A DNA stretch of 64,000 nucleotides, from contig NW_026862663.1 of the NCBI RefSeq assembly GCF_026571515.1, positions 310,001 through 374,000 on the forward strand, read 5' to 3'. The stretch's first letter is position 1; the number at the start of each line of letters is the position of its first letter. The DNA comes from Ruditapes philippinarum. Taxonomy: Eukaryota. The position numbers and the translations under genes were made by a program. Below the pieces are notes generated by a model. It was not told the origin of the DNA and made no database searches. It saw only the letters and a list, made by a program, of their open reading frames with translations. This document shows positions 1 through 64,000 of the stretch, piece by piece.

Positions 1-75
1 CGCGGATGCGCAGGCTGGTCTGGATCCATGCTGGTCGCAAACGCACTATGTTGGTTTTGTCGTGACGCGGCTCAT
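1..75. mobile_element. Right end of a hairpin MITE, truncated by the window edge; same family as 41709-41945
   Basis: 1-75 matches 41872-41946 almost exactly (cgcggaXgcgcaggctggtctggatccatgctggtcgcaaacgcactatgttggttttgtcXtgacgcggctcat). Confidence 0.85.
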
Positions 76-2499
76 ATTTTTTTTACTGAAAAACAATGTG
101 TCTTCAGGTCAAAATGAATTAAAGAAATCAATATGAATTGTAAACACCCACCTTAACATGTTAAATGATAATTTCTTCCTAGATAATAGAGGCATCTTGT
201 TGTCGACACGATCAACCATTTATATGAATAGTTCAGACGTGCATCTAAAACTGAATGTTTAGTTTTTCAAGCTGACCTTCTGGGAATACACCATATCGAC
301 CGCTTCCAGAACTTTTTTAATTAACTTATTGAATTTTCACAAAACAGTGTGACTGGCATATTAATAGTTACTATAGTTACAGTAGGTCAGATACTCGAAT
401 GTGCTAGGAGTTTCAGATTGTGACACTGTGCTGTGGTATCTATATCAGCTGATTTACATATGATGTCTAAATAAGAGATGATTGGAATATATCAAAATTT
501 AAAAAAAAAAAAAAATTCAATTTATAAGTTCAGACATTACTGTCTTTGAACAGCAACATATTAATCATTCTATATACAAACTGAATCAGTCAGCTCTTCC
601 TGAATATATGTTTGTTAAGAAAAGGAATCTGAAGAATTAAAAATTTAAAATAAATATTATTATCAAAATATCGTATGTAAGAAAAACACAATGGAATAAT
701 TTTATGTACTATGTGAATATGTTAGTGTCACCTTACTTTTTTAAACTAATCAAAAATGAAAAATATTAACGTTTTATCCATCATTAATTAAAGATAAAAT
801 ATTCTCACAAAGGACTCAGATGGCTACATGGTTTAAACTCCTTAGAGCTAACCCAAAATGGCCAAAAAAAAAATCGGACTTAAAAAGGGCTTTCTTAGCT
901 AAAACCCAAACAGTTGATTTTATCATCACCTTTCTGTGAACCAACATCGAAGTGACTGAATTTAATTTGAAATTTGACCTGATAATAATTATAGAGTATG
1001 GCCCGCTCGTCTGTACTTTTAACCTATGCAGAGAAATCGCTGGAATCAATCCAACCATCCGTGCTAAACAAAGTGCCTTGTCGGGTTAAATAGTTTATGA
1101 TGAACTCTACTAAATATAAATCGCCAGAATAGAAATAAATTATTGATGAGCATAGAAAGGCCATGGTACCGTGTATTGATTAGATTTATAAGCACGCGGG
1201 TGAACAGTTCTATGTGAATGACTAACACTTGTGATCCTAACAGCGTTTGTCGCCAGTAATATTTCTTAAAATATGAGCACAACCACGTACTAGTTATATA
1301 TACAATGTAATACGACAGATAGTTGACACCAATTCGATAAATCCTCAGAAATCCACGAGGGTGTACGAGATAACACGGCTATTGAAAATATAGTTCATAA
1401 TATTACTTGTATTATCTTAATGTGACATATAATCAATTCTTTGTCGGAATTATAAAGAGAGAAAAAACATGATAGGAAAGCGAACAAGATGTTTTTATGC
1501 CATAACTTTATAAAACTAGCTTTTGATAAAACACCTCTATATGGGTGAGTTGCCGGACAATTTAGATTATACATTCATGTATGGAACGCCTGGACTGTCT
1601 TATGTTAAGAATGAATGATATACCTGGTTAAATGTCTTTCTGTTGAGTCCGAGATACAAAATGCTGGGTGGAAATCCTAATGTGCTCAGTTATTGAAGTG
1701 CTATGTTGTGTGCTGACTGTATTTTATTCAGTCAAGTCAATGTATTGTCGGGTGCATAAGTCGTTATGTTCAGTTCTTAAAACAAACAAGCATGTGGTGA
1801 CACAATTATGTTGAGTTAAAAAGATATGTTGTAGGGTGTTGCAGTTATTATGTTCGGTTATAATAATATGCTGTTTGGTGCTCTTCTCATCATGTTCAAC
1901 CATGAAAATAAACAGTTGAGTGGTACTATCATTTTGTTTGGCTTAGGCAGTGTATTATTGGGTGATACTTTTATTATTTTCAGATGCAATGACATGCTGT
2001 TGGGTGCTTTATTCCTTCTGTTCAGTCGTGAAATAGAACTGTTAAATGATACAATCATTATCTTAAATGGTACTATCATTATCTTGTGTGCTGATATCAT
2101 CTTCTTCAGTCAAGTCAATGTATTGTTCGGTGCAAAGGTCGTTATGTTCAGTTGTTTTTTGGTACTATCATTATGTTCAGTTCAGATGATATACTGTTCG
2201 GTGTAGAGGTCATTATGTTCAATAGTGAACACAAACTGTTGTGTGATACCACAATTATGTTGGGTTCATTCGGATATTTTCGGGCAACAGATGGGAGCGA
2301 CTAATTTCCATAGGTCACGTCGAGGCTAATGACCACTAAATTGCCAAAACAATTTTCTTCCCTGTAAATATCATCGGGGGCTTAAGAACGTTATTTTCAT
2401 AAATTGGACTTTTAAATACCCAATGGGTAATTTATTTAGTTAATTCATGACTATGCTTTACTGTTACAGTCATAATGGGTACAGTATATAAAACTTAAA

Positions 2500-3430
2500 A
2501 TATGGGTAAGGGTAGCCTGTTAAAGTCCACCGTAAATAAAACTTAAAATGTATCTGTTTGGTAACCTATAAGAGTCACAAATGGACACAGCAAACGAAAT
2601 TTAAAATATAAAACATCATATACAAGTAAGGGAACCCTATTTGAGTCACACATGGCCACAGTATATGGAGCATATAAGTAAGGGTAGCCTATTAAAGTCA
2701 CATATGGCCACAGCATATGCAACTTAAAATATATGTGTTGGTAACCCATTTGAGTCACACATAACCACAATAAATGGAACATAATATTTAAGTAAGGGAA
2801 ACCTATTTGAGTCACACATGGCCACAGTATATGGAACATTAAATATAAGTAAGGGTAGCGCAATAAAGTCACACATACCCCCATCATGAAGAACATTCTA
2901 TATAAGTAAGGGAAACCTTATTGAGTCACACTAGGCCAAAATATATGGAACATTATGTTTAAGTAAGGAAAATCTATTTGAGTCACACATGACTAAAGTA
3001 TATGGAACATTATATATAAGTAAGATAAGTAAGGGTAGCCTAATAAAATTAGACTCAAATACATTTCCCTGAGTTAAACAGTATGTCTAATATCTTGTGG
3101 CCATGTGTGACTCAATTAGGTTTCACTTACTTAGATAGAATTTTTTTTATACTTTGGCCATGTTTGACTTTATTAGGCTACCCTTACTTATATATAATGT
3201 TCCATTTACTGTGGTCATGTGTGTCTCAAATGGGGGTTTCCATACTTATATTTAACGTTCCATAAACTGTGGCCATGTGTGACTCAAATAGGTTTGCCTT
3301 ACTTGTATATTATGTTTCATATTTTAAATTTCGTTTGATGTGTCCACTTGTGAGTATAAAAAGTTACCAACACATATATTTTAAGTTTTATTTACGGTGG
3401 TCATGTGTGACTTGAACAGGCTACCCTTAC
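2500..3430. repeat. ~57-bp tandem units in the foldback centre, + orientation 2500-3050 and - orientation 3095-3430
   Basis: aagtaagg recurs at 2790, 2847, 2904, 2961; reverse-complement copies follow after 3095. Confidence 0.8.
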
Positions 3431-3729
3431 CCATATTTTAAGTTTTATATACTGTGCCCATTATGACTGTAACAGTATAGTATAGTCATAAATTAACTTG
3501 ATAAAATACCCATTGGGTATTAAATATGCCATACGATCTGTCCAATTTATTGAAATAACGCTCTTAAGCTCCCGATGGTATTTACGGGGAAGAAAATTGT
3601 TTTGGCAATTTAGTGGTCATTAGCCTCGACGTGACCTATGGAAATTAGTTGCTCCCGCCCGCCATCTTGTTTGACGCGAACATATCCGAATGAACCCAAC
3701 ATAATTGTATGACCACTCAGTGCATTGTC

Positions 3730-4530
3730 AAATGACTTGTGCACCGAACAGTATATCATCTGAACTGAACATAATGACGGTATCACACCACAGTTTGTGT
3801 TCACTACTGAACATAATGACTTCTGCACCAAACATTATATCATCTGAACTGAACATAATGACGGTATCACACAACAGTTTGTGTTCACTACTGAACATAA
3901 TGACCTCTGCACCAAACAGTATATCATCTGAACTGAACATAATGACGGTATCACACAACAGTTTGTGTTCACTACTGAACATAATGACTTCTGCACCAAA
4001 CATTATATCATCTGAACTGAACATAATGACGGTATCACACAACAGTTTGTGTTCACTACTGAACATAATGACTTCTGCACCGAACAGTATATCACCTGAA
4101 CTGAACATAATGACGGTATCACACAACAGTTTGTGTTCACTACTGAACATAATGACCTTTGCACCAAACAGGATATCATCTGAACTGAACATAATGACGG
4201 TATCACACAACAGTTTGTGTTCATTACTGATCATAATGACATCTACACCGAACAGTACATCATCTGAACTGAACATAATGACTTCTGCACCGAACAGTAT
4301 ATCATCTGAACTGAACATAATGACGGTATCACACAACAGTTTGTGTTCACTGCTGAACATAATGACTTCTGCACCAAACATTATATCATCTGAACTGAAC
4401 ATAATAACGGTATCGCACAACATTTTGTGTTCTCTACTGAACATAATGACCTCTGCACCGAACAGTACATCATCTGAACTGAACAGAAAGACCTCTGCAC
4501 CGAACAGAATACCATCTGAACTGAACATAA
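3730..4530. repeat. 84-bp tandem array (two related 42-bp subunits) expanded in the right arm of the foldback
   Basis: acataatgac(t/c)tctgcacc at 3811, 3895, 3979 and onward. The left arm (~1700-2260) has fewer, more degenerate inverted copies. Confidence 0.9.
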
Positions 4531-6282
4531 TGATAGTACTATTCAACAGTTCTATTTCACGACTGAACAGAAGGAATTAAGCACCCAACAGCATGTCATT
4601 GCAACTGAAAATAATAAAAGTATCACCCAATAATACACTGCCGCAGCCAAACGAAATGATAGTACCACTCAACTGTTTATTTTCATGGTTGAACATGATG
4701 AGAAGAGCTATTTTAACCGAACATAATAACTGTCACACCCTACAACATATCTTTTTAACTCAACATAATTGTGTTACCACATGCTTGTTTGTTTTAAGAA
4801 CTGAACAGAACGACTAATGCACCCGACAATACATTGACTTGACTGAATAAAATGTAATCAGCACACAACATTACACTTCAATAACTGAGCGCATTTGGAT
4901 TTCCACCCAGTATATTGGGATTTTGACCCAGCATATTGTATCTCGGAGACAATAGAATGACATTTAACCATGTATATCAGTCATTCTACACATAAGACAG
5001 TCCAGGCGTTCCATATTCATGTGTGTAATACAATCGTGCTAGTCACCTAGGGCGCCTTGTTAATGTATGTATGTACATGTACTGTCTGCCTCATGTAGCT
5101 ATTAATCCAGCTGTTTATTGTTATATTATTGCCATTAATGGTAAATATGTTTCCAATAATGAGTGTCGTGACAAAAAGTTAATATTGTATGTATTATTAC
5201 TTGCAATACGTTCATTATAGCAAACCATTTAAACAGAAACAATTTGCACGTGCCACTTTATGTGATATAAACATGGAAAACATATACCAATGTCTAAATA
5301 ATGTACGTGCCTTCAGATAAATTACACTAACATTAACATATACATGTAGTCGAGTAAATCTATAGCAACTGAAACTATTCACTCCAGAAACTAAATGGGC
5401 CAAATCATGTATATACATGTATTAGAAACACAATCAATTTTAAAACTGTATTAAATTACTTCATTTTTTTGTTACCGAAAGATGGATCGTTACAGAGAAA
5501 AAACTCGCAACTAGAATGCCATAGGTCTGCCATTAGTTAAATACAAGCTCTCCTCAAGATCAATACAACCCTGTATAACAGCCGCATGTTTATCTTTACC
5601 AGCTTAATATTAAGCTTTATCAATAATATCATTGTTTTTAAAACTTCCTCTATTACAAACAACAACAACCCTACAAATAAACATTGATCAACTTGAAAGA
5701 AAATACAACATGTACATCATCTTCTTACAACATAAAATAACACATACCTCGGCTACACATCAATTTCTGTACACTTTGTGTTAACTTGGCAGTAATCCAT
5801 TTTATAATTCCATACAATGTGAATGATTTGGTTACAGGAAAAATCTCCAAATTATTGTAATAAAGTCAGAACAGCAAGGCTGATGGCCCGGTATCGGAAA
5901 ATGTATGACCAGATCTCATCATCGTTTACCTTTACAGGCATTTTTAGAAACAGTTCCATGAACAGCAAGAGAGGTGTATTGATTATTGATTATCAATTTA
6001 ATATAGACAGGAAGGAGAAATGCTCAAGCTCCCGAGACAATTCTGCAATCTATAAAACTACACTAGCAGTACGAGAGTTCATCTAGCAGTTTTCAACGAT
6101 ATTTTCTCGATTTCAGTAGCGCTATAATTTTCTAGAAGAGTAAAGCTCATGCGTTTTATGTCTTTTATAACAGCAATGATTGTAAAAAAAAGGATCAAGC
6201 ACATCTACAAATTAAGTGTTGTTATATGATGTTTAAAATTCTTAAGCCCTTCATAGTGTAAATCAATATTCATGTGAAAGAA

Positions 6283-6960
6283 AAACAAGAGCCACTGCCT
6301 AACATGGGCCACGCTCGACTTTTTCTTATTTATTATACGATGCACATGTAGTAAAGACTTCTCCTACAAAACACATTATTTTGTAATAAATAAGTCAAAT
6401 TTCATATTTGACCTTGATGGTCAAGGTCATTCAAAGGTCAATGTCAAATTAGAAATAATCATCATGTCGGTTTTGTCACAAGTGTTCCTTTGTCCATGAA
6501 TGATTCAAATTCATAACAATTTAACAATTTAAGCAAATTTCAATTATTTGGCCTTGACGGTCAGGGTCAAATAAAGGTCATAGTCATTTCAGAATAATTC
6601 AACAAGTCGGTTTTGTCAAAGTATGAATCAAATCTTTACATAAATAACAAAGTTATGACAATTGAAGCACATTTCAAAAAATATGACAAAAAGTAAAATA
6701 AAGGCCAAAGTTATTTTTGAATTATTCAAAATACGGGTTTTGTCATAATGGGTATTTTGCCCAAGCATAAATCAAATCCATTAGAAATGCAACATTATGA
6801 TCAACTGTAGTAAAATTCATTAATTGACCTTAAGTGTCAATGTCAAATTAAGGTCAAGTTCAATTAAATTTTCTATAGTTTTTTGTCCCAAAAGCTGAAG
6901 TTAAATGTAACTGACGACTAAAGGTCAAAATGAGTTTGATCATTAAAAGACTTAGTCCTT
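6283..6960. mobile_element. Degenerate Helentron/pearl-like non-autonomous element with decayed internal tandem units
   Basis: Starts aaacaagagcc, followed by repeated ttgacctt..ggtcaaggtca..aaaggtca motifs at ~6408, ~6550, ~6824. Assigned by resemblance to mollusc HINE-type repeats. Confidence 0.4.
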
Positions 6961-7879
6961 AAAGATATAAAGTTGTTCCCACTTTTAAGTGAAATTTTAG
7001 AAATGTCTATAATTATGCTTGTCAAACAATTTTCAAACATCGAAGAATAAAATTATGTAAAATATGTACTGCAAAAGTTAATTTGCATTATAAATAATCA
7101 TTAGAATATATGCATTCATTTCTTATTGAAAAATTTGACTTAGACTTTAAAGAAAATAAATTTCTAATTACCTCCCTTTAGTAACAAGAAAATGTAAATT
7201 CAGTAATATCTTTACAAATAATGCGTTTTGGAACTTACAATATTGATAAATCTCCATTTGAGCATTTTATGTTTTATATATAACCATAAAAAATGTGTTA
7301 CAGGATCTTTAAGGTTGTGTTCAACTATGAAGACAATTCATTACGAAATAGAAAAGGTCAACGTTAAAGTTCAACCTCTTTGGATTTCAAGCAATTTTGA
7401 AACTGACGTATTTGTTCAAGGGTCCGACATCAATTTAATGCGTTTAATTTTAACGTGTAATGATACAACATAATATATTAAGCATTTTACACTGCTTAAG
7501 AATGTCGTTGACAAGACAATACAAATACTTTGAACACCGTTCTGTCTACATACTCTTATTAATTTCAGCCAGAACAGTGGTGATTAGCAGGTAAGAAATG
7601 TAGGTTAACTGTAATGTAAACAAAATATGCACGTGGATTTTTCTATCATGCAGTACGTACCATCTTTACCATAATAATTAAGACACACATATTATAGTAT
7701 CTGCCTCATAATCTGAATAATGTACGTAAACATACATTACTTTGCTTATATAGTTCAATACAAGTCAGAATGGAAGCTCCGGAAATTATCAAGTTATGCT
7801 TATTTAAATGGATATCACAATTTAAAAGAGATGCCCTTGGCTTAAAACTACTCACAGAAAAGCGCTATCAAATGCACAA

Positions 7880-7964
7880 TTTTCGTGCATTTACATCTGC
7901 ATTAGCCGTCATACTGTCATATGGACTCAGGCCTCATGTGTCTGCAGATGTTAATGCACGAAAA
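7880..7964. repeat. Hairpin with 22-bp arms (21/22 match), probably the core of a small TE
   Basis: ttttcgtgcatttacatctgca ... tgcagatgttaatgcacgaaaa. Confidence 0.6.
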
Positions 7965-8270
7965 AGGAGTGAATTAACCCTCTATAATGTTTTGTTGCAT
8001 AAGGCTATCACCGGTCAGAGCTTATTATGGTATTGAGAATAATATACAGACCATTTCATCTCGCTCATTATCATTGTTTGGCCTTAAAAAGCCTTGATCA
8101 GTCAAAATTTGGTAATGCAGCATGCTGTAACAAGTGTAGGCTTGACGTATTGGGGATCATACGCCGCTTTTCATGGTACATTGAAGGTTCCATGATAACC
8201 GCCATATGAACACATTTGCGGATGTTTATAAATTTAAAATTTCACCATTTTAATGTTTAAATGTTGAATT

Positions 8271-8400
8271 CTGCTTAAGCCGGTGCTAGGGGGCGTGGAT
8301 TTTCCAGTACCGTCCATGAACAGGCTCGATCAAACCGAGCCTGCAACATTTTCAATTTTGTCGTTTTGGGCGATCTTTAGGGATTTCGTTTTCTCTATTG
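8271..8400 (+). repeat. Dispersed repeat containing a CAGGCTC-N9-GAGCCTG hairpin; related copies at 22663-22790, 25312-25380, 25966, 26244
   Basis: ctgcttaagcc...ggcgtgga...cgtccatgaacagg...aaaccg(a/t)gcctgca.cattttca.ttttg.cgttttgggcg is shared by 8271 and 22663. Confidence 0.7.
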
Positions 8401-11400
8401 TGCTATAATTACTCCCCAAAAATGTACTCTTATCTATCAATGCAGAGGTTCAATAAACATGCATTCACTTGAAGTTTGACATGTTATCAATACAACGTCT
8501 CTTTATCAATGACAAATTTGTAGTTTATTCCATAAAAAACACAAACGATAGAAACTCGACTATTTCAAAGTCTGATTAAAAAATGTTGTTAAACTTAATA
8601 ATACAATGTATAAAAATCCTCAAAATCAAATGAAATTCAACGAAATTCTTAAAATTTCTGACCTCATCATTATTGTGTATACCTGTCCATTTTCTGCAAA
8701 AATTCTAGTGCACTAGCTTATGAGATTATACAGATTGTCCTATATAGTGCACCAGTCAACATACAGATTTTGCACCATTGTTTTAAACGTGTTAACTACA
8801 GCACAGTTCATAAACATTAATATTGGTTGCGAATTGATTTTGTTAACAAGTAGAACGGACAAGGTTCGGAAAAATATGCGTGCTTGCGTGCATAAGTGCG
8901 TGCGTATGTTGTTGCGTGCGTGTACACGTTATTGTCACGAGTACTAATTACATTTATTTGCGCGCCAACTTTCACTATCACGTAACAAGCTTAATTTACA
9001 AAAAAATCATTTCTTAAGCATTGACTTAAAGGTCCAATTGAATCTGACGTTTTAAGGTGAATGCTAATACATTTGTGTATAAGATGTGTTCTTTTTCTCG
9101 TTTAAGCTCTAGCAGCCCCTTAAAGCGACCTACTAAGTTATCTTGATCACGTGTGAATGGTGTCCACTGGGAGCACTTCGGATTTGTAATCGGATCAAGA
9201 GGTCCCTGATTCGATCTTCTAGCGAGGCGAAATTTTTCCGTGACGGTCACGTGTCTCTCAACGCTGATTGAAAAAAAAATGTGAGATTAGTTTTCCGGAC
9301 ATTTGCGACTCCGAACTGTCAACATTTTCAAAGGGTCTATTTAAAGTTCATATACGAAATTCGTGAAAATGTCAATGATAATGTTTTCTCAGGCCGACCC
9401 ATTTGATGTATAAACAAAACAGGTTTGTCAACATCATAAAACAATGGTGACATATTCAGTTAATACCAATAAAACTATTTAGCCTGTATGATGAATCGTT
9501 TAACTTTTAAAGTGATCACAATACGTGAGATTCCCGGATTTTTCGGACGGATGGTTTCGGGATTTGCGGACGGATGGTTTCGGACAGACGACGGGGAGTG
9601 TATTAGAATAATAGCCACCTCAATTTACTTTCGTTATCTTCAAATATGTAACAGATCTATGGCTTCGTGCCCTGGAGCAATGCGCTTTAATTTGTGTCTA
9701 TTGATGGTTATCTGTAACATGTTTAAGGGCAAATAATTTTCAATAATAGCTTTGTGTGAACTCGAACAGAATTTAATTTCGTCAACAAAGTAGTTTGTAT
9801 CCTAATAAATCTATAACACGTTTATACTGGGAACAAATCACGCCCACACTTCAAAATTGAATTCATAAATATATCCATTTAAGTTGACAACAGTGCTATA
9901 GGTAGCAAAACATTCCAATTAAAATGTATGGACATTTAAATTTCTTCATATTACTTGCAGCAACCAAACCCTTATAAAAGATAAATTAAGACAATAAACG
10001 GTTGTTGCTACAGAAATATTAAAGAAGAGTTAAAACGTACTAAGTGACATTATGCACATTTTTTTCATTGTCAAGCTACGTTGAATTGAATTACACATGT
10101 ATATATTCAAAAGATTGACTGTTTTAATGATATTTGACCAGCAATTGATGTGGATAATATATAAACCTGCTGTATGTATATGCTAATGTAATAAAATGAG
10201 TGTCAAACTATTTTTTTTAAATAAATTGAACGTTACAGGTAAATCCAAATGGATATTTACAGAAATATCTTTGGGCCATGTGAGTTATTCATTGTTCATG
10301 CGAAGTTAATTATAAAATTAATGAGTTATGACAAAATGTTAACTTATTTCAACTTTTCACCTGTTCACTCACTACTGGGAAAATGTCGACAAAGATGAGC
10401 ACAGTAAAATAATCTAGCGGTATAAGGTTGTTCATTAAACAAGTCATGTGTAGACTAATATAGGGAAGTATTTGTGGTATACTTTATAACATACAGAGAC
10501 ATTCAAATGCTAGGGGGTTTTGAGAAAAAAATGACATCCGTGGTTTTACACAAATGTTGTTGTTACGCAGTAGTTTCATCCCAATAACATTACATTTAAA
10601 TCCACTTTACGTTAATGGCCTTTCGAACATTCAAATAATATAAATGAACCGGAATGTTACCGGAAATGAATATTTTTCGTTATATTAATCTGCTGAATTT
10701 GAACACTCCATTTAAATATTAAAGGTATTTCACCATCAATATACAAAGATCAAGCAAGCCTAGTCAAACTGCATAGAATATGAAGCTGATGACAATGGCT
10801 TAACACTTTCAGTTAACACACTACTTAACCTTATATATTAAACAATAGTCCCCTCAAGAAACGTGCTATATTAAATTAAACAATGTACATCAACCTACAC
10901 CAACCTAACAAAATTTTACATCATTGTAATGATCACATTAATCTTACCTTATATGAAAATAGAATCAAAATACTTAAACTTCCCCATCCATGTTTCACAA
11001 GCTGACACACCCGGTGTGTTTCATTTATAACAATAACGCTGTATCCGTTTTACGGTTCACCCGCGTTACCGTATTTATTCTATTAACTGCGGATCTTAAA
11101 TTTGTATTTGCACAACCTGCCTTATACTTGAGCATTTACGTGGGTTTAGTGATTTTTTTAAAATAATGAATTGTATTGCTTAAATCAATAAATTCAATCA
11201 CAATTTCGTTTTGAACTACGTGACAACATAAATATGTTAGATAACGTTCTTGTTTAGATATCTCGGTTCGCGCTAGGTAAATAAAAGGTGAGCGCTGTTT
11301 TACTTAAGCGAGACGAAATAGTACGCGCACACACACTTTTGCATATTTAAGTTAAATGCAATCAATCATGAACAAACTTTTAGCGAAAATTAATACAAGA

Positions 11401-11523
11401 TTCCAGATTTCATTTGCATAACACCAGAAAATCACAGACTCATGTGGCCGACATTTACATACTATATATAACTACAGCAATTTAACATTGAATAATACAT
11501 TTTGTAATTAAAGTACCATGATA

Positions 11524-11613
11524 ACATACATACATGCATGCATGCATGCATGCATACATACATACATACATACATACATACATACATACATACATACATA
11601 CATACATACATAC
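11524..11613. repeat. Compound (CATG)n/(CATA)n microsatellite
   Basis: Read directly; explains the overlapping MYVC-type ORFs. Confidence 0.95.
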
Positions 11614-12239
11614 ACACCACAACACATGCATATAATACATATATAACCACATATACATATAACGGGCGTGCCAAACGCAACAAGAGAATCTGACAAAAAA
11701 TGGAAGTAGATCAAATGGACTATGGATGCGTAATTTAAACAAGTTTGTGCATAAATACTTCAGAATAACACGTACATGTAAATTACACAATTTGCCTATT
11801 CTAATTATGGCCAGTCTTTTCAATGTTCTATCACATCTTATGAATAAAACATTTAACAACATATGTTGGTATAATCGTTTTATAGAAAATGAATTATCCA
11901 CTAAAATACCTCTAAAAATGATCGAAAGCTCAATAACTTAATTTGCATAAATACATTTAAAAAATGGCCCTGGTTTGCATCATCTGCATGCATCACAAAA
12001 TCTTAAACAAATCAAACTTTAACATTCCCACAATCGCCAAGCTCAAGATAAATACTATGAACACTTGGTAAGTGCCCTCTTAAGATAAATGATGCATGCG
12101 ACATGTATGTACAATGTAGGCACTCAAAACAATCACAACGCGGATCTGACCTGGATCAGACGACAAGAAAGCAAAACTAAATAGACCTGACGGATCCAAC
12201 TTTGTTATTACAGTTGTCGGTGATGATGTGTGATGTGAC

Positions 12240-12407
12240 NNNNNNNNNNNNNNNNNNNNNNNNNNNNNNNNNNNNNNNNNNNNNNNNNNNNNNNNNNNNN
12301 NNNNNNNNNNNNNNNNNNNNNNNNNNNNNNNNNNNNNNNNNNNNNNNNNNNNNNNNNNNNNNNNNNNNNNNNNNNNNNNNNNNNNNNNNNNNNNNNNNNN
12401 NNNNNNN
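12240..12407. other. Assembly gap (N run)
   Basis: N run. Confidence 1.
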
Positions 12408-12690
12408 AAAATCTAAAAACTTCTTTTTTGGTTAAAATAGACTATGTGGCATGCGGCTTTTCTTCAACAATGCAATTAAAAGTGAAAATCGAGTTCCATT
12501 CAAGGACAGGCGAGCCTGTGTATCAATGTCAATGTAAAACTACGAAACGTTCCAAGCACAAAACAGGCCAAGTTAATCAGAGCAAATAAATTCTAGAGTA
12601 ATACGCATCTACAATTTGAATAACGTTTGTTATTTCATTAATTCATTACTTTTATGAGATATCATTAATTTGACACGATTAATGATAAAC

Positions 12691-12773
12691 CATCGTCGGA
12701 TACCCACGGCCGAACCATTAACATTTATAACATGTTATGTGACATGTTTATCAATAGTGGGTATCCGACGATG
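12691..12773. mobile_element. 83-bp MITE with perfect 17-bp terminal inverted repeats (TIRs)
   Basis: CATCGTCGGATACCCAC ... GTGGGTATCCGACGATG; flanks ataaac / atgaac (6 bp, 1 mismatch). Confidence 0.7.
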
Positions 12774-13107
12774 ATGAACACGACTTTCATTATACCTTGT
12801 GAATTTGGCCTGTATTGTGCCCAGAAATTTTACGTAGTAATACATGTATAAGCAGACCAGTTATAATTTATCCAATACAACCAAAAATAGTGTATAATTA
12901 TAGTGATTCATATAAGATATTCTTAGAATGTTGTTTGACTATCGTTTAGTCATAAGTGAGACTGCATCATATGATGGTTTGATGTTGGTGGGACTACAAT
13001 CGTGATTACACCATGTTGTCTGACATTATGTTGTAGTTGTAGTTTGGATGTTAGTTGGACTGCCAGCCGATATTCATATTACCATATTGGACGATGTCAT
13101 AGTCTTA

Positions 13108-14063
13108 AGCTACAGTCTCACTTACATCCTGGCAGAGCTCCGGCAGAGCCCCGGTAGACGTCCGGGGTGATCCGGGAACGACCGGGGTACGACTGGGAAC
13201 AACCGGGGTACATCCGTAACTCTGCCGGCAACGTCCTGGATGATCCGGGATGATCCGAGAATATCCGGCATTCGACCCCGGATGGAATAAAATATTTAAT
13301 ATCACCGGGGTGGTCCGGGATGATCCGGGAAGGTATAGCTTTGCCGGCTTCATCCTTAGCTCTGCCGGGAACGACCGGGGTTATACCGGGAAAGCACCGT
13401 AGCTCTGCCGGCACAAACCGGGGATGATCCGGGGTATGCTATAGCCGGTAGAGCTACGGTAGAGCTACGGTAGAGCCCCGGTATATGCCGGCAGAGCCCC
13501 GGTAACTACAGGCAGAGCCCCGGAGGATAAAGGTAGGGCTACGGTTGATCCCGGTAGAGCCCCGGTAGAGCCCCGGCAAAGCCCGGATCATTTCAAAAGA
13601 ATAAGGACAATTTGCGATGGTTGAACTTGTTTGTATTAAAAGCCTTCCCATTTCCCTTCTATCCAGTATGGCATAAGGATATTTCAGAAAATCATCATGA
13701 ATTACTATTCTGGAACAATAGATATTATATTAAATAAAAATTATGTATCAAAGTTATCATTTTCGGGCGTTTTCAATCCACCGGGGTTCTACCGGGGCTC
13801 TACCTGGATCGTCCTAGGCTCTGCCTGGATCGACCGGGGCGTCATCCGGGAACGACCGGGGAAGCACCGGCATGAACCGTAGCTTCACCTGGGCTCTGCC
13901 TGGATGATCCGGAGCGCATCCTGGGTGGTTAGTAGGGAACTACCGTAGTGCTGCCGGGGTAAGTGTGACCGCAACAATAATTTCATCCCGGATGGTCCCG
14001 GATCATCCCGGTAACTTACCGGGATGGTCCTGGGCTCTGCCGGGAGTAAGTGAGACCGAGGCT
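13108..14063. mobile_element. Non-autonomous PIF/Harbinger-like element (956 bp, TTA TSD)
   Basis: TTA at 13105-13107 and 14064-14066. Imperfect TIRs agctacagtctcacttacatcctggcagagc / gctctgccgggagtaagtgagaccgaggct. GC-rich CCGGGG/CCCCGG subterminal repeats surround an AT-rich core (~13590-13780). Confidence 0.75.
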
Positions 14064-14473
14064 TTAGTCTGAGTCTAGCTATAACGGACGTTAGAAGGGC
14101 TGCAACTGTGATGTGTATTCGTCAATTTCACCATGTTGTTTAACATAATGTTGTAGTGTTAATTTGACGTGCGTTTTTCATATTTGATACTGTCCTATGT
14201 TGTTTGACATAGTGTTGTAGAGTTTGGACGTTGGTAAGACATTATGCGTGATTAATATTTGACATAATCACCTTATTGATTGGCATCATGTTTAAGCTAT
14301 AGATTTGATGCTAGTAAGACTTCAAGCGTGAACATTGGTCAGACTATATACATGTGTGTTTTATATTAAACATGTTCTCCTTGTTGTTTGACATCATGTA
14401 GCTAAATTTTCAGTAAGACTGCAAACCTGATTCACATTTGCAGTGATGACATCAAGTTGTAGGTATAGTTTAC

Positions 14474-15000
14474 GTTGGTAAGACTGCATGCGTGTTACAT
14501 AATTGACATTGACACCACGTTGTTTGACATTGTGTTGTAGTTATAGTTTATGTTGGTAAGACTGCATGCGTGTTACATAATTGACATTGACACCATGTTG
14601 TCAGACATTGTGTTGTAGTTATAGTTTATGTTGGTAAGACTGCATGCGTGTTACATAATTGACATTGACACCATGTTGTCTGACATTGTGTTGTAGTTAT
14701 AGTTTATGTTGGTAAGACTGCATGCGTGTTACATAATTGACATTGACACCATGTTGTCTGACATTGTGTTGTAGTTATAGTTTATGTTGGTAAGACTGCA
14801 TGCGTGTTACATAATTGACATTGACACCATGTTGTCTGACATTGTGTTGTAGTTATAGTTTATGTTGGTAAGACTGCATGCGTGTTACATAATTGACATT
14901 GACACCATGTTGTCTGACATTGTGTTGTAGTTATAGTTTATGTTGGTAAGACTGCATGCGTGTTACATAATTGACATTGTCACTATGTTGTTTGACATTG
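14474..15000. repeat. 78-bp satellite, ~7 near-identical copies, with degenerate copies extending ~12950-15350
   Basis: gttggtaagactgcatgcgtgttacataattgacattg at 14474, 14552, 14630, 14708, 14786, 14864, 14942. Confidence 0.95.
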
Positions 15001-16412
15001 TAACTGGAGTTTGGAGATGACAATACTGTTAACGTGATTTATACTTGTCTTGTCATTGTATTTGTTACTGTAGACATCATATTGTAGCTATATTTTGAGC
15101 GTTAAGTAGTGTGAATGTGTTTTAAATTTGACTTTGTTAGAATGTCATACGAGGTGTGTTAGAAATACATACAGTTTTCGACATAGTGAAATTGTGTATG
15201 GTAACAACACCGAAATCTAAACAGAATAAAAACGATGCTAAAATGTCTGCTATGAAATAAGAGTAACATCAAATTTTGCATGTTGCATATTTGTCATATT
15301 CTGTTTTATCGAGGTGTATAGATGTTTTGAATTTGACATATTGTGTTATGTTACGCTTGTAGAATAATATCTCAACATGTGTTACATATTTTACATAAAT
15401 AGTGTTTATATTATATCTTGTTTGTTAGATTTTCAGTTTTAAAATATTATTGATCCGAGAATCTAACAACAAAAGCAGGTCTTTAGTTTAACCGACCATT
15501 CTTAACAACAACAACAACAACAACAACATCAACCAACCAAAACCTATTGAATGAAATGATAAAATGAAACTAAAATAACAATATTATTTACCTTTGTATA
15601 GTATCCCACATTTCACAATACACAGTGTATGCGATATAAGACACGCGGAAGTTTCTTTAACACTTAACTTAAACAACATTACACTTCACATGTTAACACT
15701 TTTCCCTATGAATGAAAAGTATATTAAATTAACTGATTAAGTTAACTGATTTATTATATTTAAAATAACAGATTTCACGAATGAAACCATTTTAGAGACA
15801 ACAAACAATACCCTTTTAAACATATGATGTTTTATAATAGCAAACATAAGCGTGTGTGCAAAATCAAGCATGCATGACCAAAATGTGTATGTGTGAGTAT
15901 GATTAATGCGGATAATAAATTCAATTGTTTTAGAATATTTCTTCGTACTTCGTATGTAACCATAGTTTTAATACCATAATAATTATTTAGCTCAACATTT
16001 TTGTTTAAAGTTTTTTATCTTTAAATATAATGTACACTAGCTACATTTAACTTGGTAAATTTAATCAACTCAATGATTGACACGGAAGTTAAGATAAATG
16101 ATTATATGTCTTACCTTAAAGCGATATCATTCACATGGGGGTTTTATCAATTATAATTCCTTCTTTGATTTGAATTTGACAATATGAAAAATCTCATACA
16201 CTTTGAACTGTAACCTATGAGCATTTGTAAGTACTCACATATTAGTACATGTAATACCACCCTGGCGCAAACTTCGAGTACTTTTTAAAACTAAAATTGT
16301 CCCAACATTCTCACGTTACCTTGCGGTTTAACAACATTAAAAACGCTGACATTCAGCCGTACCTTTAAAAGGTTATATCGGGGGTGTTACGTAAATACTG
16401 ATTTGGATAGCC

Positions 16413-16432
16413 CAGAGATATCTATGTCTCTG
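16413..16432. mobile_element. 20-bp palindromic insertion with 7-bp TSD
   Basis: GATAGCC|cagagatatctatgtctctg|GATAGCC. Confidence 0.6.
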
Positions 16433-16644
16433 GATAGCCATAAATGTCTCTCTTTTTTAACAATCACCAAAAAATAAAAAAAATGTTGTTGTTTTTTGTA
16501 TACTCCATGTAAATCACTATAGCATTCAACATGATTCAAATTGTCAAAATAAAAGAAAATATACTACATATCTCGGTATAGGTCTACATACTTTCATGTC
16601 CGGTGTGATCATAGAATTGTATACCAATTCGTGTTTCATATCCA

Positions 16645-17000
16645 ATATACTGAACAAATTACTGAACGGATGATTTGACGAATGACTAAAGTTGAACAAA
16701 TGACTGAATCTATGACTGAACAAATGGCTGAGCGTACGCCTTAACAAATGACTGAATGAAAGAGTGACTGAACGTATTATTCAGTATCGAACGTACAACC
16801 AATCGAATAACTAAACAAATGACTGACCGTTTGACTGAACGAATGACTGATTAATGACAGAAAATGGCTGAGCATGTGACTGAATGAAATGCTGAACAAA
16901 TATCTGGACGTTAAACTTTAAAAAAAATAGTTAAACGTATGGCCGACCGATCGACCGACTAAATCAATGAACAAATGACTGAACAAAAGACTGAACTAAA
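16645..17000. repeat. Degenerate ~12-bp minisatellite (tgactgaacaaa-like)
   Basis: Recurrent tgactgaa/ctgaacaaa motifs. Confidence 0.7.
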
Positions 17001-17991
17001 AGAGGCATTGACGATTTTGTTTGAAAGTGCAAAACTTTTCTTTATCTTTTTTTCTTTCTTCTTTCCGTGCAAATATTCTGTCTAGGATAGAGAATCCTAC
17101 ACTCAAATTACATTTTTTCCATTTATGTTTCTTGTTTTGCACTCATTGAATGTTGAAATAATGATGTATGTATAGTAATAAATGAATACACTATCTTGAC
17201 TCATCTCAACTATAGATCTATATATATTTCGAGCGCACATTTTCTTAAAATAAATATAGATTTAATCAAGTACACCTACAAATATCTTTGTCTACTTCTT
17301 ATATTTTAACAGAAATATTTCCAGACACTAGATATTCTGCTGATAGTGCAATCGCTGTTGACGTCAGCAATAAGAATACATGTACAAATGTACATATTTT
17401 AAAAACATTTAATGATAACATTTACAATGTTAAAGGGACTCCACAGGCATGTAGTTTTATAGACAGGACTAAACATTTTTTTCTCAATATTTGTGTTTGT
17501 GTGCAAACTCTCAGATCATTCTCTCACCTCGTTGTTTTGCACAACAATAATTTTTTTAGCTTTTCGCTCAAATCGAGCTGAAAATAGCTAAAACGATGTT
17601 AAATTTAACTCCGGGTAAAATTCTTTATTTATAAGTAAATCTATGTAAGAATTTCAAATTTAATGCTTTTTTCGGCTTTGAGATCTATATGTGAAGCTCC
17701 TTTAGAACGTTAAACAAAAAAACATTGCATGAAACCGAGAAAGTAATATATCTATAATGTGTCGATTCAGTTCTTTTAATACCATAAATTACAGCGCCCA
17801 TCATCCAAGAATCATGTTCATTACAATAGTTTTTTTAATTGAAATAGCGAAAATAGAGGATCTATTATATGATCAAGTAAACAAATGATATATAGCTAGT
17901 AAAAGACACTTTCATGTAAATAACATAAACGACGCTCATATAATTAGTAATAACATAGATCTTATTATTATATACTTAATTAAGTTTTTTT

Positions 17992-18124
17992 CACAGGAAC
18001 TTGAAATTCTATCAATATTAATTAATGATAATATCCAAAATATATCCCCCTATACAGTATAAATAATATAGGGGGTATATTTTGGATATTATCATTAATA
18101 TTGATAGAATTTCAAGTTCCTGTG
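17992..18124. mobile_element. 133-bp near-perfect hairpin MITE with CACAG...CTGTG termini
   Basis: cacaggaacttgaaattctatcaatattaa...ttaatattgatagaatttcaagttcctgtg, ~60-bp arms; T-rich flanks leave the TSD uncertain. Confidence 0.7.
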
Positions 18125-18718
18125 GGTTTTTTTTTAAATGAAACAAGTAGTTAACATAGAACTGATGCTATTTAAGGGCACAAACTCTATGCCTTGGGAC
18201 TATATTTAGATGAGTGGTTACTTCCCTTGAATGGATAAATTGTTTTGCCATTCGTGTGCTAATACAAAATGCTGCTAGATCTATCACAGTTTCATCGAGA
18301 ACAAGCCTTTTCTAACTCAACAGTGACTAGTTCTAATTTAGTTCTAATCGAGCTCTTATGCAGACGCTTTTCATTATTAGTCTAGATCTAGATCTATAGA
18401 TTTCTATAGAACAAAGCATTCGACACACGATGTCTTTTTAATTCGATATCAATAATTAAGTGTTTGCACAATAGTGAATTTATGAAATATATTGTAAGTA
18501 TACATAATAAATCTAGATCTATAATAATTAAAAATAATACGAACCAGTTCAACGTTCCTGTTTGACTGAGATGACGTAGTAACCATGTGATTGGGTGTTC
18601 TATATTTAGATCATCACTGCTTTGAAAGGTGAAGAAATGTTCGCAAATTAGAACGGGTTCCGTTTTGAGAGACAACAAAAACCAAAACCAAAAACCTTAA
18701 ACATAATTTGATAAAGCT

Positions 18719-18878
18719 CTTTTACCACTATCAAATGACAGTCTTGTTAAGAAATACACATGTTTTCAGTGACATTGGCCTCCTTCCAGGAGAATATGAT
18801 ACGAAAATACACCCATGGACAACGATGGGAATTCCGAATGTCATTACTAAGATCACGGAGCCTACAAACTAGGTGAAC
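18719..18878 (+). pseudogene. Decayed Ty3/Gypsy pol fragment (region just upstream of RT)
   Basis: Translates as PLSNDSLVKKY.../FSDIGLLPGEYDTKIHP...VITKITEPTN*VN. This resembles the Gypsy motifs VFxGLGxLPGEYHIxI and VIxKVxEPTDWVN, with a frameshift, a stop and an internal deletion. Confidence 0.55.
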
Positions 18879-19339
18879 GGCTAAGGTACCGATCGGATAT
18901 CAGCAGACATTTAAAGACTTGATATTGAAATAAATATAGAAATATACTGACTACACGATGGTTTACATTTAATTACTAGTAATTGAAGTAGAACTCAGAA
19001 AAAAAATTCAATTAATAACCACTACGGCAAGCATTACTTAAAAAATGTCGTAGAATAGGCATATGGTTAAATGTTATATAACAGAAATCGACGAGAGTGA
19101 AATTTCTTTCTTTCAGCAAATCTTCTAAGGTCAGCTTGTCTGCACAGTGCTTATGTAAGAGAACAAGACTGTCTCATTTTGGTTCAAAGGCATTTACTTA
19201 AACAGTAAACAATTATAGTGGAATTGAAAAAGAATTGTATGCCGTTTTATTTGGCTGCAAACTTTATCTTTAGTATGTAAATGGATGGGCAAATCATCTG
19301 TCAAACAAGTCATAAGCCTTTACTGGCTGCGTTTAAGAA

Positions 19340-19580
19340 AGGACTGCATTCGGCACACCCTAAGCAAGTATACAGTGGCTAAAATATGATATATTGATGC
19401 ACGTATCAAGTATTACATTTGCAGATCTGTCACGCAAGTATTTTACAAAAGCAAACCCAGAAAATAATTTAAATTCAGGCAAAGATGATTGTATACATGA
19501 CAAATTTACCCATAATCGACTATTGATGCAATGAAAATGAAACAAAAATGCTCTCAAATACAATTGCTTATATAGATTAT
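19340..19580 (-). pseudogene. Possible heavily decayed LINE reverse-transcriptase fragment
   Basis: KQLYLRAFL..HCINSRLWVNL ... KYLRDRSANV ... GVPNAVLS follows the order of the non-LTR RT motifs AFD..LW.KL / YL.DR...V / GVPQGSVLS. Confidence 0.3.
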
Positions 19581-21429
19581 CACTGACGGTTGTTAAAATG
19601 ATATTCCGGAACATTGAGATGTGTATATAGAGGATATAATCTTAAAAGGTTAAAATATCCTAATTTCCAAAGAACTGAGACAATGAAATCACGAGGACCA
19701 TCTTGGAAAAAAAATGTCACCAGCCTTGTTTGACCAAACATAAGATCAAAATATTTAAAGGGCCAACTTGCAAAGAGCATATATGCTCAAATACAAAAGA
19801 GCTTTTAATAAATACTAAATAGAATTACAGATAAGCAATGACAAACATGCGTGTAAGATTTTATGTTATGTTGATATGTAAAAATGTAGATACACAATCA
19901 TATAATGTATCTGTATATTTTTTACTGATAATAATTTCAATACTTGTATTATCATACAACAAAAAACCTAACTCATTATAGTAAGCAATTATTGTCTCAG
20001 TGGAATAAACAGAAACAGTGTTGCATATTACATACATGTAGCAGGAAGTCAGATCAATCCACCTAGACATGAATCATTCATCCTATACTGCCTAAATAAA
20101 TCAGATAAATTATCTGACATTTCACTGACCGTAACTTGAGAAAAATATGAAAGCGAGTACATTCTAAGAGATGTTGTGATATGGGAGACAACTCAGTCAT
20201 GTTTTATATGAAAATTAAACATGAGTTACTGTTACTGGTTATGCATCCCCTTAATAACACAGTTCAATGTCGTATCTTAGTGATTATTTATTATGCGTTA
20301 AATGGTTTTATTCGTATAAAGATTTTTTGGTCTATAGAGAGATCTTAAGATGAAAATGAAGTACTTAATCACACATCAACGACCGTAAACTAGGTGTAGC
20401 CTAATTCCACTCCCTATCTTACGATAATTGGGGCATCACTACTCAATAGAAAGGTCAAACTATTACTTCCTAACAGAACCCCATTTCCCTTAATTCTAAA
20501 TACATGTATCTTGTATCTACAGTACGGTATATGTTCAGCGAGGACTTTGATAAATAAACCATTTATAGTAAGAGATGTGTGAAGTTGGCGAAAGAAGTTC
20601 TATTGTAAATCTGTTATTCATTAAACCACACATCCAAGACCGATTAGCAATTATTTCATTACCCGTGTAGAGATCTCAGATATATGTTACAATAGTAACA
20701 TATAATGCTCCGTTTACATCTTGTACCGATACATAGAAAAACTCTTGTTGTTCGGTTGCTTATGTATGTTAGTCAAACTTGTGGCATATAAATATATAGC
20801 TACTGCTCTTTATATTTATGTGAAATAATTATGTTATAAAGTACCTATTAAAAGAACAAACATACACATTAATATAATAAAAACACTTACGATTCACGCC
20901 AGACATTATGCATTTATCCTTTAGTTCAACATATGTAACACGCATAGGGTTTCCTATGTTTACATTACAATAGTTTAACAGTGAGTAAATCTATTTCCAG
21001 GAAATTTCAGGTAAATAAATGAAATGCAGTAATGTATAAACAGAACTAAAGAGAATATGTTCCAAATCCATAATATATGTGTAAATCAGTTGCTGAATGT
21101 ATAGATCTACTATCATTTCAAATACCAATAAATACTATACAAAAACAGTTATAATCCGTTCATAAAAGGTTACAGTTAATAGCGTGGTACAGAGAGAAAT
21201 CCCCAATGTATGACAAAATAGCTCACATGTAATTACATCCGAGATCACAATAACTCGATATATGCAACATTTAAATATTGTTGCAATGTTTCCCCTGGCA
21301 CTTGAATCCTAATTTTAATTAAGGACTTCCAGTGGAAATGTCGTGGTTACAATCTTTTCTACTCCATTGATTAAAATTTATGAACGTGTTAACATAATAA
21401 TATTACATCTTAACATAATATTATACTAG

Positions 21430-21469
21430 CAGAGATATATAAACATATATTGTTATATTTAGCTCCATG
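21430..21469. mobile_element. 40-bp insertion with 7-bp TSD
   Basis: ATACTAG|cagagatatataaac...tttagctccatg|ATACTAG. Confidence 0.55.
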
Positions 21470-22463
21470 ATACTAGTATCTTAAAAAAAAGTTCACGAAA
21501 AAAATCATGTTTTAGTGTTACATACCAGTTGATTTTTCCATATATTCCTTAATGATCTAGAATCATATAGATTTTGCTTTACAGCTACATAAAATTATTG
21601 GTGAAAGTTCCTTTACTCTAGCCGTATACTAGTGTAACTGATTTCTTAGATATTTTCATTACAATCTGGCATTGCGCCCTTAACAGATGTTCCGGTCTGG
21701 AATACTACATTATCCTCGCAGTATAAAACTGTCCCTCTGTGAATAAACGAATAGAGTTTTTGATTGATTTGATTAGTTTAAACAAATTGTATACATATAA
21801 ACAGTACTTAGCATGAACCAGAACTGGAAACAGCTATGAAAGAACCCTATAAAAACAATGTGCATAAAATACAGAAACCCAAAGCAATTAATGTATACTT
21901 ATGAATGCAAAACATAAAAGTCTCACAGAGTCTAAATGAAAAAAGTGAAAGACATAAAAGATTGACACTCTTTAGACATTTCAGATGATAATAATGATAA
22001 TACTGGTGTTTTCTCTTGAAAATTAGATTTGGTATCAATTAGCTAGTATATGTGTGTGTGCTTCATTCATTTATTTCTATTCCTTTTATGCCTTTTATGC
22101 CAATGCATGTATGTCTAGTTGTCTGTCTGTATGACTGAGGCATACCTGTTTTATTTAAATGTATAGAACTTGGAAACAACCATGCAGGAACTCCTTTTTT
22201 TAGTATGACCTTGATACCTTATATAAATTAACAACCTTGATATTTCAAATTCAGGAACATTAATCATAATATGTGCTTAACTTGTAAGAATTCGAAACAT
22301 ATTTAACATTATGATTACTGAGCAAGATAACTGATACGTGACGTCTGATATACCTATCTGCACCAGGTATCCAGGTAGAGAATATCAGCATGGTAGAACA
22401 AAGGAAATGCCGTCTGCTGCAGTGCTGATAAATATATGAGCAGAGTCGTGTTACTATTATTAC

Positions 22464-22508
22464 CAGAGATGTAGATAACTTGTTGATATGATGTTATCTA
22501 TGTCTCTG
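22464..22508. mobile_element. 45-bp palindromic insertion with 7-bp TSD
   Basis: TTATTAC|cagagatgtagataac...gttatctatgtctctg|TTATTAC. Confidence 0.7.
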
Positions 22509-23617
22509 TTATTACCAATTAATTAATATACGTTTCTTATAATTTAAATTAATGTAAATACGCATATCATCCAGGCTCACGACATAATGACAAAAAGTGC
22601 ATTACTAAATATGTACGTGTATTTATATTATTATTTCTCTTCACCTTTACCATAAACATATACTGCTTAAGCCAGTGGTAGATGGCGTGGACGGTAGCTT
22701 GCGTTTGCTATTGTCGTCCATGAACAGGGTCAATGAAACCGTGCCTGCAGCATTTTCAGTTTTGCCGTTTTGGGCGTTTTTTAGGTGTTTATTATTTGTC
22801 AGATCAAAATTAAGCATATCACTAGCTTTCTATGAGTACCATTTTTGACAATGTGATACACATAACAGATATTAATGATCACCTATTGGAGGAAGTACTG
22901 ATTAAGCTAACATTGACCCCTTTTAGGTGTCTCATTTACTTGTTTTTAGGTTTGAGTTTATAAATTTTGTAATCATTGGACATGTCATTAGACTTTTCCA
23001 CAGTGTTGAGAATGACTGATGGTGGCACCCATTTTTGCGTATCAAATTGAAGCTAATGCATCCATTTTAAGCCTTTAATCATTAGAACCAGTCTACAAAA
23101 ATTGCTATGCGCATGCTTCGCTTCAAATACGGCTTAAATTAAACGAAAAATTAACATCGAAGTGAACAAAATCGGTACAATTAAGGAAAAATCAGAAATA
23201 TCATTTGCAATTGTTCATTTCGTTTTTATTCCTTTAAACTGTTTAAATCGATCATTGTTTTCTGAATAGTGTTCCGGAAAATAGTAACAGTGGAGTCATT
23301 ATAGCTACAATCTCACCATGCACTATTATATCGGAAATTGTGCTGCTCCTTTAACTTTTGAACCGGTATGACTAAATCAAGTTTGAGTTTTTTTGTGTTT
23401 TTTTTTTGGCGCAAATGGCACAAACTTTGTTCACTTTGATTTTCTACTGTTTATTCCAATCAAATGATATATGCATTTGTATGTAAATCTTAAAATTGTT
23501 TCATTAACATACTTTATGGCCGTTTTGGAAAATCTCTGTTGCAGAGGAAATGTTTCCATACATGTATACTTTCCAAAGCATTAAACCAAAATTTGATTAT
23601 TGAATCTTACAAGAAAC

Positions 23618-24272
23618 TTTTTATGCTCCCCGAAAAATTTCGGGGTAGCATAACGTCCCCGCCTTGTCCGTCCGTCCGCTTTTCTTGTCTAGGACATTAC
23701 TTTGAAACAACAAGAGGTATCAACATGAAACTTTGTAGGTAGATAGATAGATCTCATTGAGTAGGTGTGCAGAGCACAAGAACCGTAACTCTGCCTTGCC
23801 TAATTTTTTAATTATTCCCCTTTGTATATTTTTACACTTTGAACTTTGTCCGGGACATAACTCTAAAACTATAAGAGGTATCAACATGAAACTTTGTAGG
23901 TAGAAAGATCTCATTGAGTAGGTGTGCAGTGCACTCGAACCGTAACTCTGCCTTGTCTAATTTTTTAATTATCCCCCTTTGTTTATTTTACACTTTGAAC
24001 TTTGTCGGGGACATAACTCTAAATGTATAAGAGGTATCAACATGAAACTTTGTAGGTAGAAAGATCTCATTTAGTAGGTGTGCAGTGCACTCGAACCGTA
24101 ACTCTGCCTTGCCTAATTTTTTAATTATTCCCCTTTGTTTATTTTTACACTTTGAACTTTGTCCAGGACATAACTCTAAAACTATAAGAGGTATCAACAT
24201 GAAACTTTGTAGGTAGATAGATCTCATTAAGTAGGTTTGCAGTGCACAAGAACTGTAACACTGTCTTGCCTA
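23618..24272. mobile_element. Helentron-associated (HINE/pearl-like) element with an internal ~157-bp tandem array; far end truncated
   Basis: T-run, then hairpin atgctccccgaaa..tttcggggtagcat, a (GTCC)3 microsatellite and ~3.6 units (aagaggtatcaacatgaaactttgtagg at ~23712, 23873, 24029, 24187). Confidence 0.75.
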
Positions 24273-24522
24273 CTTCATTTATATATTTTCCTACAAGAAG
24301 AACGTTCACCTGCAAATGAGTATAAGGATTGGTAATGGAACTGTTGTAAACGATTATCCTATTGATTTTATCCATATTACGTTTATCTATTGCACAGAAT
24401 GATTGTTTTACAAAGTGTACCAGTATCCGGATGTTGAAAGGTATCCGATTTTCTTCAATTACTGATGCCACGTGGCCGTCTAACGTTTTATGAATACGTT
24501 ACCATTACTTTGCATGGCTTAA

Positions 24523-25307
24523 GGTAGACCATGGGTAATGCATTACCTCCACTTTGAAGAGTATTCAAATAGGCTAGAATCGCTTGTAAACTACATTGAA
24601 ATTGAGGGGCGTGGGTTCAAACCCCAGAAGTGGCAACTTTTTTTTCTTTCTTTTTAACATTATTTATGTATCTCTCTGATCCCTTATGGAAGAAAAAAAG
24701 TTTGATTTCAATTATATAATTATTTTAGGTATTTTTTTGCTAAAAAATGCCAAAATTTATAGCAAATATGATACCAGATATTTTCAAAGTTCGATAAAAT
24801 AAAAACTACACGGTAAAAGTATTTTATATTTCGCATGATCAACTAATATACCTTTAACAAAATTTAGGCAAACTTTGAGAACAGTCCCTCATTTCGATAA
24901 ATTTTAGGGATATTTTGAATAAGGCATTTTAGATAGGGAAATGGTAAAATTAGTGTTAAAAGTGGGTGGGGTAGGGTATCATTTTCATACATATTAAGAA
25001 CATTTTGTTTAGAAACAAACATTTTGCTTGTGTAATGTGTTACCTGAATGTTATTATTTGTTTCTTAACAATGAGCAATAGAAAAACATTTTTCATAATG
25101 ATGATATTACAGATTATTTACAATTTCCTCATTTCTGAAAATAAGCCCTTCTAATGGCAAAGTCTTAGTTAAGAAATATATCCATAACTCATAAACCACA
25201 CGGTAAATTTTATTTAAATTTTGCATACAGGTGACATTGAAGACATATAACTGTCCTATGTTGTCAATTTTACAGTTCCTTATGGTGCCCATTACCCATG
25301 GTCTACC
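24523..25307. mobile_element. Non-autonomous TTAA-specific DNA element (Kolobok-like), 785 bp
   Basis: TTAA|GGTAGACCATGGGTAATG ... CATTACCCATGGTCTACC|TTAA, perfect 18-bp TIRs. Purine (GG) termini fit Kolobok better than piggyBac. Contains a B-box-like gggttcaaaccc at ~24613. Confidence 0.75.
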
Positions 25308-25951
25308 TTAATAAAACTGAGCCTGCAACATTTCATAATTTTGCTGTTTATGGTGTTCTTTTGGGTTTCAGGTTTTCTCTATTTTAAGGGGAAGTAACTC
25401 ATGTTTACTAAAGTATTTGTTCTTTTCTGTCTATCTTAGGTATTACTTACTATTTTTGTTTTATAAAATTTACCAGTTGTAAGGTCATCAAAAGCATAGA
25501 GGCCCTGAGGATTGAATATTGATAGATTTTTTTACTAGCTTTATATACCTTAGACTGGATTTTTCTAGCTTGATCAGTTAGTGCATACCTACAGGTTTTT
25601 CGCTACAGGAATCTTCTAATCACTATGTGAAACTAATTATCATGTTCTATGTGTTTGTATATAAATTGTTAATAAAATGAAAGGTAGAAAATTAAAGCTA
25701 TGCATATAGGTGCTCATGTCCATATATTGAAACAGAAAAAGGATAACATCCTGAAGTTATCAATTTTAAACACTTGATATATATGCAGTTAATTATATAG
25801 TAAAGTTTTGGGCATGATGCTCTTTGTTATTTGCATTCCTTATTTTAATAAAGATCTACAATTCAGAAACGGCTCATGTATTAGCGACAATCAATGTAGA
25901 CCACAACGATATTCGAAATCCGGGTTTTAGTATTGCCAATAAAGCTAAGGA

Positions 25952-26190
25952 ACAAGCTGTTAATTAAACTGAGCCTGCAATTTCGTGAAAATAATATCAC
26001 AATGCACATGCTTTTTACATAAAGTCATTAAATACAAATATAACAACATATTTGTTTACTTGATTTTTACGAATCAAAATAAAACTAATTAACACAACAT
26101 GACATTAACTGCTAATAATAACAGCTCCTTCCATAGGCCAAAATAAAAAGCATTCCATAAGAGACGACGCCGCTCACCGGCGTCGCCAAT
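25952..26190 (+). repeat. Young ~235-bp dispersed repeat ending in a GC-rich hairpin; inverted copy at 56931-57164
   Basis: Only a few mismatches to the reverse complement of 56931-57164; terminal hairpin gacgacgccg-ctcac-cggcgtcgcc. Confidence 0.9.
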
Positions 26191-26743
26191 AATGTATGTT
26201 ACGGTACATGTAGTTTCGGCACTATTTCATTGCCCCTAATGTACAGACTCAACCAAACCGAGCCTGCAATTTTCATGTATTTTTTTTGCTGATTTGAATG
26301 CTTCCGAGACATCCTTTCCATTTTAGTATGGGAGTATCCTCACTTACTTTAAAGTAAGTCCCAGACAAAAGTTAAGGAGTAATAATAATAATAATACGCG
26401 ATTTGCGCAATCCGTGTTTATTCATACATGTATTTACAATTTTTTATAAATTTGTAAAGATTTAGTTATAAGTGTAAAACATATTTATGTTATATTGGCA
26501 ATGAATATTAATACATGTGTACCTAATTAATGTTAAATATTGAATTGGCCAGATACATTTTGTAGGTATACATCACAACAGTAGGTAGACTTTTATTTGA
26601 CATTGGGGAAAAAAATTGTCAACTATTCAAGGCATTAAATTTCTATTTGTTGACATGTTAAGTTCCCTAAGCATAGGTTAGACTGTATCCATTCTGCCGT
26701 GGGTTCTGTGCATTCATACTATTGTGTTGGAGGTCCTTATCTG

Positions 26744-26872
26744 ACATAGTATCTCGTGTCCACGACTTAATTATCTCGTGGCCACGACTTAGTAACTCGT
26801 GGCCACGACATAGTATCTCGTTCCCACGACTTAACTGTCTCGTGGCCACGACATAGTATCTCGTGCGCACGA
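26744..26872. repeat. 21-22-bp minisatellite, ~6 copies of acatagtatctcgtggccacg
   Basis: Read directly; units are contiguous with no unique spacers. Confidence 0.85.
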
Positions 26873-27569
26873 GATAGATAAAAACACACATGTCACCTTT
26901 GTGCCACTGTAGTTTTGGGCTTTCTTTGTGGATTCTGTTTTTCTCTATTTTAAAAACATATCTTGATAATCCTCGTGATACCTGGGTGAAAATAGTCATA
27001 TATTTGTCTGTTTTTGTTGTTTTTGTTTTTTCCCCATACAAATGAATAAATTCAATGTAAATACTTTATTAATTTTATAATAATAATAATAATTTTGATT
27101 TTAATTTTATGTTATTGGATACATATTATGATATGCTATTATTTTTTCTTTCCCATTTTATTCACTACAATACTGTATTTTACATTGGAAAGTCACACGT
27201 AGTCGTTTATAATGAAGTTTAATAAACTGGGATTAATGACTCGTGTAATAGAGATAACCCTCTCGCGGTAGTATAACAATTTTTATTTATTATTTCCCTT
27301 TACTTGTACAGTATTCATATTAAGAAAATGAATTTTAAAAATATCAACAACAAAAAATGCTGGAAAAAATTAAATATAGCCTAAACTTCGCGGGTATGCA
27401 ATTGAATGACAGATGTCATTTAACCAGCACGTTGATTACTGTACTCTAATACGTATATTTTATATTAAATTCATGGAAGGAACTGGTTACTTCTGTACAT
27501 GCAAGAGCAGAGGTACAGTGCGAAAGACCGTAGACAGGAGTTCACGATCAATCACAACGGAAGTGACCT

Positions 27570-27640
27570 GCGACGTCCGGGAATCGAACCCGGGTAGTCC
27601 GATTCACAGTCTAACGCTCTACTTATTGAGCCAACCGGAC
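27570..27640 (-). pseudogene. tRNA-derived sequence (SINE head or tRNA pseudogene)
   Basis: Minus strand gtccggttggctcaataagtagagcgttagactgtgaatcggactacccgggttcgattcccgg has A- and B-box-like motifs, a T-arm and a GTG anticodon-loop-like heptamer, but the acceptor stem does not pair. Confidence 0.55.
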
Positions 27641-29539
27641 TGGTCGATTCTGAAAATGACTCCTGTATATTAATTTTGAGGTCAGTCGGTTAAAGGTCTA
27701 TCACTGTAGCCTTGGCAACAAATTTCTTATGTCTTTATTAAAAAGCTTAAAAGGTAAAATGGGCAATTTGAAACGGTGAGAGAAAAAAAAGCGTTTGTAT
27801 TGTATACGTACAAGTGATTCCGAATCAAATACGGTCATTTTAAGCTGAATTACTGAATTCTGGATCACAAAATGTGAGAATAGCTTGCGAAAAGTCCGTG
27901 GTTCAAACAGCAAATTATCCTTCTCTACGTTATCTTGTATAATGATAAATCCTTTGTATCAACAGAATAAAGTTCTGCAATAGATTATATTACGTCATAA
28001 TCTAAATAATGACATAATCTTGTACAGTTTCTCGTCCGTCTGCCGAGTAATGATTTCAGGTGGATTGTTATCCACAATCGCTACAGATCGATACATGAAA
28101 CCCTAATATAATAAACATACGCCGTTATTTTAATCAATTAATTAAGAAATATTTACGAGCAAAATAACTTGAAAGCGAATACTCAATGCCAAGGCTGACT
28201 CGTAAAAATCTGAATGTCTACGACTAGGTTTTTTTTATTATTTCAGCTTCAGTCTCAAATTCTAGCGCGTACATGTCAAGAAAATACATTTGTATTTTAA
28301 ATGTCACCGTCACTCTTCATTTGACGTGTTATTATGAAGTACCTTCGCGAATTCGCACAGAATGAGGATACGGAGTTACAGAGTATACACTGTCATAAAG
28401 TATTTTATGTTCTTTACTGATTCTCAAATTTATCAAGAATTTGTGAAATTACGAAAAGAAAAGAATGTTACGTATATTTTTCGTTTCTACATCTCGATTT
28501 TAATCTATTCTTTTATATAAATTTGTAAATGGTCATGATTTTCGATTTTTGTTGCAAATCAAGATGGCGGTACAGTAAACAAGTCTCGGAAAGTCTTACG
28601 AAGAACGTGCGCGCATACAACAGATTTTACTGTATTTTTTAACATGTTTTACATTATAACAATAATATCAGATAGTTAATACTAAAGTTATCATATTGTT
28701 TTTGTCTTATATTAGAAATACAGCCGAACCTCAAACAAATAACTTAATGTAGTCTTAAAGGCCTCGTCATTTTCACAAATGTTCGAACTCTATACTAGGC
28801 ATTAGGCATTATTATCTTTGATTCATTAAATGACTGGTAATACTATAACTGAAAAAAGAAGTATGTTACTAAGGTACCATCCGCCGCACTGAGACATGTT
28901 ACCAGTCATGTCCTTGAATAGTATATTTATTATCTAAAATGGTGACCTTATTCATTTGAATTTGATAATTCACAAGTGAATGTTTCCAACAATTATGCAT
29001 TAGTTTTCATATGATTACTGAAAATAATCCACGGGAGGCCAATGAGACCATTATATATGCATTATATCTTTGTAATTGTGTGTTGCTTATTAAGATGGCG
29101 TTCAATGTAGACTGACTTTAGCCTGATTAGCCACACGGACAGACTCACGGGCAAGCATGGGGGCCCCGGACATGTGTAGAATACAAATACCTTTAAAAAG
29201 ATAAGTATCTACCTTAATCGTATGACAATTAACACACAAACGTGTAGTTGATATCATCATAATTCCGAAATGAACTTACGATTTTTGCACAATAACGTTG
29301 GGGAAAAAATCTGGATGCAAGAAAAAACACAACACAAGTATGACAATATTTGAAAGATAACTTCTTTCGAGGCATTTGTTGTGGCTAGGGTCTCTTCCCA
29401 AAGCCTTTTTTTTTTCCGAAAACTCTCATCAGGTTTTCTGTACACCTGTATCACGCTACCGTCATAGAAATGATGTCCACATCTCCGTGTTCAAGTGCTA
29501 CCACTCGATGCCAATCCCACTTTGATGAAGTATGTGAGC

Positions 29540-29872
29540 TCATTCTTCCTCTTCATTATCAGTTTCAATGCCGCCAAAAACTGTTTCGCCGTCGTCGGGA
29601 TCTTCTCCGTATAGTTTAAAGCGTAAATCGAGAACTTCGTTCTTTTTCAGGCATGCATAATGGCAGTAATGTTTCACTAAACCTTCCACTACAAGTAAGC
29701 GCATGCGTAGATTGTATCTAAAGCACTTGTCGTTGTTGTTACGTGCACGAGCATATCTTGTCTGCAGGTCGTAAAGTTTACCATTAAGATGAGTAATCTG
29801 GTCACAGGCTCGACGAAACCTCTTCTCACACTCGTACAGCTGAGCATACATGTCGAATTTCTCCATGCCCAT
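29540..29872 (-). CDS. Intronless ~110-aa uncharacterised coiled-coil protein with acidic tail (paralog 1)
   Basis: ATG at 29872 (or 29866); minus-strand TATAAA at 29948-29953. 38/70 identical residues without gaps to the 31511-31828 ORF, while the flanks do not align. Confidence 0.8.
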   Translation of the reverse strand: MGMEKFDMYAQLYECEKRFRRACDQITHLNGKLYDLQTRYARARNNNDKCFRYNLRMRLLVVEGLVKHYCHYACLKKNEVLDLRFKLYGEDPDDGETVFGGIETDNEEEE

Positions 29873-30665
29873 ATTGATGACAACACTGGTTATAATGTTA
29901 TAATGGTGGTGTTGAAAAGCTCTTGTTCTGGTCGTACTCCAACAATGTTTATAAATGCGATTGTCCAGAAACACAAAATGAAACGTTTATATCCATGTAA
30001 TCAGGTCCTATTACGAAATAGATATTAAACATCAGATAGGAATTATGTGATTGGCTTTATTCACGATAATTTATTCGCGATCCGATAAGAACATGCCCCG
30101 GCGTAATTAAGGCACGCTTCATATAATTGCCAGCAAAGACTTGCTAATGTGGGCCTGCTGTGTCATGTTGCCTCGTTACTCTGGTCACGTGATAATTACC
30201 TGTAATCGGTTAATGATACATCGATAAAGCAATATCTATAGATATTTGACATGATTACCTGGCTATACATGATCAAAAGAAAGCTGTAACAGAATTATAA
30301 CACCCCTAACATATGGTGATAAAATATGTCACCATGGTTCAATAAATCTGCCACTCTTATTTCTTTATTGCTCCTTGTTCAGGTATGTCAACATAGTAAT
30401 GTAAATGAAAGTGAAATATTTATTAAATAGTACAATAAATAGTAAACGCACAATATTTATATTAACAACAGTATTTATACTATGTTAGGCAATCACACCC
30501 CCAGCATATTTACATTTGTATGTATATGTTATTGTCGCTAATACTTGAGACGTTTCTGAATTGCAGATCTTTATTAACATAAGGAATGCAAATAACAAAG
30601 ACATCATGCTCGAAATTTTGTCCAATTTTGAATTTTGCACCACATACAGACAGCATGTAAATATG

Positions 30666-31020
30666 NNNNNNNNNNNNNNNNNNNNNNNNNNNNNNNNNNN
30701 NNNNNNNNNNNNNNNNNNNNNNNNNNNNNNNNNNNNNNNNNNNNNNNNNNNNNNNNNNNNNNNNNNNNNNNNNNNNNNNNNNNNNNNNNNNNNNNNNNNN
30801 NNNNNNNNNNNNNNNNNNNNNNNNNNNNNNNNNNNNNNNNNNNNNNNNNNNNNNNNNNNNNNNNNNNNNNNNNNNNNNNNNNNNNNNNNNNNNNNNNNNN
30901 NNNNNNNNNNNNNNNNNNNNNNNNNNNNNNNNNNNNNNNNNNNNNNNNNNNNNNNNNNNNNNNNNNNNNNNNNNNNNNNNNNNNNNNNNNNNNNNNNNNN
31001 NNNNNNNNNNNNNNNNNNNN
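30666..31020. other. Assembly gap between the two small paralogs
   Basis: N run. Confidence 1.
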
Positions 31021-31510
31021 TGAGGGATTTTCGAGCTATAGCTTATTCAGTGGTAGGGAAAATGCCGGCAGTGTTAATAGATATCGAATCGCATATCAAT
31101 TAATTTAATTATTGATGTATAATATGATTTATATGGTACACGTGTTGTTAAAATCCCCGACTCCACCTGTCCACGGGACATTAGATACTTGGTACATTGA
31201 ATATGATGACCTATGAAATTGTTGTAATGCTACAAAATCACGTCAAAGTTTCTGATAATGATCATCAATGGTACGGAAGCATTCAAAGGCAGCCGAAAAA
31301 TGAGACTAGCAAACACGCCGTCTCCATATTTGATATATTTTGTGGAAAAAAGTTAACAATAAACTGGATATTTTTTCATCAAGAAGTGTGTATGTATTTA
31401 TCCGTTATATAACAAGTAGTTTGACAATGACAATACTGATATACTTCTTTCGACAATTTTTGGCCATTGAGGCCGTGAGACTGAAAAGTCTCTGTTATAA
31501 GAAAACTGGT

Positions 31511-31828
31511 TTAGTTTCCTTCTTCTTCACCGTTCACATCTAAAACAGCTTCATCGAAATTTTCGTCTTTTAATTTGGTGCGCAACTTCATGATTTCAAG
31601 CCTCTTCACCTTGGCGTAGTTACAGTATGACGTCAACGTGTTTTCAACAACTAACATCCGGCTTCGTAGAGAGTACCGATAAAGTTTGTTGTTGTTTTCC
31701 TTCGCAGACATGTAACGTCGGCTGAGGTCGTCAAGCTTCTTATTTAGTTGCAAAATTTGTTCGCATGCTCGTTGAAATCGTTGAAGCTCCACGTTATGCA
31801 GACGATAAATTTCAGTTTTGGTTTCCAT
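31511..31828 (-). CDS. Intronless 105-aa uncharacterised coiled-coil protein with acidic tail (paralog 2)
   Basis: ATG at 31828 (METKTEIY...); minus-strand TATATAAA at ~31948-31955. Shares RFxRACxQIxxLNxKLxDLxxRY and RYxLRxRxLVVE...YCxYA with paralog 1. Confidence 0.8.
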   Translation of the reverse strand: METKTEIYRLHNVELQRFQRACEQILQLNKKLDDLSRRYMSAKENNNKLYRYSLRSRMLVVENTLTSYCNYAKVKRLEIMKLRTKLKDENFDEAVLDVNGEEEGN

Positions 31829-32373
31829 CACTTCTTCCGATTTTTTTTTTTGCAGTAAATTTTCGAAAACTGACGTTATCTCTTCAATAATAACTTTGCA
31901 TCTGACGTGCAAAGTAATCAATAAATAAAAAATAGAAATAATAGCATTTATATAGTAAACCAATTATAATCTCGTCCACACATGATTGTCTCAATCACTC
32001 TGACACCTTGTCACAACTAATTATATAACATTAAAGTGTGACAAACACATATGGCATTAACACTCGGCTTTTGATTACATAAATGTTGTTGTCAATTAAA
32101 AATATGTCAATATGATTTGCCGAAGACTTTGATTAAATGTAAACCAATCATTTGTAAATTAAATATATTGTTGTTCCTGATGCCAAAATTTTTAATTATT
32201 TTATCGGAGATGAATTTCATGCATTTTTTATTTGCGATAAAAAATCCGAAGAAAGACAAACAAGTTACATATCTCTAGCTACAATAATATATACTATCCT
32301 TGACATATTTTTGCAAATTATTTCACACTCAAAATGTGAAGAAAAAAAAAATTTTTTATTCATGAAAATATAT

Positions 32374-32805
32374 AAGTCAAAGTCAAGTCAAAGTATTTAT
32401 TAGCATAAACATATATACATGTTTTTCGCCACACATAATTGGCGGTTAGATTAACAAAAGTAATAATAATATTGAAAAGTATGAAAATGTATAATTCATG
32501 TTTCATTTTCATGTTTTAACAAAAGATGGGCAGTTTTAAGTACACATAAACACATATAATACAAGACATTGCATATTTAACATATCTAATAATATACAGC
32601 ATAAATATGAAAAAAATAGTTTAAAGAAATACATATTTTATTATACAACAACACTCGCATTTCTTTAAAGCCAAATAGACAAATTTTGCAAGTTGTATTA
32701 TAACAGATCTTTTGGGTGTTGACATAAGCTTATTGAATTTATTCATATTAGGCCATGTGTAATAATAATTATCTAAAAGAGTTAAACGTAAATATAGAAA
32801 TGTAA
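32374..32805 (-). mobile_element. 5'-truncated LINE: ORF2 C-terminus, 3' UTR and microsatellite tail
   Basis: Minus strand reads LDNYYYTWPNMNKFNKLMSTPKRSVIIQLAKFVYLALKK, resembling invertebrate non-LTR ORF2 C-termini, and ends AATAAAtac followed by (T)TTGAC repeats. Confidence 0.65.
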
Positions 32806-32989
32806 TAACTAACTGGCGTAACTGGCCATGGGCAAGTATGTAATGATATTGTTACACAACATAAATTGTCATTACTGCTTTGTTTATATTATGTATTTTG
32901 TGCTTTATACTTACAAAGTAAAATCTTGTTGTTGTAGTTTGAAATATTAGTTGAAATTGAATGTTTCCATGAGTCGCCTTAAATTGTTT

Positions 32990-33602
32990 CGGTCAGACCC
33001 TTTAACTTACAGTAATGGCCCTTGATTTGTTACGCATTATGCATTTAGAGCAATAATCGTTTCCGTGCAATTTCTCTGCAAATACTGGTTAGAATTCAAA
33101 TTCTTGTTTCCTTGGTGATTTGACAGGAGATGAAGGAGCTAGTCGTTGCTGCAAATTTAACTTCAGAGGGGATACTGTTCTCTCTAGAGGAGTTGTAAGT
33201 TTCAATGGTGATTTTACAGGTGACGCGAGCAGGTGATTCTGTAGACTGGTAACTTTAATAGGTGACACCTGCAAGTTTCGTGGCCAGACTTGTACGAATG
33301 GGTGTCTCATCTCTCCGCTGTGCCACTGGCTGGTTCTCTTTCTTTTTCTTACTTGGACTAGGTGTGCTGTTTTGTGGGACATTATCTTCATCACTATCAC
33401 TTCAGACCCTTCTGATTGCTCTTGATTAGTTATGTAGTATGCATACAAAGCGCACTATTTTTCTGCAACTACTGGCTGGAATTCAGCAAAACTTTATAGG
33501 AACCATCAATACCACGAGGAGATATGCTTATCGTTGCCTCGTACCGGTCAGACCCTTCAAGACAGAGTTATGGCCCTTGATTTAGTTATGCAGTATGCAT
33601 AG
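32990..33602. repeat. Decayed HINE-type repeat units interrupted by a ~300-bp coding-like insert (~33100-33401)
   Basis: tcagaccctt...cttgatt.gtta.g.a.tatgcat recurs at ~32993, ~33402 and ~33548. Confidence 0.55.
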
Positions 33603-36182
33603 ACTTACATTATGAGAAATGGTCCCTTGTCCTACCTTTATGCCTAACACATAAACATGATCTTTTTATATAGGGATAGGCAATCGTTTTTTTTCAAAAT
33701 GACTTTAAAGATAAATATTCCCCTTTTCATTAAAATTTACTGATCACATTCCGTTATACAATATACAATTACCCATGATATGGACGTATTTTTATAACTC
33801 TTGAGTCAATTTGAACTTACCTTTTTCCATTCAGAATATTCTGAAAATGAATTTTTGTATGTGCTTTTCGTTTTGAAGCCAATTTTGTAACAGTTTCTAT
33901 AGAATCACACGGAAAACAATAAGATACTATATTCTCATAACAGAACTGCTACAAAAGAATTTATTTATAACAAAACATTGTAGCAGGGACCAATTTTATC
34001 ACCCACCACTATAAAATAAGTGATTTTCACCCAATTTCAACATTTTATCACTAATAGACTTTCAAAATGAAGATTTAGTTATGTAAACACTGTATTGTGA
34101 TCTTATTATGGATAAAACAATATTTGTACACATAAAGTAATATATACTATATATAGAAACTTGAATTTATAGGCTTATATAAGTTTCTAAATAAATAAGG
34201 GGAGGTGCATAATGGTCCCTACTTGAGTAAGGGCTGTTACACACACATCAGACATATTATAACGTTGCTATAATGGTGCATGATATGCTAGTGAAAAAGC
34301 AGATCAAAGAGACCTTTTATAGAAAACCTTTTATAGAAAATAATTCTACCTTGGTGCTATACTACATTCCGATAGGCATTAAACAGATATAGTCTAAAAA
34401 TGACATCATATATTGTGAATGTGTAATTATGGTTAACTCAGTGGAAAACAACCAATCGTTATAACTATTTTGCATCTACACCACATGATAAGAAGCTATT
34501 TTAAATGCAACTGAACTTAATTCAGTTTTTTTTTTGCAAAATGGCTTTAAAGAGGATTATCCCCTTTTCATTGAAATTTTCTGCTTCTCACACTTTTCAT
34601 AAATGCAAATATCCAAGTCACAAATTATCATACAGACTTATGAAATATTTCATTTTCTTAAGAAAACAAAATAGTGTAAGTTTCTCAACTAGTTTTCATA
34701 TTTAAAACATCCCATTTTCATCCAATCACCTCATTTCCCATTGAATTTTACGGTTTTCGGACAATCGCTGGCCATGTTACAATAGGATAGTCTGACATAA
34801 AAAGCAGTGTAATATCGCGAAAACTAAGCATATCACATGGCCCGACCCCTACCTCGTGTGGGTTGACTGATCCAAAAAATTGTTTTTAAAAACCTTGCTT
34901 AAAATATGCTTTGAAATAACGCAGTACAGCATATTTCATTTTGGGCTATGTAATGCACAACGGAGACGATATTTTTAGTAATAGCGGGTGTCAAACTCGT
35001 AACACTGGGGCTCCGGATTAACTGAAATACAGAGGTTTTGAGTTCCGTTTGGCTTTTCAAATTAAATGGCGGCGATGGAGGAATCTGTACCGTTGCTCTA
35101 TCGTCCAAAACATAAAATGAAATTACTCTTTTCAGGAGGAGTCGCAGTCACCCATATACGTTTCCGGAGGCGACTATAAATGATCGTCTGTTAATAAATT
35201 AAATGTTCTGACAGTTTTATGATTTACGGTTTAATAATACCATTTTTGTTACTATTTATAGTAACTTTAGTTCATTAGTTTTGTAGTAAGACGGGTCATC
35301 TTCATTTGCTCGAGAATACAATTTACTATTCTATATGTAGACATTTGCAATCCAATTCAACTTAAAAATAAGTAAGTAAATATATAACCCAATGTGAATG
35401 CGGTAACAAACTTATTACACCACAGTTTAATCTTGTAAAACGCTTAAACAATATACCAGTCAATATATTTTCAAAAAAAACGTATATAATCAATTTTGTT
35501 CATATTTATATGTTGACAAAGGACTATATTTAGATTGGAAAACCGTATGTAAAACTTACATGACTTGGTTCTATATACATACAGTTGGTTTTCCGCGTAA
35601 CCATCCCTCACGATAAGATGTATTGTATTTCAGTTTACATTGTACCTCTGGCCGTTCTGATATATTTTGTTTTTTTTTATTGTTTTATTTTTGGACAAGA
35701 GGAGAATATAAAACAAAATAGATATTTGTTCACCTTGACCTTGTATAAGAAAGCGTGTACATAGTTAATCAGTTAAAAAGACTTTTCAACAAGAACTACG
35801 ATTAATGAGTATTTATTATGTAAACTCACACATATATCTATTTTTGTGTAGAGCTTGTAGTGCCGTATTTGATAGACGAAACTGATATACAAAAACATGC
35901 AATTGCCTACTTGGCAGAAAAAAGTTGGATTCCCATGTCATGTCTCATTGGAAAGTTGAAAATTATTTGGCTTTTCCGAGTTGATGTAAATGTAAAATGA
36001 TAGCGTGATGGTATGTAAGGCATGCAATAGGAGTGGCAATTGCAAATACTCCTTTGTTGCATACAGGGCATACGGAGCTGTTCCTAAATGTAACATTCAC
36101 TTCGTCTTGACACTTGTCTTTATACAAGTTAATAGTGATATGGTTAAACATTTTGCTTGCTAATTACTCTAAACATTGTAAG

Positions 36183-37964
36183 ATGGGTGTGGAATTTGCA
36201 GATTTAGAGCGTTTCATTTTTGACGATTGCAATGAAGATGCAAGTTTGAGTGGTGAAAGCTTTGATACGGATGAGCCTAATGGAAACAACGTTAAGCATT
36301 CGCTTAAAAGCAAAATTCTTGAGAGGCGCGAGAACCTTGGATTGGGCAAGATAACAGTAGATTTTTCTCCGAAACAAAATTACCCGGTACACAATCTATA
36401 TCGTTAATTATGTAGTGACTGGATTTTATTTATTTTCTAGAAAAAAAACAACAACAACACAAAACAACAATAAACATAAATAAAATAAAACGTTATAAAT
36501 GGAAGTAGTGTGGTCAAATAAAGAACAGTTATGTGTTCAAGCTGTTCCTTCGAGCAAAATTTGTACATGCTTAACAAAATATTTTTATATGTACTGTTGT
36601 GAAAATATATATGTTAGAGGTATTTTTTGTATTTCATTTCCAAAGTACATAATAAATCCACGCGGTCATCACTATTTCAAATGTACTTTCTCACAAATAG
36701 TTGACACTAAATAGTTGAACAATGGCAATAAATGAATATTGATAAGGATAAATGAATATTGATAAGATCTTCCATGTTTTTAAAAGATTAGTAATCGTTA
36801 CATCTATCTATGACAAAATAATAATGTTTGTTTTGTTTTATTTATTTCAGTTGACAGAGATAGAAAAAGAAAAGGATAGGAAAAGAAAAGAGAGTAACAG
36901 AATTTCAGCAAAAAAATGTCGAGAAAAACAGAAGGAAGATCACAAAAGAAACAAAATGGTAAACACATTGGAAGAGAACAATATGTGTGTGAGTGCGTGC
37001 GTGCGTGCGTGTGGTGTGAAAATGTGCATGAAATCTTTTACAGTTGTTAACACGTCTCTGCATTTTCTGAGATAGCTATAGCATAACGAGTAATATTCTT
37101 GATAAAAGTAACGTTAACAGGGTACGCTTCTTGTTACACGATATATTATACAATTAACATAAAAAGTAGTTGCTTTACGCAAATCTATTTGATGTGTAAA
37201 CATCAATAATGGAAATGAAAAAAACAAAACGTTAATATGTTAACACATAAAAAATTTACATTTGTGTGAGATTGGCCATCGATTTTTATCAAGAATGGAT
37301 TTGAAATGGTAGTTTCATGGTGGGTTTATAAGACCATTACCTCTCAGTTGGTTATAAAGGTTTTGTCTGATCTATTTTATTGTATAACATATCAACTTTA
37401 TTTATTTTCATTAATGGCCGGATTTGGTAGCTACAGATCATGATTGGGATTTAAAAAAATCTTTATGCCATTGTTAAAGATACATGTGAAATAAAAAATA
37501 TGCAATATGTATATTTATTGAGATGATAATACAGACTTAAGCAATGTTATTTTTTATAGTTACTGGAACAACTAAGGGAAGACCAGCAGAAGTTGTTGAG
37601 CAGGGTGCAACAAATTGAAGAGGAGAAAAATAAAGTTATGTTTGCATTGAAAAAGATATTACCTGATTCCTATATTCTAGAAACTTTAAATCAAACTAAC
37701 TATCATGAACTTCGTGAAAACGCTGTTGCTAAAGACAATTTAGAAACCATTAGAACTATAGAACAGACACAATTAATACAAAATGAAGAGCAAGATTTAT
37801 TGCATATTACAAATGAACAAAACATGCATGAGGATGAACATCTAGGAAGTGAAACCTTGTTTTCGTGTCTTATTGGTGACCAAGGGGATGAGGTACAAAC
37901 AGTTGACCAGTTGGTTAATTTTGAGATAGGAAATGATATTTTACTGTCTATATTCACGCAATGA
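36183..37964 (+). CDS. Fos/ATF3-type bZIP transcription factor, cluster gene A1, 238 aa; exons 36183-36386, 36851-36958, 37560-37964
   Basis: GT-AG phase-0 introns give a continuous frame. The 108-nt exon encodes LTEIEKEKDRKRKESNRISAKKCREKQKEDHKRNKM (N-x7-R), followed by zipper LREDQQKLLSRVQQIEEEKNKV. Colinear with gene A2. Confidence 0.88.
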
Positions 37965-39279
37965 TAGGCAATGTTAATGACATTGGAACTAATGTGTAGG
38001 TTTTCACAATGACTCAGTATTTTATGCTAGAATCAAAATTTAACCAGTACATTCAAGTCTCATTTTAAAACATATCATTTCTTTTAAAATAATTAATGAA
38101 AATTAACCAACAACCAACAACAACAACAACAAACACACAAAAAATATTACTAACTTTATGTAATAAATAACTAGTCATGTTCTACCTTACATAAACTATT
38201 TACTTGGTAACATCTTGGGAAAATATGTTTATATTTGATAAGCCAAACAAATTTATGGAATAGTCATATGTTTTAATTTGTTGCATAATTATTTATCAAT
38301 TTGTAAATTAATAAAACATATTAATATGTATTTGGTTTTTGTTGTCATACATGTATTCATTTATTCAGGTTGTTAAAAGATATAGATGCTCTATTTATCT
38401 GAAGAGTAAGTGATTTTTTTTCCACACTGTTGTGTTCATTTAAATAAATGCAGATACTATATTTGATCAGTTTTGTTGGTATACCACGTGTTAGTGTCGT
38501 CCGCTTTGAGTCAATATTATGTACATTTTGTATTTGAATTATTATTTGGATATTGAGAACATTATCGACAACTATGTAACTATATTGTATTGCATTTTCA
38601 ATAGTATACATAGGAAACGTTCCGATATCTGTCCCTCGCAAAATTGTGTACGTAAATATAAAAATGTGAACAGTAGAGTTGAAGTCCTATTACTTTTGCC
38701 CCCAGTCCCCACTGGACTTTGACTTGCATGTGAAACCCCTCTAAAATATAAATATCAACTTCCGTTTTAAGTGAAAATCTATGTTACCAACCTGATAAGA
38801 ATAGATAGTTAATTCAGTCTTGTTGAATGTGGGGGATTATTTCGAATTTAGAATTAGTATGCCCGTCAAAATGTGTAGATGATTACTGCAAGAAAAATTG
38901 CCAACATACTATTTTTATTTTTTAAAAAGGGGTTCAAATTTAATAAAAAGATATTTTCTTTTTGTAAATTCACAGATAACTGACGAAAAATGGAATTGCA
39001 CGGTTTATAAAATAATTAAGAAGTAGACTCTTATGACATCTTTATTTTAAATGGAATCTTCGGTCAATAGTACTTTTTCAGTACATATCACATAATGGAG
39101 CTGAAAGAAGCATAGACTCCAGATTTTCGAACCCATTTAGTCACTTGTTACTGTCAGACAGGAATAAACGATGACTGCCTTAATCATTAAAGACAGCCCT
39201 TCATTTACAATGGGCATATCACATCATAATAACATCATATTCACCAGCTGAATGTACATTCCATTCCATTCAAGGACGG

Positions 39280-39415
39280 TGCTGGCCACTTTCATTATGA
39301 TCGATCGTGAAATCCTTTCAGGGGTCATTCCCATTGTATTTCTGCTCTGGCATGTACTTGCAAAACTGAAAGCAATTAGTACTGGTTAACTGACCAAGAA
39401 CGATGCAGTGGCTAA
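39280..39415 (+). mobile_element. Possible decayed mollusc SINE central domain
   Basis: gatcgtgaaatcctttcaggggtcattccc ... tagtactggttaac resembles mollusc SINE central domains as I recall them; not verified. Confidence 0.3.
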
Positions 39416-41708
39416 ACTTTGCTCTAGTTGCTCACTGTCGTGATCCAGTGGATAAACTTCCATGTTTGTATATCGAGACTGGAAATATTTTATCGAAATT
39501 AATGTATCATTTGATGTTTATGTTTCAATAACTTATGTACAAATTTCAGATCATTCTCTTATTCCCTTTTTCCAGAATAATTATTCTAATTGTGGAAAAT
39601 GACCATTTCTACCCGTTCACCGACTGCCATAGGCCAATCAGAATGGAGAATTTAATACTTATGATAACAAAATGGACGACAAAAGACCCTAAAAAGGTGG
39701 CACATATGGGGCACGCCAATCGCCATGTTTTTGTAGGGTTACCTATGTAAGGAATTCGAATACTACGGATCTTCATATATTATACGAAGCTCGAAACCTG
39801 TGTGTGGGCTTCCTACGGGATAACATTATTCGTAAGAATAAACCTTAGCTTTTTTTTTAGGAAGAAGTATATTTTACGGGGAATAAAATCAAATTCAGGG
39901 CTGGTTGGAGCTGAAATGCTAATACTTGTAATATTACCAAAAAATGCGTATTTCACTTACAATGCATTACCAATAATTTATTTTGTAAGTCACCTAAAAA
40001 TTGAAATCATTTAAAGTTAACTACCTGTTTAGGTTGCTACCACTGTTCTTCCTATTTTACTGGACACCTTTTAAGAAATATTACAAGTATATGTTTTCGT
40101 CAATTTTAGCTTTGTGTCTCTCCAGTAATTACAGTAATTGCATCATTTATGCAAACAATTCTGTAAGTTCTAGATTTGCCAATTAAAGCAACGTTAATAT
40201 TACTCGCAAACGTTATATATATTATTAATCTCGAAGTATGCGTGGCTTTTAAAAAATTCTAGATCTTCTAAGAAGAATGCAAACAATCCAGGAAAAATAT
40301 TAAGGCCCTGCCTTAGACCAATGTATATTTCGAATAAGTCCAAAAAATTATTGTAAATTTCAACTCAACAATAGCATACATAGCCTTAAACATTTTAATA
40401 TTTTTCCATAGATCATGTTTAAAAGTTTAAATATCAGTGCGCTTCGGTACAAAAAGGGTTAAAGATTTTTGTAGGCCAATGAATGCACAGGACAGTCTTA
40501 AATTTTGTGACAGAACATTTTCTGTAATGTTATGTAATACTGCAACTAAGTTAGGAGTCTGAGATAAAATTATTTTTACTATTTTTGTAGGTCTACTAAG
40601 TCTTGTAGGTAGTTTCCCAAAAGAACTTCTTAAAGTGATCCCGCGATTATAATTTGCCATTCCCCCATCCCCTATTAAGCAGGAACTACCCCGCCCACCC
40701 CCTTTTAAGCAGGAACTATTAATCCTTGTGGAAACTGTCCAGAATTTAAAAACGTTCTTGAATAAATAATCTGTAATATGACTGCCAATAATACTAATTA
40801 TTTCTGTAGTATATGTGTTTATGTACTTTATACTTTCATTTGTTGGGATGATGAAAGAAAACCAATTTTTCAATATTCATCATTTTGTTGCTGTATTTAA
40901 GATTTTTAAGATTAAAACATGAACCAACTGAATAGTTTGTAATAAAATAAAATCAAAGTCATTATCGAAACAGTGTCAAACTGTCAATGAGTAACAATGA
41001 CTATACGTGATGCTTTTTTTTTGCCGATCCTTAAAGATCTTTTAGCACGACTTTATTGTTGTGTTTGTGGTATTTTTAGTATTAACTATTTGGCATTTTC
41101 TAGTTAGGTGGTTCCAATATTTCTACTTGAATAATGTTGAATCACCCTTAGGATACGTTGCCTACTTTTTAACTTTGTTTTTTTTTTTTTTTTGACGTCT
41201 TATTTGTGATATGCAGGCTTCATAACCTTTGATCCCTTGTCAAAAATCCATTTAGTTTAGTAGACAGAACTGTAAGCTTATAAAAGAAGTTTGCGTCAGT
41301 CCCGTAATGTATGTACATGTATAAGCGAGTTTATGCATTTTTATGCCTGTTAAGATAATAAAAACGCAAAAAATGTATTTATAAAAAATATCATCAATAT
41401 TTCCCCAGTTTCCTTTTCATTTCCTGAAATCAATGCAGTATCAATGCCGTATTAACTGTCTATAATTACGCAGCCGGTAGCATTGTTTTACAAAACATGT
41501 ATACATACTAAGTGAGCCTGAATTATCTGGGGTTATTTTCACACGAACACGAATTATAAGAAAATATGTGTATTCTATCTTCTAGCCTATCTAACTTATT
41601 TCATATATCTGCTTTCAAAAAAGAAACTTTACAATTGAAATATAAAGAATAATGAAAACAAAGAACATCATGTAATTCTATAAATTACACTTTTGATGAG
41701 CAGGTATT

Positions 41709-41945
41709 TGAGTCGCACTATGACAAAACTAACATAGTGCGTTTGCGACCAGCATGGATCCAGACCAGCCTGCGCATCCGCGCAGTCTGGTTAGGACCCA
41801 TGCTGTTCGCTATCAGTTTCTCTACTTGTTACAGGGTTTGTAAGCGGACAGCATGGATCCTGATCAGACTGCGCGGAAGCGCAGGCTGGTCTGGATCCAT
41901 GCTGGTCGCAAACGCACTATGTTGGTTTTGTCATGACGCGGCTCA
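41709..41945. mobile_element. ~237-bp hairpin MITE with ~100-bp inverted arms
   Basis: aacatagtgcgtttgcgaccagcatggatccagaccagcctgcgc is the inverse of gcgcaggctggtctggatccatgctggtcgcaaacgcactatgtt; a second copy lies at 1-75. Confidence 0.9.
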
Positions 41946-44124
41946 TTTATCAGCAGAGAATGCCACAAGATCATCGGATTTTATGCACCCTGGAATAATT
42001 TTTACCGTTTCCTACAGGTACCCGAAACGGGTTTCCAATGTGGTATGGTCATTGTGGAGATGTTCACGCAATGTGGTCACTTCCCGCAGGCAAGGTCTAC
42101 TAGATGGTTGACGTTGTCGATGAACATCAAAAAGATTCGCCTGCCTGTATATACATGTATCATAAAGCTATCCAGCTTCAATATATATGTATCTTTATGT
42201 ATTCTTATAAAGAATGGGCTGTTCATCAAATTTAGTTCTTTTCTGTACGAAATCTGCTGTGGTCATAGTATTATTTTTACAATAGGTTTATCTCTTAGAT
42301 TTGGTTTTCTATTGCTAATCATGGTCATGCAACTACATAGTTAGGTGAAGAAGCAGACGCTTGTTTTGGTTGAGTCTATTATGTTTTGTTTAGGGGGTGA
42401 GTTGTCATACACAAATTTACAATTTATATGCATTTATTTTTCCAATGATTGTTATTATCTTAAATGCTTCTGGGATTGTTGTTTTATCAATTCATTTGTA
42501 AATAAGATTGTTATATGTCTAGTAACGGAATAATTTTAATGAACACGAAATTAGTTCACACCTACATGTGTATTGCATGGTAACGTGATGGTTTAAGCCA
42601 ATGAAAACACGTCAATATTATTATACTCAGGCAGAGAAAAAGTGTGCAAAGAGTAAATCGATAATCTTTATGTAGCAAGCAAACTTTAAATTGTAAGTAT
42701 TTTTTCATATCTTTTCGGCAGGATAAACTGTCCGAGGAGGGCCAGGCATTTTCGTATCGTAAAATGGCTGCCATTTACAGTATCAAGTGATTATCCCAAG
42801 CACCACCGCGACTTAGCGCGGGAATTTTAATTATAGCTAACCTCGGCGCGTCTCATAGGATGGAAAATACCTTTTTCATATTTTATTGTAATAAATATTT
42901 ACAAACTGTGTCTTTCGGGTTTTTTTTATCAATATATAACCAATAATGATGTTAATATGAATAAATAATCATATCTCAAATCTGTGACTATGATTTACAA
43001 TGAAATTCTACCTTAAGTGTATTAAAAAGGTTTTTAATTTCCTGTTATTTTATTTTGTGATTATGCTTAAAAACAGTCAATTGACCGTGAATTTTCTTTT
43101 CATATTTTGATTTTCTTGAAATCATTTTTCTCATCTGAAGGCATGCGACTTTAATATGATGATACATTAATTACATTTCATGAAAATGTTTAAAGATATT
43201 TAATATCTCATGACATGTTTGTTCATTTTGCATTACACCTTTAATTCAGCAAACATAAAGTCTTCACAAAAAGTAGTATGCAATCGTACCTACGAGTATA
43301 TTACATACGAATGTATGTAATATTTTTCTTGTTATAACTGAAAAAAGTTCGTGGACTTTTATAATACATGTATGTTATTGACCACTGTATAAACCTATAC
43401 TCCATTTCATTGAAATAAAAACAACTTTAACTACTCAACTGTTGAACTAAAAAAAATTTGGGAGAATAAAATTTGAATCGTTTCAGAAGCGTGAATTATG
43501 TTATACAAATAAAAGGACATCTTTTTATCACCCTAAAGTGTCGTTATGTTTACAGTAGCAATCTAAAAATAGCTTAAAAAATCGATTTTTGGAGCACCAT
43601 TGTTATCATGCATTTTTTTCTTTATTACTAAATTAATCCAAATGTGTTTGTGTCTAAATGACGGCAATAATATGGATAAAGAAATTGCTATGAATATACA
43701 TGTATTGATATTATAAGTGCATTCGGTTTGAGAACAATTTTAAACAAAGCGTTCGTTTTCAAAGATCTCTAGTATAATAACATTACTTCATGTACCATCT
43801 GTACTTTTTTTTAATATTGGAATCCCGCCCAATTAAAAAAAACACAATCTAAATATAGATGGGAAATACCTTACAAAAATAGAAATTTATCTATTTTTAA
43901 AAGCGGAAAATCCACTGTATTATAGAGTGTATCTATTTATAAATAGACACACGCATAGTCCGTATTATATTCGTTTAAATTTTTGGAAAGGAAACATTAT
44001 CTGATTATTACAAGTGTCGATCGGTATTCTTCCATAAAATCAATGGATATTTCAGCTAGGTCGAGGTTTTAACGTGTCTGTATATACTTTGAGTATTACT
44101 TGGATTATTTCACGATTTCCCGCA

Positions 44125-44136
44125 TGCGCATGCGCA
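44125..44136. promoter_or_regulatory. Perfect NRF-1-type palindrome TGCGCATGCGCA ~130 bp upstream of the A2 ATG
   Basis: Exact match to YGCGCAYGCGCR in AT-rich DNA; TATA-like tatatagata at ~44179. Confidence 0.5.
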
Positions 44137-44267
44137 AAAGTGATAATTTTAAGCGCGAAACCGGCAATGTAAAAAACGTATATAGATAGACCGCAAGACC
44201 ATCATCGTCGGATTTGGATTCATAAAGCAACCCCTTAAGAACCGCTTTTAGAAATATTTCATGTAAG

Positions 44268-46230
44268 ATGGGTGTTGAATTACAAAATAATTTCGTTGAT
44301 GGATTTTATTGTTGGGATAATAACTCGAATTCTAAATGTCAAACAAATGAGAGTGGAAACGGCTATAGTACATTAATCAGTAAAAACAAAATTGTAAAAC
44401 AGTGCTTGAAGACAAAGGTCATTGGAAGTTTAAAAAGTCGTGGGCTTGACCATGTTGCCGCAGATTTTAGCCCCAAGCAAAATTATCCGGTTAGTTTAAT
44501 GCTTTGCTTGTTTTGTGTGTGTGTGTTTTTTTTGTTTTTGTTTGCTAGGGGTTTTTGTGGGGGTGTTGTTTATTTTGAAGGGGGTGTTTGTTGCTTTTTT
44601 TTCTCTTTTTTTTGCTACATGTACATATATATTATTCACTACCGCGTCAAAAATTTAAAATTACATAAAGAATTACTAGCTATACTTGTACATTTTTGTA
44701 CCTCAAATTCCTGAAAAAATATAACAATAGTGTTCAAAAGAGAACAATAAAATCAAAATGATTTTTGTATTTACTCAAAGCAAGTTTTTATAGGCCCATC
44801 CTGCTTCAGAAATACTTTTATTTCTCAAAAGCTTTCTATTTTTGGTATACTTTTATAGTTTCATCGGCAAAATACCTGAACCGCCTTTTGCCTCAGTTAG
44901 TACAGTTATAGTGATTTAGTATTTTGTGTGGTAGTCAAAATACTACTTTGATTATATTTTGCTACTTTTATGGCATATTATTTCACATTTTAAATATAGC
45001 TAGTTTTTTAAGGTTACAGTCATCTAACATGCTCTAAAACTATTATTTTAACGTTATGAATTCATCTTTGCCTTTTCAGAAGGAGTAAAATTATTTGTTT
45101 TGAAGCATAATGTGCCTTTTAAGATACCGACCCGAACACTAGTTTGAATCATTCTTTTATTGCATTAGAAAACACGAGTTTCTCTTAATTTTGAATAAAA
45201 TAAGTACTCCTTTATACGTGTATCTATTTTCTTTAAGGGTAAGTTTTTGTTGTTTTTTATTATTATAATTTCAACCGGATTTACATAGTTTAAATTTTAT
45301 TTTCAGATGACGAAAGAAGAAATCGAGAAAGATAGAAGAAGGAGACAAAGTAACAGGGACTCGGCCAGGAAATGTAGGGAGAAACAGAAAGCTGAGGACA
45401 ATGAAAATATGAAGGTCTTTAATGTTTTATGTGATAAATAATAATAATAATGACAATAATAATAATAATGATAATAATAATAATAATAATTATACTAATA
45501 ATAATAATAATTAATAGTAATATGATGATGATGATGATGATTGTTTTTATTTTAGAATGTTCTGTATAACATTGTCACTGAATGTTCGCACACGGCAAAA
45601 ATAATGTTGAATATTTTTTTATCTATTTATTTGTTTGTTCNNNNNNNNNNNNNNNNNNNNNNNNNNNNNNNNNNNNNNNNNNNNNNNNNNNNNNNNNNNN
45701 NNNNNNNNNNNNNNNNNNNNNNNNNNNNNNNNNNNNNNNNNNNNNNNNNNNNNNNNNNNNNNNNNNNNNNNNNNNNNNNNNNNNNNNTATCGCTGCTGAA
45801 AATGCAAAAAGAGAAACTTTTAGAAGTTGTCAGCAAATCCGAAGAGGAAAAGAATAGATTATTGTATAACCTAAAATTAGTGTTACCAGACTCCTATATC
45901 ACGGAAGCTTTAAGAAAAGTAGAGAATGTGACAGCTGAAAAAGATCGCATATTAGCTGATCAATCTTCTAACTGTGCGGTGACAGTTCCAATAGATAGCC
46001 CTAATTTTTCTGAATGCTTCGTCTTGGAAGAAAACAGTTCTATTGAAAGTTTTGTATTGACTTCCTTTGATAATTCCACGGGTGAAGAAGAAATCATGGA
46101 CGGTTCTGTTGAATATTTAGAAGTTACTAACGAAGAGACGGTACCAGTCATTGATATAAATTATGATGAAAATTCAACAGTAAATACAATTATATTTGAA
46201 GACCCAGGCGTCAGTCATACATTGCTGTGA
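44268..46230 (+). CDS. Fos/ATF3-type bZIP transcription factor, cluster gene A2, ~258 aa; exons 44268-44489, 45307-45414, ~45784(in gap)-46230
   Basis: Same tgtaagATGggtgt start and DFSPKQNYP exon end as A1. 108-nt exon MTKEEIEKDRRRRQSNRDSARKCREKQKAEDNENMK; zipper LKMQKEKLLEVVSKSEEEKNRL followed by LPDSYI. The exon 3 acceptor is hidden in the N gap (~4 nt missing by alignment to A1). Confidence 0.85.
45438..45541. repeat. (AAT)n/(GAT)n microsatellite in A2 intron 2
   Basis: Read directly. Confidence 0.9.
45641..45787. other. Assembly gap covering the A2 exon 3 splice acceptor
   Basis: N run ends within the inferred second codon of exon 3. Confidence 1.
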
Positions 46231-49200
46231 TTGGTAAATGTATCATATCAATTCTGGAGAGAGAAAATCCAACTTCTTTTGAAACATTTTCTGGCATTAT
46301 GACTGTATCTTAGTTAAAACACAAATGTATTTATTTTAGCTCGAAACAATTTCTTGCAACTTATATTAATCACTTTCGTGCCCGCTTCCTAGATTTATGA
46401 AAAATTATGATCGTGTCCCGAGAAGGGCTCTAACACACGATCCCTTGGTTGAGAGACTGACACCTGAACCACTATGCCATTTGACCAGATTGTTAAAACA
46501 TGAATTAACAGAAACAACACTTATAACGTGAAATCATAATAAAATAATGCGTTTGTTATATTGTATAAAGCTATATATCTGCTGCAAAAATATTAAATTG
46601 CCTTTTAAAAACGCAAATGGCTTAGCTCGAAATCATTGCTAAACGGATAAAGCCCTACATTAACAAAAATGATGAAAATCTTTGGAATTACCCAAAATCT
46701 AGTTTTTCCATGTTAACATGTGGTCTTTCACCTAATTTTGGTGAAAAATTGTTGTTTTGTAACATATTTAATATTTTTAGCTGAATAATATTTTGTTCCA
46801 GGACACTTTATTCTGTTTGCGAACAATATCCATATGTAATAAACAATAGAATTTTTTGTATGTTGCCACTGTTTCCAAAATCGACCAATACATTTTGGAA
46901 CCAATACAATTTTACTGCAATACTTAATAAGATATATAGCTACTCGTTGTTAAATAATATATCTGCAGTCTATATTTCATCATGATTAAGGAATTATACT
47001 ACAAAATTAACAATAAATGAATAATGGTTTTATTTTGTTTTATTAAATGAAATAATAAGTTGTTATATACGTATATAACTTGTGTTTCTTCTTTATTCAT
47101 AGTCTTATGTTGTTTTATTTCACCTTAGTTCTTGCATATATTTGCCAACTGCTCAAACATGTGAAGAATTTACGTATGAATATTCTTCATATCATGAACT
47201 CGTAAAATATTCAGTTTAAACACGCAGTATTAGAAATTCCGCTCAAATTTATAAGTCAAGCCTATATCTGGGTTCCCTAGTATAGATCTATATTTAGCCC
47301 AAAATTTAAAAAAAAGGGAAACCACTATAATATACAAAATTATCAGTAGATGTTGATGTTCATATACATGTTATTTCATGGAATTTTAAAAAGATTTTGA
47401 AAAGGTACGTGTCAGATTACTAACTCTGTTATGACTACACAAGTACGTATGTCCGAACTGAATATGTTTTGACGTATACGCCATTTTGAGAAGAAATGCA
47501 TGAATATTTTTATATAATTACAACTTGGCACAGACTGATTAAGTTTAGTTAGAAAGGTAAACTATGATACGGTATATGTTTTGTATGTTATTGTGGTTGT
47601 TTTTTGTTTCTGTTGTTGTTTTTTTCCGTTCTTTTTGTTTTAATTTGCACAGAAACAGTGGATCTATTCTAAAAAAAGGGTTGCTGATACCCGAAAGAAG
47701 AATATTTCATTATAACTATAAATAAAAATCATTAGATTGTGTTGTGTAAAGTGCGATACAGCACATTGTGGTGTTTTTAGGAATGATATATACCTATTAC
47801 ATTTTACTACTTCGCATAAGCATACAAGTGATGTTAATATATATCATGAAACAGTTACATCGTAACATATTTTGTTCATAAATTTACAAAAACATATATT
47901 CAGATGGATTTTATGTGCATGTTTTTCCCCCACAAAATAGCAGATCGGATATCACGTTCATGCTAGTACTAGAACTAGCCCAACAAATTGTGCGCTTTAG
48001 GGCTTTTTATATAGACGACGGTCGCCCTTTGTAAAGACAGACATCTATGAAATATCAGATTATAAAATCGGTCTGTCTTGCAGTCGAAATATTGAGACTA
48101 GTACTAGTACATAATAAGCCTGAGTGGATGAGTCTGTGGAGACCGAGTTTCAATATTCTTCAAAGTATTCATAGTCATATGTCTGTTTCTGTGCAAGTAA
48201 TATAAGCATTTTCAACCACCATTTTTTTTTCAGAAAATAGACAAATGTAACACCTACTACATGCATTTTTATTTGACAGAAATTTAATCAATTTAATAAT
48301 CTGAAGTGTTGTTATTTCTCCAGACAAACCATATTCCAGAAGTCTGGCAGCAGAACATTTCATCGATCATTTTAATGCTTTCAATTCATTAAGAGCAAGA
48401 TTGGTAATCACCATTTTTTTTAATCGAACGGTAGTACATCGGTATAAAGAAAAAAACACGCTCTCAAATAATGACTAATCGTGTGAATGAGTGGACATTA
48501 GATTTCCTTATATAGTGTGTTGAATCATGTAAAATTAATACACGAATGTTGTCAACAATTTGTGTCCTTTTGCCAATGAAATTTGATCGAGGAAAATTAT
48601 TCACTTATAGCTTTTTGTAACAACCAGACTTAACTAGACTTAACTTGATATGCATATATGTTAGTCTCGACTATTTTCCGAAGTTTGACGGAAGGTCCGA
48701 GTTGTAGGCAATTGGTAAAATGTTGTTCGATACATACAAAAATTAAAAATATAATGAATCTTTAGTTCTCATTTCCTGTGCTATTATGTATTTTACAAGA
48801 AATACTTAATCATTATATCAGTTCTTGGGATCACACGGCGATGTTAAACGTTTAGAGCATATCTATCTTACTTCAAGCGTTGATAAACTAAAGTTTAAGA
48901 TATCTTTGTAATACGGTTGTTGATATGTATGACAGTAATCTCATGATAAGTTTCAATAATTTTATGCCAGTATAACAGCATTAAGTAGGGTGATAATACT
49001 TGAATATGAATATAGGGCTTTTCTATTTTAGTCATGGTGCTGTTGCAGAAATTCTTATTCACATTTAAAAATAATGTTGATTCTCACATGCATTTGAGCA
49101 ATGTAAGAATTGAGTTTCATTTTAGATTCCTTGCCAACATCTAATGACGACATGGACACGGTATTAGCATTACTGTGATCTTTTTTATAACATGCAGTAA

Positions 49201-49464
49201 CATATACTCCCAGTTAGCTTGTACAGAGATATCACTCTCTCAGTTAGCATGTCATGTAACAGTATTTATATGTTAACTGATATTGGACTCTTCATTACAT
49301 TTATACATATCAAAGTTACATAGACTATCCGGCCTTTTACGTGTATATACATCTTTTGAATAAAATAAGACAAAATATATGAAAACATAAGTCCAAATGA
49401 TGTTGAACTGCCTTAAAGCATGTACAAACATGTTTCATTTATATTGAAATATCTTTTATCATAT

Positions 49465-50255
49465 CTAAATATGTTCCAATTGTAATGAGCTCTCGAGGGC
49501 AATATAAACATGTATAGATATGTTTCAGTGGTAATGAGCTCTCGAGGGCAATATAAACATGTATACATATGTTTCAGTGGTAATGAGCTCTCGAGGGCAA
49601 TATGAACATGTTCTAGTGGTAAAGAAGAAGATATCTCCGTTAGCATGCATAAATATGTTCCAGTGGTAATGAGCTCTCGAGGGCGATATGAACATGTTCT
49701 AGTGGTAAAGAGGAAGATATCTCCATTAGCATGTATAGATATGTTTCAGGTGTAATGAGCTCTCGGGAGCAATGTAAACATTTTCTAGTGGTAAAGAAGA
49801 AGATATCTCCATTAGCATGTATAGATATGTTTCAGAGGTAATGAGGTCTCGAGAGCAATATAAACATGTTCTAGTGGTAAAGAGGAGGATATCTTCATTA
49901 GCATGAATAGATATGTTTCAGAGGTAATGAGCTCTCGGGAGCAATATAAACATGTTCTAGTGGTAAAGAGGAAGATATCTCCATTAGCATGTATAGATAT
50001 GTTTCAGAGGTAATGAGCTCTCGGGAGCAATATAAACATGTTCTAGTGGTAAAGAGGAAGATATCTCCATTAGTATGTATAGATATGTTTCAGAGGTAAT
50101 GAGCTCTCGAGGGCAATATGAGAATGTTCTAAGGAATCTCGTTAGCATGCATAGATATGTTTCAGTGGTAATGATCTCTGGAGGGTTATATAAGAATGTT
50201 CTAGTAGTATAGAGGTAGGAACTTTCGTTAACATGTATAGATATGTTTCAGTGAT
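49465..50255. repeat. 86-bp tandem array (~7 copies) preceded by shorter 49-bp variants
   Basis: ggtaatgag(c/g)tctcg recurs at 49530, 49579, 49665, 49837, 49923, 50009, 50095, with a variant copy at ~49751. Confidence 0.9.
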
Positions 50256-51596
50256 GCTTTAATCTGCGTTGGGATTGTATTATATTTCAGTTGGATGTAT
50301 AAGCATATTTCTGTGACACATGACACCATGTAAAAATTTTACAATATTAGGATCCTTTTTTGCAAAAACCTTTTGCTGACCATTACAAAACCGATGAAAC
50401 TTTATTTTTAGGAACACATTTTTAAGGAATTGATAGTTTGACATGAATGTCGTCTAAAGTTGGCTTGTTTACATTTTAAATTCGAAATCTGCTTTTGAAA
50501 ACGAAACTTACAAAATACATTTACCAATTTAATTGTCATGATATTATCGATTATGTAAATGCTAACTGTTACAATTTGCTAATTTACGTTGCTATTGTAC
50601 TTATTGGTTTACAATTTCGATTGTTTACAATCAAATCTGGCTTGCTCTAAATTTCATCTTGTATGCTGTTTACAAAACCCGATGTGTATATCATAATTTC
50701 ATTTGGCTGAATTAAAGTACAATATAGTTTGGTGATATATTTCAACATGTCGGGACTGTATACATTGTATAAACATTGATATTTCAATATTGCTCTGTCA
50801 CAATGCTACCAGACCTCAACACACGTTGTCATCACACAATAGGAAATATGTAATCAGCCACAAAGCAAAATGAAAGTAAGCATAATGTCAAATGCAAAAA
50901 GATTGTCACATTTTCATACAAATGGATGCATGTTCGTTTGTTTTCAAAATGTAACGGACATCCCTGTTTGCAAATATCTCAACGGTACAGAATAGGGCAG
51001 CCAAGTTTTATTCAAGTATTGGTAGGTATAATTAAAATGCTGCAGTTTGCGGTGATACACATATTTGATAGTATATTTGTTGGAAATCTGTGTTAGCAAT
51101 TTGGTGTAGACTTACCAATATGGATCAATCAAGATTAATTAAGAAAATCTTTATTTTTGACAAATTGATTGTCAAGAAAAATAAGTAAAAATGAAATAAT
51201 AAAGTATGCCATGAGTTTAAACAATATCATTGCAGGGTTCTTATTACTGGAGCTCAGTTTTTGAAAGTTGATATATTTAGTACCATACTACCTATAATTA
51301 TAGTAGATTATATATAAGGTTAACCGCGAAACAGCACAGGATGGGTTAGGATGTGATTAAGCCTGTTCATGGATGATCATTGAAAGAGCAAGCTACCGTC
51401 CACACCCCTTAGCATCGGCTTTAGCAGAATTCAAATTGAATAATCGTTTGTCTCTGAGCAATATTGTAAATAAAATAGAAGAAAAACAGCACTTTATTAT
51501 TCACCAATTAGCTCACAAAACTGTTTGTTTTCTCTTTTTCAGTTTTCATAGTTATCCAGCAATATTTGAGTTTACTACTGTAATACAGCTCAATGT

Positions 51597-53872
51597 ATGA
51601 GAAAAAACAGTGTACCTTCTCAAAAGATCGACAAGAGACGAGAAGCAAGGGCAACCAGTTTTTCTAGCCATGTTACTGTACATAACAAATCAAAGCCAAA
51701 TCAAAGTTTATCTTCACCAGCAACTCCAGTACATTCCCAATATTCAATCACGTCGAGTTCAAACATTTTAACACCAAGTGAAACAGCATATTTTACCAGT
51801 TCTCTAAATGAAGGATATGGGAACGTCGAAGAAGTTTCTGAAAACTTTTCTTTTGACACAAACGTTCTTAATGAAAATGACGAAGAAGAAATTTTTATAG
51901 CAACCCCTTTAGAACTGGGTTATTTTCCTGCTTCTGATGCAAATGATAAAGAATTTGATTTTGATTCATCTAAAACCTGTTTTTCAACATTTGATTCAAT
52001 AGAAACATATACTTCTCCTTTTCATTCCACGCTTTCTAGTAACTCTGACAGTGACTCAGATACAGAGGATAAATTTGTGTTATTTTCTGATACTTCATCC
52101 GACGAAGAATACTTTTCCGTAACTTCACCAAAGTATTATGATATAAAACCATTACCATCCGGAAACTTGCCCAACTTTGACGAACTTGAACCAGTTAATA
52201 AGGACAAAGAATTGTTTAAGCCTCCGGTAAATCCGCTAGTTTCTAAAAGAACACCAACAGCAACAACAACTTATTCGTCAGAATCAAATGTAGAAGAATT
52301 ATCATATATCTTTGACAAATCGCATTCTTCAGTTAAAGACGGTCATAAGAAAGAGAAACGTGAAACATCAATAGCAGCAGACGAAAAGAAGACTGCAACA
52401 TTTTGTTCAACAAATATTCAGACAGCATTGTTAAGTAAAATAACACCAGATAGAAAAAGTAAGAAATTATACCACAGTCCTTTCGACGACTTTCTTAATA
52501 TGCAATTACAAAGGAAAACTCTACATACAGAAGAACCTGGGTCTAAATCAGGACATGACAGAGATATAGAAGTGGACCTTGAAAACTTTGAGACTGAAGT
52601 TGGCAAAGCGTTTGAAGAGTCAGTGAGTGAAGGATCGTTAATGCCATTACTAAAACAGGAACTTCAATGTAAAATACAGGTCAGACGTTTATCAATGGGA
52701 CAATCTGAGTTAGTGCTTGAACCTGAAGAGCCAAAGGTATATAAAGTAAGTACAAAGGGAACTTTTAAGAACAACATCCAACTTGAAAGAGAAAGAAAAA
52801 ATACGAATTTTAAAGTGGATTACTTTTCACTGAATCTGGATTTATATCATGTTTCAGTTATTATAGCAATTGAATATTTTTGAAAACAGTGCCTGTATTA
52901 TTTATAAATAATTTAAGAGTGGTTGAAGTAATTTAAATGCATTCAATCAACTAGAATAATAATTATATTTTCCGCATTTCACTAACATTAGAAAACTCTT
53001 GCTATATATATTATATTGGAAATGGTACTGATACTGATGGCAATTCTTTCTTTTTAGATGCAGACGCTTAGTAAAATAAATTGAGACTTCATCTCATGAC
53101 AATTTGTAGGTAGTAAAACAAATATATGAGTCATTTTTCATCAATGCTTTTAGTTTGTTTGTGCAAATTTATCATTCGATAACTCGAAAAAACAAACTTG
53201 TTGTAAATTTTGTTATTTAAATTTTTCTTATTAAATGATATTAATAAAAATTATATTCTTATTCATTATAGCTTACAGAAGATGAAATAAAAAAGAAACA
53301 GGCACGCCTAGAACAGAACCGTAGATCGGCAAAGAAATCGAGACACAAAGCAAGAAAACATGAACAGAATCTTTTAAATGTAAGTTTTTTATTATAAACA
53401 GTTCCACAACATTTGATAACATTCTTCTTTTAGTTTAAACATTATTTATTTAAGCTTTATCATGAAAAAATATTTGGACTACTCCTTAGTGTATAACCTG
53501 GAAAAGCCAGCTTTGGTAACATATAAAGAAATATGTACATGTATGTCATTCAGGTGCTTTTATATAAGGATACATTAAATTGAAATGACAGATAATTGAG
53601 TACATTTAATTTTAATTAAAGTAATATTTTTTCTTAGCTAACACGTATGTTGATTTTTAGAATTCTTCTACTGCAATGGACATGTTAACATATTAAATAT
53701 ACAAATGTTCTGTTTTTAGCACATCAAAAAGGCAATGACAAAAAATACAAAACTGCGAAAAGAAATTTCAAAACTGCAGACGATAAGAGACAAGTATAAA
53801 AAGACGTTTGATCTTCACATGGTGTCCTGTACAGCAACAAGTTCTTCAACAAGTTCTTCAACGCCACCATAG
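51597..53872 (+). CDS. ATF3/Fos-type bZIP transcription factor, cluster gene B1, 469 aa; exons 51597-52745, 53272-53379, 53720-53872
   Basis: Long Ser/acidic exon ending PLLKQELQCKIQVRRLSMG...VYK|gtaagt (ATF3-like KEELRxxI motif). 108-nt exon LTEDEIKKKQARLEQNRRSAKKSRHKARKHEQNLLN. Zipper ends FDLHMVSC, the Fos/ATF3 H-x3-C motif. A candidate acceptor at 51541-51542 suggests an upstream UTR exon. Confidence 0.9.
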
Positions 53873-54514
53873 CCGAGTGTCAGATTATCATAGCTTCAGC
53901 TGGCTGAAAGCTTTAGCATAGAGAAAGTCTTGATGGGCATTACTTAAATACGCGCGATTAATCCAGCAGTTTTTAAAGATATGTATAGTACCCAAATTAC
54001 AGACAGGTATTTTACATTGGACCGTCTGTTGATATACTGCGTACAATGTATGAGTTTTACATGCACACATGAACACTTTAAACATGTCACAATTGTTTAA
54101 CGGTGCAAATGCAACTTGGATGAAACATGTTTAAATGTCTACATGTAGGTATTAAGTATTATTTTTCTAAAGAAGTTGGCAAAACGAAACATCAGTAATG
54201 TGTACAATTGATTCCTCAGAACGATGAACAGATGATGTATATATCCCTTTTCATATTTGAATTAGTAAATATAAGAATCAGTTTCCAAATATCTTATACA
54301 TTTTATCGCTTTCATATTTTAATTCATAGATTGTAACAGTAATTCTTACGTACTACTCGTACAGATATTAACTAAAATACTTCGACAATTTTTTACTGGT
54401 CATAATTAACTTTGCTCTGTTTATTAGAATTATATATACATAAAATACTTTATTAAGAAATAACCTGAATATTCACCCGATTGTAATTCATACTCGTATA
54501 ACCTCAGCTTTATT

Positions 54515-54779
54515 TTAGCCGCGAACTGGTTTGTTAATATTTATTCATATTGTTGTCACATTGTCTTTTTATCTAATAATTCAAATACCTTTTATATGTA
54601 ACTACAATGCATACTTTTATGGGTTTTTTTGTATTATTATGGAACTTGTTAGCCGCGAACTGGTTTGTTAATATTTATTCATATTGTTGTCACATTGTCT
54701 TTTTATCTAATAATTCATATACCTTTTATATGTAACTACAATGCATACTTTTATGGGTTTTTTGTATTATTATGGAACT
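54515..54779. repeat. Recent tandem duplication (period 134 bp) downstream of B1
   Basis: ttagccgcgaactggtttgttaat...tatggaact at 54515 and 54649, nearly identical. Confidence 0.9.
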
Positions 54780-54985
54780 GACGTGTATGAATTTTTAATT
54801 ACATTTATCAAAAGTAATTGTTTCTGAAATACCAAACCCTTTAAGACATTACTAGCAAAAACAATAAAAGTAATTGTAAACAGGTTTTCTTTTACCTTCA
54901 ACTTCTTGATGGAGTAAGTGCTCTTTGACATTATCGGGAAATTTAGTATTTTTGGAAACGAAATAAATGTAAGGAATTCAATTGA

Positions 54986-55275
54986 AAATCCGAAGAGAAA
55001 AAGTATAGACTATTGTATAATCTAAAACTAGTGTTACCAGACACATATATCACGGAAGCTTTGAGAACAGTAAAGATGACAACTGAAAAGGTACAACTAT
55101 AAGCTGATCAACCTTTTTATTGTGCGGTGATAGTTTTAATAGATAGCCCTATTTTTCTGAAAGCTTCCCGTCTTGGAAGAAAAACAGTACTTGTGAAAGT
55201 TTTGTATTGACCTCTCTTGATAATTTCAAGGGCGATGAATAAACCATGAACGTTTCTGTTGAATATTTAGAAGTT
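54986..55275 (+). pseudogene. Pseudogenised copy of A2 exon 3
   Basis: Colinear with 45835-46126 (KSEEKKYRLLYNLKLVLPDTYITEALR...SVEYLEV), with an in-frame TAA at 55100-55102 and several indels. Confidence 0.88.
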
Positions 55276-56930
55276 TAAAGTCAACTTAAAGTTAAAATCC
55301 TTTCATTCACATCAGGTCATGGCAAATGTAAGTATTGTGTAGTATGGTAAATATGTATACAATGTCGTTTTCTGTGAAATCTCCAATATTTTAAACCTTA
55401 CGTTAATTACTATAAATGCATACACAATTGTTTTAACATAGGTTGTGTTTCACCAATGAACAAAAAATGAAATACTAGTACATTATCAATAATTTTAAAC
55501 ATTTTTTATATAAATTCAAATTATATAGTTGCATTAGTTCCTAGTTTCCTAAATATATAAATCTTTGCGTATATGAAGTTTTTCATACATCTACTGTCAA
55601 ATGTTCTCCACGATGTCGTACTGTAAATTCGATTTTTTTTGCGAAGACAATTTGTGATTATTATCTATGATAACCTCGGAAACAATACGGATTGAAAGTA
55701 GTTCTACCAATTGGTTTCAGATGTAAACAGAAAAACGAATGTATATAAAGAAAAGTAATGTCTGTTTCGGTCACTTATGATTGAAAATATGTCTGGCAAC
55801 AATTTTTAATTTAAATAAACCCACTGATGTTCAATTTTAAACAAATCCGACTAAATGCCAAGAGGTTGGTTTTTTGTACTTTCGGTTTCTACAACCATAA
55901 TAAAAATATAGAAATAATGTATTGTTTGCTTTTGTATCTATGAATTCATTTATTTTAGGTAGACTTTTACTACATATATAGGAAATAAACTTGTCAACAA
56001 CTCCCAGCATTAATTTACTATTTGTTTACATGTTTTGTTTCTAAGCGTATGTTAGACCGAAATACCGCATCCGTTCCTTGTATTCATACTATTGTGTTCG
56101 AGGTCCTTATCCGAAGACTGACGGAAATGGCCGAAAAGTTGCGATTGGATTTTGCAATGTCTGCACGTGCTTTGAAATATGTTATATTCCTGGGGAAGAG
56201 ACGGTGTCAGTCATTGCTATAAATTACATACAAAGACCGAGGGGTCAGTTAAACGTTACTTTGATAAAGATATTATTTATCTAAACAATTCTCCAGAAAA
56301 AGACCACTTCTTGGTAAACTGATCTGCTTTATATGATTGTGTAATAAAACATTTTAAATGTAAACAAACAGCAATTCATGTATCTTGTACAGTTTATAGA
56401 TTTTTTTTTGCAAAAGCAAGATCAAGTGCCAAATTTTACTTGTTTAATGGGTGTAAGAAGTGTGAATGCATTCGAGAATTAGCATCCGGTTTCCTGAAAA
56501 CTGTACTATTTCACCGACACAGATTCTGTTATTAGATGAATGTGCATTTTAATTTATTTAAACCACAAATGTTAAAAGTATTCATAATAATAGTAATAAT
56601 TATGATCAACAAAACGAAAGATAAATAATGAATAATTATTATGAATTATGAGATTGATAATAATAAATTAATAACCTTACAACAACATGATTTTGACAGA
56701 ATAATTCACACTCTCTGGTTGATTTAGATCGAGGGCCTTCACCATTACAAAGTCTATGTACCCTTATTTATCAGGTCGTTATAATACAAAGAATCTTATA
56801 CAAAAAAATAATATAAATGTAGTATATATGAAAATGTTGTTTTTTTTTATTCCATGAATTACATCACCAGCTTTATGTTTCCAAAAAATAATATATATCA
56901 ATATGTTTGGTCATATATCTAACTTCCTAA

Positions 56931-57164
56931 TTGGCGACGCCGGTGAGCGGCGTCGTCTCTTATGGAATGCTTTTTATTTTGGCCTATGGAAGGAGCTGTT
57001 ATTATTAGCAGTTAATGTCATGTTGTGTTAATTAGTTTTATTTTGATTCGTAAAAATCGAGTAAACAAATATGTTGTTATATTTGTATTTAATAACTTTA
57101 AGTAAAAAGCATGTGCATTGTGATATTATTTTCACGAAATTGCAGGCTCAGTTTAACAGCTTGT
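56931..57164 (-). repeat. Inverted copy of the 25952-26190 dispersed repeat
   Basis: Near-identical reverse complement. Confidence 0.9.
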
Positions 57165-58898
57165 ATATTCTTCTTATACTTTTAATTTATATATATAGTT
57201 GTATATGCTATATTTAGAATTAGGAAACCAAAAAAAATTTAATTTGTATACAAGTATGTCTTTCTGAAAACAAATACAGCGATATATATATATAACTACA
57301 GGGAAACCATGTCAGGTGATGATGTATTTCGAAATGCTAGTAGACATAATGCATTTCGTGGAGTTTTATATAAAAAAAGTTAAAGGTACGTGACTAATTA
57401 TTGACTATTATTCTACGCATATCCGGATGCAAAATATTGTTGTACATTAATTTTTATATAAAAATGATTTATCAGGCAAACAGAGCTTCATTTTAAGGTA
57501 ATTTATTATTATAAAAAAAGTTAATTTGTAGAAAGAAATATTGTTTCACGTTTCACCTTTATTGAGCATGGAAGCAATAATATAGCATCGTATGATATAA
57601 AATGGCCGAAAGAAAAACAAACAAAAATGTTTCTTGCATAAAAACATGAAATATGTTTCCTAATTACGTTTATCATTTGTTTTGCCAAAATACGGACATT
57701 ATAAAGTGACGATCGATAGCTTTATGATCATTTATAATTTATTTAACAAACTATCATATGAAATGACAACTTGTAAACCAATATACGCAGATTTCTTACT
57801 AATAAATCAAAATGGCTGATTTCAATGCTGGTATGGAATAAGTCAATATCTTAAAAATATTAGAATGGCTTTAAGAAAAATGATATAAAAACAGTAACAA
57901 GTAACATGGTAGATAAAGCTATTGATAAAACTCTCTAGATAAACAAAGAAGAAAATAAATATCAAGAGGGGTTATCCCATCAGAAGTAATGACATTAAAA
58001 TCATACAAAAAATAAAGAATTGCTTTGATCAAGTCTGTTATTGAGAAAAATATAAAAGTGCAACATCTTTCCGGAAAGTAGGAGAATCAAGCAGTATTCC
58101 GTCTTCTACAATTAATAATCCCGAAGGACCCGTAGAAAAACTGACGCAGAGTGTAATAATTGTATAAATAACCTGAAATTTTGCATAAACCTCAGTACAA
58201 TTATGCCAGGCCGTCATAATCTTTTTATATACAATACTTTGTTTGTTTTTCGGGAGTAATGATTCGTTTAAAGCATGTTAGACCTCAGAAATGATTTTGT
58301 TCTTTCTGTACAATATGCAGACATGTGTTTTAAAAGTTTGATAAAGTTACAATAATGTATCTAAAACAGTTAAGAGGCTTATCACCTTATCAAAATACCC
58401 CTAAATGTGACATTTGTCATAAAGGCAACAAAAAATAAACAAATTGGTCATTCGAGCTTCATACAATATGGCTACTGAGTAACTTTTAAGAAGCTGTAAA
58501 AGGTGTAAACGACACCAACAATAAACCGTTTTTGACAAAAAAAAAACATATTAGCATTTTAAAGCTAAATGGGACTTGAATAAAGGAAAAACAAAAAGGA
58601 AATAATATGACCTCAACAGCAATCTGATTCATTATTGTTCAGATGTGGAATTCTATTAATGACATTTCATATATACATGTAATTCATAATTGTGCTATTT
58701 GGGAAATTGAAGACTCAAGTTTAGCTAATAGAAATATATGTGACTAAGGTTTGAGGCATTTATTTATTTTCGTTGCATGGTTTCTCTTAAGCCAGCTTTA
58801 AAGTCTGAAATGAATTATAGTATTTTAATTTTATATCTATATTTTCTTTTTCATTTTTACATACTTGACCAACAATTGGATATTACACCATACAATTA

Positions 58899-61336
58899 AT
58901 GAGAACAGCCAGCGAAAGCAGAAACCTAAAATACCACAACAAGAAGCAGAGAGGAGAGGCAGAGAAAGCCAATTCGTATCACAGAACACATCCAAATTAT
59001 GAAAATAGTTCCACATCAAGACCAGCTCCAATATATCCCCAATATTCAATCACGGCGAGTTCACATATTTTAGAACCAAGTGAGAGAGCGTATTATACAT
59101 GTCCTCTAGATGAAGGATATGGAAATCTAGAAGAAGTTTCTGAAAACTATTTTGACACAAACGTTCTTATTGAAAATGAAGAAGAAGAAGAAGAAGAAGA
59201 AGAAGAAGAAGAAGAAATTCTTATTGCAACTCCTCTTGAATTGAATTATTTCGAGGTTCGTGACAATAATAGCAATGTCTTTAATTCTTCTTCACCTAAA
59301 TCTTCTACTACAAAATCAGATTATATAGATACATATCATTTTAGTGATTCTGACAGTGACTCGGATACAGAGGAGTTATTTGACTTATTTTCTGACTCTT
59401 CATACGACGAAGGATACTCTTCCCTAATTTCACCTATTTCATACGATTTTAAACTATCGCCAGGCGGAAATTTGCCCAACTTCGAGGAAATTGTACCAGT
59501 TAAGAAAGATAATAAGTTGCTTAAACCTCCGGTAAATCCGCTAGTTTCTAAAAGAGCCCCAACAGCAACATCAACTTATTCGTCAGAATCAAATAATAAA
59601 GAATCATCATTTATTTTTGACAAATCCCATTCTTCAGTTACAGATAAAGACGACCATAAAAAAGAGAAAAGTGAGAAGTCAGTAACGGCCTATGGAAAAA
59701 AGACTGAAACATTTTGTTCAACAAATATTCAGACAGCATTATTAAGTAAAATAACACCAGATAGAAAAAGGAAAAAAATACAAATCAGTCCTTTTTACGA
59801 CTTTCTTAATATGCAATTACAAAGGAAAACTCTACATACGGAAGTACCTGGGTCTAAATCAGGACATGACAGAGATATAGAAGTGGACCTTGAAAACTTT
59901 GAGACTGAAGTTGGTAAAGCGTTTGAAGAGTCAGTGAGTGAAGGATCTTTAATGCCATTACTAAAACAGGAACTTCAATGTAAAATACAGGTCAGACGTT
60001 TATCAATGGGACAACCTGAGTTAGTGATTGAACCTGAAGAGCCGAGGACATATAAAGTAAGTAAAGAGAAAACACTGCTGTGAACAACAAAAACATTGAA
60101 TACGTCGTAGAAATCAGTGAATTTCATCAAAGTGCATTACATTCTACTGAAACTGGCTCTTTATATGCTCTTTCAGACATTGCATGGATACTTTGTGTGT
60201 TTTAAGTATAGATTATTTAAGATTTGTTCAAGAAGAATAACGTATTCAAAAGTTTCTAATTCTTCATTCCAATAACATTTGAAATATTTTGTTAAAACGT
60301 TACGATAGTATGTTTGGCAATTATTTTGTATTTTGTTGTAAGTGTTAGTGGTAATTCATTTTTAATGGAGAGGGAGACGTTGTGGTAAATAAAAATTATA
60401 TGAAGTTAATCAAATTTAAAAGTATTCTTTTTTCGTTTTCGTTCTTATCCGCAGTTACATTTTATTAGCAATTGTATAATTGCTGCTTGTACGGCGGTTT
60501 TGAACTTTGATTGTGCAAAAGTTTTGATGTTAAAGTCGATACAAACAAAATCGTGATTCCTTTAATTTGTTATCAACATTTCTGATAACAACGTGGTTTC
60601 AATTTTTTATAGCTTACAGAAGATGAAATAAGAAAGAAGCAAGCCCGTCTTGAACAAAACCGTAGATCGGCAAAGAAAACTAGACACAAAGCAAGGAAAT
60701 ATGAACAGTATCTTTTAAACGTAAGTTTCATTGAACGCCGCCTTTCCTTGTCGATCTTGTTTATCATATTGTATTGCAAAAATAAACAGTTCTATACTTG
60801 AATATATCCTTCTTTTTTGTTTATTTAAACATAAGCTATTTTAGATCACATGCAGCATATTCAAACCACTCTCGAACGCATTTCCGGAAAATAATCAGCA
60901 ATGGTATCATATGAAGAGACATTGTCGTTAGACTCATGCTTTAAAAAATAATTGACAAATTGTGCACGTGCAATTAAACATGAAAATGGTAAATTAAACA
61001 AGTTGTTTATTCAAACATGTGCCTTCTTATTTGTTCTGTTATATATATTCTAACGATAGACATTGTGTAAAATGTATTTTTTAAATAATTTCTAGTGCAT
61101 ATACTATTTTTAAAATAATGTTTTTGTAATTGATAAGTCTACTGTAAATTGAATTTGCTAACATGTTAACTTATCACATAACATATTTGTGATTTTATCA
61201 GGAAATCTATAAGGAAATGAAAACACACGCAAAGCTGAGGAAAGAAGTTTCAAAATTGCAGTCGTTGAGAGACGAGTATAAAAAGAAATTTGATCTTCAC
61301 ATGATGTCTTGTACAGCAACAAGTTCAAGCAATTAG
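58899..61336 (+). CDS. ATF3/Fos-type bZIP transcription factor, cluster gene B2, 466 aa; exons 58899-60056, 60613-60720, 61202-61336
   Basis: Paralog of B1 with identical splice positions. Basic exon LTEDEIRKKQARLEQNRRSAKKTRHKARKYEQYLLN; last exon EIYKEMKTHAKLRKEVSKLQSLRDEYKKKFDLHMMSCTATSSSN*. AATAAA at ~61565. Confidence 0.9.
59178..59216 (+). repeat. Coding (GAA)13 microsatellite, poly-Glu in B2
   Basis: Read directly; B1 has DEEE at the same position. Confidence 0.95.
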
Positions 61337-61558
61337 TATTGTCAGTCTCGTCATAGCTTAAAGTTAGAAAAGATGATGAAATATTTATATAGATGAAGTG
61401 TTAATAGACATTATTATGGTTTCTATTTGATTAATCAATCAGTTTTTAATATGATATGTATGGAAAGTATCCTGATTATACTAAAACGTTAATGTACGAA
61501 TTTTAATATTTATAGAGATATATGTTTAATTGAACTTTTTTTCTGTTGATAACCACCT

Positions 61559-63815
61559 GTCATAAATAAAAATAAACTTTGATCCTGCATTGATTACTGC
61601 CTCATTATTTAATCAAGTTGAATAATGATCAATTATCTTCATGCAACAGCTTTTTGTTCACCTTATGACGTCTGATAAAATTCGTTAACATATATATTTA
61701 ACAATGAACTGATATATTAATATTAATTCAAATAGTGGTACGTTTTCTAACAAAGCTGTTATTTACCCAGATATTTTGAAAATATATCTAAGCATTGGAA
61801 ATTTGTGAGAAATAAAATCTTTGACCTTATATATCGTAAGCCTTATATTTGTAATTGAAATAAATAATCTTATATGTATAATTCTATTTTAATACTTTGA
61901 TATTAAAACATAAAATATTACTTAAGTAAAATGTTGTTGTTATTTGTATAATACAAAATGAAAATAGGTATCAGTTTCGTTCATTTTAATATAACCACCA
62001 ACATTATTATTATACAGTTTTAAGGGTCCTTGCTTTTTATTTGTAAGAATGAACAACAATGTCTGTTGTAACTGTGATACTTGATTGTTAAAAATATACC
62101 TAAGGATATTTTTTTATCATTAGTATTTTGTTCATTTAAATCAGAAGGCAATTTGCTATAAATACTATGCACCGGACGCCCGACAAAAAATAAACGAATG
62201 GAACCGACTAAAGATGGTCTGATACCTTTATAGGTATTTTTACATTTAGAAAAGTTCCATGTACTCTATTGTCAATCTTTGACTGGATTCCATGTAAGTA
62301 TGACATATCGACGGATACGAATCTTCTCCGTTTTTTGTTGTTGTTGTTTTTTGTGTGTGTAATTCCCTTCATTGAAGACCGCCCTTCTTTGTTGATCTTG
62401 TTTTTCATATTTTATCTAAGCCAGGCAGAGATAGGTGGGACCATTGGAATGCTTCAAGCTAGGTGTTTCCTAGGTGTGTCCCAAGAATGTGGTATCGATT
62501 CCTTACAAGTGAAAATGTGTTACTTTTTATGGAGTATTTTCATTGGTCTGCGATTTTCACAGCATATAAAATAAAAAATTTGACATAGTGTCTTGCTGGT
62601 CATAAATAAAAATAAACTTTGATCCTGCATTGATTATTTCAATTATCAGAGTTCCTCATTATTTAATCAAGTTGAATAATCTTCATGCAACAGTTCACCT
62701 TGTGTCATCTTCTAAAATTCGTTTACATACTTCATTTTTAACAATGAACAGATTTATTAATATTTATTCAAATTGTACGTTTTCTAATAAAGCTGTTATT
62801 TGCCCAGATAGTACAAATATGCATGCTTTCATAATGTATATTTTCTAAGAATGGGATGATTGTGACAAATCAAATCTTTGACCTGATATTTCTTATACCT
62901 TATATTTGTTATTGAAAAAATAATCTTATATGTATTATTTTGTTTTTAATACCTGCACTATATAAAAGTATACAAGTATTTAAGTATAATATTGTATTTT
63001 TTGTGTTTGCAAACTGCCTTTACATTAAACCAATAAAAATGAAAATATGTATCAGTTTCGTTCATTTTAATATAATCACCCAGATTTTTTTATTATTATT
63101 CATGTATTATGTAAATGAAGTATTATATAGTTTTACAAAAGAGTACATGCTCTTTGTAACAACATTGGCTGTTGTAACTGTGATACCTGATTATTTGAAA
63201 TATACCACTCAAAGCTTGCTAATGATCTTTTTACCATTAGGTATTTTGTTCATTTAATCAATATTCAAAAATCAGTTGACGATTTACTATATGCACACTA
63301 TGCACAGGAAGTCCGACAAAAATAAACACATGTGTGACATGTCACATAAGTGACATGAAAACTGACTAAAGGCGTCCTGATACCATCATGGGTACTTTTA
63401 ACTACATGTACTTTAGCATTTAGCAAGGTTTCACGTACTCTTTTGTCAATCTTTGACTGGATTCCATGTAAGTATGACATATCGACGCATACGAAGTTGA
63501 CATCCCATCCGGATTTTTTTCCCGTGTGCCCTGTTCTGCTTAATGTCCTGCCTGGCTCCTTACCGGTGGTCCTGTGTAGTGGGATGCGTTCATTGAATGC
63601 CGCCTTTCATTGTTGATCTTGTTTTTCATATTTTATCTAAGCTAGGTTGAGATATGTAGGGGCATTGGAATGCTTTAAGCTAGATGGTCACAGCGACAGA
63701 ATGCAAATATCCTTGGTGTTCCAAGAATGTGGAATCGATTCCATACAATAGAAAATGTATTGCATTTCCCCTTTACTTTTGTTTGGAGTATTTTCATTGG
63801 TCTCAGATTTTCACA
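61559..63815. repeat. Diverged ~1.04-kb tandem duplication immediately 3' of B2
   Basis: gtcataaataaaaataaactttgatcctgcattgatta at 61559 and 62599; colinear through ggagtattttcattggtct at ~62531 and ~63785. Confidence 0.85.
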
Positions 63816-64000
63816 TCACTTTCATAACGACTGAGAATTTGAAATATCGAAAAAAAATCGTTATACATGTAGTTTGATATGGTGATTTAATTGAACATTT
63901 ATTAATATTTACTTTAATCATCTTTAAAAGCGCAATGGCCTCAGGTCGATCTTAAGGCAACGTGTAACCAACGCTGAAAAGCCTTTTACTCTATTGCATT

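What the first reader, a model, noticed from the sequence alone, without database searches (positions are those of the whole stretch)
36183..61336. Tandem cluster of four divergent Fos/ATF3-type bZIP genes in two opposite architectures
Seen: four same-strand genes within 25 kb, each with a 108-nt phase-0 basic-region exon. Established: human FOS and ATF3 encode the basic region on an equivalent 36-codon exon. Seen: A1/A2 have a ~70-aa N-terminus and a long acidic C-tail, whereas B1/B2 have a ~385-aa Ser/acidic N-terminus and stop just after the zipper. All keep a version of the ATF3-like pre-bZIP motif (VKHSLKSKILERRENLG, VKQCLKTKVIGSLKSRG, LKQELQCKIQVRRLSMG). Inference: a lineage-specific AP-1/ATF3 expansion in which the acidic region sits on opposite sides of the bZIP. 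This is the best candidate here for an undescribed regulatory system.
Basis: partly seen in the sequence, partly recalled or inferred. Interest (0 to 1): 0.78.

Follow-up and report, generated by a model that had tools for sequence, protein, structure and literature searches.

The report
Clam Fos/ATF3-like bZIP gene cluster
Four real, spliced and transcribed transcription-factor genes of the leucine-zipper kind lie side by side in a Manila clam genome; they belong to an uncharacterised mollusc branch of the Fos/ATF3 group that has multiplied in bivalves.

Summary
Four same-strand three-exon genes lie at 36183-61336. Each has a 108-nt phase-0 basic-region exon with AG/GT borders: 4 in the window, 0 in 200 shuffles. 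A1 and B1 are letter for letter the RefSeq proteins 'uncharacterized protein LOC132719783 / LOC132719785 [Ruditapes philippinarum]'. RNA contigs carry both B1 junctions. Spliced transcript contigs exist for A1 and an A2-like gene.

The N gap hides the acceptor and about two codons of A2 exon 3. I did not fill it.

A and B share a pre-bZIP helix motif that ends 32 codons before the same intron (hhalign 92%). That signature marks a mollusc-wide family, which NCBI names ATF-3-like, BATF-like or c-Fos-like from gene to gene. The family's profile fits c-Fos/FosB best among solved bZIPs (E 1.5e-12).

The clam holds about 20 such exons. They include a fifth gene just past the window and a decayed A-type exon between B1 and B2.

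B-type relatives occur in Mya and Mytilus, so the expansion is only partly lineage-specific. This is a new variant of a known kind, not a new regulatory system. Function is inferred, not shown.

The parts
36183..36386 (+). A1 exon 1: start codon, 68 codons. It holds the pre-bZIP motif from 36291 and ends 32 codons after the motif's first residue.
   Evidence: Matches RefSeq P0013 residues 1-68.
36851..36958 (+). A1 exon 2: 108-nt phase-0 basic-region exon. Asn at codon 16, Cys at the DNA-contact position called 19 in PMC1479340.
   Evidence: Pfam bZIP_1 E 1.8e-4 on the exon alone.
37560..37964 (+). A1 exon 3: zipper, a second predicted helix and the acidic tail (net -17), with the stop codon.
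   Evidence: 100% identical to P0013 residues 105-238. AlphaFold helices 71-137 and 140-184, tail disordered.
44268..44489 (+). A2 exon 1: 74 codons with a diverged pre-bZIP motif.
   Evidence: 96% identical to the spliced transcript protein P0020.
45307..45414 (+). A2 exon 2: 108-nt basic-region exon, Cys at position 19.
   Evidence: Pfam bZIP_2 23.4 bits, above the 22.3 cut-off.
45641..45787 (.). Assembly gap (147 N). It hides the end of A2 intron 2, the acceptor and about two codons of exon 3. Not filled.
45790..46230 (+). A2 exon 3, readable part: zipper and acidic tail (146 codons, net -19), with the stop codon.
   Evidence: 85% identical to P0020 residues 113-257.
51541..51596 (+). B1 5' untranslated part of the first coding exon. 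RNA contigs of two runs carry 91-92 further letters before 51541 that do not lie within 50000-55500, which points to an upstream non-coding exon.
   Evidence: table 7 (X8 and X1, loose end before 51541).
51597..52745 (+). B1 exon 1: 383 codons, Ser/Thr- and acid-rich N-terminus (net -22). Pre-bZIP motif from 52650.
   Evidence: P0017. Junction 52745>53272 in contigs of 2 runs.
53272..53379 (+). B1 exon 2: 108-nt basic-region exon, Ser at position 19.
   Evidence: Both flanking junctions lie in RNA contigs that hold the whole exon (side = 108).
53720..53872 (+). B1 exon 3: zipper, His-x3-Cys end and a 13-residue Ser/Thr tail, with the stop codon.
   Evidence: Junction 53379>53720 in one contig each of X8 and X1.
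54956..55302 (+). Decayed copy of an A2-type exon 3, with in-frame stops and a frameshift. It is 84% identical in DNA to A2 exon 3 over 294 nt and lies under RNA contigs, perhaps as part of a long B1 3' UTR.
   Evidence: Depth and pieces at 54593-55472.
58899..60056 (+). B2 exon 1: 386 codons (net -26). Pre-bZIP motif from 59961.
   Evidence: 90% identical to RefSeq P0002, the copy on contig C2714.
60613..60720 (+). B2 exon 2: 108-nt basic-region exon, Thr at position 19.
61202..61336 (+). B2 exon 3: zipper and short tail, with the stop codon.
   Evidence: The splice join of P0002 falls at the same residue.

Best explanation
The region holds four functional, transcribed bZIP transcription-factor genes of Ruditapes philippinarum. 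They belong to one mollusc-wide family within the Fos/ATF3 (AP-1) group.

The family signature has four parts:
- a short amphipathic helix motif ([LIV]K..L(K/Q)..I(Q/L)..RR...G);
- an intron exactly 32 codons after the motif starts;
- a 36-codon basic-region exon that begins L/M-T-x-x-E and has the invariant Asn at codon 16;
- a five-heptad zipper on the next exon.

History (inferred). The array grew by tandem duplication. An old split gave the A and B types. A later duplication of an A2-B unit gave B1 and B2, and left a decayed A exon between them.

Mechanism (inferred). Each protein dimerises through its zipper and binds TRE/CRE-like half-sites through its basic region.
- The A types keep the family's usual layout, with a short N-terminus and a long acidic, probably activating, C-tail. 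They keep the redox-sensitive Cys at the DNA-contact position. Their 'a' heptad positions are polar (Gln or Lys at position 45), which suits heterodimers, for instance with the clam's Jun.
- The B types lost the tail and gained a long Ser/Thr- and acid-rich N-terminus with conserved blocks. They replaced the Cys by Ser or Thr, the kind of residue that phosphorylation switches in BATF and C/EBP. B1 carries Asn at the same 'a' position as the clam's Jun.

Shown: the genes, their splicing and transcription, the family membership and the residue pattern. Inferred: DNA binding, partners, activation and the two control modes.
For: Gene models and chance control. Identity with RefSeq proteins P0013 and P0017.

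Transcription:
- Both B1 junctions (52745>53272 and 53379>53720, GT..AG) are in contigs of runs X8 (RNA on record) and X1, while the introns have zero contig depth.
- Contigs of 923-965 nt from Logan assemblies encode the whole 236-238-aa A1 protein.
- A 1404-nt contig encodes a complete 257-aa A2-like protein.

bZIP domain: Pfam bZIP_2 scores 26.7 bits for A1 and 25.9 for B1, over the 22.3 cut-off.

One family:
- hhalign of A against B gives probability 92.3%, E 5.4e-7, over 77 columns covering motif plus basic region.
- The exon ends 32 codons after the motif start in A1, B1, B2 and in six paralogs elsewhere in the genome.
- Both types have the same nearest ESM Atlas cluster, a mollusc bZIP cluster (scores 0.92 and 0.93).

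Fos/ATF3 group:
- The profile of 30 family members hits c-Fos and FosB at E 1.5e-12 (51 bits), without gaps, through to the His after the zipper. The next hits are BACH1 at 1.9e-9, ATF4 at 5.6e-9 and JunD at 7.5e-7.
- A1 alone hits FosB at E 4.4e-4.
- NCBI names motif-bearing paralogs ATF-3-like: P0038, P0032, P0024, P0034.

Structure: the motif is a predicted helix at residues 36-52, and the bZIP helix at 71-137 has pLDDT 97-98.

Residues: heptad and position-19 residues are, and the clam Jun register is. The meaning of Cys, Ser or Phe at position 19 comes from passages of PMC1479340.

Duplication history:
- dS between B1 and B2 is 0.35.
- The A relic is 84% identical in DNA to A2 exon 3. The window's B exons 1 are 78-81% identical in DNA to the C2714 copies of the other B gene. 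B1 and B2 were not compared directly at the DNA level.
- In the comparison with contig C2714, exons (92-93%) are better kept than introns (83-86%).
Against: - No binding, dimerisation or activation data exist for any of these proteins.
- dN/dS on B exon 1 is high (0.58-0.79), so most of the long N-terminus is under weak constraint.
- B-type zippers have odd core residues: Ala or Asp at d41 and Tyr at d62. B1 alone has no solved-structure match below E = 1. The B2-like protein P0002 is below both Pfam cut-offs (15.9 and 13.6 bits).
- Raw-read depth on B1 is low: 59 and 15 reads laid from the parts read of two runs. In X21, 47 of the 59 reads fit only partly.
- The B2 junctions rest on a RefSeq model of the C2714 copy and on one contig with 26 letters on one side (tables 5 and 5c).
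- A2 is interrupted by the gap, and its nearest transcript is only 85% identical over exon 3.
- The tree does not resolve where A attaches. The best tree places it with two gastropod proteins at 70/78 support, and AU tests reject none of five placements. A-B tandem origin is therefore not shown.
- No vertebrate or arthropod Fos, ATF3, JDP2 or BATF sequences were in the tree.
- No CRE or TRE sites stand out near the genes.
Confidence: 0.78

Rival explanations
1. The B genes no longer act as DNA-binding factors. They would be decaying duplicates, or zipper-only partners that hold other bZIPs in inactive dimers, as dominant negatives.
For: - dN/dS on exon 1 is 0.58-0.79.
- Core zipper positions hold Ala or Asp and Tyr.
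- P0002 is below the Pfam cut-offs, and B1 has no solved-structure match below E = 1.
- Passages of PMC1479340 say that mixed Cys/non-Cys dimers tend to be inhibitory.
Against: - The reading frames of 469 and about 465 codons are open in four copies (window and C2714).
- The Asn, Ala and Arg contact residues of the basic region are kept.
- Motif plus bZIP are 91-99% identical among the B copies, while the N-terminus drifts.
- Relatives in Mya and Mytilus keep the same motif and basic region.
- B1 is spliced and transcribed.
Confidence: 0.15
2. A and B are not tandem duplicates of each other. They would be two old mollusc paralogs, each with its own orthologs, that happen to be neighbours. The cluster would then be ancient synteny of the Fos/ATF3 group and not a clam expansion.
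For: - B groups with Mytilus (94/91) and Mya.
- A groups weakly with Lymnaea and Biomphalaria (70/78) and shares its motif variant with them and with the fifth gene.
- Pecten P0031 has an A-like basic region and layout.
Against: - The A+B clade is not rejected (p-AU 0.47).
- A, B, the fifth gene, the C15579 gene and Pecten P0031 share Ser-Ala in place of the Ala-Ala of the other clades.
- The B1/B2 pair and the A relic show that tandem duplication has been at work here.
Confidence: 0.3
3. Part of the apparent copy number is an assembly artefact: the second B1-B2 pair on the 14.3-kb contig C2714 is the other haplotype of this same locus and not a further duplication.
For: - C2714 is colinear with window 51249-62575.
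- dS to the window copy is the same for both genes (0.064 and 0.065).
- The contig holds nothing else.
Against: - Introns are only 83-86% identical, and most intergenic DNA does not align. That is far apart for alleles, although bivalve haplotypes can differ this much (recalled, not tested).
- RefSeq annotates both as separate genes.
Confidence: 0.6

Closest known systems
ATF3 / JDP2 subfamily of bZIP factors (sister of FOS; passages of PMC4736632)
   Same: - Small proteins with a conserved helix-like motif shortly before the basic region.
- Cys at basic-region position 19 in the A types (PMC1479340 passages).
- NCBI names four motif-bearing mollusc relatives ATF-3 or ATF-3-like.
- The basic region sits on its own 36-codon exon (for ATF3, recalled).
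   Different: - The B types carry Ser or Thr at position 19 and a 383-386-aa N-terminus.
- The A types carry a long acidic C-tail.
- The clam has about ten to twelve such genes, not one or two.
- Orthology to vertebrate ATF3 was not tested.
FOS family (c-Fos, FosB)
   Same: - Best match of the family profile among solved structures: E 1.5e-12, ungapped over basic region, five heptads and the following His.
- A1 alone gives E 4.4e-4.
- The A types have Cys at position 19, polar 'a' positions and a long acidic C-terminal region.
   Different: - B1 alone shows no significant match.
I did not test whether FOS proteins carry it.
- No gene with a canonical Fos-type basic region turned up among the own-genome bZIP_1 matches that I read (30 loci of 65 matches). 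The first look scores only the best candidates, so absence is not shown.
BATF family
   Same: - Ser at position 19 as in B1, the fifth gene and the C15579 gene (PMC1479340 passages).
- B ends right after the zipper.
- NCBI names two family members BATF-like.
   Different: BATF proteins are little more than a bZIP domain (recalled), whereas B1 and B2 have a 383-386-aa N-terminus with conserved blocks. The A types have Cys, not Ser.
Clam paralogs of the same family (P0038 'ATF-3-like isoform X2', P0025 'BATF-like 3', P0028, P0033; Ruditapes philippinarum)
   Same: Same motif, same 32-codon spacing to the intron, same 36-codon exon.
   Different: - The A clade sits on a very long stem (2.8 changes per column).
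- The C and D types carry Phe at position 19.
- Only the B types have the long N-terminus.

Membership tests
bZIP superfamily (Pfam bZIP_1 / bZIP_2) | Domain score over the curated cut-off | tested here: met
   bZIP_2 scores 26.7 bits (A1, P0013) and 25.9 bits (B1, P0017) against a cut-off of 22.3. The A2-like P0018 (20.5-21.3) and the B2-like P0002 (15.9 and 13.6) are below cut-off.
bZIP superfamily (Pfam bZIP_1 / bZIP_2) | Basic-region signature Asn-x7-Arg, followed by heptad hydrophobic positions | tested here: met
   All four exons have Asn at codon 16 and Arg at codon 24. The d positions are N,L,L,I,V (A1) and L,A,L,L,Y (B1). A single helix spans residues 71-137 at pLDDT 97-98 in the A1 model.
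FOS/ATF3 group | Closer to Fos-type bZIP domains than to other bZIP families | tested here: met
   Family profile (30 rows): c-Fos and FosB E 1.5e-12, BACH1 1.9e-9, ATF4 5.6e-9, JunD 7.5e-7. This holds for the family and weakly for A1 alone. It does not hold for B1 alone. ATF3, JDP2 and BATF appear under no such name among the solved chains listed (best 60 of 105).
FOS/ATF3 group | Cys at basic-region position 19 (conserved in FOS and ATF3 according to PMC1479340) | tested here: inconclusive
   Met by A1 and A2 (Cys). Not met by B1 (Ser) or B2 (Thr) (paper passages).
FOS/ATF3 group | Basic region on a separate 108-nt phase-0 exon at the same position as in human FOS and ATF3 | not testable with these tools
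   The exon is present in all four genes. The human exon sizes are recalled only. The passages I saw of the ATF3 review give exon names and no sizes. No vertebrate gene structures were on hand.
ATF3 subfamily | Orthology to bilaterian ATF3 in a tree with reference sequences | not tested
   Reference sequences from outside molluscs could not be obtained through the tools. All 21 named hits of the profile search are molluscs. NCBI's own names differ from gene to gene (ATF-3-like, BATF-like, c-Fos-like).
Mollusc motif-plus-bZIP family (defined here) | Pre-bZIP motif, intron 32 codons after its start, 36-codon basic exon | tested here: met
   A1, B1 and B2 match the rule exactly. A2 has a diverged motif at the same place. 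The same holds for paralogs on C2939 (4 copies), C13971 and C15579, with 33 codons on C4581. Spliced proteins of 10 named mollusc genera besides the clam show the motif next to the bZIP.
BATF family | Small bZIP-only protein with Ser at position 19 | tested here: not met
   B1 has the Ser but is 469 aa, and A1 and A2 have Cys. That BATF is bZIP-only is recalled.

The most novel reading that the evidence does not exclude
Bivalves have turned the usually stable FOS-ATF3 pair into a fast-evolving multigene system, and this array shows a division of labour within it. Neighbouring paralogs keep the same DNA-reading helix and the same pre-bZIP helix. They differ in the switch residue at the DNA contact: Cys, sensing redox, in A; Ser or Thr, sensing kinases, in B; and Phe in a third clade elsewhere in the genome. 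They also differ in which side of the dimerisation domain carries the acidic effector region. The array could then be a combinatorial stress and immune immediate-early module peculiar to bivalves, in which A and B types compete for the same partners and sites under different signals.
Probability: 0.25. Interest if true: 0.55.

Novelty: new variant of a known kind. Interest (0 to 1): 0.36.

Why it matters
According to the passages I read of PMC4736632, the metazoan bZIP complement is 'remarkably stable', and FOS-ATF3 is a single pair that arose on the bilaterian stem. That study sampled one mollusc. Here a clam shows about 20 basic-region exons of this type on 11 contigs. At least three sites hold tandem copies: this array, C2939 and C4850. 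Related but unstudied genes occur across bivalves and gastropods.

If the paralogs differ in partners and in the signal that switches their DNA binding, they are candidates for the stress, immune and environmental responses for which bivalves are studied.

Practical gains:
- The report names and delimits genes that RefSeq calls 'uncharacterized'.
- It flags a gene broken by an assembly gap.
- It flags a probable haplotig annotated as two extra genes.
- It flags a pseudo-exon.

Tried and rejected
Led nowhere:
- The basic-exon profile alone does not separate bZIP families. Plant TGA7, ATF2, ATF4 and FosB all fall between E 0.004 and 0.04.
- The fifth gene's zipper exon alone finds no bZIP among solved structures.
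- ESM Atlas look-alikes give only generic bZIP clusters.
- CRE (2 sites, none near the genes; 8 of 100 shuffles reach 2) and TRE (13 sites; 5 of 100 shuffles reach 13, and 7 of the 13 lie at 2642-3286) show nothing at the promoters.
- AU tests of five placements of the A clade reject none.
- Literature. Searches for bivalve or Ruditapes bZIP surveys and for mollusc ATF3 expansion listed no paper that, by its title and abstract start, treats these genes or a bivalve bZIP survey. I opened only PMC4736632 from those lists. Searches for ATF3 exon sizes and for bZIP intron positions gave no exon sizes. The basic-region alignments and family tables of PMC1479340 and PMC4736632 are in supplements that I could not see, and they may bear on the Phe-19 and Lottia statements.

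Considered and rejected:
- B1 and B2 as alleles: they lie on one contig 5 kb apart, with dS 0.35.
- Chance open frames: shuffle control.
- A truncated zipper in B: in the register of the Fos alignment, B has the full five heptads and the His-x3-Cys end.

Rows left out of the tree:
- P0036 (aberrant C-terminus);
- P0003 and P0004 (genomic read-through, no bZIP);
- P0006 and P0014-P0016 (near-copies of A1);
- P0008 and P0019 (fragments);
- P0045-P0060 (short or weak hits).

The joined step was left out. I searched my spliced models exon by exon and never joined exons. Where a full-length protein was needed, I used public proteins that the tools returned (P0013, P0017, P0020 and others).

Full report
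What is there. The window is AT-rich animal DNA, about 31% G+C. Between 36183 and 61336 the + strand carries four genes of three coding exons each, with canonical AG/GT borders and phase-0 introns:
- A1: 36183-36386, 36851-36958, 37560-37964.
- A2: 44268-44489, 45307-45414, then an exon that begins inside the N gap and reads on from 45790 to 46230.
- B1: 51597-52745, 53272-53379, 53720-53872.
- B2: 58899-60056, 60613-60720, 61202-61336.

In every gene the middle exon is 108 nt and encodes a basic region with Asn at codon 16 and Arg at codon 24. A rule that uses no family sequence (AG, 108 open bases, GT, those two residues, at least nine Lys/Arg) picks out exactly these four exons. It picks them from 47 open AG|108|GT stretches on both strands of the window, and finds none in 200 shuffles.

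The gap. The 147 N at 45641-45787 sit at the end of A2 intron 2. Only two letters separate the gap from the first readable codon of exon 3, so the acceptor and about two codons are hidden. Continuity of frame cannot be shown from the window itself. The readable part is open for 146 codons in the frame that aligns with A1 exon 3. Spliced A2-like transcript proteins (P0018, P0020) have an uninterrupted exon 2 to exon 3 join at that place.

Are the genes real? I searched the models exon by exon and did not join them.
- B1 exon 1 and A1 exon 3 led to public proteins. Cluster look-up then gave P0013 ('uncharacterized protein LOC132719783 [Ruditapes philippinarum]', 238 aa) and P0017 ('LOC132719785', 469 aa). 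Their sequences are my A1 and B1 models with the same joins.
- Logan contigs of 923-965 nt encode the entire A1 protein, so they are spliced RNA. A 1404-nt contig encodes a complete 257-aa A2-like protein.
- For B1 I laid two contig sets and two raw-read RNA runs on 50000-55500. The joints 52745>53272 and 53379>53720, both GT..AG, are in contigs of X8 (RNA on record; one contig each) and X1 (two and one). Contig depth in both introns is zero. The contigs carry 91-92 further letters before 51541, which points to an upstream non-coding exon.
- Raw-read depth was low (59 and 15 reads), and most X21 reads fitted only in part.
- B2 has weaker support: the RefSeq model of its copy on another contig (P0002), and one contig that joins B2-like letters to exon 2 with 26 letters on one side.

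What they are.
- Pfam calls A1 and B1 bZIP_2 above the cut-off (26.7 and 25.9 bits against 22.3). The A2-like P0018 and the B2-like P0002 fall below it.
- The A and B families align profile to profile at 92.3% probability (E 5.4e-7) over 77 columns. Those columns run from the pre-bZIP motif through the basic region.
- The first coding exon ends exactly 32 codons after the motif's first residue in A1, B1 and B2. The same is true of paralogs on three other contigs.
- A profile of motif plus basic region was given to the last protein search. It found 44 proteins at E up to 10 among 8000 scored candidates. All 21 that carry an organism name are molluscs: 16 bivalve rows and 5 gastropod rows. That search only reaches proteins that share five-residue words with the query, so nothing follows for other phyla.
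- NCBI's names for these relatives differ from gene to gene: ATF-3 or ATF-3-like (Mactra twice, Haliotis, and the clam's own gene on contig C13971), BATF-like (Mizuhopecten, and the clam genes on C2939), c-Fos-like (Elysia), or uncharacterized.
- A profile of 30 family members, searched against all solved chains, hits c-Fos and FosB first (E 1.5e-12, 51 bits). The alignment is ungapped from the basic region to the His after the fifth heptad. BACH1 (1.9e-9), ATF4 (5.6e-9), JunD (7.5e-7), C/EBP and CREB follow. A1 alone gives FosB at E 4.4e-4. B1 alone gives nothing below E = 1.

Placing the family in the FOS/ATF3 group is therefore supported. Choosing between FOS, ATF3 and BATF is not. That vertebrate ATF3 has a like motif, and that human FOS and ATF3 have an equivalent 36-codon exon, are recollections that I could not check. 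The passages I saw of an ATF3 review name exons A to E without sizes.

How large is the family, and how old?
- The clam genome holds 21 matches to the basic-exon profile, 20 of them at E 0.002 or better. They comprise the four in the window; a fifth on the same contig 10.5 kb past the window's end on the other strand; four in tandem on C2939, with a near-copy on C13057; two on C13971; four of a further type on C4850, C4581 and C5481; and singles on C15579 and C9418.
- The fifth gene (locus L039, minus strand) has a 117-codon first exon with the motif 32 codons before the donor, a 36-codon basic exon with Ser at position 19, and a zipper exon that ends in His-x-Pro-x-Cys before a long tail.
- Contig C2714 (14.3 kb) repeats B1-B2 colinearly. 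Exon 1 is 92-93% identical, introns 83-86%, and dS is 0.064-0.065 for both genes. I read it as the other haplotype (confidence 0.6), although RefSeq lists its genes separately.
- In a tree of 31 proteins over 137 columns, the A clade (A1, the A2-like transcripts and a 311-aa transcript protein) has 100/100 support on a stem of 2.8 changes per column.
- The B clade joins the clam copies (98/96) with Mya (91/64) and Mytilus (94/91).
- The attachment of A is open. The best tree places it with Lymnaea and Biomphalaria at 70/78, and AU tests reject neither A+B (p 0.47) nor four other placements.
- In the whole 5.8-billion-protein collection, the A profile found only four clusters at E 0.01 or better.
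- The A layout (68-74 residues before the basic exon, long acidic tail) is shared by Pecten P0031, Mactra P0035 and the clam's ATF-3-like P0038. It is the family's ordinary form, and the B layout is the derived one.

History of the array.
- B1 and B2 differ by dS 0.35.
- About 1.1 kb after the B1 stop, at 54956-55302, lies a decayed copy of an A2-type exon 3. It has in-frame stops and a frameshift and is 84% identical in DNA to A2 exon 3 over 294 nt. The window's B exons 1 are 78-81% identical in DNA to the C2714 copies of the other B gene; B1 and B2 themselves were not compared at the DNA level.
- The simplest reading, an inference, is that an A2-B unit was duplicated and the second A copy decayed. 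RNA contigs cover the relic, perhaps as part of a long B1 3' UTR.

How it most likely works. The basic regions keep the Asn, Ala and Arg contacts, with Ser-Ala where other clades have Ala-Ala. The AlphaFold model of A1, built on the 30-row family alignment, has these features:
- one helix from residue 71 to 137 at pLDDT 97-98;
- a separate 17-residue helix over the motif (36-52; block mean pLDDT 64-86);
- a further helix at 140-184;
- a disordered acidic tail.

In the Fos register the zipper core positions are N,L,L,I,V in A1 and L,A,L,L,Y in B1. At 'a' position 45, A1 has Gln, the A2-like transcript has Lys and B1 has Asn. The clam's Jun gene also has Asn there. At the contact position called 19 in PMC1479340, A1 and A2 have Cys, B1 has Ser and B2 has Thr.

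The passages I read of that paper state the following:
- Cys-19 is conserved in the FOS, ATF3 and JUN families and mediates redox control.
- Ser-19 in BATF and C/EBP mediates control by phosphorylation.
- Mixed dimers tend to be inhibitory.

I therefore infer that the A types are Fos-like activators that need a partner such as Jun and are redox-sensitive. The B types would be kinase-switched factors or modulators that use an N-terminal effector region with conserved blocks. None of this has been tested. dN/dS of 0.58-0.79 on B exon 1 shows that much of that region is only weakly constrained.

Known or new? The genes are already modelled in RefSeq but unnamed. My searches listed no paper that, by title and abstract start, treats them or a bivalve bZIP survey. 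According to the passages I saw of PMC4736632, FOS-ATF3 arose as a pair on the bilaterian stem and the animal bZIP complement has stayed 'remarkably stable', with Lottia as that study's only mollusc. An expansion to ten or more FOS/ATF3-like genes in a clam is a departure from that picture, but it is an expansion of a known kind of factor. I rate it a new variant of a known kind, of moderate interest.

Noticed in passing
L039:3-2343 (minus strand) = G000:C11150:383045-385385, 9-11.4 kb beyond the window's end: A fifth bZIP gene of the same family faces the array from the other strand. It has a 117-codon first exon with the motif 32 codons before the donor, a 36-codon basic exon (Ser at position 19), and a zipper exon ending in His-x-Pro-x-Cys with a long open tail that runs off the locus.
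   Followed up: partly
window 54956-55302 (+): A decayed A2-type exon 3 (stops and a frameshift, 84% DNA identity to A2 exon 3) lies between B1 and B2 and is covered by RNA contigs.
   Followed up: yes
G000:C2714 (L023 + L024), colinear with window 51249-62575: A second B1-B2 pair sits on a 14.3-kb contig and is annotated in RefSeq as LOC132739478 and LOC132739477. dS to the window copies is 0.064-0.065 for both genes, and introns are 83-86% identical. It is probably the other haplotype.
   Followed up: partly
G000:C2939:97715-126894 (L016-L019), C4850, C4581; proteins P0022-P0034, P0037, P0039, P0041: A well-supported mollusc clade of this family (15 of 31 tree rows, support 96/92) has Phe at the basic-region contact position 19. 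The passages read of PMC1479340 (2006) call Phe-19 restricted to fungi (Yap type). Four such genes stand in tandem on C2939.
   Followed up: partly
window 41722-41950, also G000:C2714:947-1180: A repeat of about 230 nt matches in both orientations. The open frame at 41737-42111 lies in it, so it looks like a dispersed element and not a gene.
   Followed up: no
window 2642-3286: Seven TGAGTCA/TGACTCA sites lie 57-172 nt apart, which suggests a tandem repeat and accounts for most of the apparent excess of AP-1-like sites in the window.
   Followed up: no
G000:C11150:874753-874926 (L047) and G000:C5228:198586-198768 (L042): An ATF4-like bZIP (Tyr at position 19) lies 500 kb further along the same contig. 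A single-exon Jun-like gene, on another contig, is the best bZIP_1 match in the genome.
   Followed up: no
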